IMG/VR virus record: IMGVR_UViG_3300043409_000928
Coordinates: 221,305-285,304 of that record
Direction: 5' to 3' (one strand)
DNA: 64,000 nucleotides
Part shown: positions 1-64,000 of the stretch, one piece after another
Numbering within the stretch: position 1 is the first letter of the stretch
Layout: the number at the start of each line of letters is the position of its first letter
Notes under the pieces: generated by a model
Told to the model about the DNA's origin: nothing
The model's input: the letters and a program-made list of their open reading frames with translations, nothing else
Database searches by the model: none
Translations under genes and position numbers: made by a program

Positions 1-374
1 AGCTTCCAAGTAATTGTATTGCCACCTATTTCAGGAATGGTACCGCATATGACGCCTTTGGTGGTGCAGGTGGCACCTTCTCCAAACAGGCTGTCAGTTA
101 ATTGTTTGGCCAACTGACTATAAATTCTACTTTCCAAGTTGGCAACAAATCTGGCAGTTGGCGTATTCAATGCGTCTGCTTCTGCTCGTTGTTTCAGCGC
201 ATCAACTAGATTTTTATTCTTTTCTTTTTGTTGATCTTCCAGTTGTTTGATAGTTAATACATGAGAAGAATATCCCACGCCACTGAATGCCGGGCTATTA
301 AATGAATGTTGTAGTTCTGCAGAAAGCACCGTTGCTGATGCAAAGATCAATACTACTGCCGTTATTGTTTTCAT
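1..374 (-). CDS. CsgF-like (curli assembly) secreted protein, 3' end runs off the window
   Basis: Hand translation MKTITAVVLIFASATVLSAELQHSFNSPAFSGVG...FVANLESRIYSQLAKQLTDSLFGE: signal peptide plus CsgF-like FNSPAF and LESRIYSQLA motifs; not in ORF track. Confidence 0.65.
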   Translation of the reverse strand, partial: MKTITAVVLIFASATVLSAELQHSFNSPAFSGVGYSSHVLTIKQLEDQQKEKNKNLVDALKQRAEADALNTPTARFVANLESRIYSQLAKQLTDSLFGEGATCTTKGVICGTIPEIGGNTITWK

Positions 375-461
375 AATTTAACCCATTAATAAATTCCATA
401 CAGCTATATTTAAATATAGGTATAGAACAGTAAACAGCATAGTTAACCTATGCTGTTGGGT

Positions 462-1709
462 TTATTTCAACTGTCTAGGGCCGGAAGTGTTGGTAAGACG
501 TGTGCCAGATGGAGTCTTTTCAGCTTTGGCCTGTTGCTTGGCCGCTTTGGCTTGTTCTTTGTCTGCTTTGGCCTGTTGCTTGACCGCATCTTTTTCTGCT
601 TTGGCCGCGGCGTTGGCACCAAAAGTGGTGTCAACAATTTCCATCTGCGGATAAGGTAAACGCACATCTTTGGTACTGGTCAAGTATGCTGTGCCTGCAT
701 GTAAGCGAACACCGCTGGCTGAAAGTTCCTCAGCAGTTTTAAACCAGATGGAACTGATTGGGTCAGTGGTAAGATTCATGTACAATACACCATCATCATC
801 CTTCTTACTCATATAGTAGTTAAAGCTGGCCTGTGAGTATGATTGTAGTGCCGCACCTAGATTGCTTTGGTATATTCCATCTATAATGTCATTCACACTG
901 GCCGCATTTGCTGTGCCACTACCACCAAATATCAATGTGACAAGATTTTCTAACTGTGTGAAGAATGATTCATATTCTTCTTTCATTTCTGCGGCTTCAA
1001 AGTATTCTTTAATAGCAATGGCCTGCTTGATACTAAGACCACTGGCAGGCATTGTAATTTCGTTGCCCAATTTATCTTTAACAAACTTATTAAGTGCTGT
1101 AGCAGCCGCTTCAAATCCGTTGCCTGGTCGAACTTCTTGGTCAGTGAATCGACCTGCACCGCCATCAGTTGTTTTACATTCAACTTTTACTTTGCCTACC
1201 ATTAGGTCGCCCTTGTCTGGCTTGCTAATGCTCTTGCTCATGACATTAAGACCAAATTCGCCTTTGCCCTGTCCCAGTGCGGCCACACGCATTAGATCGT
1301 TGGCAATTTCTTTAATAGCAGGGTTAGTGCCATATGAAGTTACAATGTCAGCAAAGTTGTGTTTCTTGCCTTGGTCTAGCAGAACATTGTGCTTGATTAA
1401 CTTGTCACTACGCCACAATGTGAACAACTCATCACGCTGTGCTGGTTCCATATCAATGCTTAGGATATAACGAGCAATCAGTTTCTGTGCTTGATCCACT
1501 GCCGGATCTTTGATACTTGCTAGTTCATTGTTGATAATGCCCATCTTGCCACCGGCGTTGACATTCTTTAATAGATCTTCAATTTCTCTAAGAGCTTTGA
1601 TGGTGGCATCGTCTGCTGGCAAGCCTTTAATTTTACCAGAGATGATTGCTTTCAGTGCATCTAAGTCTGCTGTATCTGGTGCTTCTTTGAGTAATGATCT
1701 AAGTAACAT
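462..1709 (-). CDS. Putative internal head protein with PD-(D/E)xK nuclease-like motif and Lys/Ala/Gln-rich tail
   Basis: N-term MLLRSLLKE|A; GEFGL...PDKGDLMV...VECKT resembles E...D...ExK nuclease motif; C-term KAEKDAVKQQAKADKEQAK repeats. Confidence 0.5.
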   Translation of the reverse strand: MLLRSLLKEAPDTADLDALKAIISGKIKGLPADDATIKALREIEDLLKNVNAGGKMGIINNELASIKDPAVDQAQKLIARYILSIDMEPAQRDELFTLWRSDKLIKHNVLLDQGKKHNFADIVTSYGTNPAIKEIANDLMRVAALGQGKGEFGLNVMSKSISKPDKGDLMVGKVKVECKTTDGGAGRFTDQEVRPGNGFEAAATALNKFVKDKLGNEITMPASGLSIKQAIAIKEYFEAAEMKEEYESFFTQLENLVTLIFGGSGTANAASVNDIIDGIYQSNLGAALQSYSQASFNYYMSKKDDDGVLYMNLTTDPISSIWFKTAEELSASGVRLHAGTAYLTSTKDVRLPYPQMEIVDTTFGANAAAKAEKDAVKQQAKADKEQAKAAKQQAKAEKTPSGTRLTNTSGPRQLK

Positions 1710-2425
1710 TATATTGTAATTCCGTCTCTGGCAAGTGTTTCGCGAGCATCTGCTAGTATAGCATCTGCATCTGGGTTACCATCCAGTCTTGATAGAATCT
1801 TTTCTACGCTGGTAATGTCCCCACGAGTTGCACCGTCACCTAACAGTGTTTGTGCAATTTCATCTGGGTCTGTACTGATAACCTGATTGGTTTCTCTGTT
1901 GATTAGTCCAGTGGTAGGACTCCACTTGAATCCTTTGTGCTTGGCCACTGCACTCATGACCACGTGCTTGTTGGCATCTTTGAAGTTGCTTTGTGGATCA
2001 GCGGCCATTGCAAATTTAGCAAACTCAAGGTTAGGTAGAAACATAAAGTCTGTTTGTACGTAACCTCGATCTGGGCTTCCACCAATTGGCGTAAGGAAGT
2101 GTACACTTACACCTGACTTCCTGATTGCTGACTTTGGATCAACATTGTGCTTACTGCACCATGCGCTGAGTTTAGCAATCAGCTCGTCTTTGGTGGCAAC
2201 TGGTGGCATGCCAATATCTAAGTCTCCACTGGTGGGCTTTTTACCAGTGGTACCCAGCATGTGTGGCAAATGCTCATAGTTGGTGATTGTTTCCAACCAA
2301 CGAACTGTGGGCTCAACATCAGCTTGGTTAATGCGTTGAGTGAGAATTTCCCCGTCCTTGCTTTTAAAGACATTGCCGCCTTCTTTGACAATTTGACGGA
2401 CCACTGTGAGTTCACGCAACAACAT
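1709..2425 (-). CDS. Pol beta-family nucleotidyltransferase-like protein, putative internal head protein
   Basis: GTTGKKPTSGDLDIG (G[ST]...DxD) and later VQTDF; N-term MLLRELTVVRQIVKE|GGNVF. Confidence 0.6.
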   Translation of the reverse strand: MLLRELTVVRQIVKEGGNVFKSKDGEILTQRINQADVEPTVRWLETITNYEHLPHMLGTTGKKPTSGDLDIGMPPVATKDELIAKLSAWCSKHNVDPKSAIRKSGVSVHFLTPIGGSPDRGYVQTDFMFLPNLEFAKFAMAADPQSNFKDANKHVVMSAVAKHKGFKWSPTTGLINRETNQVISTDPDEIAQTLLGDGATRGDITSVEKILSRLDGNPDADAILADARETLARDGITI

Positions 2426-2431
2426 GATTGA

Positions 2432-2704
2432 TTATACTGCCTTTTTCTTTGGAGCTCTGGGCTTCTTTGTAGCGCCTGTAGTTTTGGCTTTTGCTGTAAC
2501 AGCTGGGGCAACTGCCGCTTCATCTGAAGCTTTGACCATTAATCCTGCAACAGGTATAAACAACGCTGGTGCCACTTCAGGAGCCATCGATACTATAACT
2601 GCCTCTTTTATAGTGCTTTCAACCTTGTATGGCACGGCCTCTACAGCATTTTCTACAGTAGTTTCAGCCTTTTTACCAAATAAATTCTTCAAAAATGATA
2701 ACAT
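2432..2704 (-). CDS. Small Ala/Lys-rich protein with basic histone-like tail
   Basis: C-term AKAKTTGATKKPRAPKKKAV; SD AGGA and upstream TAAATA. Confidence 0.5.
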   Translation of the reverse strand: MLSFLKNLFGKKAETTVENAVEAVPYKVESTIKEAVIVSMAPEVAPALFIPVAGLMVKASDEAAVAPAVTAKAKTTGATKKPRAPKKKAV

Positions 2705-2782
2705 TTTAATTTCCTATTCTTTATCAAAGGCTGATGCCTTTTTGTGTAGTATATTTAGTTTTAATTAAATTAAACGGACGCT

Positions 2783-5700
2783 CTAATTAACCAATAATTT
2801 GGCTATCTCATTGCGATACTTAGCCAGCATGATTCGAGTTTTGTTTGCTTTTTCAACTGCACCAGGTGTAGCGGCTTTATCAAACTTGCTGGAATTGATT
2901 ACTTTGTCTAATTTTTCTGCGTATACACGGGAGATTTTCTGCATAAAGTCTTGACTGTTGGCAATGGAATCCAGTGCTCCTGTGCCAAATAGTTCAGCAG
3001 TTTCAAAGTCTGTGGCCATGGCATGAATTGTTTTGACAATGTCACTCAATCGCTGTTCGTCTTTGAGCCCACCGTGTTGCGCCAAGTTGCCCGGCACAAC
3101 GGGCTTGGTGCCGTGTGCCAATTGATAGTAATAGGAATACATGTCCCCGCCCCAATTGTGCGGATCAATGCTTACTGTGCTCAATTGCGTGTCTTTGCTT
3201 TGACGGAAGCTGACTGGTTGCCCGCCACGTGTCTTAACTTGTACGCCTTGTATGCCAAAGCTCATGTTTAATACTTCAGCAACGCTACTCATTAGGCTGG
3301 TGCTGATAACACCCTTGACACGATATTCTGGTGCTAGTGCTCGTGCCCAATCGGCATGTTCGTTATAGGTGTAAATTAAATCAACCTGTATGGGACCTGC
3401 GCTGGTATCCATGATAACATTGGTACCGTTGCTGGTATTGTATTCAGTGTGGCTGTCTGCAAACGACTTTACAGCATCTGCATACTCACTGGTGCGTCGG
3501 GCGGCACCTACACCCTCTCTGCTGTGAATATAGCACACAACATCTACATCACCGTATTCACGAGTAGGATCTGCTGTTAGGTCACGCTTGTAATAGGTAC
3601 CGGACCCAACAGGCTTGCCCATTCTAATTTCAACATCCAGTTCATTCTCAGCTTGCCAAGCATTAAATTCTCTTTCAAAGTGATCCAGCACATTGATTGC
3701 TTCTTCGATCACATGCGGAGTAATCACAGTATTTTGGGTGGCGGCACTGGCCCAGCCACCTTCTGTGATTGATTCGGTCTTCGGAGCCTGTTGTTCTTTA
3801 TACCATTCCCAAGCTTGATTGTTTATTTCTCTGCCAACTGTTCTTCTATAGTAACCTATAAGGCCCACTAGTTTTTGAGTTTCATCCCATACGGCTGAAG
3901 CGTCTTTACCAAACCACGGCTTGAAATCATCACTCTGCGCCCATTCTTTACAATGCTGTCTAAGTTTACTACCATCTGGATCATATGCTTGCCATGCTCT
4001 ACTGCCGGCCAACTCTACATCCAAGTTATCAAACAGGGTTTGTTCAATCAAGGCAGGTGTAATTACTCCTGATTCTTTTTTGTTGTCGATAGTCCGGAGT
4101 TGTTTGATAACTCTTGGATCTAATACTACACCCTGCGTTGGTTCATTGTAGGCAATCCAACCGTGGCCAGGGTCGAACACACTGGTAAAGCCCAAGTCTC
4201 TAAGCACCTTGTTCCAGCGAACAATATTGGTTTCATCACTCTTGCCTAATCTGCTTAAACAATCGTAGATGAACCAGTATGGTGTACCATCGAATTCATC
4301 TTCTTCAGCTGCCTGTTGCATTATTTCTTCTGAACAATACTGACTTAATGCTTGTTTTAATTTGGCACTATCAACTTGTGTTTCTTTTGTCATTTCACCT
4401 GAACGGTCATATTGAAACAACTGGATGTAGGGCATGTCTTCGCCCCATGGTAGTTTTTTACCACTGCGTGCCATGTCTACCGCATAGCCTAAAGGATAAA
4501 AGTAAATGCCTTTAGGAGTATCTTCACTAATACCTACTTGCGGGTTGATACCTAGCTTGGGTTCTGCTGTCATACTGATAGCCCAATTCTTAATGTCGCC
4601 CAAGGTCTTAGCAACAGCCTGCAACTCTTTCATACCTGACGCTGGCCGTGTATTTTGATCTGGATTAGCTCTTGCTTCTGGCAACTGTGCTGATTCATTT
4701 AGTGCAGAATCTGCAAACCAAGGGTCTATGATTACCAGCTGACCATTCTTTCTTTGCATTACATTTTCTGTATGCAAGTCCCAGCCAAACTTGTTTATCC
4801 TACCTGCCTTGTACAGTATCTGCATAACACCATACAATGTATGAAGCTCTTTGAACTTTGAATTATCATCTGCAAATGTCAAGTCTTGCCAGTACTTGGC
4901 CAGGTTGGCGGCCTGTCTTGGATTGTACTCCGTCCAGGTATCAGCCAACCCCAGTGCATGGTCAACTGCGTCCCAGGATTCATCGCCGGCTACAAAATCA
5001 CTAAAGAACCAGACCACACCTTCATTGAATGAATTTTTCTTGATAGGACTCAATCGTTCCATGTCAATTTGTGTGTACTCTCGGTCCAGTACGCTGATTT
5101 TATTATGTTCATTGATCACTGGCAAGCATTCCAAGTTCTGATGTGCCAGGCAGAATTCATAAAACTTGTTGAATACTTGTTCGGCTTGACTGCCAGGATC
5201 TGGCATTAATATTTTAATAATGTGACCTTTGTTTTTGGCCCACACAGTTGAATCGGCACCTGAGCCTACCTGCTTGTAACCCAATGCTGTAAATTCTTTT
5301 TCAATTTGGTCAGCATGTGCTGTGCCTGTTTCTGCTTCCGCCACACCTTGTGGGTTGCCTAATCTCCTAACAGGAATTTTATATTGTTGTATCAGGCTGT
5401 CAATCTCTGGCGGAATGTCGGCAGGCAATACAATTTCTTTAATTTTCCAATTGTCAACCAACACTTCGTGATGGGTTGACGTATCCATACTTAAAGTGGG
5501 ATCAATTTGCCCTGGTCGGCTAACATATTTTTGTTGTCCTCGTTGTCCTGCAGTCATTTTATATTGATCTGACCCCAAATCTGCACGCCCACCAATTGTA
5601 ATATGACCGTCGAGTACAATACCTACGGTTGGATTAGATCCGCCGCCCCACCTATTTTTTCCTAAAGATTCAGCGTTTGGTGCTAGGTAGGCGCTTAGTT

Positions 5701-8479
5701 CAATCTTGTTATTCACTTTTCCTTGCAAGAATGACTCTAATTGGTTCAATGGAGCCCAGTGTACTTTTAGCATTGCCGCGGCTTTTTTAGCATCCATTTT
5801 TTGTTGAAATAGTTGTTTAAGATATTTTTCAGCACTGTAAGATTTAGTATTCATATCTTTACCAGCATCAAGTGTAGATAATCTTTCATACTCGGCCTTT
5901 TCTTGAGGAGTCATCCAGGCATAATTGTTTAGTTCAGCATCTATTCTTCTTTGAAATTCGGTATTATATAAATTTTTCAATTCTGGATTTGTTTTATATA
6001 ATGCCAAACGATCCTTCATTGGCATTGCTGATATCTGGTCATAGTTGAAACTACCAGTGGTATCTTCCGCCACACCTTGCTTGGGAATCAACAACTCAGG
6101 CATGCGATATTCACTAACATCTACTGGATATGGCTGTAATGATGCTTTGTATGCCTCAGCATACTGTTGTTTTTCCACTGTGGTTTTGGCTCTGTAAAAC
6201 TTGTTGGCAATGGCCATGTCGCCCACCAAAGTTCCCGGTGGAATTGAAATCTTTTTTGGACCGTAGTATTTTAATTTGTCAGAATCTTTGTTGGTCAAAC
6301 TGTAAAAGGTTGATTCCCATTTGTCTGGGTGCAAGGCATATTGTGCAGTTGCTCGTTCTGGAACAAACTGTGCCAGTGTATCTGCACCGGGATGAAATTT
6401 ACCCAACTTGGATAAACTTATAGCAGTATCATTGCTTTCGCCTTCCGTCACACCTTGTTTTATTCTGCTTAATTCATATCTAACTATAGTACCAGTGTCT
6501 GCACGGAGAGGCCTATAGCCCCAAGCACGAGCATAACGAATCACCAGTCTATCATATAACTTGGCACGACTTTCACTGTTTTGGTCAGGCTCCACTTCTT
6601 TGCTGGCAGAGAATGTCAATCGTTTTGGATTGTGTTCTTTAATGTATTGCTGGATGGCGGACAATACTGTGGCAAATACTCGTTGAGCATCACCGTCACC
6701 AGTGACTTCTTGGCTGTTGTTTCTGTGGAACTCTACTTGTATGACTTCTTCACCTTCTTCATCATACTCCATGTTGAACATGATGCTGAGGTTAGAACCA
6801 TCTGGCAAGCGAGCTAGAGCATCCATAGAATCATCAGCTTCGCTCTTTTCCCATGACATGGGATAAGGTTGATCAAAAGCTTCGTCAAGACTTTCAGGAG
6901 TCCAGGCCATATTTTTAGCACCTTTCACTGTGGGTTTAAATCCTTGGCTCTTATAAAACTTGGTCAGCTTGGCCTGACTGACTTGCCCTTTGTCCCAGGG
7001 GAATAATGTCAATGCAATGCCTGCATCTTTGGCCAAGGCCTGCAGTTCTTGCATGGCACGACTGCCCACGCCTTGCCGCAATGGATACGCTTGAATCCAT
7101 TTGACTTCTACTGCGCCTCGTCGACTAAAACTTGGCGTCAGCTCAAACATGGCAAACTGTTGATCGTCACCTGTTCCGCCCAGGGGCATGACATGATTGT
7201 TTTGAAAAGTCTGAGGATATTTTGTATATACTGCGTCAATGAAATCTGTAACTTTAGTATCAGCTTCAGTTAAGTTTTCGTTAGTAGGAACTTCACCCAG
7301 GCCAATTTTACCCGGATACATTGCACCGTCTCGAACTCGTTCGCCGCCATCAAAGTAACGTATTTCAATGGGCATGTCTGGCCAGTTTAATCTGTATGCG
7401 GCCATGATGCGGTGATTGCCTTCGTTGACCCAAGCTTCGCCATTATAGGCCACCATGATATAAGGCAAGTATTCATCATCGGGATTGTTGCCTGGAGGTA
7501 GCTTGCCTGTGCGTTCCATATAGTCCATCAACCATTTCAAGTCATCTCGACGCACATTGGTTTGTTCGTTACGCATGCCTGGCAGTGACGCCAGTCGCAT
7601 TACACGCACTCTAGGCGGAGTACCACGCACACTTGCTGTGGTACTGCCCATGTAAGGCACGCCAAAACTGTTGCGACCCTTGCTCTTGGCATAGTCAATT
7701 TTGTCTTGTAGCCAGTCTTCGTTAGGCACATCTATACTCAGGGTGCCCTCTTCTATCACTGCTTCGTCTACAGGACCACGATCAGCGGCCACTGCACTGG
7801 CAATATCCCACCACTCGCCGGGAAAGTATTCTACTTGTAACATGCTGGCAGGTACTGTGCCGGGAACAATTATCTGTTCATCATCGCGCTCAATGCCGTT
7901 TTTATTTTCTGGGTATGCTCCAAACTTTGCCACCAGGTCAGCCCATTTGACACGGAACATGGTGGCTTGTTCTTTGTCGACATGATAGTAGCCACCTTCG
8001 GGATCGTATGCAAAATACACACCTGGACCAGCATATCCATCTGCACTGGGCAGTAATCCTTTACGCAATACGCTGTCTAGTCCACGGGGCATGTATCCTG
8101 CATGGTACACATACTCACCTGGGCCAGCACTTTCTTCTAACTGTAACACAGGTACAAATGCAGGGATAGTGGACATGCCCAGCTCTAGTGCCTTGGTTGC
8201 ACGGTGATTGCCATCTATAATATAACCTTGACTGTCAGCCACAATGGGGCGAGTAGCAATGTCATGGTCAGTAAGGTCGTCCACATAATCAAAATCAATG
8301 TCCAGCACACGATTATATGGGTCGGTCTTTTCGCCAAATTCATTTAGTTCAAGACTGTCAATGTCAATCTTTTTTAATTCCCATTGTGGAACACTGGCTA
8401 TCACGCTGTCTAATTTAAATCCTTTTTTATGGATCTTTTTAATGTAAGTCAATACTTGTGCGCTGGTAAATGTTTTCAT
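2783..8479 (-). CDS. 1898-aa multi-enzyme polyprotein (ParB-like x2, ART-like, GNAT, kinase-like, nucleotidyltransferase, unknown modules)
   Basis: IIDGNHR and VNEGNHR (ParB-like); YHAG..GLLP..VYF..E (ART-like); RQGVGS..LTKFYKSQGF (GNAT); VGSGADSTVW..IIKI..DLHTENVM..IIDP (kinase); GSG..GDVDV..QVDL (NTase); modules separated by [LIV]xE linkers. Confidence 0.8.
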   Translation of the reverse strand: MKTFTSAQVLTYIKKIHKKGFKLDSVIASVPQWELKKIDIDSLELNEFGEKTDPYNRVLDIDFDYVDDLTDHDIATRPIVADSQGYIIDGNHRATKALELGMSTIPAFVPVLQLEESAGPGEYVYHAGYMPRGLDSVLRKGLLPSADGYAGPGVYFAYDPEGGYYHVDKEQATMFRVKWADLVAKFGAYPENKNGIERDDEQIIVPGTVPASMLQVEYFPGEWWDIASAVAADRGPVDEAVIEEGTLSIDVPNEDWLQDKIDYAKSKGRNSFGVPYMGSTTASVRGTPPRVRVMRLASLPGMRNEQTNVRRDDLKWLMDYMERTGKLPPGNNPDDEYLPYIMVAYNGEAWVNEGNHRIMAAYRLNWPDMPIEIRYFDGGERVRDGAMYPGKIGLGEVPTNENLTEADTKVTDFIDAVYTKYPQTFQNNHVMPLGGTGDDQQFAMFELTPSFSRRGAVEVKWIQAYPLRQGVGSRAMQELQALAKDAGIALTLFPWDKGQVSQAKLTKFYKSQGFKPTVKGAKNMAWTPESLDEAFDQPYPMSWEKSEADDSMDALARLPDGSNLSIMFNMEYDEEGEEVIQVEFHRNNSQEVTGDGDAQRVFATVLSAIQQYIKEHNPKRLTFSASKEVEPDQNSESRAKLYDRLVIRYARAWGYRPLRADTGTIVRYELSRIKQGVTEGESNDTAISLSKLGKFHPGADTLAQFVPERATAQYALHPDKWESTFYSLTNKDSDKLKYYGPKKISIPPGTLVGDMAIANKFYRAKTTVEKQQYAEAYKASLQPYPVDVSEYRMPELLIPKQGVAEDTTGSFNYDQISAMPMKDRLALYKTNPELKNLYNTEFQRRIDAELNNYAWMTPQEKAEYERLSTLDAGKDMNTKSYSAEKYLKQLFQQKMDAKKAAAMLKVHWAPLNQLESFLQGKVNNKIELSAYLAPNAESLGKNRWGGGSNPTVGIVLDGHITIGGRADLGSDQYKMTAGQRGQQKYVSRPGQIDPTLSMDTSTHHEVLVDNWKIKEIVLPADIPPEIDSLIQQYKIPVRRLGNPQGVAEAETGTAHADQIEKEFTALGYKQVGSGADSTVWAKNKGHIIKILMPDPGSQAEQVFNKFYEFCLAHQNLECLPVINEHNKISVLDREYTQIDMERLSPIKKNSFNEGVVWFFSDFVAGDESWDAVDHALGLADTWTEYNPRQAANLAKYWQDLTFADDNSKFKELHTLYGVMQILYKAGRINKFGWDLHTENVMQRKNGQLVIIDPWFADSALNESAQLPEARANPDQNTRPASGMKELQAVAKTLGDIKNWAISMTAEPKLGINPQVGISEDTPKGIYFYPLGYAVDMARSGKKLPWGEDMPYIQLFQYDRSGEMTKETQVDSAKLKQALSQYCSEEIMQQAAEEDEFDGTPYWFIYDCLSRLGKSDETNIVRWNKVLRDLGFTSVFDPGHGWIAYNEPTQGVVLDPRVIKQLRTIDNKKESGVITPALIEQTLFDNLDVELAGSRAWQAYDPDGSKLRQHCKEWAQSDDFKPWFGKDASAVWDETQKLVGLIGYYRRTVGREINNQAWEWYKEQQAPKTESITEGGWASAATQNTVITPHVIEEAINVLDHFEREFNAWQAENELDVEIRMGKPVGSGTYYKRDLTADPTREYGDVDVVCYIHSREGVGAARRTSEYADAVKSFADSHTEYNTSNGTNVIMDTSAGPIQVDLIYTYNEHADWARALAPEYRVKGVISTSLMSSVAEVLNMSFGIQGVQVKTRGGQPVSFRQSKDTQLSTVSIDPHNWGGDMYSYYYQLAHGTKPVVPGNLAQHGGLKDEQRLSDIVKTIHAMATDFETAELFGTGALDSIANSQDFMQKISRVYAEKLDKVINSSKFDKAATPGAVEKANKTRIMLAKYRNEIAKLLVN

Positions 8480-8481
8480 AA

Positions 8482-9327
8482 TTACATTACCAATATTTTG
8501 CCTTCAAGATTGGACATTACATCGTTAAACATAAGTTCCATATCTCCGGACAGCATTTCAGTTGCATGAGTTCTACTGGCATCATCTCTGGCCTCAGGCT
8601 TTAAATTTAGATACTTGGAAGGTGAGCCCCAGGCCTGACGTCCGTAGCCCAAGTTACTGGGCAAGGGATTAAAAGTCACATGGCCTGTACCCAGGTATTG
8701 TGCAAATATTTCGTATAAGAATTCATAGGGTCTGCGAATCTGATTACTGCGACTACTTTTTTGTGTGCCTATAGCATTGAATAGGGCATTGTATTCAGGT
8801 GTCAACTCTGATTTTAAGTTGCCGCCACGCTCACCACTCTTACCATAGTATTCTTCCAGCATGGAATTAACCTGTCCAAAGAAATGATTTTCTGCCGACG
8901 GCCATGCACCTTCTCGATCTATTTTCCCGCCCCTGCGGTGACCTGCTTGCACAGCATGTCCAAACCTATGAGCCATAAGCCAGGGTGTAAGCATTTGCTT
9001 GGCGTCGCCTTTGTTGCCCACATACACTATGGTAATGGCATTTTCATGGCCAGCAACAATTTGCTCACCGTCATCTCCAAAGATGATTTTAACTGTCGCT
9101 GGGTCCATTGGGCCGTATTCACTGTATCGCCCTGTGCCTGAGATGTTGCTGAAAAACAGTCTGATATCGTAAGGAGTATTGGCAAAGAACTTTTCTGCTT
9201 TTAAACGATTCATTGGATGCGGAATCAGCTTTTTATCAGCACCACGAAATGGCCCAGGCTTGTCAAAGTCACCCAATGGCACATAATCTGCCATTGGGAC
9301 TTCGTTAATTAAATCGCGTATTTTCAT
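8482..9327 (-). CDS. Hypothetical protein, putative internal head protein
   Basis: 281-aa ORF; N-term MKIRDLINE|V propeptide-like. Confidence 0.6.
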   Translation of the reverse strand: MKIRDLINEVPMADYVPLGDFDKPGPFRGADKKLIPHPMNRLKAEKFFANTPYDIRLFFSNISGTGRYSEYGPMDPATVKIIFGDDGEQIVAGHENAITIVYVGNKGDAKQMLTPWLMAHRFGHAVQAGHRRGGKIDREGAWPSAENHFFGQVNSMLEEYYGKSGERGGNLKSELTPEYNALFNAIGTQKSSRSNQIRRPYEFLYEIFAQYLGTGHVTFNPLPSNLGYGRQAWGSPSKYLNLKPEARDDASRTHATEMLSGDMELMFNDVMSNLEGKILVM

Positions 9328-9932
9328 GCCATGTCGCCTATCTTTAGGTGATAGCCAAACTTTATACTATAGCGTACATCATTGGAACTGTTGCTGCCGC
9401 TGTGCCAACTACTTGCCCAATTGGCCGAGTACCAGCCTTGCCCAAACGCACAGGGCATTACATTTGGAAAATTGCCTGCACGATCGTTGTAGAATACAGT
9501 ACTTTTTTCTTCTATTTCATCTTTATTAAAGAACACCATGCCTGCAGTAACAATTGTACGATCATCAACATGTATGGTAGTGTCAAATCCTGGCAGATCC
9601 CTGCAGACTTCATGATATGGCAGTATGTGTAATTTCAGTTGTTCATAGGTAATATTGCTCCACTCCTGCTGGAAAAGTGAACTTTCCCACAACTTGGCCA
9701 ACAGTATTTCTTGAGCATCATCTAAACTCTTGGCAAATTTAGACAGTACAGGCAAATGGTCTATATCCCAAGCTGTTTGTCTAAATGACCATTTTGAATT
9801 CTCATTATCCCCTCCGGGAAGTTCAGAAGACTGCCGCCATGCCACCTGTTCAAATTCCAATCCGTTAGGCACTTCAAACTCTAGTAGATACAGCAGAGAT
9901 CTGTCCTCAGTAATAGATTTAATTATATCCAT
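9324..9932 (-). CDS. 2OG-Fe(II) oxygenase-like protein
   Basis: HxD (IHVDD), distal H (SWHSG), R (VRYSI). Confidence 0.55.
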   Translation of the reverse strand: MDIIKSITEDRSLLYLLEFEVPNGLEFEQVAWRQSSELPGGDNENSKWSFRQTAWDIDHLPVLSKFAKSLDDAQEILLAKLWESSLFQQEWSNITYEQLKLHILPYHEVCRDLPGFDTTIHVDDRTIVTAGMVFFNKDEIEEKSTVFYNDRAGNFPNVMPCAFGQGWYSANWASSWHSGSNSSNDVRYSIKFGYHLKIGDMA

Positions 9933-9950
9933 GGTCTTAGATCTGCATTA

Positions 9951-12272
9951 TTAATGAAACAACAAATAGCTACCGATTACATCGTTGCGATTGGCACTGT
10001 TATCTCCATCGCCTGGCATTACAATGGTATTCCATTTTGGCTTGTCGCCAACAGGAGTCTTCATCATTTCATCATATGTTAAAATACTGTTCTTATCTAT
10101 AGCGTATTTCTGCGCCATAATTGATTTGAATTGGTCAAGATTTTCTGCGCTGGCAAACTGCATACGGCCTTTGGCATCTTTCTTTAAATTGTTACCATCA
10201 CGGGCAATTAGGTCAAAGAACATGTCTTTGGGAACTACCTTGCTGTGCTTGACACGCTGAAAATCAATTTTCTTTTCCTGACTGCTCAATGCGCCACCAG
10301 AGAAATTCATATTAAAGTTCTTTGGTCGTTGTCCTGTGGCAACATCGGCCATTTTAGTATAAGCATAAAAGCCCACGTCTGGGTTGGCCGTGGCCACACC
10401 ATAGGCCATGTCTAGATATTCAGCACTGAAGAAGTCACCTGCATCGTGCCAACGCACCACAACCTTGGCATTCTTTTTGGCCATTTTACTTTTGGCGGCA
10501 GCAATTTCTGCATTTAATTGACTTGCAAAGCCTTGGGGATCGTTCAACAAGAAGTTCAGCATACGAGCCAAGCCCATGCTGACTGCTTTGAACATCACAT
10601 AGCTACCTTTCATTGCGTAGCAGAATGTCTTACATGCGCCAGCACCTGGACAAGTGTCTACCACAACAAACTCTCCGGTCTTTTCATTTACAGCCAGACC
10701 TTTGAGTGCAGGCAAGCCAATGTCAAATATGGCTTCTGTGCCTGTTTCGCTGTGTTGCATCTTGGCATTTTGTCCAAGAATTCGTCCAGGACGAACCATA
10801 ATAGATTTCTTTAATGCTTCAGCGTCAAATGTTTTACCGCCTTCATCTTTGACTTGAATATTGCTACCGTGAATATATGGATAATCAAACTTGTCACGCT
10901 TGGTCTTTGTTTTGTTTTTACTGCGACCCATTAGGTCTTGCATTTCTGCATCTGGAACAGCACGGTAATTGGCACCTAGACCAAAGTCACCTGGCGCTTC
11001 TGCTATATTCTTTTTAATTTCACCGGTATTGGGATTTTCATGATCGCCACGCTTGACACCAGACTTATAAACTTTCTCACCTGTGCTTGGGCTTATATAG
11101 TAATCACCTTTAGAATCTGTACCAATGCTTTTCACTTTGTATTTCTCGCTGCCTTCCGCCACACCTTGGTTGACGCTTTCGTTTTGTCTGACCATTTTCA
11201 TTAGTTTATCATAATATGGTCTTGTTTTATTTTCTATTCGTCTGGCAATCTCTTTATCATTTCTAAATTTACGATCATACTCCCATGCCTGATCTTGTGT
11301 TAAGCCAGCGGCTTTACCAGTTGGATCAATTGGATAATTATTCAATCCTTTAATCTCGTTAATTGAGTCTCTTGCTGTCTTCGTTCCCTTATGATAAGAC
11401 ATTTCTAGGTTATCATTGTCACTGGATGCTACTTCTACTTTTGCTTGAGAATGTAAGTCAAACATTTCATTACTCCACTTTGACATTTCCGTGTTTGAAT
11501 TTAACATTAATCCAGATATCATATTATAAACATATCCAAGTAAAAAATACGCCTGTGTATTACTTGGCATTTGTAATTTAGAAGTTTTTTCTTTTTTGCC
11601 AATCTCGTAACCAACACCACCACCAGCCGCACCTGCCACAGCCGCCGCACCCAAGCCTTTTAAGAATCCTCTACGGTCTATTTCATCAATTTGACTTTCA
11701 TTTAAGTCACCAAATGGCAAGTACCAAAACCAATTTTCAAAGCCACCTGGATTGGTATCGTAGTCCTGGTGTGCGCTGTTACGGGCACTCATCATCATAC
11801 GCTTGAATTCACTCACAGCGCCATTCTTTTCAGCCACTGCTTCTAGTGCATCATATAATTGGCCAGCTTTAAAACTATCTCTATGCTTTTCAATTCCCGG
11901 TGCCAGCTCATCATACACATCAGCAAATTGCAAATGTAAGTCGCTCATTACACCTTCTTTGACTGTGTCTTCTACTGTGCCTACATAATTGTGATCGTGT
12001 ACTTGATAGCCTTGCTTCTTGTACCATTTGACGGCTGTGTCACAGGCCTGTTCGCGACCGTCTGCTGTGACAGAACACATTCTTTGTCGAGTTTCACCAC
12101 GCTGACTAACAGCAGTATGGTTAGGATCGCTTACTGTAACAGCAACCTTGTGTTTTTGGCGGCCTTCTACTGCTTCTTCGACTTCTTTTTCATCATCTTT
12201 AACAAAAGCATCCAAGCTCATTACAGTAAGTCCGTGTAGTTTGCCTACACCAGCCACTTCGAATATTTTCAT
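9951..12272 (-). CDS. 773-aa polyprotein with internal twin-arginine motif and C-terminal GP88-like (radical-SAM-like) domain
   Basis: MKIFEV N-term; linkers AVE|G, VKE|G, IDE|I, QGVAE|G, IAE|A; RRGFLKGLGAAAVAG; CPGAGACKTFCYA and RWHDAGDFFS. Confidence 0.7.
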   Translation of the reverse strand: MKIFEVAGVGKLHGLTVMSLDAFVKDDEKEVEEAVEGRQKHKVAVTVSDPNHTAVSQRGETRQRMCSVTADGREQACDTAVKWYKKQGYQVHDHNYVGTVEDTVKEGVMSDLHLQFADVYDELAPGIEKHRDSFKAGQLYDALEAVAEKNGAVSEFKRMMMSARNSAHQDYDTNPGGFENWFWYLPFGDLNESQIDEIDRRGFLKGLGAAAVAGAAGGGVGYEIGKKEKTSKLQMPSNTQAYFLLGYVYNMISGLMLNSNTEMSKWSNEMFDLHSQAKVEVASSDNDNLEMSYHKGTKTARDSINEIKGLNNYPIDPTGKAAGLTQDQAWEYDRKFRNDKEIARRIENKTRPYYDKLMKMVRQNESVNQGVAEGSEKYKVKSIGTDSKGDYYISPSTGEKVYKSGVKRGDHENPNTGEIKKNIAEAPGDFGLGANYRAVPDAEMQDLMGRSKNKTKTKRDKFDYPYIHGSNIQVKDEGGKTFDAEALKKSIMVRPGRILGQNAKMQHSETGTEAIFDIGLPALKGLAVNEKTGEFVVVDTCPGAGACKTFCYAMKGSYVMFKAVSMGLARMLNFLLNDPQGFASQLNAEIAAAKSKMAKKNAKVVVRWHDAGDFFSAEYLDMAYGVATANPDVGFYAYTKMADVATGQRPKNFNMNFSGGALSSQEKKIDFQRVKHSKVVPKDMFFDLIARDGNNLKKDAKGRMQFASAENLDQFKSIMAQKYAIDKNSILTYDEMMKTPVGDKPKWNTIVMPGDGDNSANRNDVIGSYLLFH

Positions 12273-12330
12273 AATATTAATCCTAAATTAATTGCCAAAC
12301 AAAGGCTTCAGGATATTTAGTCATAATTAA

Positions 12331-12357
12331 AAGCCCACTGGTATTAGCAGTGGGCTT
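12331..12357 (-). terminator. Intrinsic terminator hairpin
   Basis: AAGCCCACTG-CTAATAC-CAGTGGGCTT, 10-bp stem, downstream of 12376 gene and upstream of a TAAATA motif. Confidence 0.7.
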
Positions 12358-12375
12358 ATTTCAATGAATATTAAA

Positions 12376-12573
12376 TCATTTTCCGTTTATTGCACGGAGA
12401 CGCTCGACCTTTTCATGCTGGTCACGACAGTCGGGACTGCAAAATGACCACTCAGTGGGTTCTTCGCATGTAAGGCAAAAGCCTGTGCGAATAGGTTTAA
12501 ATTGTTTGGCAACTGCACGGCGTAATTCTTCCGCGGCTTCCATTGCTTCTTGTGCGTCATCTACTATATCTGC
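12376..12573 (-). CDS. TraR/DksA-like or DUF2116-like Zn-finger protein
   Basis: MADIVDDAQE acidic N-term; CLTC...FCSPDC; SD AAGGAAG supports start at 12573. Confidence 0.55.
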   Translation of the reverse strand, partial: ADIVDDAQEAMEAAEELRRAVAKQFKPIRTGFCLTCEEPTEWSFCSPDCRDQHEKVERLRAINGK

Positions 12574-12608
12574 CATTGTACTTCCTTTGATCAATAATGT
12601 AATTATGC

Positions 12609-12974
12609 CTAGTCGGCCTTAGAGTCAGGCTTTTCACCTGCTAATTTTTTAAGCATGGCACGGGCCCGAACATCATCTTCTTTTCTGGCTCGTTTAACAT
12701 CATCGCTCAACTTCAAATGACTATCATATTCTCTGGCCCATTCTACACCAGCTAGCCAGTGTTCAAGTCCTTCAATACTGCCCACAAACAACTCAGCGTC
12801 ACGACTGTAAATTGGTAGAGCCATGGCATCAATGGGCACCAGGCTTAGTGCGCCATGATCGTCAGTGAAACTACTGTGCCTTGATTGATTGAATTTAAAA
12901 CCAATTTTGGTAATTCGTTTCTCAAGCCTGCGAATGCGTTCAATTGTGTTCCAACCTGCCATTATACTCTCCAA
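12609..12974 (-). CDS. Hypothetical phage protein
   Basis: 121-aa ORF in co-directional run. Confidence 0.6.
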   Translation of the reverse strand: MESIMAGWNTIERIRRLEKRITKIGFKFNQSRHSSFTDDHGALSLVPIDAMALPIYSRDAELFVGSIEGLEHWLAGVEWAREYDSHLKLSDDVKRARKEDDVRARAMLKKLAGEKPDSKAD

Positions 12975-13021
12975 CTGTTGGTACCATTATTCAATATGGT
13001 GTATCGTAAATTATACACTGG

Positions 13022-13447
13022 TTAATTCACAATGTCAATTATTTTATTAATATGAAATAAATCCACGCTTTCCGAATAATAACCATTGCTTTCCCCAAGC
13101 CAGCGAACGTCAACCCAGCCTTTGAATGTTGCAAACTTGTAAAAGGTCCAGGTGGAACTTTCGTGACACTGGTAAGATTCGGGAACGGTGCCAGCGACTT
13201 CTTCAGCTACCAGGATAGGCGTGCCAACCAGGTCCTGCAGGTCCCCTACAATGTCCTCTACAGTCACATGTTCACAGCAATCTTGCATGTGAGCAAACAC
13301 ATAGCTTTCGCGATCGTTGGACAACACAATTTGACCATGTCCCGGGTCTCCGGTAACTTGTGTAAACACCTTGCCAATCATGCTAGCCAGACCCTCGGAC
13401 GTTTTTACATGGTCGTCGTAGCCCACTGACACATAAACATTATTCAT
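13022..13447 (-). CDS. Conserved hypothetical phage protein
   Basis: HMQDCCE and WLGESNGYYSE motifs typical of a phage family of unknown function. Confidence 0.65.
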   Translation of the reverse strand: MNNVYVSVGYDDHVKTSEGLASMIGKVFTQVTGDPGHGQIVLSNDRESYVFAHMQDCCEHVTVEDIVGDLQDLVGTPILVAEEVAGTVPESYQCHESSTWTFYKFATFKGWVDVRWLGESNGYYSESVDLFHINKIIDIVN

Positions 13448-13456
13448 TTTTAAATC

Positions 13457-13741
13457 CTATTTTTTAGGTAAATCTTTTGCCATCTCGTACCACCTGGTGG
13501 CTTTTGTAAAATTAAAATTTGGGTGTCTGTACATGTAATCTCGCTTGCGCTCTGCCGCCTCTAGTGCGTCTAGCATACGCATTTTATCAAAAAATGGCAG
13601 GCCCATTAATACCCGGTTCATGTCTGTTATGTCTAACTGATATTCTACCCATTTTTCTGTAGCTTTTATATTATAAAAACTGCCATATGCTTTGCGATTA
13701 TTAGCACTTGTGTATTTGCTTATAAAGTTTTTAGCTTGCAT
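13457..13741 (-). CDS. Hypothetical protein
   Basis: SD AAGGAG and sigma70 promoter upstream. Confidence 0.65.
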   Translation of the reverse strand: MQAKNFISKYTSANNRKAYGSFYNIKATEKWVEYQLDITDMNRVLMGLPFFDKMRMLDALEAAERKRDYMYRHPNFNFTKATRWYEMAKDLPKK

Positions 13742-13771
13742 TTACTGTCTCCTTTTGTATAAAGAATAGTC

Positions 13772-13800
13772 AGTATAACACAAAACAATGCCCTTGTCAA
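13772..13800 (-). promoter_or_regulatory. sigma70-type promoter
   Basis: TTGACA-17-TATACT with TGn extension. Confidence 0.8.
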
Positions 13801-13826
13801 CAGCCGGGGTATTGTGTACTCAAGTA

Positions 13827-14078
13827 CTAGTCGCCTATGTGACGCATTTTCACATTCAAATGAGCCTGTTCATGTTCAACCAAGAATTTGTGGTTCTTCA
13901 CAGCTTCAGCTTCGGTGTCGTAAGTGGCCACAACATTGTTATCGCCATTGTCATAAAACAAGCAGGTTTCCCATCCACGGCCAGCAGAGTTCAATTTGAC
14001 AGTGGATATTTCAACGGTGCCCACTCGATCCAAGGCCACCTTTTCTGGCATTACAAAATTGTTTACAAAATCTTTCAT
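13827..14078 (-). CDS. Hypothetical protein
   Basis: 83-aa ORF, SD AAGGAG. Confidence 0.65.
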   Translation of the reverse strand: MKDFVNNFVMPEKVALDRVGTVEISTVKLNSAGRGWETCLFYDNGDNNVVATYDTEAEAVKNHKFLVEHEQAHLNVKMRHIGD

Positions 14079-14090
14079 GCTAATTACTCC

Positions 14091-14732
14091 TTAACCCCAA
14101 GCCAAACCAAATCGTTTTGCACACACAGGACCATAACCCACTTGTGTGCTACGCTCGTCTTTCAAACCATGACTGCAAAAACTGCAACCACCTGTGAGTC
14201 TACCATAACGGCCTGCAGTTTCTGCAGGGTTTTCGCTGAACTCTTTGACCAGCTCACTCACTTCCTGCGTGGCACTACGGGTGGCAAAGAACTCACCAGT
14301 GACATCAACACGACCAAAGAACTTGTTCTGTCCAAAGGGCTGGCCGTCTGTGATCATGATTTGGCCTGCATACTTGCTCATTGAGCCTGCACGGTTAAAC
14401 ACCACTGGCTGACCCGCTGACGTCTGCAAGCGAACCTTGATACGCTTCATGGTCTGGCTGGCCACATCAAACAGGTCCTGGATGGCTTTAAAGTCCACAG
14501 TCACATAGGCAACTGGAGCAGGCTTAGGAGCCATGGCCCGCTGAGTCAAGGTATCAATCCAGGGCAATTGTTTGTCGCTGAGTTTGCCAAAGCGATTGAA
14601 GCCAGCAATCAGTGAACCAGCAAAAGCTTGATCACGTTGGCCCAGCTGATCCATCACAGCCACCAGAGCATCAACAGCGGCCTTTTGAACAGCATCAACA
14701 ACAACTGGATTACGGGTTTTGTATGCAAACAT
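14091..14732 (-). CDS. DUF6011-like Zn-binding domain protein
   Basis: C-term CSFCSHGLKDERSTQVGYGPVCAKRFG; start moved to 14732 because promoter lies at 14761-14789. Confidence 0.7.
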   Translation of the reverse strand: MFAYKTRNPVVVDAVQKAAVDALVAVMDQLGQRDQAFAGSLIAGFNRFGKLSDKQLPWIDTLTQRAMAPKPAPVAYVTVDFKAIQDLFDVASQTMKRIKVRLQTSAGQPVVFNRAGSMSKYAGQIMITDGQPFGQNKFFGRVDVTGEFFATRSATQEVSELVKEFSENPAETAGRYGRLTGGCSFCSHGLKDERSTQVGYGPVCAKRFGLAWG

Positions 14733-14760
14733 TTTGGTTCCTTTTTGCTGGTATGTGTGT

Positions 14761-14789
14761 ATTATACTGGATCTGTCCCATTTGGTCAA
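14761..14789 (-). promoter_or_regulatory. sigma70-type promoter
   Basis: TTGACC-17-TATAAT. Confidence 0.85.
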
Positions 14790-14792
14790 CCG

Positions 14793-15071
14793 TTAATTGC
14801 ACCAGTAAGCTTCGCTGTCTACACGGCAAGCCCAGGGAGTGTCTGCATCAATCGTTACAGGCAAGCCAGTCATCAAATTCTTCACTGTGATCTTGGGTGC
14901 CGTGTATGTAGCACGGTCCACAATGTTCAGTTGGCTTTCAGTCCAACCTGCTTTGTTGCACAAGCGAGTTCTGGTAGCACGAGCGGCACCAAAAGTCTTG
15001 TAAGCACGGGTCTTGTTAGGACCATCTGTAACAATTAAACCAGTACCTTTTGCAACAATTACGTATGACAT
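14793..15071 (-). CDS. Hypothetical early protein
   Basis: SD AAGGA, own promoter. Confidence 0.65.
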   Translation of the reverse strand: MSYVIVAKGTGLIVTDGPNKTRAYKTFGAARATRTRLCNKAGWTESQLNIVDRATYTAPKITVKNLMTGLPVTIDADTPWACRVDSEAYWCN

Positions 15072-15101
15072 TTTGAGTTCCTTTTTGCTGTTTATGTGTA
15101 T

Positions 15102-15130
15102 ATTATACTGTGGATTGGGCCTACTGTCAA
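15102..15130 (-). promoter_or_regulatory. sigma70-type promoter
   Basis: Perfect TTGACA-17-TATAAT. Confidence 0.9.
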
Positions 15131-15139
15131 CCGAAATTG

Positions 15140-15157
15140 TGTTGTATTTTTACAACG
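15140..15157. promoter_or_regulatory. Palindromic operator-like TGTTG-N8-CAAC(A/G); further copies at 15766-15783 and 56756-56773
   Basis: Three 18-bp palindromes with T-rich core, each just upstream of a sigma70 -35 box. Confidence 0.55.
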
Positions 15158-15347
15158 AATTTGTAACAGGATGAATTTCAAAGCGGTAGCCCAACTTCTT
15201 TGGATACAGTTGGTATTGCAGTTCACGCACTTCACGGCCCATTTCTGCTGAGTCACGATGTTGCCAAACTGAAGTTGAAACAATTCGCTCGCCAGACTTG
15301 CAACGGCGGTCCACTTTGTAAATGTACATGGTGTGTGACTGTTTCAT
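15150..15347 (-). CDS. Hypothetical protein
   Basis: 65-aa ORF, SD AAGGAG. Confidence 0.6.
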   Translation of the reverse strand: MKQSHTMYIYKVDRRCKSGERIVSTSVWQHRDSAEMGREVRELQYQLYPKKLGYRFEIHPVTNSL

Positions 15348-15356
15348 GATAACTCC

Positions 15357-15689
15357 TTAAAGTGTATTGAGTGCTGGTTGCATGATTGCTGTCAGTTCAC
15401 GCTCGCGAGCATGAGCCGCTGTCTTGCCACGCACAACTTCCAACAAGTAAGGCGTAAAGCCTTCACGACCGTGTGTACGAAGTGCTTCGCACAGATTCCA
15501 GTTCTTGCTTTCTGTATTGGCACGGCTCAAGTGACGATTAAAACGTCCACGCACAGAGCTTAATGCAGAGCCATCAACCACTGTGATTCCGATGTAGCTT
15601 TCGCCTGTAACTTCGCAGAACAGCTCGTATATCGCATGGTTGCGATCTGTACGGCGCTTGCGTTGTGTTGGAGTGTTTTTGCAGTTCAT
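15357..15689 (-). CDS. GIY-YIG domain protein
   Basis: HAIYELFCEVTGESYIGIT...RFNRH...ARERE. Confidence 0.7.
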   Translation of the reverse strand: MNCKNTPTQRKRRTDRNHAIYELFCEVTGESYIGITVVDGSALSSVRGRFNRHLSRANTESKNWNLCEALRTHGREGFTPYLLEVVRGKTAAHARERELTAIMQPALNTL

Positions 15690-15695
15690 GTTATT

Positions 15696-15724
15696 ATTAT
15701 AGCACTCTGGACCACTTTGGTCAA
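15696..15724 (-). promoter_or_regulatory. sigma70 promoter abutting ATG (leaderless)
   Basis: TTGACC-17-TATAAT-6nt-ATG, no SD. Confidence 0.8.
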
Positions 15725-15911
15725 CCGTTTTCTGGCGTTTTAAGCCGGATTTCTGAGCCTATTTTTGTTGTTTTTTAGCAACAAACTGGGATATGCACTG
15801 GATTAAGCTGGATTAGTATTTTTGTGGGGTTTTTGCAACAAAAAGTAGTGGATTTTGTGGTGAAAGGTGACCCAATAATTGAAGCATTGAATAAATATGT
15901 TTGTGCAAATG

Positions 15912-15931
15912 AAACACCCTTAGGGGTGTTT
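15912..15931. terminator. Terminator hairpin
   Basis: AAACACCC-TTAG-GGGTGTTT, 15 bp downstream of lipoprotein stop. Confidence 0.6.
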
Positions 15932-15946
15932 CTTTTTGGCTTTAGT

Positions 15947-16276
15947 TTAACGACCCAGTCCCGAACGGTATGCTTCATTTTCTCTGCGGCGTTGTTCTTC
16001 ATAGTATCGCTGACGAGTACCACGAGCACAGGCATCACGTTCACTTGAGCTGTAAAAGCGGTTGCATTGTTCGTTAACAATGACCACTTGTTCTTGCCTG
16101 ATTACACGAACTGGCGTTGCATCCTGCACTATTACTGTTCTAGGTTGAGCAAGTGCTGAACCAACGATTAGGCCAGTGGCACCACCGATCAACATGCCAG
16201 TACCGTAGCGACTGGCACACCCTGTTGTTAAAAGTGTCAATGCAACGATTGGGATTAAAATAAGCTTTTTCATCAT
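15947..16276 (-). CDS. Glycine-zipper lipoprotein
   Basis: MMKKLILIP...LLTTG-C lipobox, GMLIGGATGLIVGS zipper; SD AAGGAG. Confidence 0.7.
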   Translation of the reverse strand: MMKKLILIPIVALTLLTTGCASRYGTGMLIGGATGLIVGSALAQPRTVIVQDATPVRVIRQEQVVIVNEQCNRFYSSSERDACARGTRQRYYEEQRRRENEAYRSGLGR

Positions 16277-16295
16277 GTGCTCCTTTGCACTATAT

Positions 16296-16694
16296 TTACC
16301 TACGCATTTTACTAATTGCTTCAGCTTCTTCGCTACTAAAAATTGGGACTGCATTACTCTTGTGCATGGTTCCAATTCCCAGTATCTTAGTTCCAGTATA
16401 ACACTGAACGGGCTTTGTTGCAACCGGACCTAGTATTGTATCAGACCTGCTGGGCCTGCGCGGCCCTGTATCCCGTATATGTGGTCGAGTAACAACAGGC
16501 CCATTAAAAGACTTGGTAGTGGTCTTAATTTTACCATCAGAAAATGGTTTAAACTTGGTCCAAGACTCTTTGGTCTGTTCCCATTGTTCTTCAAGTTCGC
16601 GGGCCTTACGAGCATGTTCGGCACTGGCAAACTTGCGCTTGGTTTTCTTTTTGCCTGTAGTACTAAGCCACGGGCCTTCTAGATGCATGGTCAT
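16296..16694 (-). CDS. Conserved hypothetical phage protein
   Basis: MHLEGPWLST...YTGTKILGIGTMHKSNAVPIF. Confidence 0.7.
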   Translation of the reverse strand: MTMHLEGPWLSTTGKKKTKRKFASAEHARKARELEEQWEQTKESWTKFKPFSDGKIKTTTKSFNGPVVTRPHIRDTGPRRPSRSDTILGPVATKPVQCYTGTKILGIGTMHKSNAVPIFSSEEAEAISKMRR

Positions 16695-16699
16695 GCTTT

Positions 16700-16728
16700 A
16701 TTATAGCACCATGCAACAGCTTTGTCAA
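16700..16728 (-). promoter_or_regulatory. sigma70 promoter abutting ATG (leaderless)
   Basis: TTGACA-17-TATAAT-5nt-ATG. Confidence 0.8.
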
Positions 16729-16762
16729 CGGATTAAATGCAGTATGCAATAGTCAAAAGAAA

Positions 16763-16860
16763 ATGCTCACTTTCGTAAAAATCGGGCACGACTCCTATTC
16801 TACGGACCAGCAGCCGGTCCACACTTATGATAACGCAAAGCGTTCCTAAGGTAGTGTGTT
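16763..16860 (-). ncRNA. Candidate structured non-coding RNA
   Basis: Stems AACGC/GCGTT, GGACC/GGTCC, CGTAGAA/TTTTACG, CTTA/TAAG packed in about 100 nt of non-coding DNA. Confidence 0.45.
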
Positions 16861-16864
16861 CTTA

Positions 16865-17065
16865 TTAAGCCTGTTGCCTTGTTGCGTCAGTTGTATTAAT
16901 CCAAGCCATGAAAAGTGATTCCATATCTGCTTTGTCACCAGCCTGCCAGTTTTTTGATGCAACTTCAAATTCTTCAGCAAATTTGCTAACAACCCATTCG
17001 TCAAAATTTTGTTTGCCGTCTTGCAGTTGCCAAATAGTTCCTTCTTGATCTGTCCATGTAGTCAT
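16865..17065 (-). CDS. Hypothetical protein (paralog of 17143-17400)
   Basis: MTTWTDQEG...GKQNFDEWVVSKFA near-identical to neighbour. Confidence 0.75.
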   Translation of the reverse strand: MTTWTDQEGTIWQLQDGKQNFDEWVVSKFAEEFEVASKNWQAGDKADMESLFMAWINTTDATRQQA

Positions 17066-17142
17066 AATATTTAATTCCTTAAATTAAGTAGGGAATTTTC
17101 TACTCCCATTAATTTTATTTATCTTACGGTAGTGTGTTCTTA

Positions 17143-17400
17143 TTAAGCCCGGCCGCCTGCTGCCACTCGTGCCGCTGCCGCTTCTGCTTCGTTGCGAGCA
17201 ATTCTTGTTTGATTTACCGCGTCGGTGGTGTTGGCCCAAGCAGAAAAAAGTGATTCCATATCTGTTTTGTCGCCAGCATTCCATTTGGTTGATGCAACAG
17301 TAAACTCGTCAGCAAATTTGCTAACAACCCATTCGTCAAAATTTTGTTTACCTTCTTGCAGTTCCCAGACTGAACCTTCTGCGTCTGTCCATGTAGTCAT
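17143..17400 (-). CDS. Hypothetical protein (paralog of 16865-17065)
   Basis: MTTWTDAEG...GKQNFDEWVVSKFA. Confidence 0.75.
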   Translation of the reverse strand: MTTWTDAEGSVWELQEGKQNFDEWVVSKFADEFTVASTKWNAGDKTDMESLFSAWANTTDAVNQTRIARNEAEAAAARVAAGGRA

Positions 17401-17456
17401 GTGTTTAATTCCTTATATTAAGTAGGGAATTTTCTATCCCATCAACTTTATTTATG

Positions 17457-17543
17457 TTAGACCGGGCTATAAGGGTTTCTTGGACGGTCTGTGCCGTCAT
17501 CTTCCGGATAAACCGGGTATTGGTTTTCGTTTTCTGGTTCCAT
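17457..17543 (-). CDS. 28-aa acidic peptide
   Basis: Hand translation MEPENENQYPVYPEDDGTDRPRNPYSPV. Confidence 0.45.
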   Translation of the reverse strand: MEPENENQYPVYPEDDGTDRPRNPYSPV

Positions 17544-17545
17544 GA

Positions 17546-17680
17546 TTATTTCACAATAGGCAGTTTTACAGCTACCTGTGCAATAGAGTCATATAGCCAT
17601 GATACATATATGCAATTAGATATTGATAACACGGCCACAAAAAAGGTTATTGCAAATAACCAAAATAGATATCTTGTCAT
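17546..17680 (-). CDS. 44-aa membrane peptide
   Basis: Hand translation MTRYLFWLFAITFFVAVLSISNCIYVSWLY...; SD AGGAG; ATGA-type overlap with upstream gene. Confidence 0.5.
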   Translation of the reverse strand: MTRYLFWLFAITFFVAVLSISNCIYVSWLYDSIAQVAVKLPIVK

Positions 17681-17880
17681 ATTGATTTTTCTCCTGTTAG
17701 ACCCGGACGAGAAAACCAAAGTTTAAACCATTCTTCTGTGCCCGGACGAATGTTATGTTTTTTCATATATTCGCCCTTCTCTGTTCCACCATGCGTTAGT
17801 GGACTGGCACTTTCAGCAGGTACAGTACTGTCAATCCCAGCAAGCTTTTTCAAACGCTCTAGATCAACTATATCTTGCAT
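17677..17880 (-). CDS. Small putative head-associated protein
   Basis: LKKLAGI motif shared with next gene. Confidence 0.6.
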   Translation of the reverse strand: MQDIVDLERLKKLAGIDSTVPAESASPLTHGGTEKGEYMKKHNIRPGTEEWFKLWFSRPGLTGEKSI

Positions 17881-17884
17881 ATTC

Positions 17885-18283
17885 TTATTCTTCCTCGCCG
17901 CCTTCAGCGTATTCTCTTAGATCTTCAATTAGGCCTTCAATGGACTTGCTCATACGGTCAACGTAACCATAACCACCCAGGCTGGTTTTAATGTGTGCAA
18001 ATGTGTAAGCTTCCATTGAGCGATACTCGTTGGGCAAATGGTGTTTCACCAGTGATTCAACACTTTCCAATGCCACACCCATTTCCTGTAACAGTTGCTC
18101 CAGATCATTGGCCAGTTCAGTGGCTTCTTCATTTGACATGCCAGTGCTGAGCTGTTCTTCAACTTGGGTGCCTGTTGCGGTGGAACTGTTGGCCAGGCCT
18201 GCCAATTTGCGAATGCGGCTAACATCATATGACTGATCAATGTTAATACTGCCCATTCCTTCTACTATCTGCTTCTTATCCAT
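17885..18283 (-). CDS. Putative internal head protein
   Basis: Start at MDKKQIVE|G with SD AAGGA; IRKLAGL motif. Confidence 0.6.
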   Translation of the reverse strand: MDKKQIVEGMGSINIDQSYDVSRIRKLAGLANSSTATGTQVEEQLSTGMSNEEATELANDLEQLLQEMGVALESVESLVKHHLPNEYRSMEAYTFAHIKTSLGGYGYVDRMSKSIEGLIEDLREYAEGGEEE

Positions 18284-18764
18284 GTTGCTTTCCTTTGTGA
18301 GATTTGGTACGTTTGGCTGTCTTTTTACCATGTCTTCTGACTTTCTTTGGATGTGCTCTACCAAACCGTACCTTAATTATTTTTCCAGTGTCCGAATCCC
18401 TAATGTACAAGTAGAATTTTTTGCTACCTTTGTAATGATAGGGCTTTCCTAACACAACTTCTTTACCTTGATATTCAGCTTCTTTAATTTGTTCTTGCCC
18501 ATCTACAGGTGCGGCAGTTGGGAAAAACACCGCCAACTGCTTTCGCATTGTATCGGTTTGAACATCTACAGTAAGACTTGCACTCCATCTTGGATCTTTG
18601 GCTTCTTGTGAATTTCTAGCAATATACCCACTGGATTCATCTAGCATTTCAACTACTAAATCCTGCCCGTTGGCTTCGATTACTCTACCATATGTTTTAA
18701 CACCTGGTGCAATGAGTTCGATTACATCGCCTACAGTTGGGGAATCTAACTCCCAGATCTTCAT
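18276..18764 (-). CDS. Putative internal head protein with basic C-terminal domain
   Basis: MKIWEL N-term; LDE|S and IKE|AEYQGKEVVLGKP junctions; SD GGAGG and TAAATA. Confidence 0.6.
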   Translation of the reverse strand: MKIWELDSPTVGDVIELIAPGVKTYGRVIEANGQDLVVEMLDESSGYIARNSQEAKDPRWSASLTVDVQTDTMRKQLAVFFPTAAPVDGQEQIKEAEYQGKEVVLGKPYHYKGSKKFYLYIRDSDTGKIIKVRFGRAHPKKVRRHGKKTAKRTKSHKGKQHG

Positions 18765-18765
18765 A

Positions 18766-18797
18766 AAAAACCTCCACAGTATTTAGCAGAGGCTTTT
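18766..18797 (-). promoter_or_regulatory. Composite hairpin: TAAATA in loop, SD in 3' arm
   Basis: AAAAGCCTC-TGCTAAATACTGTG-GAGGTTTTT then ATG. Confidence 0.55.
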
Positions 18798-18816
18798 GGT
18801 TATTGATATGAATATA

Positions 18817-18930
18817 TCAAGCCATAGTAATAGCAATGAACGCCAACATAAACATCAGTACAGCACCCACAATAGGTAGCACAACATGTATGTGTTTGAC
18901 CACTGACTCTACTGGATCAGGCTGGTGCAT
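18817..18930 (-). CDS. 37-aa single-TM peptide
   Basis: Hand translation MHQPDPVESVVKHIHVVLPIVGAVLMFMLAFIAITMA. Confidence 0.55.
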   Translation of the reverse strand: MHQPDPVESVVKHIHVVLPIVGAVLMFMLAFIAITMA

Positions 18931-19042
18931 TGTACACAGCCTTGGCTTCTTCTACTCGGCCTTGACGAGCAAGACTTGCGGCCGCACGGGCTTGACCAAA
19001 TGCTTGTAAAAATGACCAGATTGCGTTGGTAAATGTTTTCAT
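18917..19042 (-). CDS. 41-aa Ala-rich amphipathic peptide
   Basis: Hand translation MKTFTNAIWSFLQAFGQARAAASLARQGRVEEAKAVYNAPA; ATGA coupling. Confidence 0.55.
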   Translation of the reverse strand: MKTFTNAIWSFLQAFGQARAAASLARQGRVEEAKAVYNAPA

Positions 19043-19200
19043 TGATACGTTTCCTTTTGATAGTTAAATTGTCGGATGTAGTTTTCCAACTGTGCGGCAT
19101 CGGTAATGCCTTTGTCTGCTAGATAAGCGTCTAGGCGGCTTTGGTAGTTAGAGCTGGGAAACATTTCTGCTAACCTTTCTAACATTCTTTCTAATAACAT
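19039..19200 (-). CDS. 53-aa DUF3563-like small protein
   Basis: MLLERMLERLAEMFPSSNYQSRLDAYLADKGITDAAQLENYIRQF; SD AAGGA. Confidence 0.55.
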   Translation of the reverse strand: MLLERMLERLAEMFPSSNYQSRLDAYLADKGITDAAQLENYIRQFNYQKETYQ

Positions 19201-19276
19201 TGTGTGTCCTTATAAGTGAGAAACGGCATCAGCTTTTGGCCGACACCGTTATAAAATTAAATTTTAGACGAGCTTC

Positions 19277-19504
19277 TTACTCGGCTGTTTTTTTAGTTGT
19301 TTTAGCCACGGTGTCGTATCCTGGAAGCTTGAATGCTTCTAGGCTTTTGTAAGCTTCTGTGGCCTGTGTTTTAACAGTCTCAGCAAAGCGAGTGTTGACA
19401 TCGGTAATAGTTTTTGTAAATTCAACTGATGCGGCTGTTAACTGCGTAGCGAATTCTTGTGTCAACTTGGCGTTGGCTTGAAATGATTTGTATAAATCGA
19501 ACAT
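19277..19504 (-). CDS. Phasin-like amphipathic helical protein
   Basis: Ala/Thr/Lys-rich helix ending TTKKTAE; TGC-N3-GCA palindrome in its promoter. Confidence 0.5.
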   Translation of the reverse strand: MFDLYKSFQANAKLTQEFATQLTAASVEFTKTITDVNTRFAETVKTQATEAYKSLEAFKLPGYDTVAKTTKKTAE

Positions 19505-19587
19505 TTTGTTTTCCTTTAATAAGCAAATGTTTAGTAGCCTCTAATGAGCACTACCTACTAAGTAGAAACGCTATCAGCGTTTGTACT

Positions 19588-19618
19588 AGTATAACATATA
19601 TATGTTGCGGTGCAACAT
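19588..19618 (-). promoter_or_regulatory. sigma70 promoter overlapped by ATGTTGC-N3-GCAACAT palindrome (PhaR-box-like)
   Basis: TTGCAC-16-TATACT; perfect 7-bp inverted repeat 19602-19618. Confidence 0.6.
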
Positions 19619-19652
19619 CATTGTAGCCCGTTTTAAAGGATTTTACGGGATT

Positions 19653-20666
19653 TTAGTGACCATTCACTAATTTTGCAAATAGACCACTGGCCAGGTTCTT
19701 GCCTTTGCTTTCACACTGAATATCAAAGCGGTCAGCAAATGTGGCGGCCCAATCGTTCACTGCTGAGTTCCAGTAAAAGTCTGAGTGTGCTCTGAGCTTT
19801 TGTTTCTTATAACCCTGAGCCAATAAATTGGCCATGTCCGGCATAGTGTCTGAGTCATGCCCAACCAAATAATCTTCCCTACTCACACTATAATGCATGG
19901 CAGGTCGGACACCACGCCAGCTATCAATCACACGTGACACTCTATCGTTGGTGGGCTGAATGTATTCACCTGTACGAATCCAGTGATGGTGTATGTCAAG
20001 CACCAGGGCACAATGCTTGGCCAGCTCAAGGCTTGAGTCAATGCCCCAGGCATTTTCATCGTTTTCAATGGTGATGCAGTTGCGGGCTTCTGGCGACAAT
20101 CGTTCAAGGGCTGATACAATGCCGGCAGGTCCTTGCTTGCCTGAGATGTGTACATTGATCTTAAAGTCCTGGAACGACTTTCCGTATCCCATCCAGCGAA
20201 CCAAGTCTGCATGATATTCAAACTCCAAAATACTACGCTCAACAATGCCAGGATTCTCACTGGCCAATACACAAAACTGACCTGGGTGAAAACTTAGACG
20301 CACGTCTAATCTACGTGCGGCTTCACCTACAGGAGCAAAGATTCTAGCACAATGATCCTGCACGTCTGTTTGCTTCCAAAAAGGAATCCATTCTTCGTGT
20401 GTGTAGCCCTGTAACATTTCACTACCCAGGCGCACCATGCGTCTATGTTCAGGCAAAGTGGCCACACGTTCAACTAACAGCAGAGCCGCTCTAGCATTGT
20501 GGTTCATGATGTCCCACTGACGTTGTTCAGCTTCACTTTTGTGTTCACGTAGCCAGCGCATGGTGGTGCTACGTCCGTTTAAGTCTCGATCCACAGCACT
20601 GACTTTCATGCCAGCCACTTCACTAGGATCATTGATCCACTTACAACAAAAACCCACACGACCCAT
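19653..20666 (-). CDS. uvsE: UV damage endonuclease
   Basis: GRVGFCCK, MVRLGSEML, RLSFHPGQFCVLAS, ITIENDE, LVLDIHHH, IQCESKGKN. Confidence 0.93.
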   Translation of the reverse strand: MGRVGFCCKWINDPSEVAGMKVSAVDRDLNGRSTTMRWLREHKSEAEQRQWDIMNHNARAALLLVERVATLPEHRRMVRLGSEMLQGYTHEEWIPFWKQTDVQDHCARIFAPVGEAARRLDVRLSFHPGQFCVLASENPGIVERSILEFEYHADLVRWMGYGKSFQDFKINVHISGKQGPAGIVSALERLSPEARNCITIENDENAWGIDSSLELAKHCALVLDIHHHWIRTGEYIQPTNDRVSRVIDSWRGVRPAMHYSVSREDYLVGHDSDTMPDMANLLAQGYKKQKLRAHSDFYWNSAVNDWAATFADRFDIQCESKGKNLASGLFAKLVNGH

Positions 20667-20688
20667 ACATTCTCCTTATGTGTATGTT

Positions 20689-20717
20689 ATTGTAAATGAA
20701 AACAGCGGTTATGTCAA
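20689..20717 (-). promoter_or_regulatory. sigma70-type promoter of uvsE
   Basis: TTGACA-17-TACAAT. Confidence 0.8.
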
Positions 20718-20749
20718 CTGCTGTGTATAGTGCCACGAAGCAGGGACGA

Positions 20750-20957
20750 AATGAAAATAGTCAAACAGCAAACGTCAAATAGCTAATATCAAACATGGGT
20801 CTTTTGTTTAGGCATCACATCAAACATCAAAGTATTTTTTTGATGCCTAAACAAGACAATTTGGAATTAGTTGTTCAAACTAAGCCATAGGTTCATCAAT
20901 TAAGATGATGTATTTTCATTCCCCACCCTGGACTAAGTGTGGCAGTCTTAGTCTAGC
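20750..20957 (-). ncRNA. Candidate structured RNA downstream of the 191-aa coiled-coil gene
   Basis: Perfect 13-bp inverted repeat 20805-20817/20841-20853, GACTAAG/CTTAGTC hairpin over the stop codon, repeated TTTGA(T/C) motifs. Confidence 0.35.
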
Positions 20958-21523
20958 CCAAGTTCAGAAAGCACAAGTGCAATCTGTTCGGGTACTTCAA
21001 ACTCTGTACGGACATTGATACTGACCATCTCGTCCTTGATCTTGCGTCGACGTCGACGAATCGTTTCAAGACTGCGCTTGGCTTCATCCAGCAGTTCCTG
21101 TGTGGCAACATTCACTGTTACTTCATATGTGCGACCATAGATACTGCGCTCACTGTCTTTGGATTCTCGGCGAGATGCAATTTCTTGTGTGAGTGAATCC
21201 ATGACAGGACGAACTTCAAGTTCGGTAATAGTTTTGACACGACTCTCTGCACTGGCCAACATTGCTTCTTCTGCAAGGTAGTCAGTGATGCCAATTTCGG
21301 CATTTTTCTTGGCAACCATGGCACGAATGAAACGGTTTGCTTCAAGCAAGCGGCCCACCCGCTGGTTGTTTTCACGGACCAGTTGTAATTGGCTGTTCAA
21401 CTTTGCCTCAATGTCAGTATCAAAAAGACTGATGCTTAATGCAGACTTTTCTGTGCCTAGACGCTTGATTTCGTCGATGATTGTTTGCTGGACCACACTG
21501 GCCTTGCGTAGATTAATCTTCAT
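20948..21523 (-). CDS. Coiled-coil hypothetical phage protein
   Basis: MKINLRKA...; heptad-rich; SD AAGGA. Confidence 0.7.
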   Translation of the reverse strand: MKINLRKASVVQQTIIDEIKRLGTEKSALSISLFDTDIEAKLNSQLQLVRENNQRVGRLLEANRFIRAMVAKKNAEIGITDYLAEEAMLASAESRVKTITELEVRPVMDSLTQEIASRRESKDSERSIYGRTYEVTVNVATQELLDEAKRSLETIRRRRRKIKDEMVSINVRTEFEVPEQIALVLSELGLD

Positions 21524-21561
21524 TTGTTTGTCCTTTAAGTTGTAATTTGCTCTATGTGATA

Positions 21562-21590
21562 ATTATATAGGTATTACACTGTGGTGTCAA
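21562..21590 (-). promoter_or_regulatory. sigma70-type promoter
   Basis: TTGACA-17-TATAAT. Confidence 0.85.
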
Positions 21591-22032
21591 TGTCTTTTGG
21601 ACATCTTGGCAAAGTAAATTTGCCGTAGCTTTTCATAATAAGAAGTCCATTGGTATCATTGGCTCGAATGGTACCATTTAATTCAATACAGTCATGAAGA
21701 ACAGTGGGAATCACCTGTGCAAACAGCCACCTGTCAATTCGTGCCGCTCGAACAAACTCGTTGTTCAACTGCAAGGTGTACGAATTATTACCGCCTGACA
21801 AGTCCCATATTGCGGCAGACATTGCATAATCCATATAGGTCATAAGTGCTCCGCCGTGTGTGACATTCATCACATTACGATGGCCCTTATGAGCATACCA
21901 GGCAAAATCACTTACACCGTGATCAGGAGAGAACCGATACCAAGCATGTAGTGTATGTGTGGCAAAGTCGTCCCAATGCTTGCTTCTAAGATTATAATTG
22001 AGTAATCTTAGGCCTGCCTGCGTGTATTTCAT
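21574..22032 (-). CDS. PaaI-type hotdog thioesterase
   Basis: NVMNVTHGGALMTYMD. Confidence 0.75.
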   Translation of the reverse strand: MKYTQAGLRLLNYNLRSKHWDDFATHTLHAWYRFSPDHGVSDFAWYAHKGHRNVMNVTHGGALMTYMDYAMSAAIWDLSGGNNSYTLQLNNEFVRAARIDRWLFAQVIPTVLHDCIELNGTIRANDTNGLLIMKSYGKFTLPRCPKDIDTTV

Positions 22033-22431
22033 TTAACCCTTCAGAATATTTCTGAAATAGGCCACAGCGGCTTCTTCAACCTGTTCGGGTGTGGCATCGT
22101 CAGGTACATCCAACTCTACATCGTCTGTGCTGGCTTCAACTTCCCAATTGAGTCCATCAGGCAGGACCTGATCAATTTCATAGCTGATCAAATCGCCTGC
22201 GGCTGATCCTTGCTCACTGTTGACAATATCAGTACCAAGTTGGAACATATAACAAATTTTTCCTTTGTCGTTCATGTGTTCTAGTACATCATCACTAATG
22301 ACAATGTCACCAATTTCATCTTCAATGATTTCGGTAATGTCTTCAAATTCAGTTTCGGTAAGTTCTCTGTCTACACAGATTCTTACATAGTGTTTAGGTT
22401 CAAGCGTTTCCATAATTCCATCCTTAATCAA
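22033..22431 (-). CDS. Acidic hypothetical protein
   Basis: 132-aa ORF coupled to neighbours. Confidence 0.6.
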   Translation of the reverse strand: MIKDGIMETLEPKHYVRICVDRELTETEFEDITEIIEDEIGDIVISDDVLEHMNDKGKICYMFQLGTDIVNSEQGSAAGDLISYEIDQVLPDGLNWEVEASTDDVELDVPDDATPEQVEEAAVAYFRNILKG

Positions 22432-23269
22432 AATTGAATCCCATTTGCCTTAGACTACTACTTACATTAGTTTTAGTCCATGATACTGCCATCCGTTCTA
22501 CCAGTCTCGTTGAGTAGCTGTAATTGCTATTGCCATCAAAGTAAACTTTATCATAATCTACAAATTCATCAAATTTTGTAGGCTCATATTTGCCGTTATG
22601 TAAAATGACCTTTGTTTGTATTCTCGGTTTGACCTTCCTCTGATGCACGGGCCATACTGGATGACCAACTGCCATGCCAAAAATTGGAAATGTTAGTTTG
22701 GGAAAACCAAACTCTTTTTCAAATAGTTCAACTGGTATTTGTCTAATTGCACCACAATACATTATGCCCAATTTCATTGATTCTGCCGCACTGGCAAAGG
22801 CCTGCGCGGCAATTGTTGCATCAATGATTGCCTTTAAATGATATTCGGCTCTGCTTGTTTGTTTTAAAATCTCACTACTAAAAGGAGTTGTTTTATGAAT
22901 TTCATGTAATAAAAAATCTATCCTGGACAGGTCAGCAATCCATATCAAGAAAACTGGAGCAGTCTTGATTACCCCAACATTGTAAGAATCAACTGCACCA
23001 ATGGCCTCTCTGGCCAGTCTTGTTGAAAATAATTTTTCTTTGTCTTCTGCGGTAGTTAAAGCCAAGACACTATAGGTCTGCAACATGCCACTGGTTGAAG
23101 CACTTTGCGCCACTGCCAATAAAACTTCTAATGTTCCAGCATCCAACGGTTGTGTTTTAAAATCTCTAACGGTAGACCTTGACAGTTGAGATTGAATATA
23201 GTCATTTAATGGAATGTTGGGAGTGTCCAATGGCAGGCCAAACCTACGCTGATATAAATTTAAATCCAT
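22424..23269 (-). CDS. NfsA/Frp-family nitroreductase (flavin reductase)
   Basis: RSTVRDF, AQSASTSGMLQTYS, DATIAAQ..AAESMKLGIMYCGAIR, GMAVGHP. Confidence 0.85.
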   Translation of the reverse strand: MDLNLYQRRFGLPLDTPNIPLNDYIQSQLSRSTVRDFKTQPLDAGTLEVLLAVAQSASTSGMLQTYSVLALTTAEDKEKLFSTRLAREAIGAVDSYNVGVIKTAPVFLIWIADLSRIDFLLHEIHKTTPFSSEILKQTSRAEYHLKAIIDATIAAQAFASAAESMKLGIMYCGAIRQIPVELFEKEFGFPKLTFPIFGMAVGHPVWPVHQRKVKPRIQTKVILHNGKYEPTKFDEFVDYDKVYFDGNSNYSYSTRLVERMAVSWTKTNVSSSLRQMGFNFD

Positions 23270-23270
23270 A

Positions 23271-24821
23271 TTAACTTGTTATACTGCCTCTCAATGAGCT
23301 CTTAAATGGCTGGTGCAAGACTCTATTATTACCACCTTGTAGATAATAGTTGTTGGTGTATGTTGCACCGCCGCCAGGCAAACCACTGGGATTTTCATTA
23401 AGAGCATTGAGAGTACTGTTTTCAATTAGCCAAGCCAAGCAATCTGCGGCTGTTGCTGTGGGCCGTAGTTGCAAGACGCAAGCCAGAACTCCAGTAACTT
23501 GCGGACATGCCATACTGGTTCCTGATACTTTATTAAGATAAAATGAGCCGTTTCTTGGATCAGGTACAGCATTAGTTGCATACGGTTTGTTGGCATAGGC
23601 ACCCATGACCATGCTACCGGGAGCATAGATATTAACCCTAGGACCAGTTTCGCTGAAGTTGCTTTTTCTTTCCAAGGCTGGATTAGTTTGTATGGTATCA
23701 ACAGCACCAACATTGATAAAGCCTGTGGCACGAGTTGGACTGCTTCCACGATGATAGTAGGTCACGCCATAGTATGAATTGTAATAGTTGTCATAGTCTA
23801 TTCCGCCAGGTATGTCTGCTTTGTGATAATAGTTGCCGGCTGCACCAACTAGAATAACTCCAGCATTGATACAGTTCGTTGCACTGACATCTAGGTAGTT
23901 GACCACATACGGGTGGAGAGAGCTGACTTGGCCATAAGTGGAATTCCTGCTGGTTGTGGTATATGTTGTTCCGCGCCATACAGTAGAACTGATTCCGCTG
24001 TAGCTAGAACGATACCCCCAGCTGTTGGTACAGATGGTGGGTCTGGCGTTACCAGCGGCAATCTTGGCCAGGTGAAATGCTCTAACTAGGTCAAAGGCAA
24101 TGTCTGAGTCGATGGCTCCTAGATAAGCACCAGTCCGAATGTTGTTGCCGCTGAAGATACGAATTGAATAGATGGCGGCACCGCTAGCCCAGCCTTGTGT
24201 ATTACCACAGCTTACGCTGGCACAGTGACTACCGTGTCCGTCGCTGTCACCAAGATAGCCACCAATGCTGGCGGAACTGGCAGTACCTGGAACACCAAGA
24301 CTTGCCCAGTTAAAATCCACTACACGACTGCCACCAGTGCCATCAGCATTGACAGCAAACTCAGGATGGTCGGGTTCTACACCTGCATCCATGACAATGA
24401 CATCAACGCCAGTACCATCTAGGTTGTAAGGAAATTCGGCAGTGACTGAGGTATTAGTACCATAAGGGTCAGCTTGATTTATACATCGATGTAACCCCCA
24501 ATTTTTCATCGAATTAGTTGTTGATCCTGGATGTCGATTATAATTGTAACTGGCACGAACTGCTGAGAATCCTTTTTCAACGCCTTCTTGTAAGTCGGCC
24601 TGCAATTCAACAAACGCTATTCTGCTGTCTTGTCTAATTTCTACAGCTTCTTCTTCTGTTAAATTAAAGTGAGCACAAAGATCATTGAATGGACGCTCGT
24701 TTAAAACCTGCAGGCTCCTTGAGGGAATAAAGTTATCGCCTAGTCCATCTGTTGTTAGTTCGTTCCACAATCCGCTGTCCCAGGATGCTGGATCTTTTAC
24801 GGTGATGATATATTCTTTCAT
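23271..24821 (-). CDS. Subtilisin-like S8 serine protease
   Basis: Catalytic triad VIVMDAG / DGHGSHCAS / SGTSMACPQV; oxyanion AAGN. Confidence 0.9.
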   Translation of the reverse strand: MKEYIITVKDPASWDSGLWNELTTDGLGDNFIPSRSLQVLNERPFNDLCAHFNLTEEEAVEIRQDSRIAFVELQADLQEGVEKGFSAVRASYNYNRHPGSTTNSMKNWGLHRCINQADPYGTNTSVTAEFPYNLDGTGVDVIVMDAGVEPDHPEFAVNADGTGGSRVVDFNWASLGVPGTASSASIGGYLGDSDGHGSHCASVSCGNTQGWASGAAIYSIRIFSGNNIRTGAYLGAIDSDIAFDLVRAFHLAKIAAGNARPTICTNSWGYRSSYSGISSTVWRGTTYTTTSRNSTYGQVSSLHPYVVNYLDVSATNCINAGVILVGAAGNYYHKADIPGGIDYDNYYNSYYGVTYYHRGSSPTRATGFINVGAVDTIQTNPALERKSNFSETGPRVNIYAPGSMVMGAYANKPYATNAVPDPRNGSFYLNKVSGTSMACPQVTGVLACVLQLRPTATAADCLAWLIENSTLNALNENPSGLPGGGATYTNNYYLQGGNNRVLHQPFKSSLRGSITS

Positions 24822-24830
24822 TTGTTATCC

Positions 24831-25655
24831 TTATAGCGCCGGCAATGTAGGCAGTAGTTCTTTTATTCTTGCATAATTAACTTCGTCAAGAAGAATTAAC
24901 CATTTTGTATCTACCCAAACTTTTACTTTTTTCTTTGTGGTATCAAAATACAATGTGCCATTATCTAGTGGACCAAGTGGTGGCACTGGAGGAACATCGT
25001 CCTTTTTAATCTGTGTAAATGCCAGTAACACTTCGGCATCGTTTGGATAGGCTGGCAATCTAGGAAATCCATTTTTAACTTCCTTGGTAGCGTACTTGTA
25101 AATTAATGCATTGCCATCCTTGACAGTTGTTGGCACTACATCTCGATCGTCATCTTTCCTAATAGGATCAATGTATAAGCCTTTGTTCTTCGCAACAATT
25201 TCTGTGTTACTGGTAGTGATAATAATGCTGTACGCTGGTTGATTGTTTTTCCCAGCTATATCACCAATGGCAATAGATCGGGCACCCTGTAGGGTGTTAC
25301 CAGCTTGGTCACCAATGGCAATGGCCTTGACGCCTTGTGTGCTGTTGCCGGCCTGATCTCCGATTGCAATGGCATTGATGCCTTGGGTTGTTTTCCCAGC
25401 TTGGTCACCAATGGCAATAGCATGAGTACCTTGTGTGAACTGCCCGGCTTGTGGACCAATGGCAATACCGTAAGTTGATTGATTGTTTTCACCTGCTTGA
25501 TCGCCAATGGCAATGGCATACGCACCAATTGGCCCATTGTTGCCAGCCTTGCGACCAACAGAAACTGAATAATTGTCTACTACTAAATCTTCGCTGGCAA
25601 ATCTGCCAATGGATACAGTATCATGTAGTAATCGATGTCGTGCTCTACTGGCCAT
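24831..25655 (-). CDS. Tail-fibre-associated protein with 14-aa AIAIGDQAG repeats
   Basis: About six AIAIGxQAGxxxQG repeats (YadA/Hep-Hag-like beta-roll). Confidence 0.7.
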   Translation of the reverse strand: MASRARHRLLHDTVSIGRFASEDLVVDNYSVSVGRKAGNNGPIGAYAIAIGDQAGENNQSTYGIAIGPQAGQFTQGTHAIAIGDQAGKTTQGINAIAIGDQAGNSTQGVKAIAIGDQAGNTLQGARSIAIGDIAGKNNQPAYSIIITTSNTEIVAKNKGLYIDPIRKDDDRDVVPTTVKDGNALIYKYATKEVKNGFPRLPAYPNDAEVLLAFTQIKKDDVPPVPPLGPLDNGTLYFDTTKKKVKVWVDTKWLILLDEVNYARIKELLPTLPAL

Positions 25656-25665
25656 ACACGAATCC

Positions 25666-27573
25666 TTATAATGCCGCTATACGAGCTTGAAAATCTGCAA
25701 AGTTTGTGGATGCGGCAACAATTGATTTCAATTGGGTCTTAGTAATTGCTTCACTGCCATTGAATGTAATTGCGCCTGCGGCCACAAAGTTTAAATCATT
25801 TCCGCTTGTAAATGTACATGGACCTGCGCCAGTGAGTGTTACATTCTGAACATTTAAGTTGGTTGTGGTTACACTGGTATATGTTGGTGCAGTTGGTTTA
25901 TCAGTTAAGTCATTGTAGCTACCGCTAAAAGATTCAATGGCACTGGTCTGACTATCAACGTAGCCTTTTGTTGCCGCATGATCTGCACTTGTTGGTTCAG
26001 CCGGTAATGTTAACTTACCATCTGCTGAAAACAGCCAATCTTTGTAAGTGTTTGGTAATGTAGTTGTACGAATTCTAATGTTGCCACCAGTGTACGAATC
26101 CATATGAAGCGCACCAAGAGTGTCGCTTGGATCATACCCGATATAGGTACTGTTTACTGCATCTGTAATTCCATAACCATTTCCAGTGCCGGATCCGTAA
26201 TCATAAAGTTGTGCGCCATTTACCAATCTTATGTAACCATTTGATTGAAGGATAACCTGTTTACTTCCGTTAATCAATCTATCAGCAAAGCCACCGGCAC
26301 CACTTGGTGCCGGACCGTATGTTACTTCTTTGGTCTCTGGGTCGTAGTATGCTATATAATATGTAGGTTCTGCGCTTCTAATTGGGTCAATATACAAGCC
26401 AGCAACACTACCATTTAATTCATTGCCACTTGCGTTGATTACAATAGAGCCAGCAGGTTGATTAGTCACCCCAGCCGCCGTACCAATTGCTACAGCATAG
26501 TCGCCTTGGGCGTTTGAACCAGCCGCCGTACCAACAGCCACTGAGTAGTTGCCTTGTATGGTTCGGCCAGCATTGCGGCCAATGGCCACTGCATTGGAGC
26601 CTTGTGAGGTTTGGCCGGCACTTTCGCCAACTGCAACTGCCGCCGTCCCTTGATACTCGCTACCTGCTGTAAAACCGACAGCAACTGCGTTCTCGCCTTG
26701 ATCAATATAACCAGTGGCCACACCAATGGAAACTGCCGCGCCGCCTTGATTTGTTCTACCTGAACTATTACCAATAGCAATAGCAAATGAGGAGCCACCG
26801 TATGCCCCATATCCGCCATATCCGCCAGCATCAGTGACGCCACCTGCATTGCGACCCAATGCGATTCGAGTTGGTCCTAAATTATTACTAATGTTGGCTA
26901 TGCTGTTCCATGATAGGGTGGGTATGGAACTTACTTTCCAATCAACATAGGCCTTGGTTGTTGCATGGTTTGGATTTGTTATAGGACCTGAAACAATAAC
27001 TGAGTTGTATGTTGGATTTGTTGGTTTGTCTATCAGGTCATTATAACTAACACCACGAGGTGGAATAGAATCCAGCACATCATGCACACGCTGTTCTGTA
27101 AAATATAAATTACTACCTTCTGCGATATGGAAAGTATTCTTTGCCGCAAGTGCTGTGTCAAATCTTTCTTGTGTCCAGTATAAATTAATACCTTCGGCAA
27201 TATGGTAGGTGTTGACCTGTGCCAACTCTTCCCAAAATCTTAAACCAAAGTCGCCACTGGCCAATTTTGTATTGACAATGGTAGTAATTGTACCGGCAAA
27301 GTTTGCATCATCATTTAGTGCAGTGGCAAGTTCGTCCAGTGTGTCTAGTATACCAGGTGCGCCATCAATCAGCGCAGTAATTGCGCTATCTACATATGGC
27401 TTGTTGGCTAAGTTGCCAATGCTGATCACGCTGTCTGTGATATCAAGGCCGGTAGTCTTTAGTGTAACGCCATTTTGTACAAGAACAAATTCGTCTTCAG
27501 CGGCAAATCCAACCGTGGGATCCAGTTCGCTAATCTTTACAAAGACTTTACCTTCAAGTAGATTTGATGCCAT
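25666..27573 (-). CDS. Tail fibre protein
   Basis: APGILDTLDELA, EGxNLY repeats, AVAIGxxAG repeats, HAATKGYVD. Confidence 0.8.
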   Translation of the reverse strand: MASNLLEGKVFVKISELDPTVGFAAEDEFVLVQNGVTLKTTGLDITDSVISIGNLANKPYVDSAITALIDGAPGILDTLDELATALNDDANFAGTITTIVNTKLASGDFGLRFWEELAQVNTYHIAEGINLYWTQERFDTALAAKNTFHIAEGSNLYFTEQRVHDVLDSIPPRGVSYNDLIDKPTNPTYNSVIVSGPITNPNHATTKAYVDWKVSSIPTLSWNSIANISNNLGPTRIALGRNAGGVTDAGGYGGYGAYGGSSFAIAIGNSSGRTNQGGAAVSIGVATGYIDQGENAVAVGFTAGSEYQGTAAVAVGESAGQTSQGSNAVAIGRNAGRTIQGNYSVAVGTAAGSNAQGDYAVAIGTAAGVTNQPAGSIVINASGNELNGSVAGLYIDPIRSAEPTYYIAYYDPETKEVTYGPAPSGAGGFADRLINGSKQVILQSNGYIRLVNGAQLYDYGSGTGNGYGITDAVNSTYIGYDPSDTLGALHMDSYTGGNIRIRTTTLPNTYKDWLFSADGKLTLPAEPTSADHAATKGYVDSQTSAIESFSGSYNDLTDKPTAPTYTSVTTTNLNVQNVTLTGAGPCTFTSGNDLNFVAAGAITFNGSEAITKTQLKSIVAASTNFADFQARIAAL

Positions 27574-27587
27574 TTTGTTATTCTCTC

Positions 27588-27986
27588 TTATTCAATTCTT
27601 TGTAGTGCAATATAGATACTATAAGTTGCACTGGTTGCGGATCCAATTTTACAGCTCATCGTAACTGTATTGGCATTCAAGGTCAATACAATTGCACCAT
27701 TGAAACCTTCTTCAAATGTATCTTCAATCTTAGTTATGCCAGATCCAACAGTGATGGTTCCACGCAATTGTTTAGTAACTCTGTTGCCTAAGTTGTCTGT
27801 ACCAAATAATTTTAACTCATAAAATTCTGTTCCTGCCACTGATAGTTGATTGCCATTACGATCCAGTGCGTTTGAATCAGCGCCGGCACATACAGCACCA
27901 AACACCATTTGTCTTACACTGACTGCACCTTCGCCAATGCTAAATTCACTTGAGGTTGTACCTGCTATGTTGTTATATGTTTTCAT
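27588..27986 (-). CDS. Putative structural protein
   Basis: Beta-rich 132-aa ORF within tail module. Confidence 0.55.
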   Translation of the reverse strand: MKTYNNIAGTTSSEFSIGEGAVSVRQMVFGAVCAGADSNALDRNGNQLSVAGTEFYELKLFGTDNLGNRVTKQLRGTITVGSGITKIEDTFEEGFNGAIVLTLNANTVTMSCKIGSATSATYSIYIALQRIE

Positions 27987-29971
27987 TATATGTATGTTAC
28001 CTCAACTCTTACCTGTCCAGTTGCACTATTACTAGGAATGTCAACAACAATATCTTTTCTAGCAGAAGTCACCAAGTCACTTTCAATTGAATATGTGCCT
28101 GTTTTATCAGACCCGTGTAAACTAAACTGCCAAACTGTATCGCTTCCAACATTTACAGCAAAGTCTGGAGCATCTACTAGAGCTTGCAATACTGTTACAC
28201 TTACATTTAAAACTCGACGATCTTCAGAGATAGTACCAATTGTAGTGGTTGTGCCTGGCAATGAAACTGTTTCTTTGATTGTTTTTGCATCGACTGCTAC
28301 ACTTCGTTCACCACCAACTTTGGTCCACGCAGATCCATCATATGTAAATGTGGCCCATTCGCCATTGCCATCATTGATGACATAGCACTGGTCACCAACC
28401 AAGGCATTTAATGCATCGCGGGCTACTATGTTTGCAACAACCGCAGTACCGCTTGATCTGATACCTTGCTCAATATTTAGACCCAGTGCATAGCGTCCGT
28501 TTTGTCCACTCAATACACCTGCCGTGTCTAAGAACGAACCAGCAAAGTCTCTGATAGTTAATGGGCCACCATCTACTCGAATTAAACGTAGCGCACTTGT
28601 TGTTGTATTTGCGGCTGTACTTAAAGGCAAGCTTGACAAAGAACTAGCACCAGCAAAATTATTGCTGTTGGCATCTGCTGTGACATTTACAATAGTAATT
28701 GCACCACCAGCATTGTGTCTTAGTTTAATATCACTGCCATTTACCAGGCTGGCAACAATGTCAGGAATCTTTGCGGCATTGATATCTGCTACCATGTCGT
28801 TTTGATCAGCAACAACCGGATCGCCATAAGCGGCACTACCACTGGTGGTTGTTGTAAAGTTAACAACGACTCCGTTAATGCTTGCACTGAACGGAGTATA
28901 GCCAGCAATAATACCATAAGCACTGCCTTGTCCGGCAATGTCACTGAATACTTCAGTGGCCGCGCCAACTTTTACTGCTGTAATTTTATGTGTAGGAGTA
29001 TCTACATTGATTAATGCCACTGCTTCGTCTACACTGTATGTACCTGTACCGCTGTACAGCGTAACCTGTGTTCTATTAATTTCAACAATGTCGCCATCTG
29101 TACCAACTGGGTCAATACCAGTACCGGTTGTTGATGTAGTAATAGCATCAGCAACCTTCATGTAGATAGGACGTCGACTGTTATCGTTGGTTGTTAAATC
29201 GCCCGAGCCATCCAAGCTGGGATATAGGTAATCACCTACTGCTCCTGGCAAACCTGGCACAAAGTCAACAATGCCGTTGGCTGGCCGCAGAATGAATTGA
29301 TCAGGACCTGGACCTGGATGAACCACAGTACCAAGGAATTTGCTGATGTTGTTGGAATTACTTAAAGAAAATGTACCTGCTTCAATACAAACTGCATCAC
29401 CTTGTTCAAAGCCATGATTAGTTTTTTCTAACAAGTAATTTGTCAAGGGGTTCATATACTGGAAGCGACTCATTACGTTGGTAAAGAAGTCTGTGGCCGC
29501 TTCACCTGGCAACGGGTCCAACATTGGAAAACCTAGTTCATTAATTTGAAAGAAGATGACAGGACCCGGAGTACCAAATAAACCAAAACCAGCAGGATCT
29601 CTAAATGTATTGTAACGCAGTCTATCTTCTACCACTGCTACCACTTCACTATTGGTCTTGGAAAGAACACTGATAATTTGTAAAACTTTACCGTCGCTGG
29701 CACCAGCAACAAAATCGCCTACTTCAATATCTTGTGCATCAAATTTAAATGGAGTTCTTGTTAAGTTACTACCATGCGTCTTTTCTGATACAGTAAAAGA
29801 AACTTCCCAGCGATAGGATTTGGGATTAAGACCACCGCTCCAATAAGGATCGTCAGCACCATTTGCATAGGGCCAAAGACTCAATGCTGTCACCGAATCG
29901 GCTGTGCCAGAAAGTACTTTGGCCGGCTTGTTTAATCCAATGAAGCTGGTTTTCCAAGCATTGATAGTCAT
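27986..29971 (-). CDS. Putative tail/baseplate structural protein
   Basis: 661 aa, Gly/Thr/Ser-rich, within tail module. Confidence 0.6.
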   Translation of the reverse strand: MTINAWKTSFIGLNKPAKVLSGTADSVTALSLWPYANGADDPYWSGGLNPKSYRWEVSFTVSEKTHGSNLTRTPFKFDAQDIEVGDFVAGASDGKVLQIISVLSKTNSEVVAVVEDRLRYNTFRDPAGFGLFGTPGPVIFFQINELGFPMLDPLPGEAATDFFTNVMSRFQYMNPLTNYLLEKTNHGFEQGDAVCIEAGTFSLSNSNNISKFLGTVVHPGPGPDQFILRPANGIVDFVPGLPGAVGDYLYPSLDGSGDLTTNDNSRRPIYMKVADAITTSTTGTGIDPVGTDGDIVEINRTQVTLYSGTGTYSVDEAVALINVDTPTHKITAVKVGAATEVFSDIAGQGSAYGIIAGYTPFSASINGVVVNFTTTTSGSAAYGDPVVADQNDMVADINAAKIPDIVASLVNGSDIKLRHNAGGAITIVNVTADANSNNFAGASSLSSLPLSTAANTTTSALRLIRVDGGPLTIRDFAGSFLDTAGVLSGQNGRYALGLNIEQGIRSSGTAVVANIVARDALNALVGDQCYVINDGNGEWATFTYDGSAWTKVGGERSVAVDAKTIKETVSLPGTTTTIGTISEDRRVLNVSVTVLQALVDAPDFAVNVGSDTVWQFSLHGSDKTGTYSIESDLVTSARKDIVVDIPSNSATGQVRVEVTYI

Positions 29972-29980
29972 GTTGTTCCT

Positions 29981-32900
29981 TTATACACTACTTAATAAAA
30001 ATTGTACTACACAGTGAGTTGTTTGTCCCACACCAGCACTGGCACCAGTGATAGCTTTAGTCAAACCAATTGTCATTGTGTTAACTGCTGGATCAAATGC
30101 ACTGAATGCACTTGGACTACCACTTGTGCCGCCACCTGCAAGTGTTCTACCTGCAGTAAATGTGCTTGAAACTGCTGTCAACACATAGGAGTTACTTGCT
30201 CGTTGATAAGAGTATACTTGAGTATTCAATGGAGCACATACACTGCCTGTAAATGTAAATGTAACTGTGGCAACAGTAGAAGTTGCAGTAGCAATAACAG
30301 CACTGATGCCGCCATTTAATACGCTGACACTTGACAAGTTACCAGACGCATCGTATTCGACCTGTACGCTAGCACGGAATACACCTGAGCTTGAGCCGGT
30401 GCCGCCGGATCCACCGCTTACTGTACTTGGTGCCCATGAACTACCATTCCAAACAAGTGCTTGACCTGTTGTTGGTGTTGTGGCCGCCACGTCGGCAAAT
30501 TGATTTAAATTACTTTGTCCTAGACGTGTATCAAAACGTGATGACGTATAATATAAGTTTGAGCTACCTTCAGTGACATTGTCTGTGGTAGCATTTAAAC
30601 TAATTGTACCTGTACCGCTGTTGTAGCTGATACCAGTACCAGCGCCAAATGCTCCACGAGCCAGCGTGTCAGTAAAGTATTTGTTAATGCTACCTTGAGT
30701 TAAATTGTCAGTGGTCTTGGTACCTAGTCTTGTATCCCAACGAGCATTTGTATAATATTGATTGGCTGACCCTTCGCTTACGCTGTCAGTGTTCAGAGTT
30801 ACTGCGCCAGTTAAGCCGTTGACACTGGCAACAGCGCCACTGCCGCCACTAACAGTGCTAGGAGTCCAAGCACTACCTGTCCAAGTCAATACTTGTCCGT
30901 TAGTAGGAGCCGCCGTAATTGTGTCAACGTCTGATAGTGCGTTGATACTACTTGCCGCAATACGTACATCAGCACGAGCATCAGCTCGAGTATTTGTAAA
31001 GAACAAGTTACTACCTTCTGTAATGTAACTTGTATTGGCACGATATTTAATTTGACCAGTGACATCATCATAACTGATCAAGCTAGTGATATTACTATCA
31101 CTGATAGAACTTAGTGCTGATCTTGCTCTGGCATCTGTGTAGTATAATCTAGTGCCTTCAGTAACATCACTAGATGTCACTCCACTCAACGCTGTAGTAA
31201 CACTAACATTAGCACTACCATCAAAACTAACCAAACCAGTTACTTTACCAGTTAAGGTAAGTGTTCTAGCAGTTGTCCATTTATTTGCCTTGTTGGCTAA
31301 ATCAACTTCTAAATCATAGCCAGATTGTGTTGTATTTTGTACACCATAAATCTGTACACTACCAGCCTTGCCGTTGACTGTATAACTTGTACCAGTATCG
31401 CCCTTGGCTCCTTGTGGGATTACAAAGTTCAATGTGGCCGCAGAACTTGTGCCGGCATTTGTAATACTTGCGCTACTGCCAGCGGCACCTGTTGTTACAC
31501 TACCCACTGCAATAGTACCCGCATTACCTTGCGTACCTTGATCACCCTGTGGTCCACGTACATCACCGGCATTTAATACAGTAGAGTCAGATAGTGTAAT
31601 GTTTAAATCATTACCACTTACTGCGGCATTGGTAACAGACACGCCAGCATTTCCTGTATTACCTTTGTCACCTTTTGGTCCAACAATGCTACCAGTATCA
31701 ATTGTACTGGCATCGTCTAATGTAAGTATTAAATTACCATCACCGTTGACTACTGCGCTGAAAACGCCGACACCAGTGTCACCTTTTGGAATAGTAAAGT
31801 TTAATAGTGCCGCACTGGCAGTACCAGTATTTGTAATAACTACGTCTGTACCTGCGGCACCAGTTGCCACAGCATTGATAGTAATGGTACCAGCATCGCC
31901 AGCATCGCCTTTGTCACCCTGTGTACCAACTACACTACCAGCATCAACTGTCGAGCTGTCTGTTTTGGTAATAATTAAATTGCCGCTGCCATTGACAGTG
32001 GCTGAACTGACACCAACACCGGCATTACCTGTGTCGCCCTTAGCACCCTGCGGGATACTAAAGTTTAATGTTACTGCACTGGCAGTACCAGAATTTGCCA
32101 CAGTTGCCGCTGAACCGGCCGCCCCTGTTGTTACACTACCCACTGCAATAGTTGCCGCTGTACCTGTGTCACCTTTGGTACCAACTACGCTACCAGCGTT
32201 GATTGTTGTATTATCTTGCTTTGTTAATATTAATTCGCCACTGCCGTTTATTGCGGCAGTTTTAATACCTGATACATTACCAGCATCAACAATGCTGTTG
32301 TCTGTTAATGTTAATTGTAAACGACCTAACAATGTTACTGTGGCGGCGCTGATACTTAGACCTGCTGAGCCTGCGGCACCAGCCGCACCTGTATCACCTG
32401 TATCACCTTTGGCTCCACTATTAGCAACTGGTACAAAATTTGTACCATCAAAACCTAGGATTTGCCCTGCACTAATTGCACTTACGTTTACACCAGAAAG
32501 TGAATTTAGTGTTACTTGACTTGCAACTGCATTGGCAAATGTAGGATTGACTGATGAAGATACATTGGCTGTAAATTGGTCATCAACATATTTCTTGGTT
32601 GCGGCTTGTAAATCAGCAGTAGGAGCACCTGACAATGTCAATGCACCTGTCATTGTGCCACCTGACAAGTTTACCTTGCCAGCCAGAGTACTTGTAAGGT
32701 CTGTTGCAAAACTTGGATTGCTGGCAATTGCCGCGGCCAACTCGTTTAGTGTGTTTAACGCACCAGGAGCTCCATTGATTAAATTATCTACTTGGCCTGT
32801 AACATAAGTTTGTGTGGCATATCCGTTGTTGTTTAGGTATGTGCCTACATCACTTAATGTTACGCCACCGCCTGTGCCACCTACAGAACTGATAACTCCA

Positions 32901-33475
32901 TTGGTAATAGTAATCGTTGAACCGTCAACTTTGACACCACCCAGTACTGAAGTTGATGCAGTTGGTAATGTGTATGCAGAAGGAATAGTAGGCTTGTTTG
33001 TTAAATCATTGTAGTTGCCACTAAAATTACCACTGCCGCCAGTGATACTGACATTTGCTGTGCCATCAAGAACTGTAACAGTTGCGCCACTTACAAAGTT
33101 AATGCTGGTAAAATTACCACGGTTTGCGGTGTTCTCGTAAATTGAAACACTGTCAAGTCCACCTGTAATAGTGGCAATGTTGTCTTGTACTGCAACATTT
33201 GGCCCAACAAAATTCAATACAGTAGCAGTTCCACGGGCTGTACCATTTTCTTTAACAGCAATACTTCCCGACCCGCCACTGTTGCCACTGCCACCAGCTA
33301 GACTGATCATCAGTTTGCCAGTCACATCATCGTATGATGTTTGTAGTCCGATGTTAATATCGGTGCCTACTTCAATTTGTTCGGCTACAATGTCTTGAAC
33401 ATCTTCTTCTGTGAGGCCTCCGCCACCACCTGTTCCGCCTTGTAGTTGTCCTCCTGAAGATGCATTAATTGCCAT
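29981..33475 (-). CDS. Long collagen-like tail fibre
   Basis: GAKGDTG Gly-X-Y blocks alternating with repeated beta modules; EGxxNLYY repeats. Confidence 0.85.
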   Translation of the reverse strand: MAINASSGGQLQGGTGGGGGLTEEDVQDIVAEQIEVGTDINIGLQTSYDDVTGKLMISLAGGSGNSGGSGSIAVKENGTARGTATVLNFVGPNVAVQDNIATITGGLDSVSIYENTANRGNFTSINFVSGATVTVLDGTANVSITGGSGNFSGNYNDLTNKPTIPSAYTLPTASTSVLGGVKVDGSTITITNGVISSVGGTGGGVTLSDVGTYLNNNGYATQTYVTGQVDNLINGAPGALNTLNELAAAIASNPSFATDLTSTLAGKVNLSGGTMTGALTLSGAPTADLQAATKKYVDDQFTANVSSSVNPTFANAVASQVTLNSLSGVNVSAISAGQILGFDGTNFVPVANSGAKGDTGDTGAAGAAGSAGLSISAATVTLLGRLQLTLTDNSIVDAGNVSGIKTAAINGSGELILTKQDNTTINAGSVVGTKGDTGTAATIAVGSVTTGAAGSAATVANSGTASAVTLNFSIPQGAKGDTGNAGVGVSSATVNGSGNLIITKTDSSTVDAGSVVGTQGDKGDAGDAGTITINAVATGAAGTDVVITNTGTASAALLNFTIPKGDTGVGVFSAVVNGDGNLILTLDDASTIDTGSIVGPKGDKGNTGNAGVSVTNAAVSGNDLNITLSDSTVLNAGDVRGPQGDQGTQGNAGTIAVGSVTTGAAGSSASITNAGTSSAATLNFVIPQGAKGDTGTSYTVNGKAGSVQIYGVQNTTQSGYDLEVDLANKANKWTTARTLTLTGKVTGLVSFDGSANVSVTTALSGVTSSDVTEGTRLYYTDARARSALSSISDSNITSLISYDDVTGQIKYRANTSYITEGSNLFFTNTRADARADVRIAASSINALSDVDTITAAPTNGQVLTWTGSAWTPSTVSGGSGAVASVNGLTGAVTLNTDSVSEGSANQYYTNARWDTRLGTKTTDNLTQGSINKYFTDTLARGAFGAGTGISYNSGTGTISLNATTDNVTEGSSNLYYTSSRFDTRLGQSNLNQFADVAATTPTTGQALVWNGSSWAPSTVSGGSGGTGSSSGVFRASVQVEYDASGNLSSVSVLNGGISAVIATATSTVATVTFTFTGSVCAPLNTQVYSYQRASNSYVLTAVSSTFTAGRTLAGGGTSGSPSAFSAFDPAVNTMTIGLTKAITGASAGVGQTTHCVVQFLLSSV

Positions 33476-33498
33476 TTTTATTTCTCCTGTTTATTCTT

Positions 33499-33867
33499 TT
33501 ATAAGCTTAGAACTACTCGTTCGCAGGTGCCTAATGCCGAAATTGGCTGACCTAAATGGCTTCTCTGAATCTTTGCTCTTAAGTAAACAAAGTTTCCTAC
33601 CAAGTTAAATGTTTCTATTTTTGATTCCGCACTTTCTACATTGAAGTAGCCTGTCCCGTTTCCTAATCCTATAGGAAACCAGTCATTTTCGCTTGGGTTA
33701 TCACTGATACTGGCTTCTATGAACAGCTTACCTTTAAAGTTTTTTAAGTAAAATGCAACAGTATGTAAACCGTCTGCAAATCCATAATATCCGTCAGCAC
33801 GGGTTGCAAGCCCAACTTGATCCAAGTTGCCATTTGCCACCATCATGTTTGAGTTACGCATACTCAT
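33499..33867 (-). CDS. Putative structural protein
   Basis: 122-aa ORF, SD AAGGA. Confidence 0.6.
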   Translation of the reverse strand: MSMRNSNMMVANGNLDQVGLATRADGYYGFADGLHTVAFYLKNFKGKLFIEASISDNPSENDWFPIGLGNGTGYFNVESAESKIETFNLVGNFVYLRAKIQRSHLGQPISALGTCERVVLSL

Positions 33868-33870
33868 GGG

Positions 33871-34035
33871 TTATTCCTTAATAATTTCCACAATTGCACC
33901 ATCGCCAACCAACTGTTGAGCCACTGCTTCTAGGTTAGAAACGGTTTCTTCGCTCAAAATTGGACTTGCAACTTCACCTTCTTTGTGTAGTTTGCTGACT
34001 TTGATTACAAGTAGTTCTTCGTGTATTTTTGCCAT
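33871..34035 (-). CDS. 54-aa hypothetical protein
   Basis: Hand translation MAKIHEELLVIKVSKLHKEG...GDGAIVEIIKE; SD GGAGG. Confidence 0.6.
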   Translation of the reverse strand: MAKIHEELLVIKVSKLHKEGEVASPILSEETVSNLEAVAQQLVGDGAIVEIIKE

Positions 34036-34041
34036 TAAAAA

Positions 34042-34068
34042 GCCTCCATCACTATTTAGCGTGGAGGC
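34042..34068 (-). terminator. Terminator hairpin containing TAAATA (loop) and SD (3' arm)
   Basis: GCCTCCA-CGCTAAATAGTGA-TGGAGGC-TTTTT-A-ATG. Confidence 0.65.
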
Positions 34069-34088
34069 TCAGTTTAGGCTTTAGCTTT

Positions 34089-34718
34089 TTACGGTTTTCT
34101 TATGCGTTCAAAGCGTTCTATACAGTCGCCAACTTGCAATCTAAGCATGGCGGCATCATCAGCAGAACGAAGATATAAATGCATTGGTTGTCCCCACGCA
34201 TTTAACTTGGGGGCTGACTCTTTTGTAATAATATCTTTAAGTACGCCTGCACAATGCCAGTCATTTGGATCCATTGCACGAACGGCTGTTTTAAAACTGT
34301 CAACTTTAGTGCTCTTGAACTCACTGGAGTATAGGATTCTAGCACGGATTGAATACTTGCCGTACCATGGTTTGCTACGGATAATGTCTGAGGAATGCAA
34401 CATCAAAAGCTCTTTGGCTCTATCGTTTTCTGGTTTCCAAATTTCTAGTATTTTATGGGACCAAGTTTCTAACAGTTCCTCAAGTTCTTCTTCAGTATTT
34501 AAAAACAAACTTAAATTATTTTCTTTACGCATTCCTGCGTTTGAAAACTTTTCTTTACACCATTTACTCAAAAGTCGAAATTCTTGAACTCGGGCCGCTC
34601 TGGAACTTGGGTCAGTGCGCCAATTATTGCTTCTACATTGGCTATTGGGAGTAATTTCAATGACTGCTTTTATTGGCCACTGTTTCCAAAATAACCGTTG
34701 TGTGTTATGTATTTTCAT
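34089..34718 (-). CDS. Hypothetical protein
   Basis: 209-aa ORF. Confidence 0.6.
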   Translation of the reverse strand: MKIHNTQRLFWKQWPIKAVIEITPNSQCRSNNWRTDPSSRAARVQEFRLLSKWCKEKFSNAGMRKENNLSLFLNTEEELEELLETWSHKILEIWKPENDRAKELLMLHSSDIIRSKPWYGKYSIRARILYSSEFKSTKVDSFKTAVRAMDPNDWHCAGVLKDIITKESAPKLNAWGQPMHLYLRSADDAAMLRLQVGDCIERFERIRKP

Positions 34719-34719
34719 T

Positions 34720-36933
34720 TTAACTAATTTTTAATTCAGTACCATCGCTTGAAACATGGTGTGTATTCAACTCTTCTTTGATGATGCGTTTGGCAATAGG
34801 CAAACGAATTTGTTCATTTATTAATCTCTTCATTGGACGAGCACCCATTGTATCACTATAACCATGTACTGCCAAATAGTCCAATGCACTATCGTCATAT
34901 TCAATACTTTGCTTTTGTTCCGCAAGTTGAGCACGAATTTGTTGCATAAACTTGTCAGCAACACGTCGAATTACTTCCTTGTCTAATCGATTAAACTTAA
35001 CAGTTGCGTCTAAGCGATTGCGGAATTCTGGACTAAAGAACTTCTTAACTGCTTCTTCGTTTGCATCGTTATTCAATGCGCTACCAAAACCAATTACATT
35101 CCGTTCGCTGTCTACTGCACCCAAGTTGCTGGTCATAATAACAAACGCATTGCGGGCACTGGCCTGTTTATTATCACTGCCGGTAATAATACCATTATCC
35201 ATTAAGCCCAGCAAGACCTGGATCACATCTGGGTGAGCTTTTTCAATTTCGTCAAACAGCAATACACAGTTGGGCACACGCTCAAGTTCATTGATAAGCT
35301 TACCAGAGCCAGCTTTGCCTTCGCCGTATCCAACATAGCCTGGCGGACTACCAATCAAGCTGGCAATTTTGTGCGGTTCACGATATTCGCTCATATCAAA
35401 TCGTACAAGTTCCATTCCCAGTCCCAATGCCAATTGTTGGGCAAGTTCTGTTTTACCAGTACCAGTTGGGCCTACAAACAAGAAGTTGGCCATTGGGCGA
35501 TTCACTTCTTTCAATCCTGACTTGGCAATATACACCATGTTCATCAAGCGTTCAATTGCATTGTCTTGACCAAACACATTTGTACGCATACGGCTTTCTA
35601 ATTCTGTGACTGCAACGCCTTTTTGCTCACCCAGTTGTTCCAAAGGAACACGAGTCAAGTCGCTAATTTCTCTGCGAACATGTTCTGCTGTCAGCATTGT
35701 ACCTGCTTCAGTATTTGTGACACGGAGATAAGACATAGCAGAATCGATAATATCAATTGCCTTATCTGGAAGCTTGCGATCTAACATGTACTTCATTGAC
35801 AAGTCAATTGCCAAGTCAATGGTTTCCTCATTGATATCAAGTTTATGGTATTTGGCATACAATGGAGCAATTCGACGCAACATCAATTTGGTTTCTTCAA
35901 CTGTGGGTTCGTTAATGTCAATCTTAGTGAAGCGGCGCAGTAGGGCACGGTCTTTCTCAAAGTGTTCGCGGAACTCTTCGTAGGTGGTACTGCCAACGCA
36001 ACGTAGCTTGCCTTTTTCCAAGCTGGGCTTGAGCATGTTTGCTACATCCATACTGCCTTGGCCACCTGCGCCCGCACCCATGATCATATGAATTTCATCA
36101 ATGAATAAAATTGCATCTTCACGATCTTCAAGAGCTTCCAACACCTGTTGCATACGTTCTTCAAAGTCTCCTCTGTATCGTGTACCAGCCAGTAACTTGC
36201 CAAGGTCTAAACTGTAAATTGTTTTCTTTTTAAGTACTTCCGGGACTTCACCTTTGATGATGGCAACAGCAAGACCTTCTACAATGGCAGTCTTACCAAC
36301 GCCTGGTTCGCCAACCATGATAGCATTGTTTTTCTTCTTGCGAGTAAGTGTCTGTGCAAGACGAAACACTTCTTTTTCTCTGCCAATTAACGGATCAATT
36401 AACGCACTTTCTGCACTCTTATTCAAGTTAGTTGTATACTTGCTAAGAATCTTTTCTCCGCCACGCTGTTTGGCCACTTTGCTTTCTTTACTACGACCAT
36501 CTTTTAGACGACCAATATAGTTAATCAATATTTCTTTTGTAATGCCATTCTTTGCTAAGAAAAAATTGGCATGGCTATTTTTTTCGCTGGAGATGCTGAT
36601 CAGCAGATCCAATGGTTCCATATGACCACGACCTGTAAAGATGGCCTGCGTATAAGCACGATTGAAACAACGCTCTAAGGTTGCAGTTTTGCGTGGCTTG
36701 GTAATACCTTCAACGCGAATGTCTTCTTGCTCTCTTAACCATAGGTCAATGTCATCTTTAAGAGAGTTTACATCAACCTCTAATTCTGTCAAGGCATCTT
36801 TGATTTCATCCTCGTCCAGCATGACTCTAAGTATATGCTCAAGGGTTACATATTCGTGTTCCCTGTTAAGGGCTTCCTGAAATGCCTTGGCAATGACTTC
36901 GTTAATGCGATTGTTGTTTTCTTCTTGACTCAT
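34720..36933 (-). CDS. clpA: ATP-dependent Clp protease ATP-binding subunit ClpA
   Basis: HEYVTLEH N-domain, two Walker A (GEPGVGKT, GPTGTGKTE), FDMSEY, GSPPGYVG. Confidence 0.95.
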   Translation of the reverse strand: MSQEENNNRINEVIAKAFQEALNREHEYVTLEHILRVMLDEDEIKDALTELEVDVNSLKDDIDLWLREQEDIRVEGITKPRKTATLERCFNRAYTQAIFTGRGHMEPLDLLISISSEKNSHANFFLAKNGITKEILINYIGRLKDGRSKESKVAKQRGGEKILSKYTTNLNKSAESALIDPLIGREKEVFRLAQTLTRKKKNNAIMVGEPGVGKTAIVEGLAVAIIKGEVPEVLKKKTIYSLDLGKLLAGTRYRGDFEERMQQVLEALEDREDAILFIDEIHMIMGAGAGGQGSMDVANMLKPSLEKGKLRCVGSTTYEEFREHFEKDRALLRRFTKIDINEPTVEETKLMLRRIAPLYAKYHKLDINEETIDLAIDLSMKYMLDRKLPDKAIDIIDSAMSYLRVTNTEAGTMLTAEHVRREISDLTRVPLEQLGEQKGVAVTELESRMRTNVFGQDNAIERLMNMVYIAKSGLKEVNRPMANFLFVGPTGTGKTELAQQLALGLGMELVRFDMSEYREPHKIASLIGSPPGYVGYGEGKAGSGKLINELERVPNCVLLFDEIEKAHPDVIQVLLGLMDNGIITGSDNKQASARNAFVIMTSNLGAVDSERNVIGFGSALNNDANEEAVKKFFSPEFRNRLDATVKFNRLDKEVIRRVADKFMQQIRAQLAEQKQSIEYDDSALDYLAVHGYSDTMGARPMKRLINEQIRLPIAKRIIKEELNTHHVSSDGTELKIS

Positions 36934-36934
36934 A

Positions 36935-37429
36935 TTACCCTTTGATTTTCCTTAATTTCTTTTGTTGACGTGTTCGTGCAAGTTGCAATCCCAACGCAGA
37001 ACTTTGACTTGTAAATAATACTCCGTTTAAATGGTCTAGCTCATGTATGTAACACCTTGCCAACAAACCTTCAAACTTCTTCTCTATCACTTGACCGTCA
37101 AGTGTAGCATATCTTGCTTGCACCCATAGTGGCCTCTTGATATTTAACCAGAGAGCTGGGTACGATAAACACCCTTCTAAGGCAATATGTTGATCTTCGC
37201 TTGTTTCAACTATTTCAGGATTGATACACACATAGTTTGGGCCCTCTTGTGGTCCCATTACAAACATGCGTACAGACATCCCAACTTGCGGTGCCGCTAA
37301 CCCAATGCCTCCATTGAGCCACATAATCATAAACATCTCTTTGCTTAGGTGTTCTAGGTCAGTGGCAGAGTCAATTGGTGGTATTGTAATTGATAGAATG
37401 GGATGAGTTTCGTTTACAAGTTCAAGCAT
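36935..37429 (-). CDS. def: Peptide deformylase
   Basis: GIGLAAPQVG, EGCLS, HELDHLNG. Confidence 0.95.
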   Translation of the reverse strand: MLELVNETHPILSITIPPIDSATDLEHLSKEMFMIMWLNGGIGLAAPQVGMSVRMFVMGPQEGPNYVCINPEIVETSEDQHIALEGCLSYPALWLNIKRPLWVQARYATLDGQVIEKKFEGLLARCYIHELDHLNGVLFTSQSSALGLQLARTRQQKKLRKIKG

Positions 37430-37438
37430 GTTATTATT

Positions 37439-38233
37439 TTACAGTTTTTCATTGCAAAGGTCAACTACTCGTTTCTCCGCATCAGCCTGGGTCAATGCAG
37501 GGATTTCTACGGCAACTACAATGTATGCATTTCCTCTACGGGTTGATCCTCGTATGTTGAAACCTCTGTTACGTAACCTTATCTGACCACCATGTTGGGT
37601 ACCAGGTGGAATGGCAACTTCTAACAATGTCCCGTCAATGTCAGTTATTTTAATTGACTTGCCTAGCATGGCCTCCCATATTGATATTTTTTTACCAGCA
37701 TACAACTCACCATTGCGCTGATGCCAAATTGGATGCTCTTGTATGTTTACGGTAACATATATGTCTCCGGGCGGTCGGTTTGGGGTCATTGATGTACCTT
37801 CACCTGCGTATCTGATTTTGATATCTTTGGTTGTGCCAGGTGGGAATTTTACAATAAGTTTTTTGTCAATTCCCTCGGGCAGTGAAAATTCAATGGTCTT
37901 GACAAAGCCAGCATGTGCTTCTTCTAGCGAGCACGGAACGCTGAGATTTACATCTGGGTTTCGTATTGCGGCAGGCTCAAAGTGAAAATCAAAATTACCG
38001 GCTCTCCTGCCCATACTAAAGATATCACTTAAATCGGGATGATGTCCAAATCCTTTAGGTTGATTTATTTCGGTAACAATAGTGTCGTATGCTGTTTGTA
38101 TTTCTTGGAATTTTTTAGTGTCACCGCCTTTGTCGGGGTGATGGATTGATGCTAACTTGCGATAAGCTTTTTTTATTTCTTCTTCACTGGCACCTGGATT
38201 TACTCCAAGTATCTTATAATGTTGTATGCCCAT
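37439..38233 (-). CDS. DnaJ/CbpA-type co-chaperone (no Zn finger)
   Basis: J-domain [21 protein letters not shown] and DnaJ C-terminal domain. Confidence 0.88.
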
Positions 38234-38248
38234 GTGCATACTTACCCA

Positions 38249-38533
38249 TTACTTGACCAGGTCAAAAGCCTTCTTTTGTTCAATGTACCATTCATTCCAT
38301 GCATCTAGCTTTGCTGAGCATTCGTGATACTTTGAATAGTTTGAATTGACAATGGTCAGTAGTTCACTCAATTTGACTTCGGGCTTACCAATAATTGTCA
38401 ATGGGCCACACTCCTTTGATATTTCTGCAGGTACTTCGGGAAAATGTCTGCTCACTGGTGTAGTAGTTGAGCAAGCACCCAACATGGACAGCAATGCTGT
38501 GGATAACATTATTTTGGTAAGTATTCTCGCCAT
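38249..38533 (-). CDS. Putative outer-membrane spanin (Rz1-like lipoprotein)
   Basis: Lipobox LGAC; overlaps upstream TM/coiled-coil gene. Confidence 0.6.
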   Translation of the reverse strand: MARILTKIMLSTALLSMLGACSTTTPVSRHFPEVPAEISKECGPLTIIGKPEVKLSELLTIVNSNYSKYHECSAKLDAWNEWYIEQKKAFDLVK

Positions 38534-39042
38534 GATTTCTTAGGTTTAGGTTCTGCGGCCTTGTCGATGTCGCTTGGATTAATTTTTGTACCTGGAGTTA
38601 CTATTGTATCGCCCAGTGCTAGATTTTGTGCTGATGCATCGTGCGCGGTAATAACCGCTGTTGGAATTTTACAAGTGGCATCCGCAGATTTTACTTCTCT
38701 ATCTATGTATTGTACTACAGTATCGCCTTTTTCTTTTATTACTCGTGTTTTAGTTACTACTTTAGTAACAATCTGAGTATTGACTTGTGCAGACTTGGCT
38801 TCAGCCTGTGCCACTTTAATTTCAAGTTCGGCTACTCGAGCTTTCCATTCGGCATCTTTGGCAATGCCGCCTTCATACCATACGCCTACTATTGTTAGTA
38901 AAATACCGGCTACTTGTATGGGCAATGAATACTTGTTGATAACCGGTATCATGCGTAATGCCCAACCAGCCAAGAGGGCCAGCACACCTACAATTAAGAT
39001 TAGGTGAAAAACAGCATCAGGTAACCAGTTCAGTATCCACAT
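38509..39042 (-). CDS. Putative inner-membrane spanin (Rz-like)
   Basis: N-terminal TM helices then coiled coil WKARVAELEIKV and C-terminal CKIP. Confidence 0.6.
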   Translation of the reverse strand: MWILNWLPDAVFHLILIVGVLALLAGWALRMIPVINKYSLPIQVAGILLTIVGVWYEGGIAKDAEWKARVAELEIKVAQAEAKSAQVNTQIVTKVVTKTRVIKEKGDTVVQYIDREVKSADATCKIPTAVITAHDASAQNLALGDTIVTPGTKINPSDIDKAAEPKPKKSWREYLPK

Positions 39043-39049
39043 ACCACTT

Positions 39050-39271
39050 CTATCCTTTGTGCCTAAATGTAATGCGACCTTTAGTCACATCATATGGGCT
39101 CATTTCTACTTCTACATTATCCCCTGGGATAATGGTAATTCTATTTACTCTTAGCTTCCCTGCTAAGTGTCCTAATATTTCCTGTCCCGTTTCCAACTTA
39201 ATAAGGAACTGTGCATTAGGTAATGCTTCGGTCACTTGACCTTTTATCTTAAAACTATCTTCTTTGGCCAC
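39050..39271 (-). CDS. infA: Translation initiation factor IF-1
   Basis: MAKED..GQVTEALPNAQF..LAGKLR..GDNVEVEMSPYDVTKGRITFR. Confidence 0.95.
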   Translation of the reverse strand: MAKEDSFKIKGQVTEALPNAQFLIKLETGQEILGHLAGKLRVNRITIIPGDNVEVEMSPYDVTKGRITFRHKG

Positions 39272-39273
39272 TA

Positions 39274-39762
39274 TTAATACTTAGTTAAATTCTTCATTCT
39301 TGTATAATATTCCCTGCTTTCGGGCGGCAATGCATAAAGCTGTGGGTCTTGTATGATTCTAGCAGAAAGTTCACCAATTGTCAAGTCTGCCCGTTTACCA
39401 TCCATACCAACAAACTTCCATTGTTGTGAGCCTGTTGCATGTTCAACATCCTCAACAATAGTCAGTATTTTTTCACAAACTCCTGGTAACCTTTTTAGTT
39501 CAATGTATACATGAAATTTACCATCTTTATCGCTGGCATCACTTACTTCAACATCGTCAATGCCTGCACCAGACCATTCTAAATAGGCACCTAAATCTTT
39601 GGCTGAAGTGTCTGTGCTTGCTTTGAAACAGACTACTATTGTATCTGCTTCTGCGCCAAGCTTTGGCTTATAGCGGTCAATCTCAATCAGCGGATTAATT
39701 GTATCCTGTAAGTCGCCTGCCCGAAGGCTTTCTTTAAGCTGGTACTTGTGGTGCTTGATCAT
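39274..39762 (-). CDS. Hypothetical phage protein
   Basis: Start placed at MIKHHKYQL; DRYKPKLG motif. Confidence 0.6.
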   Translation of the reverse strand: MIKHHKYQLKESLRAGDLQDTINPLIEIDRYKPKLGAEADTIVVCFKASTDTSAKDLGAYLEWSGAGIDDVEVSDASDKDGKFHVYIELKRLPGVCEKILTIVEDVEHATGSQQWKFVGMDGKRADLTIGELSARIIQDPQLYALPPESREYYTRMKNLTKY

Positions 39763-40297
39763 CAGTTGGATTCTGTGTAGTATTAGCGTCTTCGCTATTG
39801 GTAGAGAGGCCCTGTTCACCATCTAGTTCTTCGCCATATGCTTCATCAACGCTGTCATAGTCAACATCGTCTGTGTCTTTGATTTCTTCACTAACATCAA
39901 GCAGTTGTTTTGGAATACGCAATGTAACCAACCACACAGACTTTTTAACTGTGCGTGGTACTCGCTCTCCTTTGGAGTTGGTTACAATATCTTCTGGGTT
40001 CTCTACTTTGGCAAAGGTATCTAATATATCCTTGCCAAATTTAACTTTACAGCCATTTTTTACCAAACGCATTGCGGCGTCTGGATTGGGCATCATCTTT
40101 GCAGGATACATCAGTGTTAATTCTACCCAATGGCGCTCTACAAATGGCCCGTCTACAATTTCACCCCTAATCCAGTTTTCATAGGCGTACACATCCATGC
40201 GATCAAGGATACGATCAATTTCTATCAATGTGTCAATAACATTGGGACTAGTGTGTGCTCTATCTAGATTTTTATAAATTAAGTCTTGTGTTGGCAT
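39734..40297 (-). CDS. Hypothetical phage protein
   Basis: 187 aa, acidic tail; TAAATA 7 nt upstream of ATG. Confidence 0.65.
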   Translation of the reverse strand: MPTQDLIYKNLDRAHTSPNVIDTLIEIDRILDRMDVYAYENWIRGEIVDGPFVERHWVELTLMYPAKMMPNPDAAMRLVKNGCKVKFGKDILDTFAKVENPEDIVTNSKGERVPRTVKKSVWLVTLRIPKQLLDVSEEIKDTDDVDYDSVDEAYGEELDGEQGLSTNSEDANTTQNPTDDQAPQVPA

Positions 40298-40469
40298 AGT
40301 CAGATATTTAGCCTTTTATAGCCATCCGCCTGCCCAAGTTGGACTGGTTAGTTAAATACTTTTGGTTCAGCGATGAATCAACCCAAGAGAACAGTTGGGT
40401 TGTATAACATGCAAATCTAAACAATTTAATGAAATCAGCCCAACAATACACTTATTGTCAAGGAGCAAG

Positions 40470-41225
40470 ATGAGAAAACAACAAAAACGAGTCCAACAGG
40501 ACCGTAAAGTAGCGTTTGACGGAAACGCAGTCATCGATTTAAATAATTTCAGGGACCGAGAAGAAACTAAACCTTCAAAATACAAACGAGTTGAAATTAC
40601 ACCCCGTAATCTACGCCAAGAAGATTACCTTGCACATTTAGAAAATCCACATAAAGACATGGTGTTTGCACTAGGACCTGCTGGTACTGGTAAAACACTC
40701 ATTGCCACATTGTGGGCTGTTAAACAGCTAAAATCGGGCAGGGCTGAACGCATTGTAATTACCAGACCAGCAGTCAGTGTTGATGAGCAACACGGCTTCC
40801 TACCAGGTGATCTAATGAGTAAAATGGCGCCGTGGACTCGTCCTGTATTTGATGTGTTTCGTGAATACTGGAATGCAAAACAAATAGAAGGTATGATAAC
40901 CGAAGGCACAATAGAAGTTGCTCCTCTAGCCTACATGCGTGGTCGTACATTCAAAGACAGTATTGTTATCGCTGACGAAATGCAAAACGCTACACAAAGT
41001 CAAATGAAAATGTTGCTGACAAGAATCGGTGATAACAGTAAATTTGTTATTACCGGAGATCTTGAACAACACGACCGTGGGTTTGAACAGAATGGACTTA
41101 AAGATTTCTTAGAAAAGATTCTTGATAGTAATCAATCAAACCGTTTGGCAGTTGTTAAGTTTGAGATTGGCCATGTTGAAAGACACCCGGCCGTTGCCCA
41201 AGTTCTAGGAATTTACGGAGATTAA
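40470..41225 (+). CDS. phoH: PhoH family ATPase
   Basis: GPAGTGKT, ITRPAV, GFLPG, YMRGRTF, DEMQN, ITGDLEQ; SD AAGGAG. Confidence 0.93.
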   Translation: MRKQQKRVQQDRKVAFDGNAVIDLNNFRDREETKPSKYKRVEITPRNLRQEDYLAHLENPHKDMVFALGPAGTGKTLIATLWAVKQLKSGRAERIVITRPAVSVDEQHGFLPGDLMSKMAPWTRPVFDVFREYWNAKQIEGMITEGTIEVAPLAYMRGRTFKDSIVIADEMQNATQSQMKMLLTRIGDNSKFVITGDLEQHDRGFEQNGLKDFLEKILDSNQSNRLAVVKFEIGHVERHPAVAQVLGIYGD

Positions 41226-41228
41226 AAA

Positions 41229-41250
41229 TAAGGGGGAGAAATCCCCCTTA
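41229..41250. terminator. Terminator between convergent genes
   Basis: TAAGGGGGA-GAAA-TCCCCCTTA 9-bp stem; U-tract on minus strand. Confidence 0.8.
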
Positions 41251-41261
41251 CTACACAGGTT

Positions 41262-41849
41262 CTAAACTGTTGTGTCATTTATAATTTTGTATGCCTCGTT
41301 CCAGGCATTTACCCTAGACACTAGACCATAGTATGACAAATTATGATTGTTTGTCATTATTAATGGGCGTAATCCATACTTAAATCCAAGCTCGGCATTG
41401 CTGGGTTTGTCTTCAATCCAATACAAGTTTGAATCTGCATAGTCAACCAGCTTTATACCCTTATCACCGTGCAAAGGCAAAATGTGTAGCTCGTCAATGG
41501 CATCTTGTCCAAATACTTGGTCTAAATTACTCTTCCGAAGGCCATAGGTCCAAGGATGATCTCCAGCAGTTGTAATAACAACAATCTTCCAATTCTCATT
41601 TTTCAATCGTGTAATATACTCAACACTATCTTTAAATGGAGTTAGCGATTCAAAGTCACTGGAAGCATTGAACTTGGCAATTAATGCAGATCCTTCTGCT
41701 TGACTAATGTCATATTGTTCACTGGTACTGTACGCATTGACCGCAGTATCTCTTAATCGATATCCTAGTCGTTTTGCAAATGCTCTAAACTTGGTTTCCC
41801 AGTCTAACAGCACACCATCACAATCTGTCAACAGAATCTTATTCGCCAC
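41262..41849 (-). CDS. HAD-family 5'-nucleotidase/phosphatase
   Basis: LTDCDGVLLDW (DxD), WIEDKPSN; GTG start with GGAGAG. Confidence 0.8.
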   Translation of the reverse strand: MANKILLTDCDGVLLDWETKFRAFAKRLGYRLRDTAVNAYSTSEQYDISQAEGSALIAKFNASSDFESLTPFKDSVEYITRLKNENWKIVVITTAGDHPWTYGLRKSNLDQVFGQDAIDELHILPLHGDKGIKLVDYADSNLYWIEDKPSNAELGFKYGLRPLIMTNNHNLSYYGLVSRVNAWNEAYKIINDTTV

Positions 41850-42771
41850 GATACAATCTCTCCAATTCAACAAATGTTGCACTGAGATTAATTTCTGGAT
41901 CACTTGCAAGTCCATGATTTACCATACCTTTACGAATTAGTAATAGTGCTTGGTCTTGTGCATTTTCATCTTTGCCCCACAAGTCTAAATTACGGTACAT
42001 AAAGCGAAACATATCTTGATACTCTTCCAGGCTAATTTGCTTGATGATCAGGTTGCGGGCTTCTCGCAACCTGCCCTGACGGAACAGGTCTACCATTGCA
42101 ATTTTGTAATCACTTTCAGCATCATCCTGCTGTGGCGCATTTAGTTTGCCACTGGTACTACGCATCTGTACAGTATTAATTGCCTTACGTAAATCTGGAT
42201 AACATGCTTTTACATACAGGCTCAATGTGTCAGCGTCAAGGTCAACCCCTTCTGTCACTAAGATTTCTGCCAAGCGTCTAGTGTACTGTGTTTCATCCAG
42301 TGTTCTAAATGCAATAGTTTGTACCCTGCTATGCAACGCTGGAATAATTTTATTTGGGTAGTTACAGGTAAGAATAAATCTAACACCTTCATGGTACTGT
42401 TCCATCATGCCACGCAAGATACCCTGTGCTGGCGGAGTAATGTAATCGGCTTCGTCTAACAGCACTACCTTGAATGGTCCATTGGACATGGTAGTACAGA
42501 AATTGTTGATCCTGTTACGCAAAAAGTCTACACCGTTGTCACGACTTGCATTAATGTGCATGAACTCTGCTAGATCAATTCCTAATTCGTTTACAAGCAC
42601 TTTGGCCAATGTAGTTTTACCTGCGCCAGCACTACCAGCCAATAGCAAGTGCGGAATGTAACCATCCTTAATCCAAGTCTCAACCATATGCTTGGTATCT
42701 TTGTCAATCCACACATAGTCTTGGGTTGACTTAGGACGATATTTTTCTACCCAGATTTCTTTCATTACCAA
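41839..42771 (-). CDS. Sliding clamp loader ATPase subunit (RFC/gp44-like)
   Basis: WVEKYRP, GSAGAGKTT, NASRDNG, LDEAD, FILTCNY, PALHSR. Confidence 0.92.
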   Translation of the reverse strand: MVMKEIWVEKYRPKSTQDYVWIDKDTKHMVETWIKDGYIPHLLLAGSAGAGKTTLAKVLVNELGIDLAEFMHINASRDNGVDFLRNRINNFCTTMSNGPFKVVLLDEADYITPPAQGILRGMMEQYHEGVRFILTCNYPNKIIPALHSRVQTIAFRTLDETQYTRRLAEILVTEGVDLDADTLSLYVKACYPDLRKAINTVQMRSTSGKLNAPQQDDAESDYKIAMVDLFRQGRLREARNLIIKQISLEEYQDMFRFMYRNLDLWGKDENAQDQALLLIRKGMVNHGLASDPEINLSATFVELERLYRGE

Positions 42772-42965
42772 TTACTCACATCTGTTATATCGATCACTGT
42801 GTCTTCTGGATCAAAGGTTTGAAATTTTACCAACAAGCCCAGACCGATTCCAGACTCTGACATCCAACTAAGTTTAAAATCTTGAACTTCTGGATGCAAC
42901 TGCAATAATTCGTTTAACTTTTCAATTTGTTCTCTAGTTAAAACAATTGAGTCTCTCATGCTCAT
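42765..42965 (-). CDS. Hypothetical protein
   Basis: ESGIG..DITDVSNW. Confidence 0.6.
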   Translation of the reverse strand: MSMRDSIVLTREQIEKLNELLQLHPEVQDFKLSWMSESGIGLGLLVKFQTFDPEDTVIDITDVSNW

Positions 42966-43186
42966 ACTGTCTCCTCATTGTTATTTTCTTTTGCGGCCTC
43001 TAGCAGGCGTATAAGCGAGTCTACGCCGGCTTCTGACATGGTCAATGTGGTATATCCCATACGCAGGGTGACGGAACCATCAAGTGTTTTACCAACTTGA
43101 TATACTGGATCATCGTTGTGCTTGGGAGTTTCAACTGTCTTGATCTCTGGCATAGTATATTCTGGCTTTTTAAAAAAATCAAACAT
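42962..43186 (-). CDS. Hypothetical protein
   Basis: Coupled ORF. Confidence 0.6.
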   Translation of the reverse strand: MFDFFKKPEYTMPEIKTVETPKHNDDPVYQVGKTLDGSVTLRMGYTTLTMSEAGVDSLIRLLEAAKENNNEETV

Positions 43187-43190
43187 TGAA

Positions 43191-43424
43191 TTAATATCCT
43201 TTCAGCTTGTCTATTATAACAGTTTCTTTGTGTTCTTGCAACCAGGCGTCTTCTCCATAGAACTCCGAACACTTGTTTAATTGTCTCTGAGTTTCCCAAA
43301 GTATCTCATATAGTTTTTGTTTTTGACCCCATTGGTAATAACCATCCATGCGCGGGTCAGTACAGTTATATCCAAGTTTCTGAATATCCCAGATTATGTC
43401 AGTGAGGCCTACTTCTGAAGACAT
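43191..43424 (-). CDS. Hypothetical protein
   Basis: Coupled ORF. Confidence 0.55.
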   Translation of the reverse strand: MSSEVGLTDIIWDIQKLGYNCTDPRMDGYYQWGQKQKLYEILWETQRQLNKCSEFYGEDAWLQEHKETVIIDKLKGY

Positions 43425-43584
43425 TTTTAATTGCGTTAAAAAGATTAAGGAACCTGGCCTTGTAAGGATCGTTTAGAATTTGATCCACCATGCTAGGGTG
43501 ATGAGGACAGCGGCCTTGCCGCCAATTGCATTGCGGCGAATATATGTCACCGCAGACTGTACAACGAGTAGTTTTAGTTTCCAT
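43399..43584 (-). CDS. Small Cys/His-rich protein (leaderless)
   Basis: CTVC..C..CPHH; promoter 6 nt upstream of ATG. Confidence 0.6.
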   Translation of the reverse strand: METKTTRCTVCGDIYSPQCNWRQGRCPHHPSMVDQILNDPYKARFLNLFNAIKNVFRSRPH

Positions 43585-43590
43585 ACTCTA

Positions 43591-43619
43591 AGTGTAACAC
43601 CTTACGATTAAAAAGTCAA
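43591..43619 (-). promoter_or_regulatory. sigma70 promoter abutting ATG
   Basis: TTGACT-17-TACACT-6nt-ATG. Confidence 0.65.
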
Positions 43620-43620
43620 C

Positions 43621-43995
43621 TTATCTTGCGCCGAAATCTTCCGCAGTGGCCGCATTTGGAGTGGTATCAATTCCAACCCCGACAAATTCATCCTGTGGAT
43701 CTTCATCGGATACAGCCAGTACTTCTTTATTGTCTAGGTGTACCAATTTAAGTGTTTCACCGTTGTGCTCGCATTCAAACTGTCGGCTCCAGCGGCCATG
43801 TGATACCAACACATACTGTCCGGGTGTGACCCAATCAATACCCTCACCTACCAAGCGTACTCTGGCCCAGCGAGGACGAATGCCGCGGTCCTTACCATTT
43901 TCACTTTGAATAATAATTCCACTGGCTGTTACTCGTTGTTCCAATCCCAGCAATTCAGCCAGGACACGTTCTTTCAATGGTCTAATAGTTTTCAT
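43621..43995 (-). CDS. groES: GroES-like co-chaperonin
   Basis: IRPLKERVL..TASGIII..VGEG..PGQYVLV. Confidence 0.85.
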   Translation of the reverse strand: MKTIRPLKERVLAELLGLEQRVTASGIIIQSENGKDRGIRPRWARVRLVGEGIDWVTPGQYVLVSHGRWSRQFECEHNGETLKLVHLDNKEVLAVSDEDPQDEFVGVGIDTTPNAATAEDFGAR

Positions 43996-44393
43996 TATAG
44001 GCTTGTTGGGTTTGTTGGAGTTTTTGGGGCGACTTGTATACTTCCGTCACTGTATTCGGTTTCTATTGATTCAAGCCCATCAACTGTGTTCACTTCTCTA
44101 GTGGCCACTACAGTTGGTTTAAAATTATCTGCTGGAGGACTTGTATTTTGTACAGGGGCAATTGTTTCATCTGCCTTTAGGCTGACTCTTTTACTTTCGT
44201 TGTTTTGTAAATTTGAAACAGCTCTGCTAATAGATTGAGTAGGAATTTTTACATTGCCTTTGGCATCAATCACATCTCCTCGGGCATTCATAGATGTATT
44301 ACCAACTGCTCGAGTATCTCCGTGTTGTTCAGCAAAGGCACTCATGTTAAATTCTCGACCCTTGTGTGTCTTATATCTCGAATTTGCACTCAT
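43995..44393 (-). CDS. Hypothetical protein
   Basis: RAVGNTSMNARGD motif. Confidence 0.6.
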   Translation of the reverse strand: MSANSRYKTHKGREFNMSAFAEQHGDTRAVGNTSMNARGDVIDAKGNVKIPTQSISRAVSNLQNNESKRVSLKADETIAPVQNTSPPADNFKPTVVATREVNTVDGLESIETEYSDGSIQVAPKTPTNPTSL

Positions 44394-44899
44394 CTAATAA
44401 ACTCCTTAATATCTAACTTGTACTTAATCGGATTGATCTGGTGAAGTCCTACCAAGAATAGTAAAAACGAGCTAACTGAACTGCCTCGACCAACTCCCCA
44501 AACAATTTTATTTTCTTTCATTGCATCTACCAGGTAAATCATAAATCTTAGCATGACATCCATATTTCTTTCCCGAAATAAGGCCAACTCATCTGACACT
44601 CGAACAGCCTCTTCTATGGTATTGACTTTTTGAGCAAAGTAAGTGTCTAAATCTAATTCTTTGTAGTAATTTGGCATGGACCAATTGCCAACTGCTTCTT
44701 CTATTGAATCTGGCAGTTCTTTTACTTTAAAAATAGCAGGTTGACCAATATCTGCACAGCCTTCCGTATATCGGGCAAGCAATACTGCACCAACTGTCAA
44801 TTCGCCAGCTTTGTCTTGGTACAGTAATTCTACCAAGTCGTGTTCTGATAAACTAGTTGTTGGCATATTAAACAATGCTGTCTTTAAATTGGTCGCCAT
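44390..44899 (-). CDS. dnaE: Stand-alone fragment of DNA polymerase III alpha-like polymerase
   Basis: WGVGRGSSVSSFLLFLVGLHQINPIKYKLDIKEF matches DnaE GPGRGS..IT.vDP.ky.L.FERF segment. Confidence 0.65.
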   Translation of the reverse strand: MATNLKTALFNMPTTSLSEHDLVELLYQDKAGELTVGAVLLARYTEGCADIGQPAIFKVKELPDSIEEAVGNWSMPNYYKELDLDTYFAQKVNTIEEAVRVSDELALFRERNMDVMLRFMIYLVDAMKENKIVWGVGRGSSVSSFLLFLVGLHQINPIKYKLDIKEFIR

Positions 44900-45071
44900 C
44901 TTGATTCACTTTAAATGATTCCTTGTATCCAAGTTCCCACATGGCATTTCTGATAGCATCCATATGTCCTAACATTTGGTTCATAACTTCATGGCTGGCA
45001 CCGCCATTATAAGCGGCATTGTATTTTTTAGTAATCATACGCTGTCGCTCCATAAGTTCATCAAATGTCAT
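44868..45071 (-). CDS. Hypothetical protein
   Basis: Start MTFDELM; TTGACA-17-TATTCT at 45084-45112. Confidence 0.55.
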   Translation of the reverse strand: MTFDELMERQRMITKKYNAAYNGGASHEVMNQMLGHMDAIRNAMWELGYKESFKVNQDGDQFKDSIV

Positions 45072-45108
45072 TGTCAAGTAGTTAGAATACACGATTTTCT
45101 CTCTATTG

Positions 45109-45438
45109 TCAACCAGGACTAAAACTACTTCCACAACCACATGTTGATTGAGCCTGTGGATTGGTGATTACAAAGCTGGCACCCATTTCATTTTCCTTAT
45201 AATCAATTGAAGCACCTTGGAGATATTGCATACTCATAGCATCAACTAAAATAACATGACCACCATCTAGCGGAATCTGAAAGTCATCTTCATTAATTTC
45301 TTCGTCAAATGTAAACCCATAACTCATTCCAGAGCATCCGCCGCCCTGTACAAAGGTCCTTAGATTAAGTTTGGGATTGTTTTCCTCTGCCAATAAATCG
45401 GCAACTTTTACTTTGCATTCTACTGTTAATTCTATCAT
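45109..45438 (-). CDS. erpA: A-type Fe-S carrier (ErpA/IscA)
   Basis: [31 protein letters not shown]. Confidence 0.9.
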
Positions 45439-45439
45439 A

Positions 45440-45670
45440 TTATGACCTCAAAATAATTTCTATTAGCTCTTCCTTCTTCTTGCGGGAATTGATTGCAATG
45501 CTGTTGGCATGTGCAAATGCTATTACCTCTTTCTTAGTTAGCTGATTTAATGCATTATAATCATATCTTGGACTGACAATCAAGGGTTCGCTGACCAAAG
45601 ATGCATTTTCATCCACTTGCTTGCCTAAAAATGATTTAATTGTACTCATTGCTGACATTTTCTCCGACAT
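45440..45670 (-). CDS. Small protein with Rho-N/HeH-like C-terminus
   Basis: [28 protein letters not shown]; start uncertain. Confidence 0.45.
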
Positions 45671-45926
45671 GTATTTTTGCAAATAATGCATCTTCCTTGT
45701 CCTCAAATAATAAAAAAGCCCGTTCTTGACCAATCATTCCAAATCCCCAACCACACCAATAATTTGATATCTCTGACATTTTACTCAATACGTCATGTGG
45801 AATACCTTGTACCGCTTCCAACTGTCCATCTTCCCTTAGCACCGGAATGGCCCAAAACTGTTTAGGTTTTTCGTCCTGACTATGACTGTAAACTTGATGA
45901 AGATCGGAATGTGTTAATAAACGCAT
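45636..45926 (-). CDS. Hypothetical protein
   Basis: 96-aa ORF. Confidence 0.55.
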   Translation of the reverse strand: MRLLTHSDLHQVYSHSQDEKPKQFWAIPVLREDGQLEAVQGIPHDVLSKMSEISNYWCGWGFGMIGQERAFLLFEDKEDALFAKIHVGENVSNEYN

Positions 45927-45941
45927 GTTAATGGCTTGCTC

Positions 45942-47078
45942 TCAAACAAGTGCTTTTAGCCTATCAATAAAACTTAGATAGTATGGTGGTAAGGACTGCA
46001 CCTTGGCCAGTTGATTGTATTTTGTGATCCAATCTAACAAATTTTGAATCCTAATTTTGTCTGGTGGGTGAGACGTTGTAATTTGCGGCTTGATAAATTC
46101 TTCAAATTTGATGAAATAAGTTTTCCAGTGATGATCAAGTGAACTTGGCCAATTTGGTAGGAACTGATGTATGCTGTTACCAAAATTTGCAACACTGAAC
46201 ATCTGGGGTTGATTGACCATGTTAATTTTTAGTTTTACTTTAGCCAATAATCCTTCTTGATCCAACCAATGCAATATATTGATATGGTTTTCTATGTTCA
46301 ACATGCTTATACTGATAGATATAGTTACATCGGCATTTTTTGCAACCATTGCTTTTAGATTAGAACCAAATCTTTCAAAATTCAATCCGCCTCGAATAAA
46401 TTCACCTTCTTCACCAATGGCATCTAAACTGAATATTAAATTTATTACAAGCGGCGTATTAGCCTTAAGTCTGTCAATGTTTGATTCAAATTTGGTCTTG
46501 AAGTTACCTGAATAATTGCCATTGGTTATTACGCGGAGAGTAATTGCATTTGTCAATCCAATTGTTAGCATTGAATCAACAATTTTATTGAATGCTGGAT
46601 CAACACTAGGTTCGCCGCCATGTAGGTTGATATGATGTAGTGTATTTTGATGTTGTAAGATGAACGCCGAAAGTTTCCCCCAACTCACATCAAATAAATC
46701 TTCCTTGAAGGGATACTTGTTTGTCATTGATTGCCATACCGTACTTGAATATTCGCTACAAATGATGCAATGCATATTGCAGGTATCACCAAAGTCAATA
46801 TCAACTATGCCAGGTGGCTTTGGTTTTGTACGTAACATTTCAATAGTTGTTACACCCCCGTCAGTTAAGCGAAATGAAGTGCCGCCCATGGCTTCTTCTC
46901 TCCAACAAGAGCTACATGCTAGATGTTTTTTATTTTCTAGGAACGATTTCTTTACATCTTCAACTCGAACAATATTTGTTTCATATTTATTATATGTTGT
47001 TTTGCAACAGAACTTCCAGTCGTCAGTCCTAAGTCTAACAAATGTTTCTTCCCACGGATATAAACATGAATGATCCAT
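45942..47078 (-). CDS. Radical SAM protein with N-terminal twitch/SPASM-like cysteines
   Basis: CNMHCIIC (CxxxCxxC), GGEPS, TNG; extra C..P W, CC, CSSCW. Confidence 0.85.
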   Translation of the reverse strand: MDHSCLYPWEETFVRLRTDDWKFCCKTTYNKYETNIVRVEDVKKSFLENKKHLACSSCWREEAMGGTSFRLTDGGVTTIEMLRTKPKPPGIVDIDFGDTCNMHCIICSEYSSTVWQSMTNKYPFKEDLFDVSWGKLSAFILQHQNTLHHINLHGGEPSVDPAFNKIVDSMLTIGLTNAITLRVITNGNYSGNFKTKFESNIDRLKANTPLVINLIFSLDAIGEEGEFIRGGLNFERFGSNLKAMVAKNADVTISISISMLNIENHINILHWLDQEGLLAKVKLKINMVNQPQMFSVANFGNSIHQFLPNWPSSLDHHWKTYFIKFEEFIKPQITTSHPPDKIRIQNLLDWITKYNQLAKVQSLPPYYLSFIDRLKALV

Positions 47079-47079
47079 T

Positions 47080-47922
47080 TTAGTTTACTTGTATGCCGGC
47101 CAATAACCAACCACCAGAGGATTTTGACTTGGTCATGTTCCAAACTTCTTCGAATGCCTCAGCTTCTGCCCCCACGGTGTCTTGTATTGTGCCTGTAAAT
47201 TCCACACTGGCTATGTAATTGACATCAGTTTCTTCTATGCCCAACATTTTCACTGTCAATGATATCACCGCTGTTCTATATACCTGGGTAGCATCGCGAG
47301 ATGCAATTTGTTGTTGGATCTCCGTCAACATGGTATCTGTCATCATACTGCCTAGGGTGGTGATATCTGCCCGGTCCCATGCGCCTTGTAACAACACGAA
47401 GTTTTGTTTGGCGGCAGATTCGAAACCTGCTACATCAAACCCTGCAGGAATGGTCCAAGTGGGGGCCAGCGCAGATCCAATCATTGAACCACCTGAGAAC
47501 CGTGTGGGTTGATCAATTACAGCATTGGTGCCAGCGCCTTGATAAGCAAGGTCAGGTGAACTGGCCATCATACGCCGACGCATGAACCAACCTATTGCTC
47601 CTAACACCACAGCACCAATCAACAGCGCCATCATAATATTGCCAAATGCCTCACCCATGCCCAGACTGCTGGCTAACCAAGCCAGACCCAAGCCTGCCGC
47701 CAGTCCACCCAACATTGCACCCCATGGACGACTAGGTGTTGGTGCAGGTGCCGCGGTTGGTGGTGTAGCTTGTGCCGGAGGTGCGGCCTGTTTTTTAGTC
47801 ACATTAGAACTTTGTTGGCCCACGCTTTTGCCGCCGCCCATGCGTTTATTACCGGCTTCGGCAATCACACTGGCAAACCCCACGATGCTTATTAATAAAA
47901 TTGCAATAAACTTTTTCATATT
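47080..47922 (-). CDS. Tim44-like domain protein with signal peptide
   Basis: KRMGGGKSVG, GGLAAGLGL, FVLLQGAWD, EEVWNM..WLLAGIQ. Confidence 0.85.
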   Translation of the reverse strand, partial: NMKKFIAILLISIVGFASVIAEAGNKRMGGGKSVGQQSSNVTKKQAAPPAQATPPTAAPAPTPSRPWGAMLGGLAAGLGLAWLASSLGMGEAFGNIMMALLIGAVVLGAIGWFMRRRMMASSPDLAYQGAGTNAVIDQPTRFSGGSMIGSALAPTWTIPAGFDVAGFESAAKQNFVLLQGAWDRADITTLGSMMTDTMLTEIQQQIASRDATQVYRTAVISLTVKMLGIEETDVNYIASVEFTGTIQDTVGAEAEAFEEVWNMTKSKSSGGWLLAGIQVN

Positions 47923-48568
47923 ATCTCCTTGATGCAAGTACTATCTTGCAAATATGCTCCAATCGCTCTATGTGTTCATAGGCTCTCCATGGACTTGTGT
48001 CAATGGCAACTACTCCATGTCCCTTTATGCCCACAATATCAAAAGCAATATTGCCAGCCGTATCCAATTGCAACTGCCGATGACATTGATCCGCAAGCTC
48101 TTGACTAATAGGAGGCACATCGCCTACATTGGGTGCTACCCGAGTATATCTATTTAATTCTGGAAAGTCTGCACTCACTGTGCTTAGATCAATGCCGGCG
48201 TGCATGGCCGCAATACAGTAAGTGGGGTGAACATGTACAACCACACGAACCTCTCCGGTGTGTTGTCCCATTTCTTTTTGCAATCCAAAATGCAATGGCA
48301 GTTCTCCACTGGGCTTGAGGTTGGCACTGATATCAGTATATGTCAACTCAGTGCTGGCATGATACAGCCTAGGAGGTTGATCATAATAACCTTTCTCAAT
48401 GCCAATCTTCTTAAACTGATCTGGCTGTAGAGTTTGTTTACGAACACCACTTGGAGTGATATAGAAGTGATCACGGTCGTGATGTCGTATGCTAACATTG
48501 CCATCACGACTGGTAATCCAATTACGCTTATAAGCGTCTTCTAATACTTCACAAATGGTTTCTAACAT
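47921..48568 (-). CDS. Class II aldolase/adducin family protein
   Basis: RDGNVS, ITPSG, PSGELPLH, HVHP, GHGVVA. Confidence 0.88.
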   Translation of the reverse strand: MLETICEVLEDAYKRNWITSRDGNVSIRHHDRDHFYITPSGVRKQTLQPDQFKKIGIEKGYYDQPPRLYHASTELTYTDISANLKPSGELPLHFGLQKEMGQHTGEVRVVVHVHPTYCIAAMHAGIDLSTVSADFPELNRYTRVAPNVGDVPPISQELADQCHRQLQLDTAGNIAFDIVGIKGHGVVAIDTSPWRAYEHIERLEHICKIVLASRR

Positions 48569-49077
48569 TATGCAAACAAGTCCTCATTCCATTCACGGTG
48601 TCCTTCACGGAACGCCATGTTACTTTGTGTTTCACGAACTTCTACACGATAGCACCAAAGTCGTTGTGCTTCACCGTGCCCTAGGTAATCTGGAATATAC
48701 ACACCGTTGACATACTTGTAAAGCTGATCTGCTAATCCTTCACAACCCAGTTTGGGCAGGATTGTCAGTTTGGCCAACTTGCGCTGTTCCATCTCTTTGT
48801 AAAAGGCCAGTTCAGGATCGTCCTCTGCTACCAGTAGGGTGTGATCAAATTGGCTTTCCAATACACCTTTGAGTTCTTTGAGGCCACCATAATCGGCCGC
48901 CCAGTTGCGAGCATCCAGATAGTCGGTACCAAAGTAAAACTTCATACTAAAACTGTATCCATGAATTAAATTACAGTGACTATCGGCCCTCCACTGTCTG
49001 TACGCACATGGAAATGCGTCATGATACTCTTTGGTGCTGGTGTACTTGTATTGTACGGGTTGTAATAAATTTGCCAT
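48568..49077 (-). CDS. queD: QueD/6-pyruvoyltetrahydropterin synthase family protein
   Basis: CNLIHGYS, FDHTLLV, GCEGLA, VEVRET; SD AAGGAG supports start at 49077. Confidence 0.8.
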   Translation of the reverse strand: MANLLQPVQYKYTSTKEYHDAFPCAYRQWRADSHCNLIHGYSFSMKFYFGTDYLDARNWAADYGGLKELKGVLESQFDHTLLVAEDDPELAFYKEMEQRKLAKLTILPKLGCEGLADQLYKYVNGVYIPDYLGHGEAQRLWCYRVEVRETQSNMAFREGHREWNEDLFA

Positions 49078-49150
49078 TGTTATCTCCTTTAGATTTAGCA
49101 ATGACATGCAGAATATTTAAAGAGGGATGAATGCCGAAAAGTCCTCTAAC
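49078..49150 (-). promoter_or_regulatory. Pseudoknot-like 5' leader (candidate riboswitch) of queD-like gene
   Basis: P1 AGAGG/CCTCT; loop GGCAT pairs with downstream ATGTC near SD. Confidence 0.35.
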
Positions 49151-49166
49151 TATACTTATCAAAGCG

Positions 49167-49877
49167 TTAGCGTGTCTTTAACTCTTTAATACCTAGTTTG
49201 GAAAAGGATCGTTGTACTCCAATGAGTTGACTCCAACAATCCCATAATGCATGGTGTGCCGCACCTTGTGGTCTCTCTAGTCCAGGCACCAATGCATATA
49301 GTGTACGAGCGTCACGGGCTTGCCAGTAACTCCAGGCCACTCCTCGCTTGAGTTCACGACTAAAGTGCTCAAGTATGTTCAAGTCAAAGCCTGTACCGTT
49401 GGCCCAGATAGCATCAACGCCGCCACACCACTTGTGAAAGTCTCGTAGCACATCGCGAATATCATGCCTGTCATCTTCTGCAAATGCTTCAGCACGAACT
49501 TCTTCACTCTGATTGCCCCACCAAGCAAGGGTGTCGTCGTCAATGATATGATCAAGCCCTTCAAAACTTTCAAAACTGACACGTCGATAAAATGTGTCCA
49601 TCTTTTCCATTGGGTTGTTGACATCATCTGCCCATGGATTAAAACGAATAGCGCCAATAGTAAGCATTAGGCTATTTGGTTTAGTGCCAAGTGTTTCAAG
49701 GTCAACCATAATATGGTTGCCAGGTTTACCAAAATTAAAAGTCGTTGCCATCGGTAACATCCTTTTTCTTTGAAAGAGCCCAACTTCCATTACCGTTATC
49801 GTGCCACTCAAGAGTGTCGCCTTCTTTCCAACCAGTTTGTGCCAATAGATCATCGGGAAACTGTAGAATGCATTCAC
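49167..49877 (-). CDS. DEDDh 3'-5' exonuclease
   Basis: MVDLETLG, WANGTGFD, HHALWDC; true start probably downstream of the track start. Confidence 0.8.
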   Translation of the reverse strand: MNAFYSFPMIYWHKLVGKKATLLSGTITVMEVGLFQRKRMLPMATTFNFGKPGNHIMVDLETLGTKPNSLMLTIGAIRFNPWADDVNNPMEKMDTFYRRVSFESFEGLDHIIDDDTLAWWGNQSEEVRAEAFAEDDRHDIRDVLRDFHKWCGGVDAIWANGTGFDLNILEHFSRELKRGVAWSYWQARDARTLYALVPGLERPQGAAHHALWDCWSQLIGVQRSFSKLGIKELKTR

Positions 49878-49920
49878 CTGTTGCAGGATCTTCTTCGACT
49901 GTGAGCGTCCAAGCTGTCAT
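49735..49920 (-). CDS. AbrB/SpoVT-like small protein
   Basis: LQFPDDLLAQTGWKEGDTLEW. Confidence 0.6.
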   Translation of the reverse strand: MTAWTLTVEEDPATGECILQFPDDLLAQTGWKEGDTLEWHDNGNGSWALSKKKDVTDGNDF

Positions 49921-50159
49921 TGTACTAATCCTAATAATTGTGCGGAAAGAGATTTAACATCGTTGTCAGACAAGAAGAAGTTATAGGTACTTGTATCTGT
50001 TACTGCGCCGTCTGCCCGCAATGACTCATTGATAAACTCAATTGAGTTGATATCTTTGGGAGCCAATGGCTTCCAGCTTCGAATACGCAAGCGGTAACCA
50101 GTATCTTCTTTTGCAACAAATTCTTTAACTTCAAGGTCAGGGTGTAAAGTGTTAATCAT
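49917..50159 (-). CDS. Hypothetical protein
   Basis: Coupled ORF. Confidence 0.55.
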   Translation of the reverse strand: MINTLHPDLEVKEFVAKEDTGYRLRIRSWKPLAPKDINSIEFINESLRADGAVTDTSTYNFFLSDNDVKSLSAQLLGLVQ

Positions 50160-50377
50160 TTTATTTTGTGTCCGTTAAAATCTTTAGTTGAAAGTCGGTC
50201 TGGTGCTTTTTGTGCTAGTCGTTCAAAGTCAGAGGCACTTGGATAATGTCGCATGATCCAACGTGCCCGTTCTCGTATATTACCAGGTACTCTGGGTGTT
50301 ACCTGCGGTATTAAAAGGTCTTCGATAAGACGCATGCCTTCGACCAGGGCACGGTATCTCTCATCAGGCATTGTCAT
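50156..50377 (-). CDS. BPSL0761-like small protein
   Basis: MTMPDERYRAL..IRERARWIMRHYP. Confidence 0.6.
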   Translation of the reverse strand: MTMPDERYRALVEGMRLIEDLLIPQVTPRVPGNIRERARWIMRHYPSASDFERLAQKAPDRLSTKDFNGHKIK

Positions 50378-50431
50378 AATTTTGTTCCATATTCAAATTT
50401 TAACATCTCTTAGAAGTAAATGCAACCACCA

Positions 50432-51265
50432 TTATGTCCAAAGTGATTGACGAATCTTAATAAGACGGATCATCATTGCTTCATCTTCTTTTTCGTACGC
50501 GGCTTCTATTTTTTGCAACAGCTTGTGAGCCTTGTCACTCTGCTTTTTCATTTCGGGTGTCTTGTCAGCACTGAAACTTAGTTTACCACCATTGGCTATT
50601 CTGCTGGCTTCACAATACTCAGTCCAACCGCTGGCATCGTATGCATCTGGGCGAGCACGATAGGTAACAGTCCACCATGTGTAAAGTTCTTTCATTTCCT
50701 TGGCGGCCAATGCTTGACTAGTTGGTACTGCTTCACCTTTTTTATCTTCTTCTAACCACTCTTCGTTGGTCAGAGTCATTGCCCAGTCAAGATGATCCAG
50801 TCCGGCTTGTGGACAGCGCCACACACGCCAGCGCCACCAACCCGAAGCCCAGAATGGAGGATTGTACTTGGCACGGTCTTCTTTCTCGCCCCAGGCAATG
50901 TGGCTCCATGCTGTTTCTATCTCAACAAAATCCACCAGTTCATTGAATAGGCAAGGCAAAAAGCGGTTGCCTACATCCTGCCACTGGCCTGGCTTGATGT
51001 CCTGGGCATGGGCAGTAAGACTATGAGTGCGAGTAACCCAGCGGTTGTTGATGTAGTACTTGACAGAATGAATTTGATCAGGAATAAAATAAACAGCTTT
51101 TTGTAAGTAATCTAATCCTTCTTCGGCCAACCAGTAGCGGAAGTTGTGTTTCATTTGAGCGCGAGTGGTCCACTCATCCCATTCTTCACTGGTGCCAGCA
51201 CCAAGCTTGGCAGTTCCTCGAATCCAATCAGCAAATTTGCTACATGTCCAATAGTGACTTCTCAT
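50432..51265 (-). CDS. Conserved hypothetical phage protein (Trp-rich)
   Basis: 277-aa ORF. Confidence 0.7.
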   Translation of the reverse strand: MRSHYWTCSKFADWIRGTAKLGAGTSEEWDEWTTRAQMKHNFRYWLAEEGLDYLQKAVYFIPDQIHSVKYYINNRWVTRTHSLTAHAQDIKPGQWQDVGNRFLPCLFNELVDFVEIETAWSHIAWGEKEDRAKYNPPFWASGWWRWRVWRCPQAGLDHLDWAMTLTNEEWLEEDKKGEAVPTSQALAAKEMKELYTWWTVTYRARPDAYDASGWTEYCEASRIANGGKLSFSADKTPEMKKQSDKAHKLLQKIEAAYEKEDEAMMIRLIKIRQSLWT

Positions 51266-51408
51266 TCTTCAACTCCGGTTAATGGTGTGTGGGGCCTGTT
51301 AATACAGTACTCGCACGTTGGATCATCACACTTGTCTTCCGTCCATTCATTGGTTTTTTCATTATAATAAGCATCATATTTTTCAGAGTATACAATATCT
51401 TTGTTCAT
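51262..51408 (-). CDS. 48-aa Cys-containing protein
   Basis: Hand translation YSEKYDAYY..CDDPTCEYCINRP; coupled both sides. Confidence 0.55.
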   Translation of the reverse strand: MNKDIVYSEKYDAYYNEKTNEWTEDKCDDPTCEYCINRPHTPLTGVEE

Positions 51409-51938
51409 TATTCTACTTGGTTTACAATTACACCAGCCTGCTTTAGGAAATCAGTTCCTGTTGTATTTCTATAGTTATCACGATAAAATACCTGTTTGAT
51501 GCCGCTTTGGAATACCAATTTGGCACACTCAATACACGGAGCATGAGTAATAAAAATTACAGCACCTTCTGAACTTTCTGGACTACGGGCCACCTTGGCA
51601 ATGGCATTGGCTTCTGCGTGAAGTACTTCAGGTTTGGTTTTAAGACAATAACGCCTTGTTATTTCAAAACTTTCATTGTCATTGGCAACAACAGCAATTT
51701 CCGTGAAGGGCCAGCGGTTATAAATCTCATTGGGGTCAAGCCATCCACCTGTATCAACACTCATATAATCTTTGTCTTCGCAATTGTTATCCCAGCCACT
51801 GGGCATACCATTGTAGCCAATACTGATGATTCTATCATCTTTTACAATAAGGGCACCAACTTGAAGTCGTCGGGCTGTACTTAATTTGGCATAGGTTTCT
51901 GCAACCTGCATGTGTGCCTTAATATACTTTGGTTTCAT
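51408..51938 (-). CDS. dCMP deaminase family protein
   Basis: IISIGYNG, HAEANAI, HAPCIECAK. Confidence 0.9.
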   Translation of the reverse strand: MKPKYIKAHMQVAETYAKLSTARRLQVGALIVKDDRIISIGYNGMPSGWDNNCEDKDYMSVDTGGWLDPNEIYNRWPFTEIAVVANDNESFEITRRYCLKTKPEVLHAEANAIAKVARSPESSEGAVIFITHAPCIECAKLVFQSGIKQVFYRDNYRNTTGTDFLKQAGVIVNQVE

Positions 51939-51944
51939 GATATA

Positions 51945-51973
51945 AGTATAACACACTGATTAGCAGGTGTCAA
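51945..51973 (-). promoter_or_regulatory. sigma70 promoter abutting ATG (leaderless)
   Basis: TTGACA-17-TATACT-6nt-ATG. Confidence 0.8.
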
Positions 51974-51980
51974 TGGAAAT

Positions 51981-52580
51981 ATGGAAATTATGATAATTTA
52001 TATTCACGGTGCAAGTGCCACTGGGGAAAGTTTTACCCACATTAGAGAGCATGTTGGTGGTGCTGATAAGGTCCTGGAATATTCCAGTGCCAACGGATTT
52101 TATAATAACCTGGAAACAATGAAAGAAGAAATAGAGTCTGTGGATCGGTTATTTTTTGTGGCTCATAGTTTAGGTGGCATCTATGCCTTGCATCTGGCAG
52201 AACATTATCGAAATCGAGTGCAGGGTGGTGTAACACTTAGTACTCCATATGGTGGTTGTGTCCAGGCCGACTATGCTCAATACTTCTTGCCATTCAGTAG
52301 GCTAATGCGTGATGTTGGTACAATGAGTAAACCAATGACTGACTCAACAAAAATACCGGCACCGCGGAACTGGACCAATATTGTTACCACAGTTGGTGAC
52401 AGTCCCTGGATACACGAACCAAACGATGGTGTGGTTACAATTGAAAGTATGCGTTCAAAAACAGATATGGAACTGATTGAAATTAAATTGAACCATTACG
52501 AAGTTGTTATTAGTAATCGCGTGGTTGAACTTATCAAGGAACGAACTAAACAATTATCGCCTTTTCCTTCGCGTATTTAA
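51981..52580 (+). CDS. Alpha/beta hydrolase
   Basis: IHG, AHSLGG nucleophile elbow, NDGVV, NHYEV. Confidence 0.85.
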   Translation: MEIMIIYIHGASATGESFTHIREHVGGADKVLEYSSANGFYNNLETMKEEIESVDRLFFVAHSLGGIYALHLAEHYRNRVQGGVTLSTPYGGCVQADYAQYFLPFSRLMRDVGTMSKPMTDSTKIPAPRNWTNIVTTVGDSPWIHEPNDGVVTIESMRSKTDMELIEIKLNHYEVVISNRVVELIKERTKQLSPFPSRI

Positions 52581-52875
52581 AAAGGTTGGTTCCCCGATCT
52601 CTAACCGAGTCAGCAACCACTTGTGGCGAGGCCTCCCACATCTTCCTCATTTCTTCATACTCATAATCTTCAGCAGTATCATAGGCCCATACTTCTGGAA
52701 AGCGTTGGTGGTTGGCCTGAGCTCGCAGTACCATCAGGCTGACACGCTGACCAACTCGGTCCTTTGGCTTTTTACCCGACAGCACAGTCAACATATCTTC
52801 TCCCTTGAGGTCATCCCAAGGTAATAGTGTGTCAACGCCCAATGTATCAAATAAGACTACCCATTGCTTGGCCAT
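52546..52875 (-). CDS. Hypothetical protein
   Basis: 109-aa ORF. Confidence 0.6.
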   Translation of the reverse strand: MAKQWVVLFDTLGVDTLLPWDDLKGEDMLTVLSGKKPKDRVGQRVSLMVLRAQANHQRFPEVWAYDTAEDYEYEEMRKMWEASPQVVADSVRDRGTNLFKYAKEKAIIV

Positions 52876-53073
52876 TTAAAAATCTCCCGAATCGATACCT
52901 TTAAGAACTCGAATCGCCCGTTCTAGATTTTCTAAGTTGCATTCCACTGGACGTAGTAAAGTGTTTCCGGTTAACTCGTTGTATACTGCAAAACCAAACT
53001 TATCCTTTTCCATTTCAACACACAAAAATTGCTTATCTTCGTGATTTAAAATTTTAAAAACAGTAAACATCAT
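52876..53073 (-). CDS. Hypothetical protein
   Basis: Coupled ORF. Confidence 0.5.
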   Translation of the reverse strand: MMFTVFKILNHEDKQFLCVEMEKDKFGFAVYNELTGNTLLRPVECNLENLERAIRVLKGIDSGDF

Positions 53074-53372
53074 TTTGACTTCTCCTCATCATTGGGTTCA
53101 ACAATAATTCCTCTTCGATCAGGAAAGCGCAAACCAAACTGCACATTTAAATCATCTATATTTTTGCCCTGACAAATAAATTCTTCATTTGTTGCATTGT
53201 AAGCATACATTACATCTGCGTGAGTTTCAATACGCATGAATACAATTTTTTGCATTACTCCGGTTATTTCTTTATGGATGTTGTTTACTTCTCGTTGAAT
53301 TTTACGAGACCATAGCCAGGCCACAAAAAGAAATATTGCTAACAGCCACCATATAAAAGGGTAATCTTCCAT
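53070..53372 (-). CDS. Membrane-anchored hypothetical protein
   Basis: N-terminal TM helix. Confidence 0.55.
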   Translation of the reverse strand: MEDYPFIWWLLAIFLFVAWLWSRKIQREVNNIHKEITGVMQKIVFMRIETHADVMYAYNATNEEFICQGKNIDDLNVQFGLRFPDRRGIIVEPNDEEKSK

Positions 53373-53373
53373 A

Positions 53374-53691
53374 TTACTCTCTAATCAATGGTACTACACT
53401 GATAACATTTTCAACACGGAAGCTTCGCCACTCGTGCTTGTCTGTACAAAACACACTCATAACAGTGGGATTGAATTTTTTGACTTTGGGAAAGACAACG
53501 GGACTATCTGTATTGGTAAAGTGAGGAGCAGGGACAGGATCAGGTATGAATTCTGCCTTGAGTGTGCAAGGCATAGTGCGTAAAGTACCGTCAACCTTGG
53601 TGAAGGTAACTTCTGCTATACCCTTGCTCAGCGCCTCGGTCAGTACATCTCTGCGTTGCTGTAAACTTTCTTTGTCAAATTCAATCATCAT
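53374..53691 (-). CDS. SH3-fold / WYL_2-like phage protein
   Basis: VTFTKVDGTLRTMPCTL..WRSFRVENV. Confidence 0.7.
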   Translation of the reverse strand: MMIEFDKESLQQRRDVLTEALSKGIAEVTFTKVDGTLRTMPCTLKAEFIPDPVPAPHFTNTDSPVVFPKVKKFNPTVMSVFCTDKHEWRSFRVENVISVVPLIRE

Positions 53692-54008
53692 TGTTCCTTT
53701 ATAATGTTATACAATACATCAAACTCTCGTTTAGCTTCTGCAAGATTTGGATAGTTCTTACACAGTTCAGCAACCTGTTGCTCCTCGGCTTTTTTGATTT
53801 CAAACCAAGCCACCATCTCTTTCAATTTAGATCCAACTGTAATATTGGCCGAGCTTTGTGGTACAGCCTGAGCATTGCCACTGATGTCAACAATTTTATG
53901 TTGCCTAACGCTTGCGTCCCAATAAAGTGCTCCACTGGTGTAGGCACCATTGTTGTAATAAGATACCGCAATGATATCTGGATCTGAACTTACAATATTA
54001 TCAATCAT
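53688..54008 (-). CDS. Hypothetical protein
   Basis: Coupled ORF. Confidence 0.55.
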   Translation of the reverse strand: MIDNIVSSDPDIIAVSYYNNGAYTSGALYWDASVRQHKIVDISGNAQAVPQSSANITVGSKLKEMVAWFEIKKAEEQQVAELCKNYPNLAEAKREFDVLYNIIKEQ

Positions 54009-54571
54009 GATTTAAAATAGTCAAAGTGGTCAGCCAGTGACCACACAGTAGGATCAATTGCTTGGCCATCATGCGTGGCAATTGCATCTGTAAAAATATT
54101 GTAGCGTTCAAAGAATATCCATAAGTTTGATGTTGAGCTGACTCTACCACTCTTGTTCAATGCTAGATCTTGTTTCTTAGAAACAAAACAAGTGGGCATA
54201 TTAATTGCCTGTTCTGCTGTCAATATGCCTTGTAACAACAGGTCCCGAGTCTTGCTGGCAGGTACCACATGCTCAAAGATCCTGGCCTTTGAACTGGCGC
54301 TTTCCTTTGTAGCATAATGGCTACCAATGCTACCACGAATTGCATAACCGTGATACCTGCGTAACCAGTGATCAATTGCATCGCGGATTAAACGCAATCG
54401 TTGAGCACCGGTAGTTGTCCGATACAAATCGACCAGTCGGTCCAATTCAATTACAGTAATCTCAATGGACTCTGTGTAACTGTCTGGACCGCGCCGAACT
54501 TTTGTATAAGGCGCGGCAACATAATTAGCAATGTTTTCTTTTAACATAACCTGAAGGTCAGTTACACACAA
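54005..54571 (-). CDS. Hypothetical protein (possible His-nuclease-like)
   Basis: IFEHVVP motif; 188 aa. Confidence 0.5.
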   Translation of the reverse strand: MCVTDLQVMLKENIANYVAAPYTKVRRGPDSYTESIEITVIELDRLVDLYRTTTGAQRLRLIRDAIDHWLRRYHGYAIRGSIGSHYATKESASSKARIFEHVVPASKTRDLLLQGILTAEQAINMPTCFVSKKQDLALNKSGRVSSTSNLWIFFERYNIFTDAIATHDGQAIDPTVWSLADHFDYFKS

Positions 54572-54577
54572 GCGGCA

Positions 54578-54757
54578 TTATGAATTTACAGTTTCAAACG
54601 GACTGTACTGCTCGCCGCCTTGACGGGTAGCAAGAACCCAGTTGTGCATGACACGCTGGAGCTCTTCATAATTGAAGGCCTGTGCCGAAGGGCGCACCTT
54701 GGCATCTTGACGAGCTTCGTGTGCAGTATTCTTTTCGCGGTTGGTAAGAGTTGTCAT
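54578..54757 (-). CDS. 59-aa hypothetical protein
   Basis: Hand translation MTTLTNREKN...; SD AAGGA. Confidence 0.5.
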   Translation of the reverse strand: MTTLTNREKNTAHEARQDAKVRPSAQAFNYEELQRVMHNWVLATRQGGEQYSPFETVNS

Positions 54758-54766
54758 TGTGTTTCC

Positions 54767-54955
54767 TTAGAGTGATTTAATGTAATTGATAACTTCAATT
54801 GCTTGTTTATACCTGCTTGCTTCAACTGCGGCTTCAACTGCGGCTTCAATGTAACCTTGTTGCATTTCGTGCAGTTGATTTACAAACTCAGTAATCTGTT
54901 CTCGCTTCAATGTATACCGAACAGTATACAGGTGTTGTGGCTTGTCAGGATGCAT
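54767..54955 (-). CDS. Hypothetical protein
   Basis: SD GGAGG. Confidence 0.55.
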   Translation of the reverse strand: MHPDKPQHLYTVRYTLKREQITEFVNQLHEMQQGYIEAAVEAAVEASRYKQAIEVINYIKSL

Positions 54956-55125
54956 TATACCTCCCAGTCAGTGCTACGAAGTTCAAATTGTGATTGCATT
55001 TCGTCAACCACTTTGTCTAATTTTTCAATTAGTTTATCAACAATTGGCTCAGGCAAACCAAGGTCTGATATACGACCAATTAAGTCATCAAGTTCTTCTA
55101 ACCATTGATCGCGTCTATTAGCCAT
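54955..55125 (-). CDS. 56-aa hypothetical protein
   Basis: Hand translation MANRRDQWLEELDDLIG... Confidence 0.5.
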   Translation of the reverse strand: MANRRDQWLEELDDLIGRISDLGLPEPIVDKLIEKLDKVVDEMQSQFELRSTDWEV

Positions 55126-55294
55126 TTACAGTTTCCTTTTTAACTTCGTTTTCAAGTTGTTCATATCGTGTTCGACTAATTGCACCAATTGCTCTGAGTA
55201 TACGGGCCTGCTCTGCCGCAGATATATCTGCATCTTTAAGACGAGCAAGTCCAAACTCAATGCGATCAATTACTTCCATTGTAGTAATGTTCAT
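55118..55294 (-). CDS. Hypothetical protein
   Basis: Start MNITTM. Confidence 0.5.
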   Translation of the reverse strand: MNITTMEVIDRIEFGLARLKDADISAAEQARILRAIGAISRTRYEQLENEVKKETVNG

Positions 55295-55295
55295 T

Positions 55296-55496
55296 TTAAT
55301 CTTTCGTGATGCTTGTCTTGAACAAGATACCAAACAGCACATTCAGTCCCCAGGCCTGTAGCCAGGTAACTTCCCTAACTCCATCAATTGCGCCTACCAA
55401 ACAACCATTCCACAGCCACATGACTGGCAAGCTGAATAGCAATCCCAGTGCAATTACAAGGCCAACAATACCAACAAGCGCCAATAAGATTTTCAT
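55296..55496 (-). CDS. Small membrane protein
   Basis: MKILLALVG..PVMWLWN..WLQAWGL. Confidence 0.6.
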   Translation of the reverse strand: MKILLALVGIVGLVIALGLLFSLPVMWLWNGCLVGAIDGVREVTWLQAWGLNVLFGILFKTSITKD

Positions 55497-55633
55497 GCAT
55501 CCACTCCTTGCGAATCCAACCAGGCCAATACAATGGCAATTGGACATTCAAGTTCGCTTGCAATTTGTTTTGGGCTCATACCATCAATGTACAATTGCTC
55601 AATGTCGTATGCCAGTTCTACTATCTTGCTCAT
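55493..55633 (-). CDS. 46-aa HTH-like protein
   Basis: Hand translation LYIDGMSPKQIASELECPIAIV. Confidence 0.5.
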   Translation of the reverse strand: MSKIVELAYDIEQLYIDGMSPKQIASELECPIAIVLAWLDSQGVDA

Positions 55634-56091
55634 GATGTTTCCTTTTGTTCTGTTAATGCTTCTGTTAGTTCCACCAGTCGGCTACCCTTAGCAGGACAAC
55701 CTGTGTACCAAACGCCGTCACGCATTATGTAGTAATATTCTGCACCACAATTGTCACATTGTTCCAGGAACTTTGCAAATGTGTGTGCCACTTTAAACTC
55801 TGTACCCGTCTCGCCACGGTCACGACCGTAAAAGGTACACATGTTCTCAGTCAACAGTTTGAAGCCTGCAACTTCTTCGGCCCGTAGTTCAAACTGGCTA
55901 AAGGCATGCTTCTCACCAATCTCAGACTGCAGGCTGGACAAGTCACCCAGTGCTACCAAGTTATTGGCCTTGGCACTGCCATAATGCTCCTGCAAGATAG
56001 CACCATTGTGTTCCAGATAGCCATCCCAATGACAGTAAACACTTTTAACAATGTCACCGTGCATGACTCCAATGCGACTTCGTGTACCCAT
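55630..56091 (-). CDS. Conserved hypothetical phage protein
   Basis: MGTRSRIG..VYCHWDGY. Confidence 0.7.
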   Translation of the reverse strand: MGTRSRIGVMHGDIVKSVYCHWDGYLEHNGAILQEHYGSAKANNLVALGDLSSLQSEIGEKHAFSQFELRAEEVAGFKLLTENMCTFYGRDRGETGTEFKVAHTFAKFLEQCDNCGAEYYYIMRDGVWYTGCPAKGSRLVELTEALTEQKETS

Positions 56092-56117
56092 TTTTGACTC
56101 CTTGTTGCTAAGTGTTA

Positions 56118-56146
56118 ATTATAATGCAATTTGTCCAAACCGTCAA
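56118..56146 (-). promoter_or_regulatory. sigma70-type promoter
   Basis: TTGACG-17-TATAAT. Confidence 0.8.
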
Positions 56147-56169
56147 CCAATAACCCTTATGGTCACAGG

Positions 56170-56442
56170 TTATACAGTTTCCAACATTGAAGCAGGAACA
56201 TTGTAACGGCCCTGTGGTGTGTTTACCAGCACAAATTTGATTTTGATTTTATCAACTGTGCCCAGGTAAGTCATACCATTGCGATTGCTGGTGAACTTGA
56301 CCTTAGAACCAATTGTGAGCTGGCGTTTGGTTTGACGAACCAAATTGGCACGAGCGAATCGGATCGCATCGCCAATGCTGGCCAGTTGATCATTTGTAAA
56401 ATTTCCAGACATGATTGCTGAGTTGATTTCTTGTATGGTCAT
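56170..56442 (-). CDS. Hypothetical protein (SH3/KOW-like C-term)
   Basis: IGSKVKF..GTVDKIKIK. Confidence 0.6.
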   Translation of the reverse strand: MTIQEINSAIMSGNFTNDQLASIGDAIRFARANLVRQTKRQLTIGSKVKFTSNRNGMTYLGTVDKIKIKFVLVNTPQGRYNVPASMLETV

Positions 56443-56451
56443 AATATTTCC

Positions 56452-56676
56452 TTAGAAGTAAAAATTTGTGTCAAAGTTCAATGCAGAATACACCTGTTCA
56501 CGAACTTCAGTGTCCATTGCTTCGCCGTATAATTCTGGGTTTGCATTGGCCAGCTTACGCATTGCATCGTATGCCTCGGGCCAAGTCAAATTGGCAACAC
56601 GAGCATAATTTACAAGGGCCTCAACGGCTGTATTACCTTGTTCGCTAAACATTCCAAACTCTTTATATGCTACCAT
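56452..56676 (-). CDS. Hypothetical protein
   Basis: SD AGGAG, own promoter. Confidence 0.6.
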   Translation of the reverse strand: MVAYKEFGMFSEQGNTAVEALVNYARVANLTWPEAYDAMRKLANANPELYGEAMDTEVREQVYSALNFDTNFYF

Positions 56677-56709
56677 TTTGAACTCCTATTTGTTGCTGTC
56701 TATGTATGT

Positions 56710-56738
56710 ATTATAGCACCGAACCAATAACCCGTCAA
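56710..56738 (-). promoter_or_regulatory. sigma70 promoter with overlapping 9-bp inverted repeat
   Basis: TTGACG-17-TATAAT; caataaccc/gggttattg 56725-56753. Confidence 0.8.
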
Positions 56739-56779
56739 CCAGGTGGGTTATTGTTTGTTGTTTTTAAACAACAGTGTGT

Positions 56780-57019
56780 TTAAGCAGGCTGACGAGCTTC
56801 CATCATTTCTGACAGTATAAATTTGGCAACGTTCATTTGTTTGCGAACATACTCCACTGAACGAGGACCAGTGCCCATGGCCATCATTTCTTGACAATCG
56901 CTTAGGATGCCCATGGCAACCATTTCAAGTCCAGAAAACTTGGCAGTGATGCCATTCATGTATTGTTCACGGATTGCTTGCTCGGACATACCGTAGCAGT
57001 TCTTTTCAAATTCTGTCAT
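56780..57019 (-). CDS. Hypothetical protein
   Basis: SD AAGGAG, own promoter. Confidence 0.6.
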   Translation of the reverse strand: MTEFEKNCYGMSEQAIREQYMNGITAKFSGLEMVAMGILSDCQEMMAMGTGPRSVEYVRKQMNVAKFILSEMMEARQPA

Positions 57020-57049
57020 CTTTAACTCCTTTTCGTTTACTGTACATAC

Positions 57050-57078
57050 AGTATAAGCGATCTTGAGCCTGCTGTCAA
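57050..57078 (-). promoter_or_regulatory. sigma70-type promoter
   Basis: TTGACA-17-TATACT. Confidence 0.8.
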
Positions 57079-57168
57079 CCGTTTTCTGCTGATTTTTGGG
57101 CTTGTAAGTTGTTGATTTTGCTGGTATTTTAAAAAAAGTGTTAAAAATACCGCAGAATTTGCAGTATT

Positions 57169-57441
57169 TTACCGCCGGACTTGGCTTTTAATGTCTTTAA
57201 TTTTTAAAACTTGTGGCAATACTTTTCGTTTTCTGGCGAATTCAGTATTCAGATAAAAATTAACAATCTTCTTCTCAATGCTATGCACGACACTGATACA
57301 GTCGTCATCAATGATCCATTGATGAGGGCAATTTTTCCAGGAATGCAATTTTAGGAATTGCTGGTAACATCTACGGTGTTCTTCATTTGTTGGATCAAAT
57401 ACAGCAAATGGTCTTGCCTGAGTGTGAAGTGATTTAAGCAT
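57169..57441 (-). CDS. Hypothetical protein
   Basis: TAAATA and AGGA upstream. Confidence 0.6.
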   Translation of the reverse strand: MLKSLHTQARPFAVFDPTNEEHRRCYQQFLKLHSWKNCPHQWIIDDDCISVVHSIEKKIVNFYLNTEFARKRKVLPQVLKIKDIKSQVRR

Positions 57442-57524
57442 GTCTGTCCTATTTAGTACGTATTATTGCATTAATTGCTTAGAAAGTCAACTGGGATGTC
57501 AGCCAGAAAAAAGCCCCGGTGGCA

Positions 57525-57725
57525 TCAGTTGTAGTTGTTGTAGTCCGGATAGTCAAAGAAGTGCTCAACTATATTTGAAATATTTCCATAAACCAGTGCT
57601 TCCAAGTGTTCTTGATCTTCTGCACACAGGCTCACATCAGACTCTATGCGCTGATGCAACTCTGAGAGCCAGGAGTTTATCAAGTCCATATGTACTGCAT
57701 TCTTTTCCAGTTTCGTCTTGCTCAT
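57525..57725 (-). CDS. Hypothetical protein (leaderless)
   Basis: Start MSKTKLEK 6 nt after TATAAT. Confidence 0.55.
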   Translation of the reverse strand: MSKTKLEKNAVHMDLINSWLSELHQRIESDVSLCAEDQEHLEALVYGNISNIVEHFFDYPDYNNYN

Positions 57726-57731
57726 TGTGTA

Positions 57732-57795
57732 ATTATATAGTAAAATAGCTGAGCTGTCAAATCCCATTGATAAGTAACAATAACAGTAGTAAAAT
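57732..57795. promoter_or_regulatory. Back-to-back divergent sigma70 promoters, both abutting ATGs
   Basis: Minus TTGACA-17-TATAAT (57732-57760); plus TTGATA-17-TAAAAT (57767-57795) then 5 nt to ATG 57801. Confidence 0.7.
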
Positions 57796-57800
57796 CCCAT

Positions 57801-58358
57801 ATGATACAAGAAGGCCAATATCCAGCATTATTGCTAAACGCAGACTGGCAACCAGTACAGATGCATCCTCTCAGCACGGTTCCGTGGCAAGACTCAATGA
57901 AAGCTGTTGTAATGGATCGTGTGGTAGTGGTTGAAGAATACAACATACGTATCCATAGTGGCCATCAGGAATGGAAATTGCCAAGTGTAATTGCGTTAAA
58001 AGAATATGTAAAACGCGAACAACATGCTACATTTAGTAGATACAATGTATTTCTGCGTGACAATTATACTTGCCAATATTGTGGAGGTGAATTTGAAACA
58101 CGACAGTTGACCTTTGACCATGTGATTCCACGGGCACATGGTGGTAAGAGTAGCTGGACCAATGTGGTATCTGCATGTGGACCATGCAATCATCGCAAGG
58201 GTTCACTGTTGCCTGCCAGTGCAAATATGTTTCCAATAGTTGCTCCAAAGGAACCTAACAGTTGGGAATTATATATTCGAGCAAAGAAAATCCCTCATAA
58301 CAATCTGCATGAAACTTGGAGAGATTATCTATACTGGGATACTGAGCTAGACGCTTAA
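57801..58358 (+). CDS. HNH endonuclease (McrA-like)
   Basis: LLLNAD..P, RDNYTCQYC, TFDHVIPR, NVVSACGPCNHRKG. Confidence 0.9.
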   Translation: MIQEGQYPALLLNADWQPVQMHPLSTVPWQDSMKAVVMDRVVVVEEYNIRIHSGHQEWKLPSVIALKEYVKREQHATFSRYNVFLRDNYTCQYCGGEFETRQLTFDHVIPRAHGGKSSWTNVVSACGPCNHRKGSLLPASANMFPIVAPKEPNSWELYIRAKKIPHNNLHETWRDYLYWDTELDA

Positions 58359-59027
58359 TTACCAATCACTTGCAATGGTAATTTTTGGTCGATGAACATC
58401 CTGCACAGGCCATGTCTGTGCATGTGATCTAAGTGCAGATTTTTTAATATCAAACGATATCATAATTCTGTCCGCTGTCCCTTGATTTCGAGTACCATGA
58501 AATACGTTAGCATCATCAAACCCAAATATTTCACCGGTTATCCACTCGTGTATTTCGTTTTCAATATTAAATTCACAGCCTTTGACACCTACCAGCACCA
58601 AATGCAACCTTAGGTAATTATTGTCTAATCCATAATGATGATTTAATTTAGAACCAGGTGTTGCTATGTTAAAAGTTACACCACCAATTATATCTAAATG
58701 TTGCGTGACCCACTTTGCAATTGTTGGCATTTTATCAAGCCTTGCTGGCCAGAATCTAATTTTTTCATCGGCACCCCAATTCAAAGCCTTTGCTTCATGT
58801 CGGTCTATTAGACAGTCTCGCAGTATCAGTGGTAGGCATTTGAGTTTACCGGTATATAACGGCGCATTAAACGAGTCAGTGATATAATTAGCTTTTGTTC
58901 CGTTCAGTGGGTACTGTGACAATTCGGCCTGAATACTTACAAGAAACTCATCGCGTATACTTGTAAAATTATCGTTAAGATAATCTAATATTTCACAATT
59001 GTTAAAATAGATATAGTGGCTTTCCAT
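58359..59027 (-). CDS. Aspartyl/asparaginyl beta-hydroxylase family 2OG-Fe(II) oxygenase
   Basis: PGSKLNHHYG..LRLHLVL..FDDANVFHG..DRIM. Confidence 0.8.
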   Translation of the reverse strand: MESHYIYFNNCEILDYLNDNFTSIRDEFLVSIQAELSQYPLNGTKANYITDSFNAPLYTGKLKCLPLILRDCLIDRHEAKALNWGADEKIRFWPARLDKMPTIAKWVTQHLDIIGGVTFNIATPGSKLNHHYGLDNNYLRLHLVLVGVKGCEFNIENEIHEWITGEIFGFDDANVFHGTRNQGTADRIMISFDIKKSALRSHAQTWPVQDVHRPKITIASDW

Positions 59028-59040
59028 ATTTTATATTTAG

Positions 59041-59898
59041 TTAAGCATTGATAAACTCTATTGTTAAATCAACGTCGTGATCAATATTGGCACGCCACAT
59101 TAACCGCTCTTCACCTTCTTTTAGGTTTGGGGCGGTTCTTCTATGTACAAAAGGCCAGTTGTCATACAGTACAATGTCGTTTGGTTGCCAACGCATTTCA
59201 TATACACAATCCTTAACCTCTGACATTGCTTCCATTAATTCTTCTAAAATACCTGTGCCTCTGCTGTTGCCCAACGAGTCTTTGGTATCAAGGATCCAAC
59301 TATTTTTAATGCCATGATAGTTACAGCGGGGACTCCATTTGCCTGTGATAGGATGCTGTTTCATTGCACTAGTTTCAACAACATCTCGACCCGGGTGGTG
59401 CCAGTTTTGTTGGAGGATAGTTCTTGATTCCCAACGCTTACGCAGGATAGGATGCACATGATAATAGGCTTCTTCCATATCTAACCAATAGGTAAATCCT
59501 GCTTCTGGATTTGGGACTGTTTTCATGTAGATGCAACGGTGAGGAAAATTGATACCAGCAACTCGATTAGCAATATCTGCATGCCATGGCATTTTATAAT
59601 CAACCAAACGCTTACTCAGTTTGTTGCTCATCCATGTAATGTATCGCATTTGGCCAGATTCGGGATCTGGGACTTCTCGCCAACGCTCAGTGCTTTTAAT
59701 GTATTCTTCTCGGTCCCACGGATTGCCCCATAATGCAAGAAATTTCCAATAGGTCAATTGATCCCAATCCGGAGCATGGAACACCAGCATCTTTCGCTGA
59801 TATAATATTTTTCTAAGTTCGCGTACATCCTGCTGAAGCAAGTCGGAGATGTCGGTGAATTCAGTACCCCAGTGTGTATAAATGTCTTTATATTGCAT
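59041..59898 (-). CDS. TauD/TfdA family dioxygenase
   Basis: WHAD, WQPNDIVLYDNWPFVHRR. Confidence 0.85.
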   Translation of the reverse strand: MQYKDIYTHWGTEFTDISDLLQQDVRELRKILYQRKMLVFHAPDWDQLTYWKFLALWGNPWDREEYIKSTERWREVPDPESGQMRYITWMSNKLSKRLVDYKMPWHADIANRVAGINFPHRCIYMKTVPNPEAGFTYWLDMEEAYYHVHPILRKRWESRTILQQNWHHPGRDVVETSAMKQHPITGKWSPRCNYHGIKNSWILDTKDSLGNSRGTGILEELMEAMSEVKDCVYEMRWQPNDIVLYDNWPFVHRRTAPNLKEGEERLMWRANIDHDVDLTIEFINA

Positions 59899-59905
59899 CT
59901 GGTAT

Positions 59906-60172
59906 TTAACTGGATAACTTATCCATCATTAGCTTTTCTGCTAACTCTTTGGTATGTTTCCGTTGTGCTTCTACCAGCATGGGTATTAGCATTTTAATTG
60001 TATCAATCATTAACTTTTCACCTGGCGCTTTGAGCTCACAGTATTTTGCACTTCCCCCAATATAAGCATATTCTGAATTCCTGAGTAACTCTTTTAAAGT
60101 ACCCATTAAAATTATTGCAACATTATTTTCTTCTTCTTCTATCATATTAGATTCCATCATCGGATCAACCAT
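59906..60172 (-). CDS. Hypothetical protein
   Basis: 88-aa ORF. Confidence 0.55.
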   Translation of the reverse strand: MVDPMMESNMIEEEENNVAIILMGTLKELLRNSEYAYIGGSAKYCELKAPGEKLMIDTIKMLIPMLVEAQRKHTKELAEKLMMDKLSS

Positions 60173-60732
60173 TCTTCTACTTCTGAACCAGCTACATCTT
60201 TTAATTTTATCCAGGATGGATTACATACACTTCCTTTTCGTATAACTGCTCTGCCTACCACAACCACAATGCCCCATTCGTTTCTTTCCCAGCGGGGAAG
60301 GTATGGCTCAACTGCTTTGACAGGATTTTTATATTCTTCTGACAGTATCTCACGTTTCAATTTATGGCCGTTCCATTCGCCTTTATAATAGGTAGCATTG
60401 GCAGGCACTGCAATTCCCGCAGGAATCCGATCTGCTTCATACCAATGACGGTATCCATTTTCAATCCACTCCACCATGCTTTGTGGTTCCCACAGCAGAC
60501 GATTGTAAGCATCACGCAGGTGCTTGCTGTGCCACTCCTGGGGGCTGGCATTGCTGATCGCCGCGCAACTGGTATTGTCTCCACCAACCACGCCAATGGG
60601 TACATCATTGGCGTGAGCCGCCCTAATTTTATCTCCATCATAAAGTGCAACTGTTAGTCCAACCCGATCTTCTTTATTGGGGTTACCATCTGCCCACTCA
60701 AACATTTCTGCAAAGCCTGTTGCTGTACTCAT
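60157..60732 (-). CDS. Stand-alone peptidase G2/IMC autoproteolytic chaperone-like domain
   Basis: FAEMFEWADGN..PIGVV..YLPRWERNEWGIVVVVG. Confidence 0.7.
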   Translation of the reverse strand: MSTATGFAEMFEWADGNPNKEDRVGLTVALYDGDKIRAAHANDVPIGVVGGDNTSCAAISNASPQEWHSKHLRDAYNRLLWEPQSMVEWIENGYRHWYEADRIPAGIAVPANATYYKGEWNGHKLKREILSEEYKNPVKAVEPYLPRWERNEWGIVVVVGRAVIRKGSVCNPSWIKLKDVAGSEVEEWLIR

Positions 60733-61280
60733 ACTAATTTTGCTCCAATTTGTTCTAGCACTTGTCTATAAAAAGGTTCACCTGCGGCCACTTGTTCTTT
60801 CCAAGTTTTTCCTGCGCCAGCATCTGCTGGGTCACTGATGTACTTCCATATCTCAATATCAAGGCCAAGACGGTTTGCCACCTTGGCCACACTATACGCT
60901 TCCATATCAACTAGATCACATTCGACTCTGATCTTATTGGGCTCTGTGATAAAAATGTCGCCGGATGCACAGGTCTTGCCTACACCGGGCATGATGATCA
61001 TGCTTTCTGGATCATTGAAATGTATTCCCGGCTTCATGCCTAATGCCATCAAGTTCACATCATGTTGCCATACTGTATTAATACGATGGATACCGTGGCC
61101 CAACCTAATACCGCCAGCTGTACCCATGTTGACAATACGTTTTGGGTGATACATGTGACATAATCGCATTGTGTTAATTGCGGCATTGACCTTACCTACT
61201 CCAATGCAATGCACATTAGCGTATTCTTTAAATAAGTTTGGTGCTTCATCTTCTAGTGCAAATACAATTAGATCACGCAT
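60729..61280 (-). CDS. MTA/SAH nucleosidase-like (PNP/UDP family)
   Basis: FALEDE, GVGKVNAA, GTAGG, SGDIF, VDMEAYSVA, KYISD. Confidence 0.8.
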   Translation of the reverse strand: MRDLIVFALEDEAPNLFKEYANVHCIGVGKVNAAINTMRLCHMYHPKRIVNMGTAGGIRLGHGIHRINTVWQHDVNLMALGMKPGIHFNDPESMIIMPGVGKTCASGDIFITEPNKIRVECDLVDMEAYSVAKVANRLGLDIEIWKYISDPADAGAGKTWKEQVAAGEPFYRQVLEQIGAKLV

Positions 61281-61824
61281 TGATTAGCCCTTTCACATTG
61301 ATGTTTTTACTTTTAAGCAAAGACTCTCCAGGAAGGAATGTAAGGTTAACCAATACTGCAACAGTAATGCTAGAAGGCGCAATGCCAAGTTTTTCTATTA
61401 GTAATTTACAAATTGCTTCTGCGGTGCCGCCGGTGGCCAGCACATCATCAATGATCATTACATTACGATCACCTGACGGTATCTTTGCTGACATTTCAAG
61501 AGTGTCAGTTCCATATTCCAGTGTGTACGATTGTTTGTGTACTGTGCCTGGTAACTTGCCTGGCTTACGAACAACATGCATTGGAATGCCAAGTGCGGTG
61601 GCTGTTGGAGCACCCCATATAAATCCACGGGCATCAGCGGCAAATATATCCTTGGTCATGACTGATCTGCCTTGGGCGGCAAACCAAGTGATGCTGTCAT
61701 AAAATGCTCGGGGATTGGAGCATAATTCAACAGTATTCATATACTGTATACCTGTCTTGGGCCAATCGTTATAGATTGGAATAGCAGATTTTATAAAGTC
61801 AATGGTAGTGTCGTTCATATACAA
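61273..61824 (-). CDS. apt: Adenine phosphoribosyltransferase
   Basis: DWPKTGI, DARGFI, VRKPGKLPG, YTLEYG, IIDDVLATGGT. Confidence 0.93.
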   Translation of the reverse strand: MYMNDTTIDFIKSAIPIYNDWPKTGIQYMNTVELCSNPRAFYDSITWFAAQGRSVMTKDIFAADARGFIWGAPTATALGIPMHVVRKPGKLPGTVHKQSYTLEYGTDTLEMSAKIPSGDRNVMIIDDVLATGGTAEAICKLLIEKLGIAPSSITVAVLVNLTFLPGESLLKSKNINVKGLINA

Positions 61825-61857
61825 TTAATTAGCGTATGCAACCAATTGCTGTTTATT

Positions 61858-62556
61858 CTAAAAAACGATTTTAACTCGTGTAAGTCTTGTTTCTGGCCGG
61901 TTTTCTCTATCAAGACCATGTGCCTTAATCACTCCAACTACTTCAAACTCTTCAGGAGCATCGGGCCACATGTCAATCATTTTGCTACTGGTCCAAAAAT
62001 ACAAGTTGGTACCGTCCGTGGCACGAACAACAGATCCAGGAAATGCTTTGCCTTCATATTTTGCAATTACAAATACTTTTGCTCTCAGGTGTTGACCTAT
62101 GCTTCCTTGGTGAGTACTGGTTGATCCAAGTTTTAAGAATAAATCGGACTTGGTCTCTTTTTCGATTTCGCGTCGATAACGCACTGCCATACATGCAAGA
62201 TAGGCCATTCCAAGTCCAGCATCAACTTCGTCATGCGTGATAAAGTTAAGTATCTTTTGATCAAAGTCGTTTAGCTTTTCTGACAATGCTTTAAATGCAA
62301 TACCTTGAAAGTGTTCAGCCATTTGGCTGGCAACTATGCGATCTGCTTCTGTAATATTAGTCAGTCCAAGTGAAATTTCATCTTTAATAATTTCTCTATT
62401 TGGTCGTATACTAACTTTGCCAGTTTCTTGATCAAACTCAGGAAATTTAACATAGCCACCAGCATTGATTCGGTCCGCCATTGCAACCAATGACCAAGCA
62501 TCTTTCAATGGCAGTTTCTTATGCCGTATCAGCTGTTTCTTTTCATCTGCGGTCAC
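61858..62556 (-). CDS. Hypothetical protein with OB-fold-like C-term
   Basis: HQGSIG..ETRLTRVK. Confidence 0.55.
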   Translation of the reverse strand: MTADEKKQLIRHKKLPLKDAWSLVAMADRINAGGYVKFPEFDQETGKVSIRPNREIIKDEISLGLTNITEADRIVASQMAEHFQGIAFKALSEKLNDFDQKILNFITHDEVDAGLGMAYLACMAVRYRREIEKETKSDLFLKLGSTSTHQGSIGQHLRAKVFVIAKYEGKAFPGSVVRATDGTNLYFWTSSKMIDMWPDAPEEFEVVGVIKAHGLDRENRPETRLTRVKIVF

Positions 62557-62564
62557 TGCATTTC

Positions 62565-63140
62565 CTATTCAGGTTTATAGAATTGGTGTACTTCTTCAAA
62601 TGTTCTTGCAAAGCCATAGGTAAACAAATACCTTGGTTGATCATTCACAGCTATAACTCTGTGTAAACGACTGGTATCCAACAGGTAAGCATACCCGTCT
62701 TGACAAACATGCGACACAGCAACATCTTCAAATATTGCATGGTCTAATGTAGATGAAGTTTTAGTGACGGCCCCGGTTGAATTCTTAATTCCAATATTAA
62801 TACAGCACTTTCGATTATTTTCATCTTTATGCACACGTATACTACCGCAGGTCTTTAATAAATTAATACGTCTATAATCCAGCGGTAAGTTAGGGAAAAA
62901 GGAAGTTATGTAATTGGCAACATACTGTGCTGTATCGGGATATTGTAAAAATAAAGCCCTTGCAAAACTAATGGTTCCGTCACCTGCTTGGAATGGCTGA
63001 TACTCTGTCCAGTACAGACTGCTTGCAGTTTCTTCCATTGGTTGTCCATAATGGTGCTTACGAATAGGAAGGGTGTCTAACAGCTCAGTGGTAAACCCTT
63101 CTGGGAGTCTGAAGTCATTGTTAATTTCAAAAAAGTTCAT
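62565..63140 (-). CDS. 2OG-Fe(II) oxygenase-like protein
   Basis: VHKD, LDTSRLHRV, PRY. Confidence 0.6.
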   Translation of the reverse strand: MNFFEINNDFRLPEGFTTELLDTLPIRKHHYGQPMEETASSLYWTEYQPFQAGDGTISFARALFLQYPDTAQYVANYITSFFPNLPLDYRRINLLKTCGSIRVHKDENNRKCCINIGIKNSTGAVTKTSSTLDHAIFEDVAVSHVCQDGYAYLLDTSRLHRVIAVNDQPRYLFTYGFARTFEEVHQFYKPE

Positions 63141-63211
63141 TTGTTATCCTTTATAATATTGCACAATGCTCAGTGACCATTCGGTGGCAAGCACTATTTT
63201 AATTGCCTTTT

Positions 63212-63466
63212 TCATTCGTCTACTCCAAAATGTTCTTTAATAGTTTCTACTGCTTGTGTTAGTCCATCATCATAACCAATGTCATAAACATCGGTTCTAT
63301 ATTCATTTACTTTGACTGATTCGAGTTCTGCAATACATTCTCGCACAATCAACTCGGCGAACCTGTCAGCAAATTTAGTCAAGTCTTGCATGTCCATTAC
63401 AGACCATGTGCCGGAGAATTTCTCATCTAGAGTTTGCCCCATCAATTGTTTAATTCGTTTGTTCAT
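63212..63466 (-). CDS. FGVEE-family small protein
   Basis: MNKRIKQL..KFAD/RFAELIVREC..IKEHFGVDE. Confidence 0.7.
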   Translation of the reverse strand: MNKRIKQLMGQTLDEKFSGTWSVMDMQDLTKFADRFAELIVRECIAELESVKVNEYRTDVYDIGYDDGLTQAVETIKEHFGVDE

Positions 63467-63906
63467 TCTTCAACTCCAAACTGTTTCTTTGCACCTTCGA
63501 TAGTAAACAACTTGCTAGATGCAATTCCAGCAAATAGTGCCTGCTCATCAGCAGACAAAATCGGAATAGCACGGTCTTCAACTCCGAAATGTTGTTTAAT
63601 CTGCTCACCGATCATTCGACCTGTCCAAACAGGATGATCCTCACAAGTCTGCAACATTTCTCGAACAATCAACTCGGCGAACTTTTCGTACTGAAAATCA
63701 TCATAGTGAACACCATGAAGAAATTCAAATCTTGCTCCAGCCTCGATCATAAGTTCATCAATTCGTTCGTTCATTCTTCAACTCCGAAATATTGTTTAAT
63801 ACGATTCTGAACCTGTGTTGCCGCAGGATAAGTCAAATCTGAATTTTCCTCACGCAGAACATCACGCACACATTCTGTAGCATGAGCAACAATCAACTGG
63901 GCGAAC
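63345..63906. repeat. Repeats in FGVEE array: 18-mer at 63345, 63665, 63889; 26-mer at 63575, 63775
   Basis: acaatcaactcggcgaac x2 plus one-mismatch copy; tcttcaactccgaaat(g/a)ttgtttaat x2. Confidence 0.85.
63463..63774 (-). CDS. FGVEE-family small protein with duplicated C-terminus
   Basis: EKFAELIVREM..IKQHFGVED..KKQFGVEE. Confidence 0.7.
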   Translation of the reverse strand: MNERIDELMIEAGARFEFLHGVHYDDFQYEKFAELIVREMLQTCEDHPVWTGRMIGEQIKQHFGVEDRAIPILSADEQALFAGIASSKLFTIEGAKKQFGVEE

Positions 63907-63980
63907 TTTTCTGTATAATAATCCATCCAAACTACCGGCTCATCACCAGTAAAATGCTTGGTATCCTCAGTAGCATACAC
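63771..63980 (-). CDS. FGVEE-family small protein
   Basis: EKFAQLIV..IKQYFGVEE. Confidence 0.65.
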   Translation of the reverse strand: MYATEDTKHFTGDEPVVWMDYYTEKFAQLIVAHATECVRDVLREENSDLTYPAATQVQNRIKQYFGVEE

Positions 63981-64000
63981 TTTAGCACGTTCACATAATT

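What the first reader, a model, noticed from the sequence alone, without database searches (positions are those of the whole stretch)
15689..59908. Systematic leaderless transcripts from both promoter classes
Seen: near-consensus sigma70 promoters end 5-6 nt before an ATG with no SD at 15689, 16694, 43584, 51938, 57725 and 57801. TAAATA/TAAGTA motifs sit 4-7 nt before ATGs at 38233, 40297, 59027 and 59898. Inference: a substantial leaderless regulon, unusual for proteobacterial phages, perhaps translated when SD-led initiation is blocked (stress, anti-SD cleavage). The phage's own IF-1 may be relevant.
Basis: partly seen in the sequence, partly recalled or inferred. Interest (0 to 1): 0.62.

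Follow-up and report, generated by a model that had tools for sequence, protein, structure and literature searches.

The report
Leaderless genes in a freshwater jumbo phage
In this uncultured 285-kb T4-related lake phage, about fifty genes have a promoter set so close to the ATG that the mRNA should begin at the start codon, a layout kept in its relatives but absent from phage T4 and from its closest cultured cousin PA5oct.

Summary
All ten sites exist as described. Two more lie in the window: 37429 (peptide deformylase) and 49107.

- **Early class, whole genome:** strong sigma70-type promoters end 5-6 nt before an ATG that opens a long ORF 13 times, against 1.2 expected.
- **Late class, whole genome:** TAA[AG]TA ends 4-5 nt before such an ATG 32 times, against 3.9 expected. 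The phage encodes a gp55-family late sigma. In T4 the late box ends at -6, so a 5-nt gap puts the A of ATG at +1.
- **True starts:** conserved N-termini and domain alignments support these ATGs. None has an SD, and all are ATG.
- **Conservation:** the spacing is kept in related lake-phage contigs while the spacer sequence varies. T4 and PA5oct show no such peak.

No transcription start was mapped, so leaderlessness is inferred. Only metatranscriptome contigs were available, and they are weak evidence.

The capsid, scaffold and other operon-internal late genes use strong SDs.

IF-1 is conserved across the clade and absent from PA5oct, but a functional link is untested.

Verdict: a new variant of a known kind.

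The parts
15689..15724 (-). Early promoter TTGACC(15724-15719)-17-TATAAT(15701-15696), 6 nt, then ATG 15689. It drives the GIY-YIG homing endonuclease gene 15357-15689.
   Evidence: Pfam GIY-YIG aligns to residues 18-99, and the next in-frame start (codon 36) would cut the domain. The promoter and its 6-nt gap are conserved in all relatives, including homologues at 43% identity.
16694..16728 (-). Early promoter TTGACA-17-TATAAT, 5 nt, then ATG 16694. It drives gene 16296-16694 (phrog_27048, function unknown).
   Evidence: The PHROG alignment runs 1-132 against 1-127/127. The N-terminus MTMHL is conserved in 80 homologues. Only L018, L022 and L030 share the leaderless layout; most others have a 20-35-nt leader with an SD.
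36935..37464 (-). Peptide deformylase gene with promoter TTGACC(37464-37459)-17-TAAAAT(37441-37436), 6 nt, then ATG 37429. The -10 box contains the DnaJ stop codon.
   Evidence: Pfam Pep_deformylase aligns residues 2-144 to model positions 2-151/156. The layout is conserved with gap 6-7 and varying spacer sequence in L006, L007, L011, L012 and L015.
37439..38244 (-). DnaJ-like gene with GTAAGTA (38244-38239), 5 nt, then ATG 38233. An in-frame ATG at 38239 overlaps the motif.
   Evidence: L006 keeps TAAGTA at gap 5. L007 and L011 instead have TTGACA-17-TA[AT]ACT at gap 7.
39050..39271 (-). Phage IF-1 (infA-like, 73 aa). It starts at GTG 39271 with no SD, 2 nt after the upstream gene's stop. It is probably translated by coupling and is not itself a leaderless gene.
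   Evidence: PF01176 scores 77 bits. Sequence. It is conserved in 13 of 13 related contigs, mostly with a GTG start. The TAAGTA upstream of it is not conserved.
39734..40310 (-). Virion structural protein gene with CTAAATA (40310-40305), 7 nt, then ATG 40297.
   Evidence: phrog_12928, E 4e-36. CTAAATAtcnnnct-ATG is conserved in 13 relatives at 70-77% protein identity.
43399..43619 (-). 61-aa Cys-rich protein gene with TTGACT-17-TACACT, 6 nt, then ATG 43584.
   Evidence: Orthologues in L003, L005, L007 and L011 keep TTGAC[AT]-17/18-TAnAnT at gap 6 with different spacer sequences.
48568..49119 (-). 179-aa gene with TTAAATA (49119-49114), 6 nt, then ATG 49107.
   Evidence: Conservation was not examined.
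51408..51973 (-). dCMP deaminase gene with TTGACA-17-TATACT, 6 nt, then ATG 51938.
   Evidence: Pfam and PHROG matches. The N-terminus MKxK..A(H/Y)M is conserved in homologues, and the second Met is replaced by I, L or N in some of them. This rejects the downstream ATG that is preceded by AAGG. Eight non-redundant relatives keep gap 6.
57525..57760 (-). 66-aa gene with a perfect TTGACA-17-TATAAT, 6 nt, then ATG 57725. Its promoter stands back to back with the 57801 promoter in a 75-nt gap.
   Evidence: The protein and the gap-6 promoter are conserved in L101, L105, L107, L116 and, by inspection, L106.
57767..58358 (+). HNH endonuclease gene with TTGATA-17-TAAAAT, 5 nt, then ATG 57801. The site is ambiguous because TAAGTA also lies 23 nt upstream.
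   Evidence: Relatives have either TATAAATA at gap 4 (L105, L107) or GATAAGTA about 24 nt upstream without an SD. Two metatranscriptome contigs from two runs end at 57796 and 57797.
58359..59039 (-). Asp/Arg-hydroxylase-like gene with CTAAATA (59039-59034), 6 nt, then ATG 59027.
   Evidence: The motif is not conserved in L112 and L115, where stop and start overlap instead. Support is weaker here.
59041..59908 (-). 285-aa gene with TTAAATA (59908-59903), 4 nt, then ATG 59898. The TAA of the motif is the stop codon of the upstream gene.
   Evidence: Ten relatives at 66-83% identity keep [ATG]TAAATA at gap 4-7. Homologues at about 33% identity have an AAGG SD instead.

Best explanation
**What the phage is.** The window is the last 64 kb of an uncultured freshwater jumbo myovirus of the T4 superfamily. 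It belongs to the Rak2/PA5oct-like group.

**Two promoter classes.**
- Early genes use host sigma70-type promoters (TTGACA-17-TATAAT).
- Late genes use a T4-type promoter, a lone TAA[AG]TA box read by the phage's gp55-family sigma factor.

**The leaderless layout.**
- About 15 early and 33-38 late transcription units have the promoter placed so that the expected first transcribed base is the A of the first gene's ATG. For early units the -10 box ends 5-6 nt upstream. For late units the box ends 4-5 nt upstream.
- Those first cistrons are therefore made as leaderless mRNAs.
- By analogy with known leaderless mRNAs, they would be initiated by 70S ribosomes on the 5'-terminal AUG with no Shine-Dalgarno pairing.
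- Downstream cistrons in the same operons use ordinary strong SDs.

**Shown here.** The motif geometry and its statistics, the true start codons, the absence of SDs, conservation in relatives, and the presence of the late sigma.

**Inferred.** The transcription start positions and the 70S mechanism.

**Likely benefit (inference).**
- 300 of 351 rough gene calls lie on one strand, and most leaderless genes follow an upstream gene with no detected terminator.
- An SD-less gene would then be translated well only from transcripts that start at its own promoter. This ties translation to promoter firing.
- From my own knowledge, not checked here: T4 reaches the same end for lysozyme and I-TevI by hiding the RBS in read-through transcripts.
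For: **Geometry and statistics.**
- The spacing peaks are strong in both classes.
- The T4 late box spans -13 to -6 (PMC1524935), so a 5-nt gap puts the A of ATG at +1.

**Late sigma and late genes.**
- A gp55-family late sigma is encoded (phrog_12791, E 2e-80).
- The portal gene starts TAAGTA-acgct-ATG and heads the portal-to-capsid operon.

**The motif acts on DNA as a promoter.**
- No other conserved element lies upstream of the late box.
- 39% of the motif's occurrences lie in the 9% of the genome that is intergenic.
- It is the rarest same-composition hexamer in coding DNA on both the sense and the antisense strand.
- About 37 further copies sit 9-74 nt upstream of other gene starts, most of them SD-led.
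- 11 candidates lie in divergent intergenic gaps. The tightest seen are about 45-75 nt and are filled by the two promoters.
- The TAA of the motif is the upstream gene's stop codon in only 6 of 38 cases.

**The ATGs are the true starts.**
- Domain and PHROG alignments reach residues 1-2.
- The N-termini MTMHL, MKPKYIKAHM, MPTQD and MQTK are conserved in homologues.
- Candidates at the first start of their ORF are ATG, while 11% of SD-led starts are GTG or TTG.

**Conservation.**
- The spacing is kept with variable spacer sequence for the deformylase, deaminase, 61-aa, 66-aa, GIY-YIG, structural and 285-aa genes.
- 60 non-redundant related loci (403 kb) show the same peaks.

**5' structure and RNA.**
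- The first 25-45 nt are less structured than in SD-led genes (p 0.02 and 0.005).
- Two RNA-library contigs end 4-5 nt before ATG 57801.
Against: - No transcription start site was mapped. The RNA data are assembled contigs from relatives and cannot define 5' ends.
- One contig spans the 59898 junction. Read-through RNA, or DNA in the library, therefore exists there.
- ATG at gap 6 also follows strong promoters that lead to tRNAs or tiny ORFs. Part of the early-class peak in all ATGs reflects the ATA-like initial sequence.
- Late gaps of 4, 6 and 7 nt need flexible start-site choice, or leave leaders of 1-2 nt.
- No gp45 homologue was found by BLAST. gp33 was not searched here; it is reported missing from the relative CBB (PMC5259590). 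The late-promoter geometry of this group could therefore differ from that of T4.
- 57801 and 59027 are not conserved as leaderless sites.
- The host is unknown.
Confidence: 0.75

Rival explanations
1. The motifs are promoters, but these genes are mainly translated from longer read-through transcripts. The SD-less internal AUG would be reached by termination-reinitiation or by 70S scanning from the upstream cistron. The fixed promoter-to-ATG distance would then be a by-product of compact packing.
For: - 26 of 43 candidates follow a same-strand gene with no detected terminator.
- In 6 of 38 cases the TAA of the motif is the upstream gene's stop codon.
- A contig spans the 59898 junction.
- IF-1 and many distant homologues are clearly coupled in this way.
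Against: - Packing does not predict a 1-2-nt-sharp peak at exactly the +1 distance in two unrelated promoter classes.
- 11 candidates sit in divergent gaps and 4 lie behind terminators, so they have no upstream cistron.
- The spacing is conserved while the spacer sequence drifts.
Confidence: 0.1
2. TAA[AG]TA acts on the mRNA as a short-range translation signal, 4-5 nt before AUG. It might bind S1 or pair weakly with the 3' end of 16S rRNA, since UAAG matches the start of UAAGGAGG. On this view it is not a promoter.
For: - The fixed distance to AUG resembles SD spacing.
- TAAG is the first part of the extended SD TAAGGAG that this phage uses elsewhere.
Against: - The same box lies 9-74 nt upstream of about 37 other gene starts, most of them SD-led.
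- It is avoided on the antisense strand of genes as strongly as on the sense strand.
- It matches the known late box of T4 and CBB/GAP32 (PMC1524935, PMC5259590), and a gp55-family sigma is present.
- TAAATA could pair with only 3 nt of the rRNA.
- Units in divergent gaps or behind terminators need a promoter, and no other motif is present.
Confidence: 0.05
3. One reading: a leaderless regulon that is selectively translated when the phage or stress disables SD-led initiation (for example by anti-SD cleavage), with help from the phage IF-1.
For: - IF-1 is conserved across the clade and absent from PA5oct, which also lacks the leaderless signature.
- IF1 and a surplus of initiator tRNA stimulate leaderless translation in vitro (PMC9031893).
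- The phage carries two initiator-like tRNAs and a peptide deformylase.
Against: - The capsid, scaffold and other late operon-internal genes depend on strong SDs. About half of all genes are SD-led.
- Leaderless genes occur in both the early and the late class, so no single time window fits.
- PA5oct also has an initiator-like tRNA.
- No S21 homologue was found. No anti-SD nuclease was looked for.
Confidence: 0.07
4. The starts are mis-assigned. The true starts would be downstream ATG, GTG or TTG codons with SDs, and the promoters would give short SD-containing leaders.
For: - Genome 42973 has ATG...GGAG...ATG six codons downstream.
- 51938 has AAGG before codon 10.
Against: - In the deaminase the second Met is not conserved, while the first 9 residues are.
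- MTMHL, the Pep_deformylase alignment from position 2, and the GIY-YIG domain all require the first ATG.
- Most candidates have no nearby in-frame start with an SD.
Confidence: 0.03

Closest known systems
Thermus phage phiYS40 (and P23-45): leaderless middle and late genes
   Same: A large virulent phage in which many later-class transcripts start at the start codon. Its promoters for these genes lack a -35 element. Basis: Sevostyanova et al. 2007 as cited in PMC4842269 and PMC12340547, plus my own recollection of that paper.
   Different: - The Thermus host phylum uses leaderless mRNAs routinely (PMC12340547). The promoters there are extended -10 boxes read by the host sigma.
- Here the late box is T4-type and is read by a gp55-family sigma.
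- Here early sigma70 promoters also take part.
- Here SD-led and leaderless genes are mixed within the same operons.
- The primary paper was not available to me.
T4-type late promoters (TATAAATA, gp55), including ATAAATA of the Rak2-like phages CBB and GAP32
   Same: - A lone A/T-rich box with no -35 element.
- A gp55-family sigma is present.
- The box precedes the portal gene and virion protein genes.
- The motif is known in the same phage group (PMC5259590, PMC1524935).
   Different: - In T4 the box-to-ATG distance peaks near 25-29 nt, with none at 4-6.
- In PA5oct, ATAAATA shows most ATGs at 20-31 nt.
- Here about half of the boxes abut the ATG.
- G is tolerated at the fourth position (TAAGTA).
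Classical leaderless phage mRNAs (lambda cI from PRM) and leaderless-rich bacteria (Actinobacteria, Deinococcus-Thermus)
   Same: A -10 box about 6-7 nt before a 5'-terminal AUG, no SD, and AUG required (PMC9031893, PMC12340547, PMC4633059).
   Different: Lambda has a single regulatory gene of this kind. Here the layout covers about 14% of the genes, under two sigma factors, in a phage whose cultured relatives infect Proteobacteria.
T4 transcript-specific translation of lysozyme (e), soc and I-TevI
   Same: It has the same logical outcome as my functional proposal. Translation happens only from transcripts that start at the gene's own late promoter, and it includes a homing endonuclease. This comparison rests on my own knowledge and was not checked here.
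   Different: T4 does this with an RBS-sequestering hairpin in read-through RNA. Here the means would be the absence of any RBS.

Membership tests
Leaderless mRNA genes | The transcript's 5' end lies at, or within a few nt of, the start codon. | not testable with these tools
   This is inferred from promoter geometry: sigma70 -10 boxes end 5-6 nt upstream and the late box ends 4-5 nt upstream, while the T4 box ends at -6 (PMC1524935). Only contigs from RNA libraries were available, and two of them end 4-5 nt before ATG 57801.
Leaderless mRNA genes | No Shine-Dalgarno sequence, and an AUG start codon. | tested here: met
   None of the candidates has an SD core within 18 nt. Those at the first start of their ORF are ATG, while 11% of SD-led starts are GTG or TTG.
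Leaderless mRNA genes | The promoter-adjacent ATG is the true N-terminus. | tested here: met
   Supported by Pfam and PHROG alignments from residues 1-2 and by conserved N-termini in up to 80 homologues. This was not tested for every candidate.
T4-type (gp55-dependent) late promoters | The phage encodes a gp55-family sigma factor. | tested here: met
   phrog_12791 'sigma factor for late transcription' scores E 2e-80 and phrog_234 scores E 9e-24. There is also a weak direct match to T4 gp55.
T4-type (gp55-dependent) late promoters | A TATAAATA-like box with no -35 element, placed before late genes. | tested here: met
   The core is TAA[AG]TA and nothing upstream of it is conserved. It precedes the portal gene and virion protein genes, and also radical-SAM, DnaJ and hydroxylase-like genes.
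T4-type (gp55-dependent) late promoters | The gp33 co-activator and the gp45 sliding clamp are present. | tested here: inconclusive
   T4 gp45 found nothing by BLAST in the record. gp33 was not searched. Both are reported missing from the relative CBB (PMC5259590). The record is 86% complete.
Sigma70 -35/-10 promoters | TTGACA and TATAAT hexamers with a 16-18-bp spacer. | tested here: met
   The seven window sites match 9-12 of 12 positions, all with 17-bp spacers. Promoter activity was not tested.
   Late operon-internal genes, including the major capsid gene, carry strong SDs. 185 of 351 rough gene starts are SD-led.

The most novel reading that the evidence does not exclude
A clade of freshwater T4-superfamily jumbo phages has moved both host-sigma and phage-sigma promoters onto the start codons of about 50 first cistrons. 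It also carries a conserved phage IF-1, initiator-like tRNAs and a peptide deformylase. Together these could form a phage-encoded initiation module that shifts host ribosomes towards 70S leaderless initiation. Translation of those genes would then be gated by promoter firing. This would be the first such system outside the leaderless-rich phyla.
Probability: 0.15. Interest if true: 0.8.

Novelty: new variant of a known kind. Interest (0 to 1): 0.6.

Why it matters
- **New for this promoter type.** If the starts map where the geometry predicts, T4-type late promoters can be fused directly to start codons on a large scale. I found no report of this for T4-like or Rak2-like phages in the papers searched. 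T4 and PA5oct lack it by the same test.
- **A natural comparison set.** The same genes are leaderless in one lineage and SD-led in others: phrog_27048, the 285-aa gene and the dCMP deaminase. This allows a direct study of what makes leaderless initiation work in a Gram-negative-type setting.
- **A testable role for phage IF-1.** IF-1 genes recur in huge phages, and their function is unclear.
- **Annotation.** Gene callers that insist on an SD will misplace these starts.

Tried and rejected
- **Near-DNA search against cultured phages:** no match.
- **RNA evidence:** lake metatranscriptome runs hold relatives only as assembled contigs. No 5' ends can be read, and one contig crosses the 59898 start.
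- **T4 gp45 by BLAST:** nothing found.
- **Ribosomal protein S21:** none found.
- **A hidden -10-only promoter class among SD-less genes:** none found.
- **Initiator-like tRNAs as a marker of the leaderless clade:** rejected, because PA5oct has one too.
- **IF-1 as itself leaderless:** rejected. It has a GTG start, sits next to the upstream stop, and its upstream motif is not conserved.
- **The motif as merely the upstream gene's stop codon:** rejected, true in only 6 of 38 cases.
- **Downstream SD-led starts:** rejected for the deaminase and others.
- **Host identification:** relatives cannot be drawn for a virus record, and I ran no further search on it. The host remains unknown.
- **Literature:** the phiYS40 primary paper is not held.

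Full report
**Context.**
- The window is bases 221,305-285,304 of a 285,304-bp IMG/VR virus record that is 86% complete.
- It has no near relative among cultured phages at the DNA level.
- It encodes a T4-type major capsid protein (Pfam Gp23, 323 bits) and a T4-type portal (335 bits).
- The capsid protein is 62-64% identical to those of the Rak2-like jumbo phages PA5oct, GAP32, CBB and Phosso.
- The record carries 29 tRNAs and a two-piece tmRNA of the Betaproteobacteria type.
- Related sequence occurs in freshwater and lake metatranscriptomes.
- In a rough gene model, 300 of 351 genes lie on the minus strand.

**Check of the observation.**
- All ten sites are as described. Six have TTGAC-like and TATAAT-like hexamers with 17-bp spacers that end 5-6 nt before an ATG. 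Four have TAAATA or TAAGTA ending 4-7 nt before an ATG.
- None has an SD core within 18 nt.
- Two sites were missed: 37429 (peptide deformylase) and 49107.

**Statistics on the whole record.**
- Sigma70-type class: 116 promoter-like sites match at least 10 of 12 positions. ATGs that open at least 60 codons fall into two groups, a sharp peak at gap 5-6 and a broad peak at 20-38 nt with an AAGGA or GGAG SD. The sharp peak holds 13 cases against 1.2 expected (p 5e-10).
- Late class: there are 257 TAA[AG]TA sites, with 32 such ATGs at gap 4-5 against 3.9 expected (p 9e-19). With gaps 3-7 and ORFs of at least 40 codons there are 38 genes.
- The two hexamers rank first and second among 75 same-composition permutations for this placement.
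- TAAATA is the rarest of its 15 permutations in the genome and TAAGTA is the second rarest of 60. 39% of their copies lie in the 9% of the genome that is intergenic.

**What the late motif is.**
- The phage encodes a gp55-family late sigma factor (phrog_12791, E 2e-80).
- The T4 late box TATAAATA spans -13 to -6 (PMC1524935). Related jumbo phages CBB and GAP32 use ATAAATA before structural genes (PMC5259590).
- A 5-nt gap therefore puts the A of ATG at +1.
- Nothing else is conserved upstream of the box.
- In coding DNA the box is avoided on the antisense strand as strongly as on the sense strand. This fits a DNA signal rather than an mRNA signal.
- Its TAA is the upstream gene's stop codon in only 6 of 38 cases.
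- Eleven candidates lie in divergent intergenic gaps. Examples are genome 65249/65296, genome 164858/164910 and window 57725/57801. The 75-nt gap at 57725/57801 is filled by two back-to-back promoters.
- About 37 further boxes lie 9-74 nt upstream of other gene starts, most of them SD-led. Roughly half of the late promoters are therefore leadered.

**Are the ATGs the true starts?**
- Deformylase aligns to Pfam from position 2. phrog_27048 aligns 1-132 to 1-127 of 127. GIY-YIG needs the first ATG.
- Eighty homologues of the 16694 protein all begin MTMHL.
- dCMP deaminase homologues keep MKxK..A(H/Y)M, and some lack the second Met. This rejects the downstream ATG that is preceded by AAGG.
- The first 25-45 nt of the candidates fold less stably than those of SD-led genes (p 0.02 and 0.005). 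Low 5' structure is a known requirement for leaderless mRNAs (PMC8459731).

**Conservation.**
- In related lake-phage contigs the promoter-to-ATG spacing is kept while the spacer sequence changes. This holds for:
  - the deformylase gene;
  - the 61-aa gene;
  - the deaminase gene;
  - the GIY-YIG cassette, even in homologues at 43% identity;
  - the 66-aa gene;
  - the structural gene at 40297;
  - the 285-aa gene at 59898.
- Across 60 non-redundant related loci (403 kb) the same two peaks appear.
- The layout is also interchangeable. Most distant homologues of phrog_27048 have leaders with SDs, and distant homologues of the 285-aa gene have an AAGG SD.

**Less secure sites.**
- 57801: relatives have a late box at gap 4 or about 24 nt upstream, and the window also has TAAGTA at 23 nt.
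- 59027: the motif is not conserved.
- ATG at gap 6 also follows promoters in the tRNA region that open only tiny ORFs. The usual initial transcribed sequence is ..ACAC ATA...

**Controls.** The same histograms show no peak at gap 4-6 in T4, where the late box-to-ATG distance peaks near 25-29 nt. They show none in PA5oct either, for either promoter class. The PA5oct and phiKZ transcriptome papers report no leaderless phage mRNAs (PMC7318152, PMC8244752).

**RNA evidence.** Only contigs from RNA libraries of relatives could be laid. Two contigs from two runs end at 57796 and 57797. Another crosses the 59898 start. This is too weak to decide the question.

**What the genes are.**
- The early-class leaderless genes encode nucleotide and DNA-metabolism enzymes: an HD hydrolase, two exonucleases, a dNMP kinase, an SbcD-like nuclease and the dCMP deaminase. 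The class also includes the deformylase, two homing endonucleases and several small proteins.
- The late-class genes include the portal, virion proteins, radical-SAM proteins, the DnaJ-like protein and many proteins of unknown function.
- The portal gene is leaderless and heads an operon whose inner genes, including the capsid gene, have strong SDs.

**Interpretation.**
- The best reading is that promoter-proximal cistrons are made as leaderless mRNAs and are initiated on a 5'-terminal AUG.
- I propose, as an inference, that the lack of any RBS ties translation to firing of the gene's own promoter in a genome prone to read-through. 26 of 43 candidates follow a same-strand gene with no detected terminator.

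**IF-1.**
- It lies at window 39050-39271 and is conserved in 13 of 13 related contigs.
- It starts mostly with GTG next to the upstream stop, which suggests translational coupling.
- It is absent from PA5oct.
- IF1 and a surplus of initiator tRNA stimulate leaderless translation in vitro (PMC9031893).
- The phage has two initiator-like tRNAs, but so does PA5oct.
- A functional link is possible but untested.

**Verdict.** The feature is real, conserved and clade-specific. It is a new variant of known leaderless expression, and it awaits 5'-end mapping.

Noticed in passing
outside the window: genome 31062-31136 and 32465-32540 (minus strand): Two of the four tRNA-CAT genes have the bacterial initiator acceptor stem (CGCGGGG...CCCCGCAACCA, with the C1/A72 mismatch). 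They lack the three consecutive G:C pairs in the anticodon stem. PA5oct has one similar tRNA.
   Followed up: partly
outside the window: genome 43002-43400 (minus strand), locus L098:332-722: A two-piece (permuted) tmRNA with tag ANDSQFALAA. Its best Rfam match is Betaproteobacteria tmRNA at 132 bits. This is the only hint about the host lineage.
   Followed up: partly
window 15357-15724: The GIY-YIG endonuclease gene and its promoter are 87-99% identical in contigs whose neighbouring phrog_27048 gene is only about 50-60% identical. This looks like a recently spreading mobile cassette that carries its own leaderless promoter.
   Followed up: partly
window 39050-39283: IF-1 begins with GTG in the window and in most relatives, has no SD, and starts 2-5 nt after the upstream gene's stop. 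A non-AUG start on an initiation factor gene recalls the autoregulated AUU start of infC; that comparison is from my own knowledge.
   Followed up: partly
window about 40330-40350, and L003-L015 about 40 nt upstream of position 6001: A conserved block (a/c)TTGG(G/C)TAGG(G/T)T lies upstream of the late box of the structural gene in relatives. The window has the variant cttgggcaggcg. Its function is unknown.
   Followed up: no
window 37436-37441: The -10 box (TAAAAT) of the peptide deformylase promoter contains the stop codon of the DnaJ-like gene. The whole promoter lies inside the end of that gene.
   Followed up: no
outside the window: genome 21260, 22435, 33817, 37109, 171045: Strong consensus promoters have ATG at gap 6 but open only 2-21 codons. 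Several lie within or beside the tRNA cluster. These could be chance ATA-to-ATG variants or leaderless mini-ORFs.
   Followed up: partly
window 2783-8479 and 29981-33475: Two very large minus-strand ORFs of 1,898 and 1,164 aa. The second has a tail-fibre-like region shared with Methylophilales phage Melnitz and with T4-like cyanophages.
   Followed up: no
L097 (contig of 524,565 bp) and L197 (contig of 345,154 bp): Homologues of window genes occur on much larger IMG/VR contigs, up to 524 kb. The gene pool is therefore shared with even bigger lake phages.
   Followed up: no

Follow-up and report, generated by a model that had tools for sequence, protein, structure and literature searches.

A widely conserved RNA pseudoknot in the leader of a phage QueD-like gene matches no catalogued RNA family and resembles a new, putatively ON-switching riboswitch class

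The identification of a 70-nt leader that folds as an H-type pseudoknot, and that sits in versions of the same architecture upstream of QueD/PTPS-like genes in more than 240 phage contigs from lake metagenomes, is the principal finding of this study. The leader was examined first in a 64,000-nt stretch of DNA (hereafter the window), which forms the last 64 kb of a 285,304-bp IMG/VR virus record estimated to be 86% complete, and which therefore derives from a jumbo phage; near-identical DNA occurs in freshwater and lake metagenomes from 18 studies. Both helices of the pseudoknot covary, it matches no Rfam 15 family, and it has features that make it look like a new riboswitch class acting to switch translation on, although the latter is inferred from sequence alone. 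The original prediction had described, from the single sequence, a riboswitch-like H-type pseudoknot with a 5-bp P1 and a loop GGCAU able to pair with AUGUC near the Shine-Dalgarno (SD) sequence, placed before a queD-like operon, and had inferred a new ligand-sensing RNA for a pterin or 7-deazaguanine intermediate. As an observation this proved correct to the base, the loop-to-tail helix including one G.U pair. Its interpretation is partly supported: the pseudoknot is real, under selection, specific to the QueD-like gene and distinct from preQ1-I, preQ1-II and SAM-II, whereas sensing of a small molecule remains an inference, the ‘operon’ is not conserved, and P2 does not sequester the SD.

The leader occupies most of an 89-nt intergenic region on the minus strand, between an Rv2179c-like exonuclease gene and a gene for a 169-aa PTPS/QueD-like protein (Table 1). 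The product of the latter is a T-fold enzyme homologue, and no RNA-binding domain was detected in it by the Pfam and PHROG profile matches; a sequence search of the PDB with the protein found nothing. The single sequence does not by itself reveal the fold, as its minimum free energy (MFE) is no better than that of shuffled sequences (z-score -0.08) and the MFE structure does not even contain P1. The MFE structure instead pairs the P1 3' strand with the SD (CCUCUUU with AAAGGAG), but leaders with an AGCGG-type P1 cannot form this pairing and it is therefore not conserved.

Table 1. Features of the QueD-like leader and its surroundings (positions in the window; all on the minus strand)
Feature	Position	Sequence	Observations
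Exonuclease-like gene (Rv2179c-like)	49877-49167		Stop codon TAA at 49169-49167
Promoter-like motif	49160-49153	GATAAGTA	Just upstream of P1; contains TAAGTA (49158-49153)
P1 5' strand	49147-49143	AGAGG	Pairs with 49125-49121
Loop between P1 strands	49142-49126	ACUUUUCGGCAUUCAUC	Contains L1, the P2 5' strand and L2
L1	49142-49136	ACUUUUC	First base variable in the family; in alignments A1 and A3 the second nucleotide (C) is invariant and the third (U) at least 90% conserved; all length variation of the aptamer falls here
P2 5' strand (pseudoknot)	49135-49131	GGCAU	Pairs with 49107-49103; all five pairs change on both sides across the family
L2	49130-49126	UCAUC	C49126, immediately 5' of the P1 3' strand, is invariant in A1, A2, A3 and A4; family form UCAYC
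P1 3' strand	49125-49121	CCUCU	
L3	49120-49108	UUAAAUAUUCUGC	A-rich part, then near-invariant YUCYGC; in A1, A at three positions plus U and C are invariant and UGC is at least 90% conserved; family form WUAYAAAYUCUGC
P2 3' strand	49107-49103	AUGUC	Directly after CUGC; shared with the start-masking helix
Start-masking helix, 5' strand	49106-49099	UGUCAUUG	Four bases belong to the P2 3' strand; helix seen in the centroid fold of the window leader and in the platform MFE (-9.8 kcal/mol) of locus L002, whose leader is identical over this stretch
SD sequence	49090-49084	AAAGGAG	6 nt before the ATG; conserved in the homologous leaders
Start-masking helix, 3' strand	49079-49072	CAAUGGCA	Start codon (49077-49075) and flanks
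QueD/PTPS-like gene (169 aa)	49077-48568		PF01242, E 1.6e-13; phrog_2389 ‘QueD-like’, E 3e-35; 42-56% identical to QueD genes of cultured phages
Class II aldolase/MtnB-like gene	48568-47921		PF00596, E 1.9e-27; ATG overlaps the QueD stop (TAATG); probably translationally coupled to QueD, and may be co-regulated; follows the QueD-like gene in only a few loci (cluster 25)

Conservation and covariation among homologous leaders, the absence of which had been named beforehand as grounds for rejecting the prediction, were established by comparison of three sets of loci. A protein-based search of IMG/VR returned 80 loci (L002-L081) encoding proteins 85-100% identical to that of the window, of which 69 carry the same leader with obvious compensatory changes, while the other 11 have no motif directly upstream of the gene or are cut at a contig end, the gene directly following another ORF in at least six of them. 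An RNA-pattern scan added 120 stretches (L082-L201), about 110 of which carry a complete or near-complete element; the ORF behind them is again PTPS-like, but is only 30-92% identical to that of the window and falls into several subfamilies. It is important to consider that this pattern fixes much of L2 and L3 and that our extraction required P1 complementarity, so that the 100% P1 pairing and the L3 invariance seen in this set are partly built in. Therefore, as an unbiased control, we fetched by protein alone 80 loci (L243-L322) of a 149-aa subfamily about 40% identical to the window protein: the covariance model hits 56 of them at 35-65 bits, about 20 more carry recognizable variants, three are cut off at a contig end and two lack the motif; about 78 of 80 carry a version. 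The alignments of the protein-selected sets, A1 (47 distinct leaders of the first set) and A4, are the fair measure of conservation, and they show the same core as the remainder. As the MAFFT alignment A1 misplaces the P2 5' strand when the length of L1 varies, a gapless alignment (A2) and a right-anchored alignment (A3) were used in its place.

Across the family P1 takes six sequence forms (AGCGG, AGAGG, AGTGG, ATCGG, ACCGG and TGCGG), each with a matching 3' strand, and one protein-selected leader (L299) has AGACG/CGUCU; three of the five P1 pairs covary, RNAalifold recovers P1 on its own, and a few leaders (L091, L108, L125 and L137) have one P1 mismatch. P2, of 4-5 bp (7 in one subgroup), takes more than 15 forms, among them GGCAU/AUGCC, GGCAU/AUGUC, GACAU/AUGUC, GACGC/GUGUC, GACAA/UUGUC, GACUU/AAGUC, GGUG/CACC, GGCG/CGCC, GGCA/UGCC, GGCU/AGCC, GAAC/GUUC and UAGU/ACUA. 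When P2 was counted in one fixed register for all 132 distinct sequences of the gapless alignment, 77.4% of cells were paired against 53.1% in shuffles, about a fifth of cells thus being unpaired, and the covariation score was 0.645 against 0.267 (0 of 500 shuffles as high), with registers slid by 1-3 columns giving 0.10-0.21. P1 and P2 together scored 0.455 against 0.150, and swapping loops and tails between sequences lowered the mean contiguous pairing from 3.71 to 3.07+-0.09 bp (0 of 2000 as high). The conserved unpaired nucleotides include the C just 5' of the P1 3' strand and A-Y-U-C-Y-G-C just before the P2 3' strand. Some leaders have a shorter form, with a P1 of 3-4 bp and an L3 of 10-11 nt that keeps AAUUCUGC; the joint shortening of L3 and P1 is expected if L3 runs along P1, as in a true H-type fold.

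The element is tied to one gene. A covariance model of the element finds exactly one copy in the window's genome (58 bits, E 5e-18), with nothing else in the 285 kb scoring above 13 bits and no motif at the phage's own folE locus, and exactly one in each of five related phage records of 200-353 kb, three of which are at least 98% complete. A PTPS-like gene is the first gene after the motif in 168 of 183 loci and the second in 5 more, whereas genes further downstream are heterogeneous and include UvdE, radical SAM and B12-radical SAM enzymes, a methyltransferase, an epimerase and a DAHP/KDO8P-synthase-family (PF00793) enzyme, so that the RNA and the QueD-like gene move together as one unit. A pattern scan of one genome for each of 185,579 prokaryote species gave five true hits (42-59 bits), all on 4-8 kb MAG contigs that are probably binned phage fragments and none in an isolate chromosome; hits in Idiomarina (17 bits) have a broken P1. 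Four cultured phages with the nearest QueD homologues (ACP17, R5C, X1 and Me-ZS1) have no leader and no motif. As far as this pattern can see, the class is confined to uncultured freshwater phages.

Just upstream of P1 lies one of two promoter-like motifs, either a sigma-70-like TTGACx-17-TATAAT that ends a few to about 15 nt before P1, or ATAA[GA]TA, which is present in 73 of 151 distinct upstream regions and mostly starts 12-18 nt before P1. This implies that transcription starts at or near P1 and places the element at the inferred 5' end of the mRNA. Logan contigs from four metatranscriptome libraries in four studies cover the leader, but they also run 150-190 nt or more into the upstream gene and so can neither show a transcription start nor prove transcription. 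We considered whether the conservation might reflect DNA-level signals only, with the P1 hairpin as terminator of the upstream gene and the conserved L3/P3 region as a promoter (TTTACA-17-TATAAT in many leaders), since one large subgroup has a near-consensus sigma-70 promoter overlapping L3 and the loop of the SD hairpin. However, loop-to-tail covariation has no meaning for a promoter spacer, L3 is equally conserved in subgroups without any TATAAT, including the window, the 5-bp stem with its 13-19 nt loop has no T-run, and promoter-like motifs lie upstream of P1. We therefore regard this reading as very unlikely.

The P2 3' strand has a second, predicted stronger partner. In 128 of 132 distinct leaders it forms, together with the bases that follow it, a 6-8 bp helix with the SD (71 leaders) or the AUG (58 leaders), with a mean length of 6.48 bp against 5.76+-0.07 for permuted partners and 4.66 for shuffled tails. 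The partner changes across the family but the principle holds: window-type leaders pair CAUUG with CAAUG, a second group pairs GUCGUC or GUCAUC with GAUGGC or GAUGAC, one leader (L084) pairs CAUA with UAUG, a few pair GUCUUC with GGAGAC, and the largest group pairs CCUAUG with CAUAGG of the SD. The expression platform alone folds at a mean of -8.0 kcal/mol and masks the SD or AUG in 131 of 132 leaders, whereas the P2 duplex alone is -4.7 kcal/mol. When the P2 strands were withheld from other pairing, the computed unpaired probability of the AUG rose from 0.03 to 0.53 in window-type leaders and from 0.02 to 0.38 in the second group, and that of the SD rose from 0.39 to 0.66 in the largest group. 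Pseudoknot formation and masking of the ribosome site would thus exclude each other, although P2 shares only 2-4 nt with the masking helix and partial coexistence is conceivable.

That the leader is a real, selected, gene-specific cis-regulatory RNA pseudoknot is close to certain. Our current working hypothesis, held with moderate confidence, is that the ribosome site is masked by default, that a small molecule bound at the P1/P2 junction stabilizes the pseudoknot and so pulls the P2 3' strand away from the masking helix, and that the leader is therefore a translational ON riboswitch; a riboswitch of any kind, including a divergent preQ1-I member, is somewhat more probable. The structure, its covariation, its association with one gene, the competing helix and the absence from Rfam rest on the analysis itself, whereas binding of a metabolite, the ON direction, which has computational support only, and the class of ligand are inferred. 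The invariant unpaired nucleotides, the competing expression-platform helix, the single copy per genome and the retention across divergent protein subfamilies are hallmarks of a riboswitch. The proposed direction is opposite to that implied by the analogy with preQ1-I and SAM-II in the original prediction, and an ON switch on a biosynthetic gene is less common than an OFF switch. A protein-binding translational operator, recognized by the QueD-like protein itself or by another phage protein, so that protein binding rather than a metabolite would set the balance between the pseudoknot and the masking helix, is a less likely alternative which the structure, the single copy per genome and the competing helix would fit equally well, and phage leader pseudoknots acting as protein operators are established (gp32 is summarized in PMC10690425). 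However, the RNA core is nearly fixed upstream of PTPS-like proteins of at least three subfamilies, 30-60% identical to each other, so that an autoregulatory protein surface would have to stay constant through that divergence; identity to the window protein itself falls to 30-40%, which favours an invariant small ligand over a co-evolving protein. In addition, no conserved second gene accompanies the motif, and an invariant unpaired C next to P1 and a fixed YUCYGC are typical of small-molecule pockets. A ligand-independent element, such as a 5'-terminal fold protecting the mRNA from decay, a thermometer or a translation tuner with the two folds in fixed equilibrium, would be consistent with the inferred position at the transcript's 5' end and with evidence that is computational only, but is also unlikely, as a stabilizing hairpin or thermometer does not need about 15 invariant unpaired nucleotides, a covarying pseudoknot and strict association with one enzyme gene.

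The pathway context suggests what such a ligand might be. Homologues 45-56% identical to the window protein sit next to FolE in all four cultured phages examined, two of which, Microcystis phage Me-ZS1 and Dinoroseobacter phage R5C, also have QueC nearby, with Me-ZS1 additionally having QueE and TGT; the gene therefore belongs to the QueD family of that pathway. The window's phage (G000) has FolE (G000:C1:181968-182483) and a divergent QueE-like radical SAM gene, for which five QueE models score 32-42 bits, below their cut-offs, but searches gave no QueC and no TGT/DpdA match. The five related records all have FolE and no TGT, with only partial hits to QueC, and in one of them FolE lies immediately upstream of the motif. 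We hypothesize that the ligand has a guanine-like face and comes from the route GTP to dihydroneopterin triphosphate to CPH4 to 7-deazaguanine; the invariant C would fit a pterin, a 7-deazaguanine or a guanine nucleotide, and an ON switch before QueD would make most sense for the substrate of the enzyme or a precursor, namely dihydroneopterin triphosphate made by the phage FolE, or GTP. A more speculative possibility, which we consider less likely than not, is a phage-specific class sensing a pterin-pathway intermediate, such as 7,8-dihydroneopterin triphosphate, the product of the phage's own FolE, or else CPH4, CDG or preQ0, and on binding turning on translation of the QueD-like enzyme, as a feed-forward metabolic switch in jumbo phages that lack the DpdA and QueC genes otherwise expected for 7-deazaguanine DNA modification; this would add a new ligand to the riboswitch repertoire and point to an unrecognized use of the pathway by phages. 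New riboswitch classes with hundreds of representatives and clean pseudoknot covariation are now rare, and classes confined to phages rarer still. The putative aptamer is small (about 45 nt) and tied to one enzyme gene, so that the list of candidate ligands is short and directly testable. If it binds a pterin or a 7-deazaguanine precursor, it would show how phages time an auxiliary metabolic pathway through RNA and would give a compact natural ON-switch sensor for such compounds. As abundant lake jumbo phages keep FolE plus a QueD-like gene without QueC or DpdA, the motif also gives a handle on what those genes are for.

No family among the 4227 covariance models of Rfam 15 reaches its gathering score anywhere in the window, and searches at E<=10 of a 2.5-kb region and of 91-111 nt from three different leaders (the window, L003 and L005) returned only noise: Mu-gpT-DE at 11.3 bits (E 2), DUF805b at 8.3 bits, freshwater-2 at 14.4 bits (E 2.5-3), and preQ1-II (RF01054) at 13.7 bits (E 6.2) against a gathering score of 47, in an alignment driven by the SD and AUG only. 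SAM-II, SAM-V, THF-II (folE), NAD+-II (pnuC) and guanidine-III gave no match. Keyword and sequence-string searches of the literature found no description of the element, and a 2023 catalogue of more than 10,000 candidate structured RNAs from IMG/VR (PMC10690425) does not mention QueD, queuosine or riboswitches in its text, although a bare listing in its tables cannot be excluded.

The closest known fold is that of the preQ1-I riboswitch (RF00522; types I-III), likewise a small H-type pseudoknot in a 5' leader with a 5-bp P1 ending in G-C pairs, a short P2 and a conserved C at the 3' end of L2 directly before the P1 3' strand, which in preQ1-I is the specificity base and is 97% conserved in type III (PMC10622847). 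L3 also starts A-rich (UUACAAA, compared with UUAACAAAAC in the Tte riboswitch), and both are linked to the 7-deazaguanine pathway and to control of translation, the latter by inference for the phage leader. A divergent preQ1-I member, binding preQ1 or preQ0 through the conserved C and repressing translation, is nevertheless unlikely: RF00522 gave no hit even at E<=10 in any of the three leaders, the 13-nt L3 ends in five extra near-invariant nucleotides (UCUGC), the first L1 nucleotide is variable and is followed by a conserved C-U, L2 is UCAYC, the P2 3' strand lies 13 nt or more upstream of the SD rather than containing it, the competing helix implies ON rather than OFF, and the element was found only on phage contigs. 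We therefore do not assign it to preQ1-I. The SAM-II and SAM-V riboswitches share a classic H-type pseudoknot with long loops lying in the helix grooves and translational control, but in those classes the SD is inside the pseudoknot, giving OFF control, and the conserved nucleotides and gene context are unrelated. The THF-II riboswitch (folE motif, RF03111) likewise occupies the leader of a gene in the GTP-to-pterin pathway and has ligands with a 2-amino-4-oxo-pyrimidine face, yet it is a simple hairpin with an internal loop and no pseudoknot. Finally, the leader pseudoknot of phage T4 gene 32 is an H-type pseudoknot at the very 5' end of a phage mRNA that governs translation of the next gene, but it nucleates cooperative binding of its own ssDNA-binding protein and has no competing ribosome-binding-site helix, whereas here the downstream gene is that of a small metabolic enzyme of several divergent subfamilies.

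An in-frame ATG lies inside the P2 3' strand (AUGUC) of the leader, 30 nt upstream of the real start of the QueD-like gene, so that a mechanical ORF call gives a protein of 179 aa. However, relatives have CACC, CGCC or UGCC at this place, and the Shine-Dalgarno sequence serves the downstream ATG; the start at 49077 is the correct one. The positions of this and of the other features considered here are collected in the table below.

Coordinates of features in and around the QueD-like locus and in other records
Feature	Record	Position	Strand
In-frame ATG within the P2 3' strand	window	49105-49107	minus
ORF from the in-frame ATG (179 aa)	window	48568-49107	
Shine-Dalgarno sequence	window	49090-49084	
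QueD-like gene from the correct start (169 aa)	window	48568-49077	
285-aa protein with a Tim44-like domain	window	47080-47937	
Twitch-domain radical SAM protein and ErpA-like Fe-S carrier	window	45942-47078 and 45109-45438	
Region compared with RNA-library contigs	window	48300-49700	
FolE	G000 (whole phage record), C1	181968-182483	
QueE-like gene	L236	742-1611	minus
Near-consensus sigma-70 promoter leader	L003	2945-2985	
Weak match to model R1	L212 (Idiomarina MAG contig, 395 kb)	5648-5698	
Weak match to model R1	L214 (Idiomarina MAG contig, 203 kb)	5060-5110	

In the largest subgroup of leaders, the 'CCUAUG' group, which comprises the leader of locus L003 and about 70 similar leaders, the start of L3 (TTTACA) and the loop of the Shine-Dalgarno hairpin (TATAAT) form a near-consensus sigma-70 promoter with a 17-nt spacer. 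Such an internal promoter could produce a transcript without the putative aptamer, although the window's leader lacks it. A short subtype of the motif was also identified about 60 nt before the gene start in each of loci L278, L295, L301, L302, L304-L312, L317, L319 and L320, where it reads AGG-ACUU-GGCG-UCAAC-CCU-UCUAAUUCUGC-CGCC, with a P1 of 3-4 bp and an L3 of 10-11 nt. This subtype scores below 16 bits, or gives no match, with the covariance model of the motif (R1), and it usually follows a clear TTGACA-17-TATAAT promoter. When contigs from the RNA libraries of four runs (X15-X18) were compared with the window, loose ends at 49105 in two runs were found to continue as the reverse complement of a different aptamer subtype (...CCCGCUAUACAAACUCUGCC), indicating that phages with different leader subtypes but similar QueD N-termini coexist in the same lake samples. 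The only hits on chromosome-sized bacterial contigs were two weak R1 matches (17 bits) on Idiomarina MAG contigs, which keep UCAUCCC...ACAAACUCUGC but have a broken P1, and these are probably chance matches to the scan pattern.

The window's phage and its relatives G001-G005, all jumbo phages, encode FolE as well as the QueD-like gene, and the window's phage also has a divergent QueE-like gene. No TGT/DpdA match and no convincing QueC match was found in these genomes, even in three records that are at least 98% complete. The whole record of the window's phage encodes seven radical-SAM-domain ORFs, one of which, three genes after QueD, is a twitch-domain radical SAM protein (NF033640, 172 bits), and an ErpA-like Fe-S carrier (148 bits) lies nearby; this is an unusual load of Fe-S enzymes for a phage. 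Between the aldolase-like gene and the radical SAM gene lies a gene for a protein with a Tim44-like domain (PF04280, E 9.5e-16), the start of which overlaps the end of the aldolase-like gene by 17 nt.

The window's QueD-like protein (residues about 23-43) and the four subfamilies for which the full N-terminal region was inspected (149, 154, 160 and 184 aa; the proteins of loci L085, L094, L123 and L139) share S-H-C-x3-H-G-Y. However, the window protein has FPCAY at the place that appears to correspond to zinc-binding histidines in canonical QueD/PTPS, a difference that is only a tentative lead on altered chemistry relative to those enzymes.
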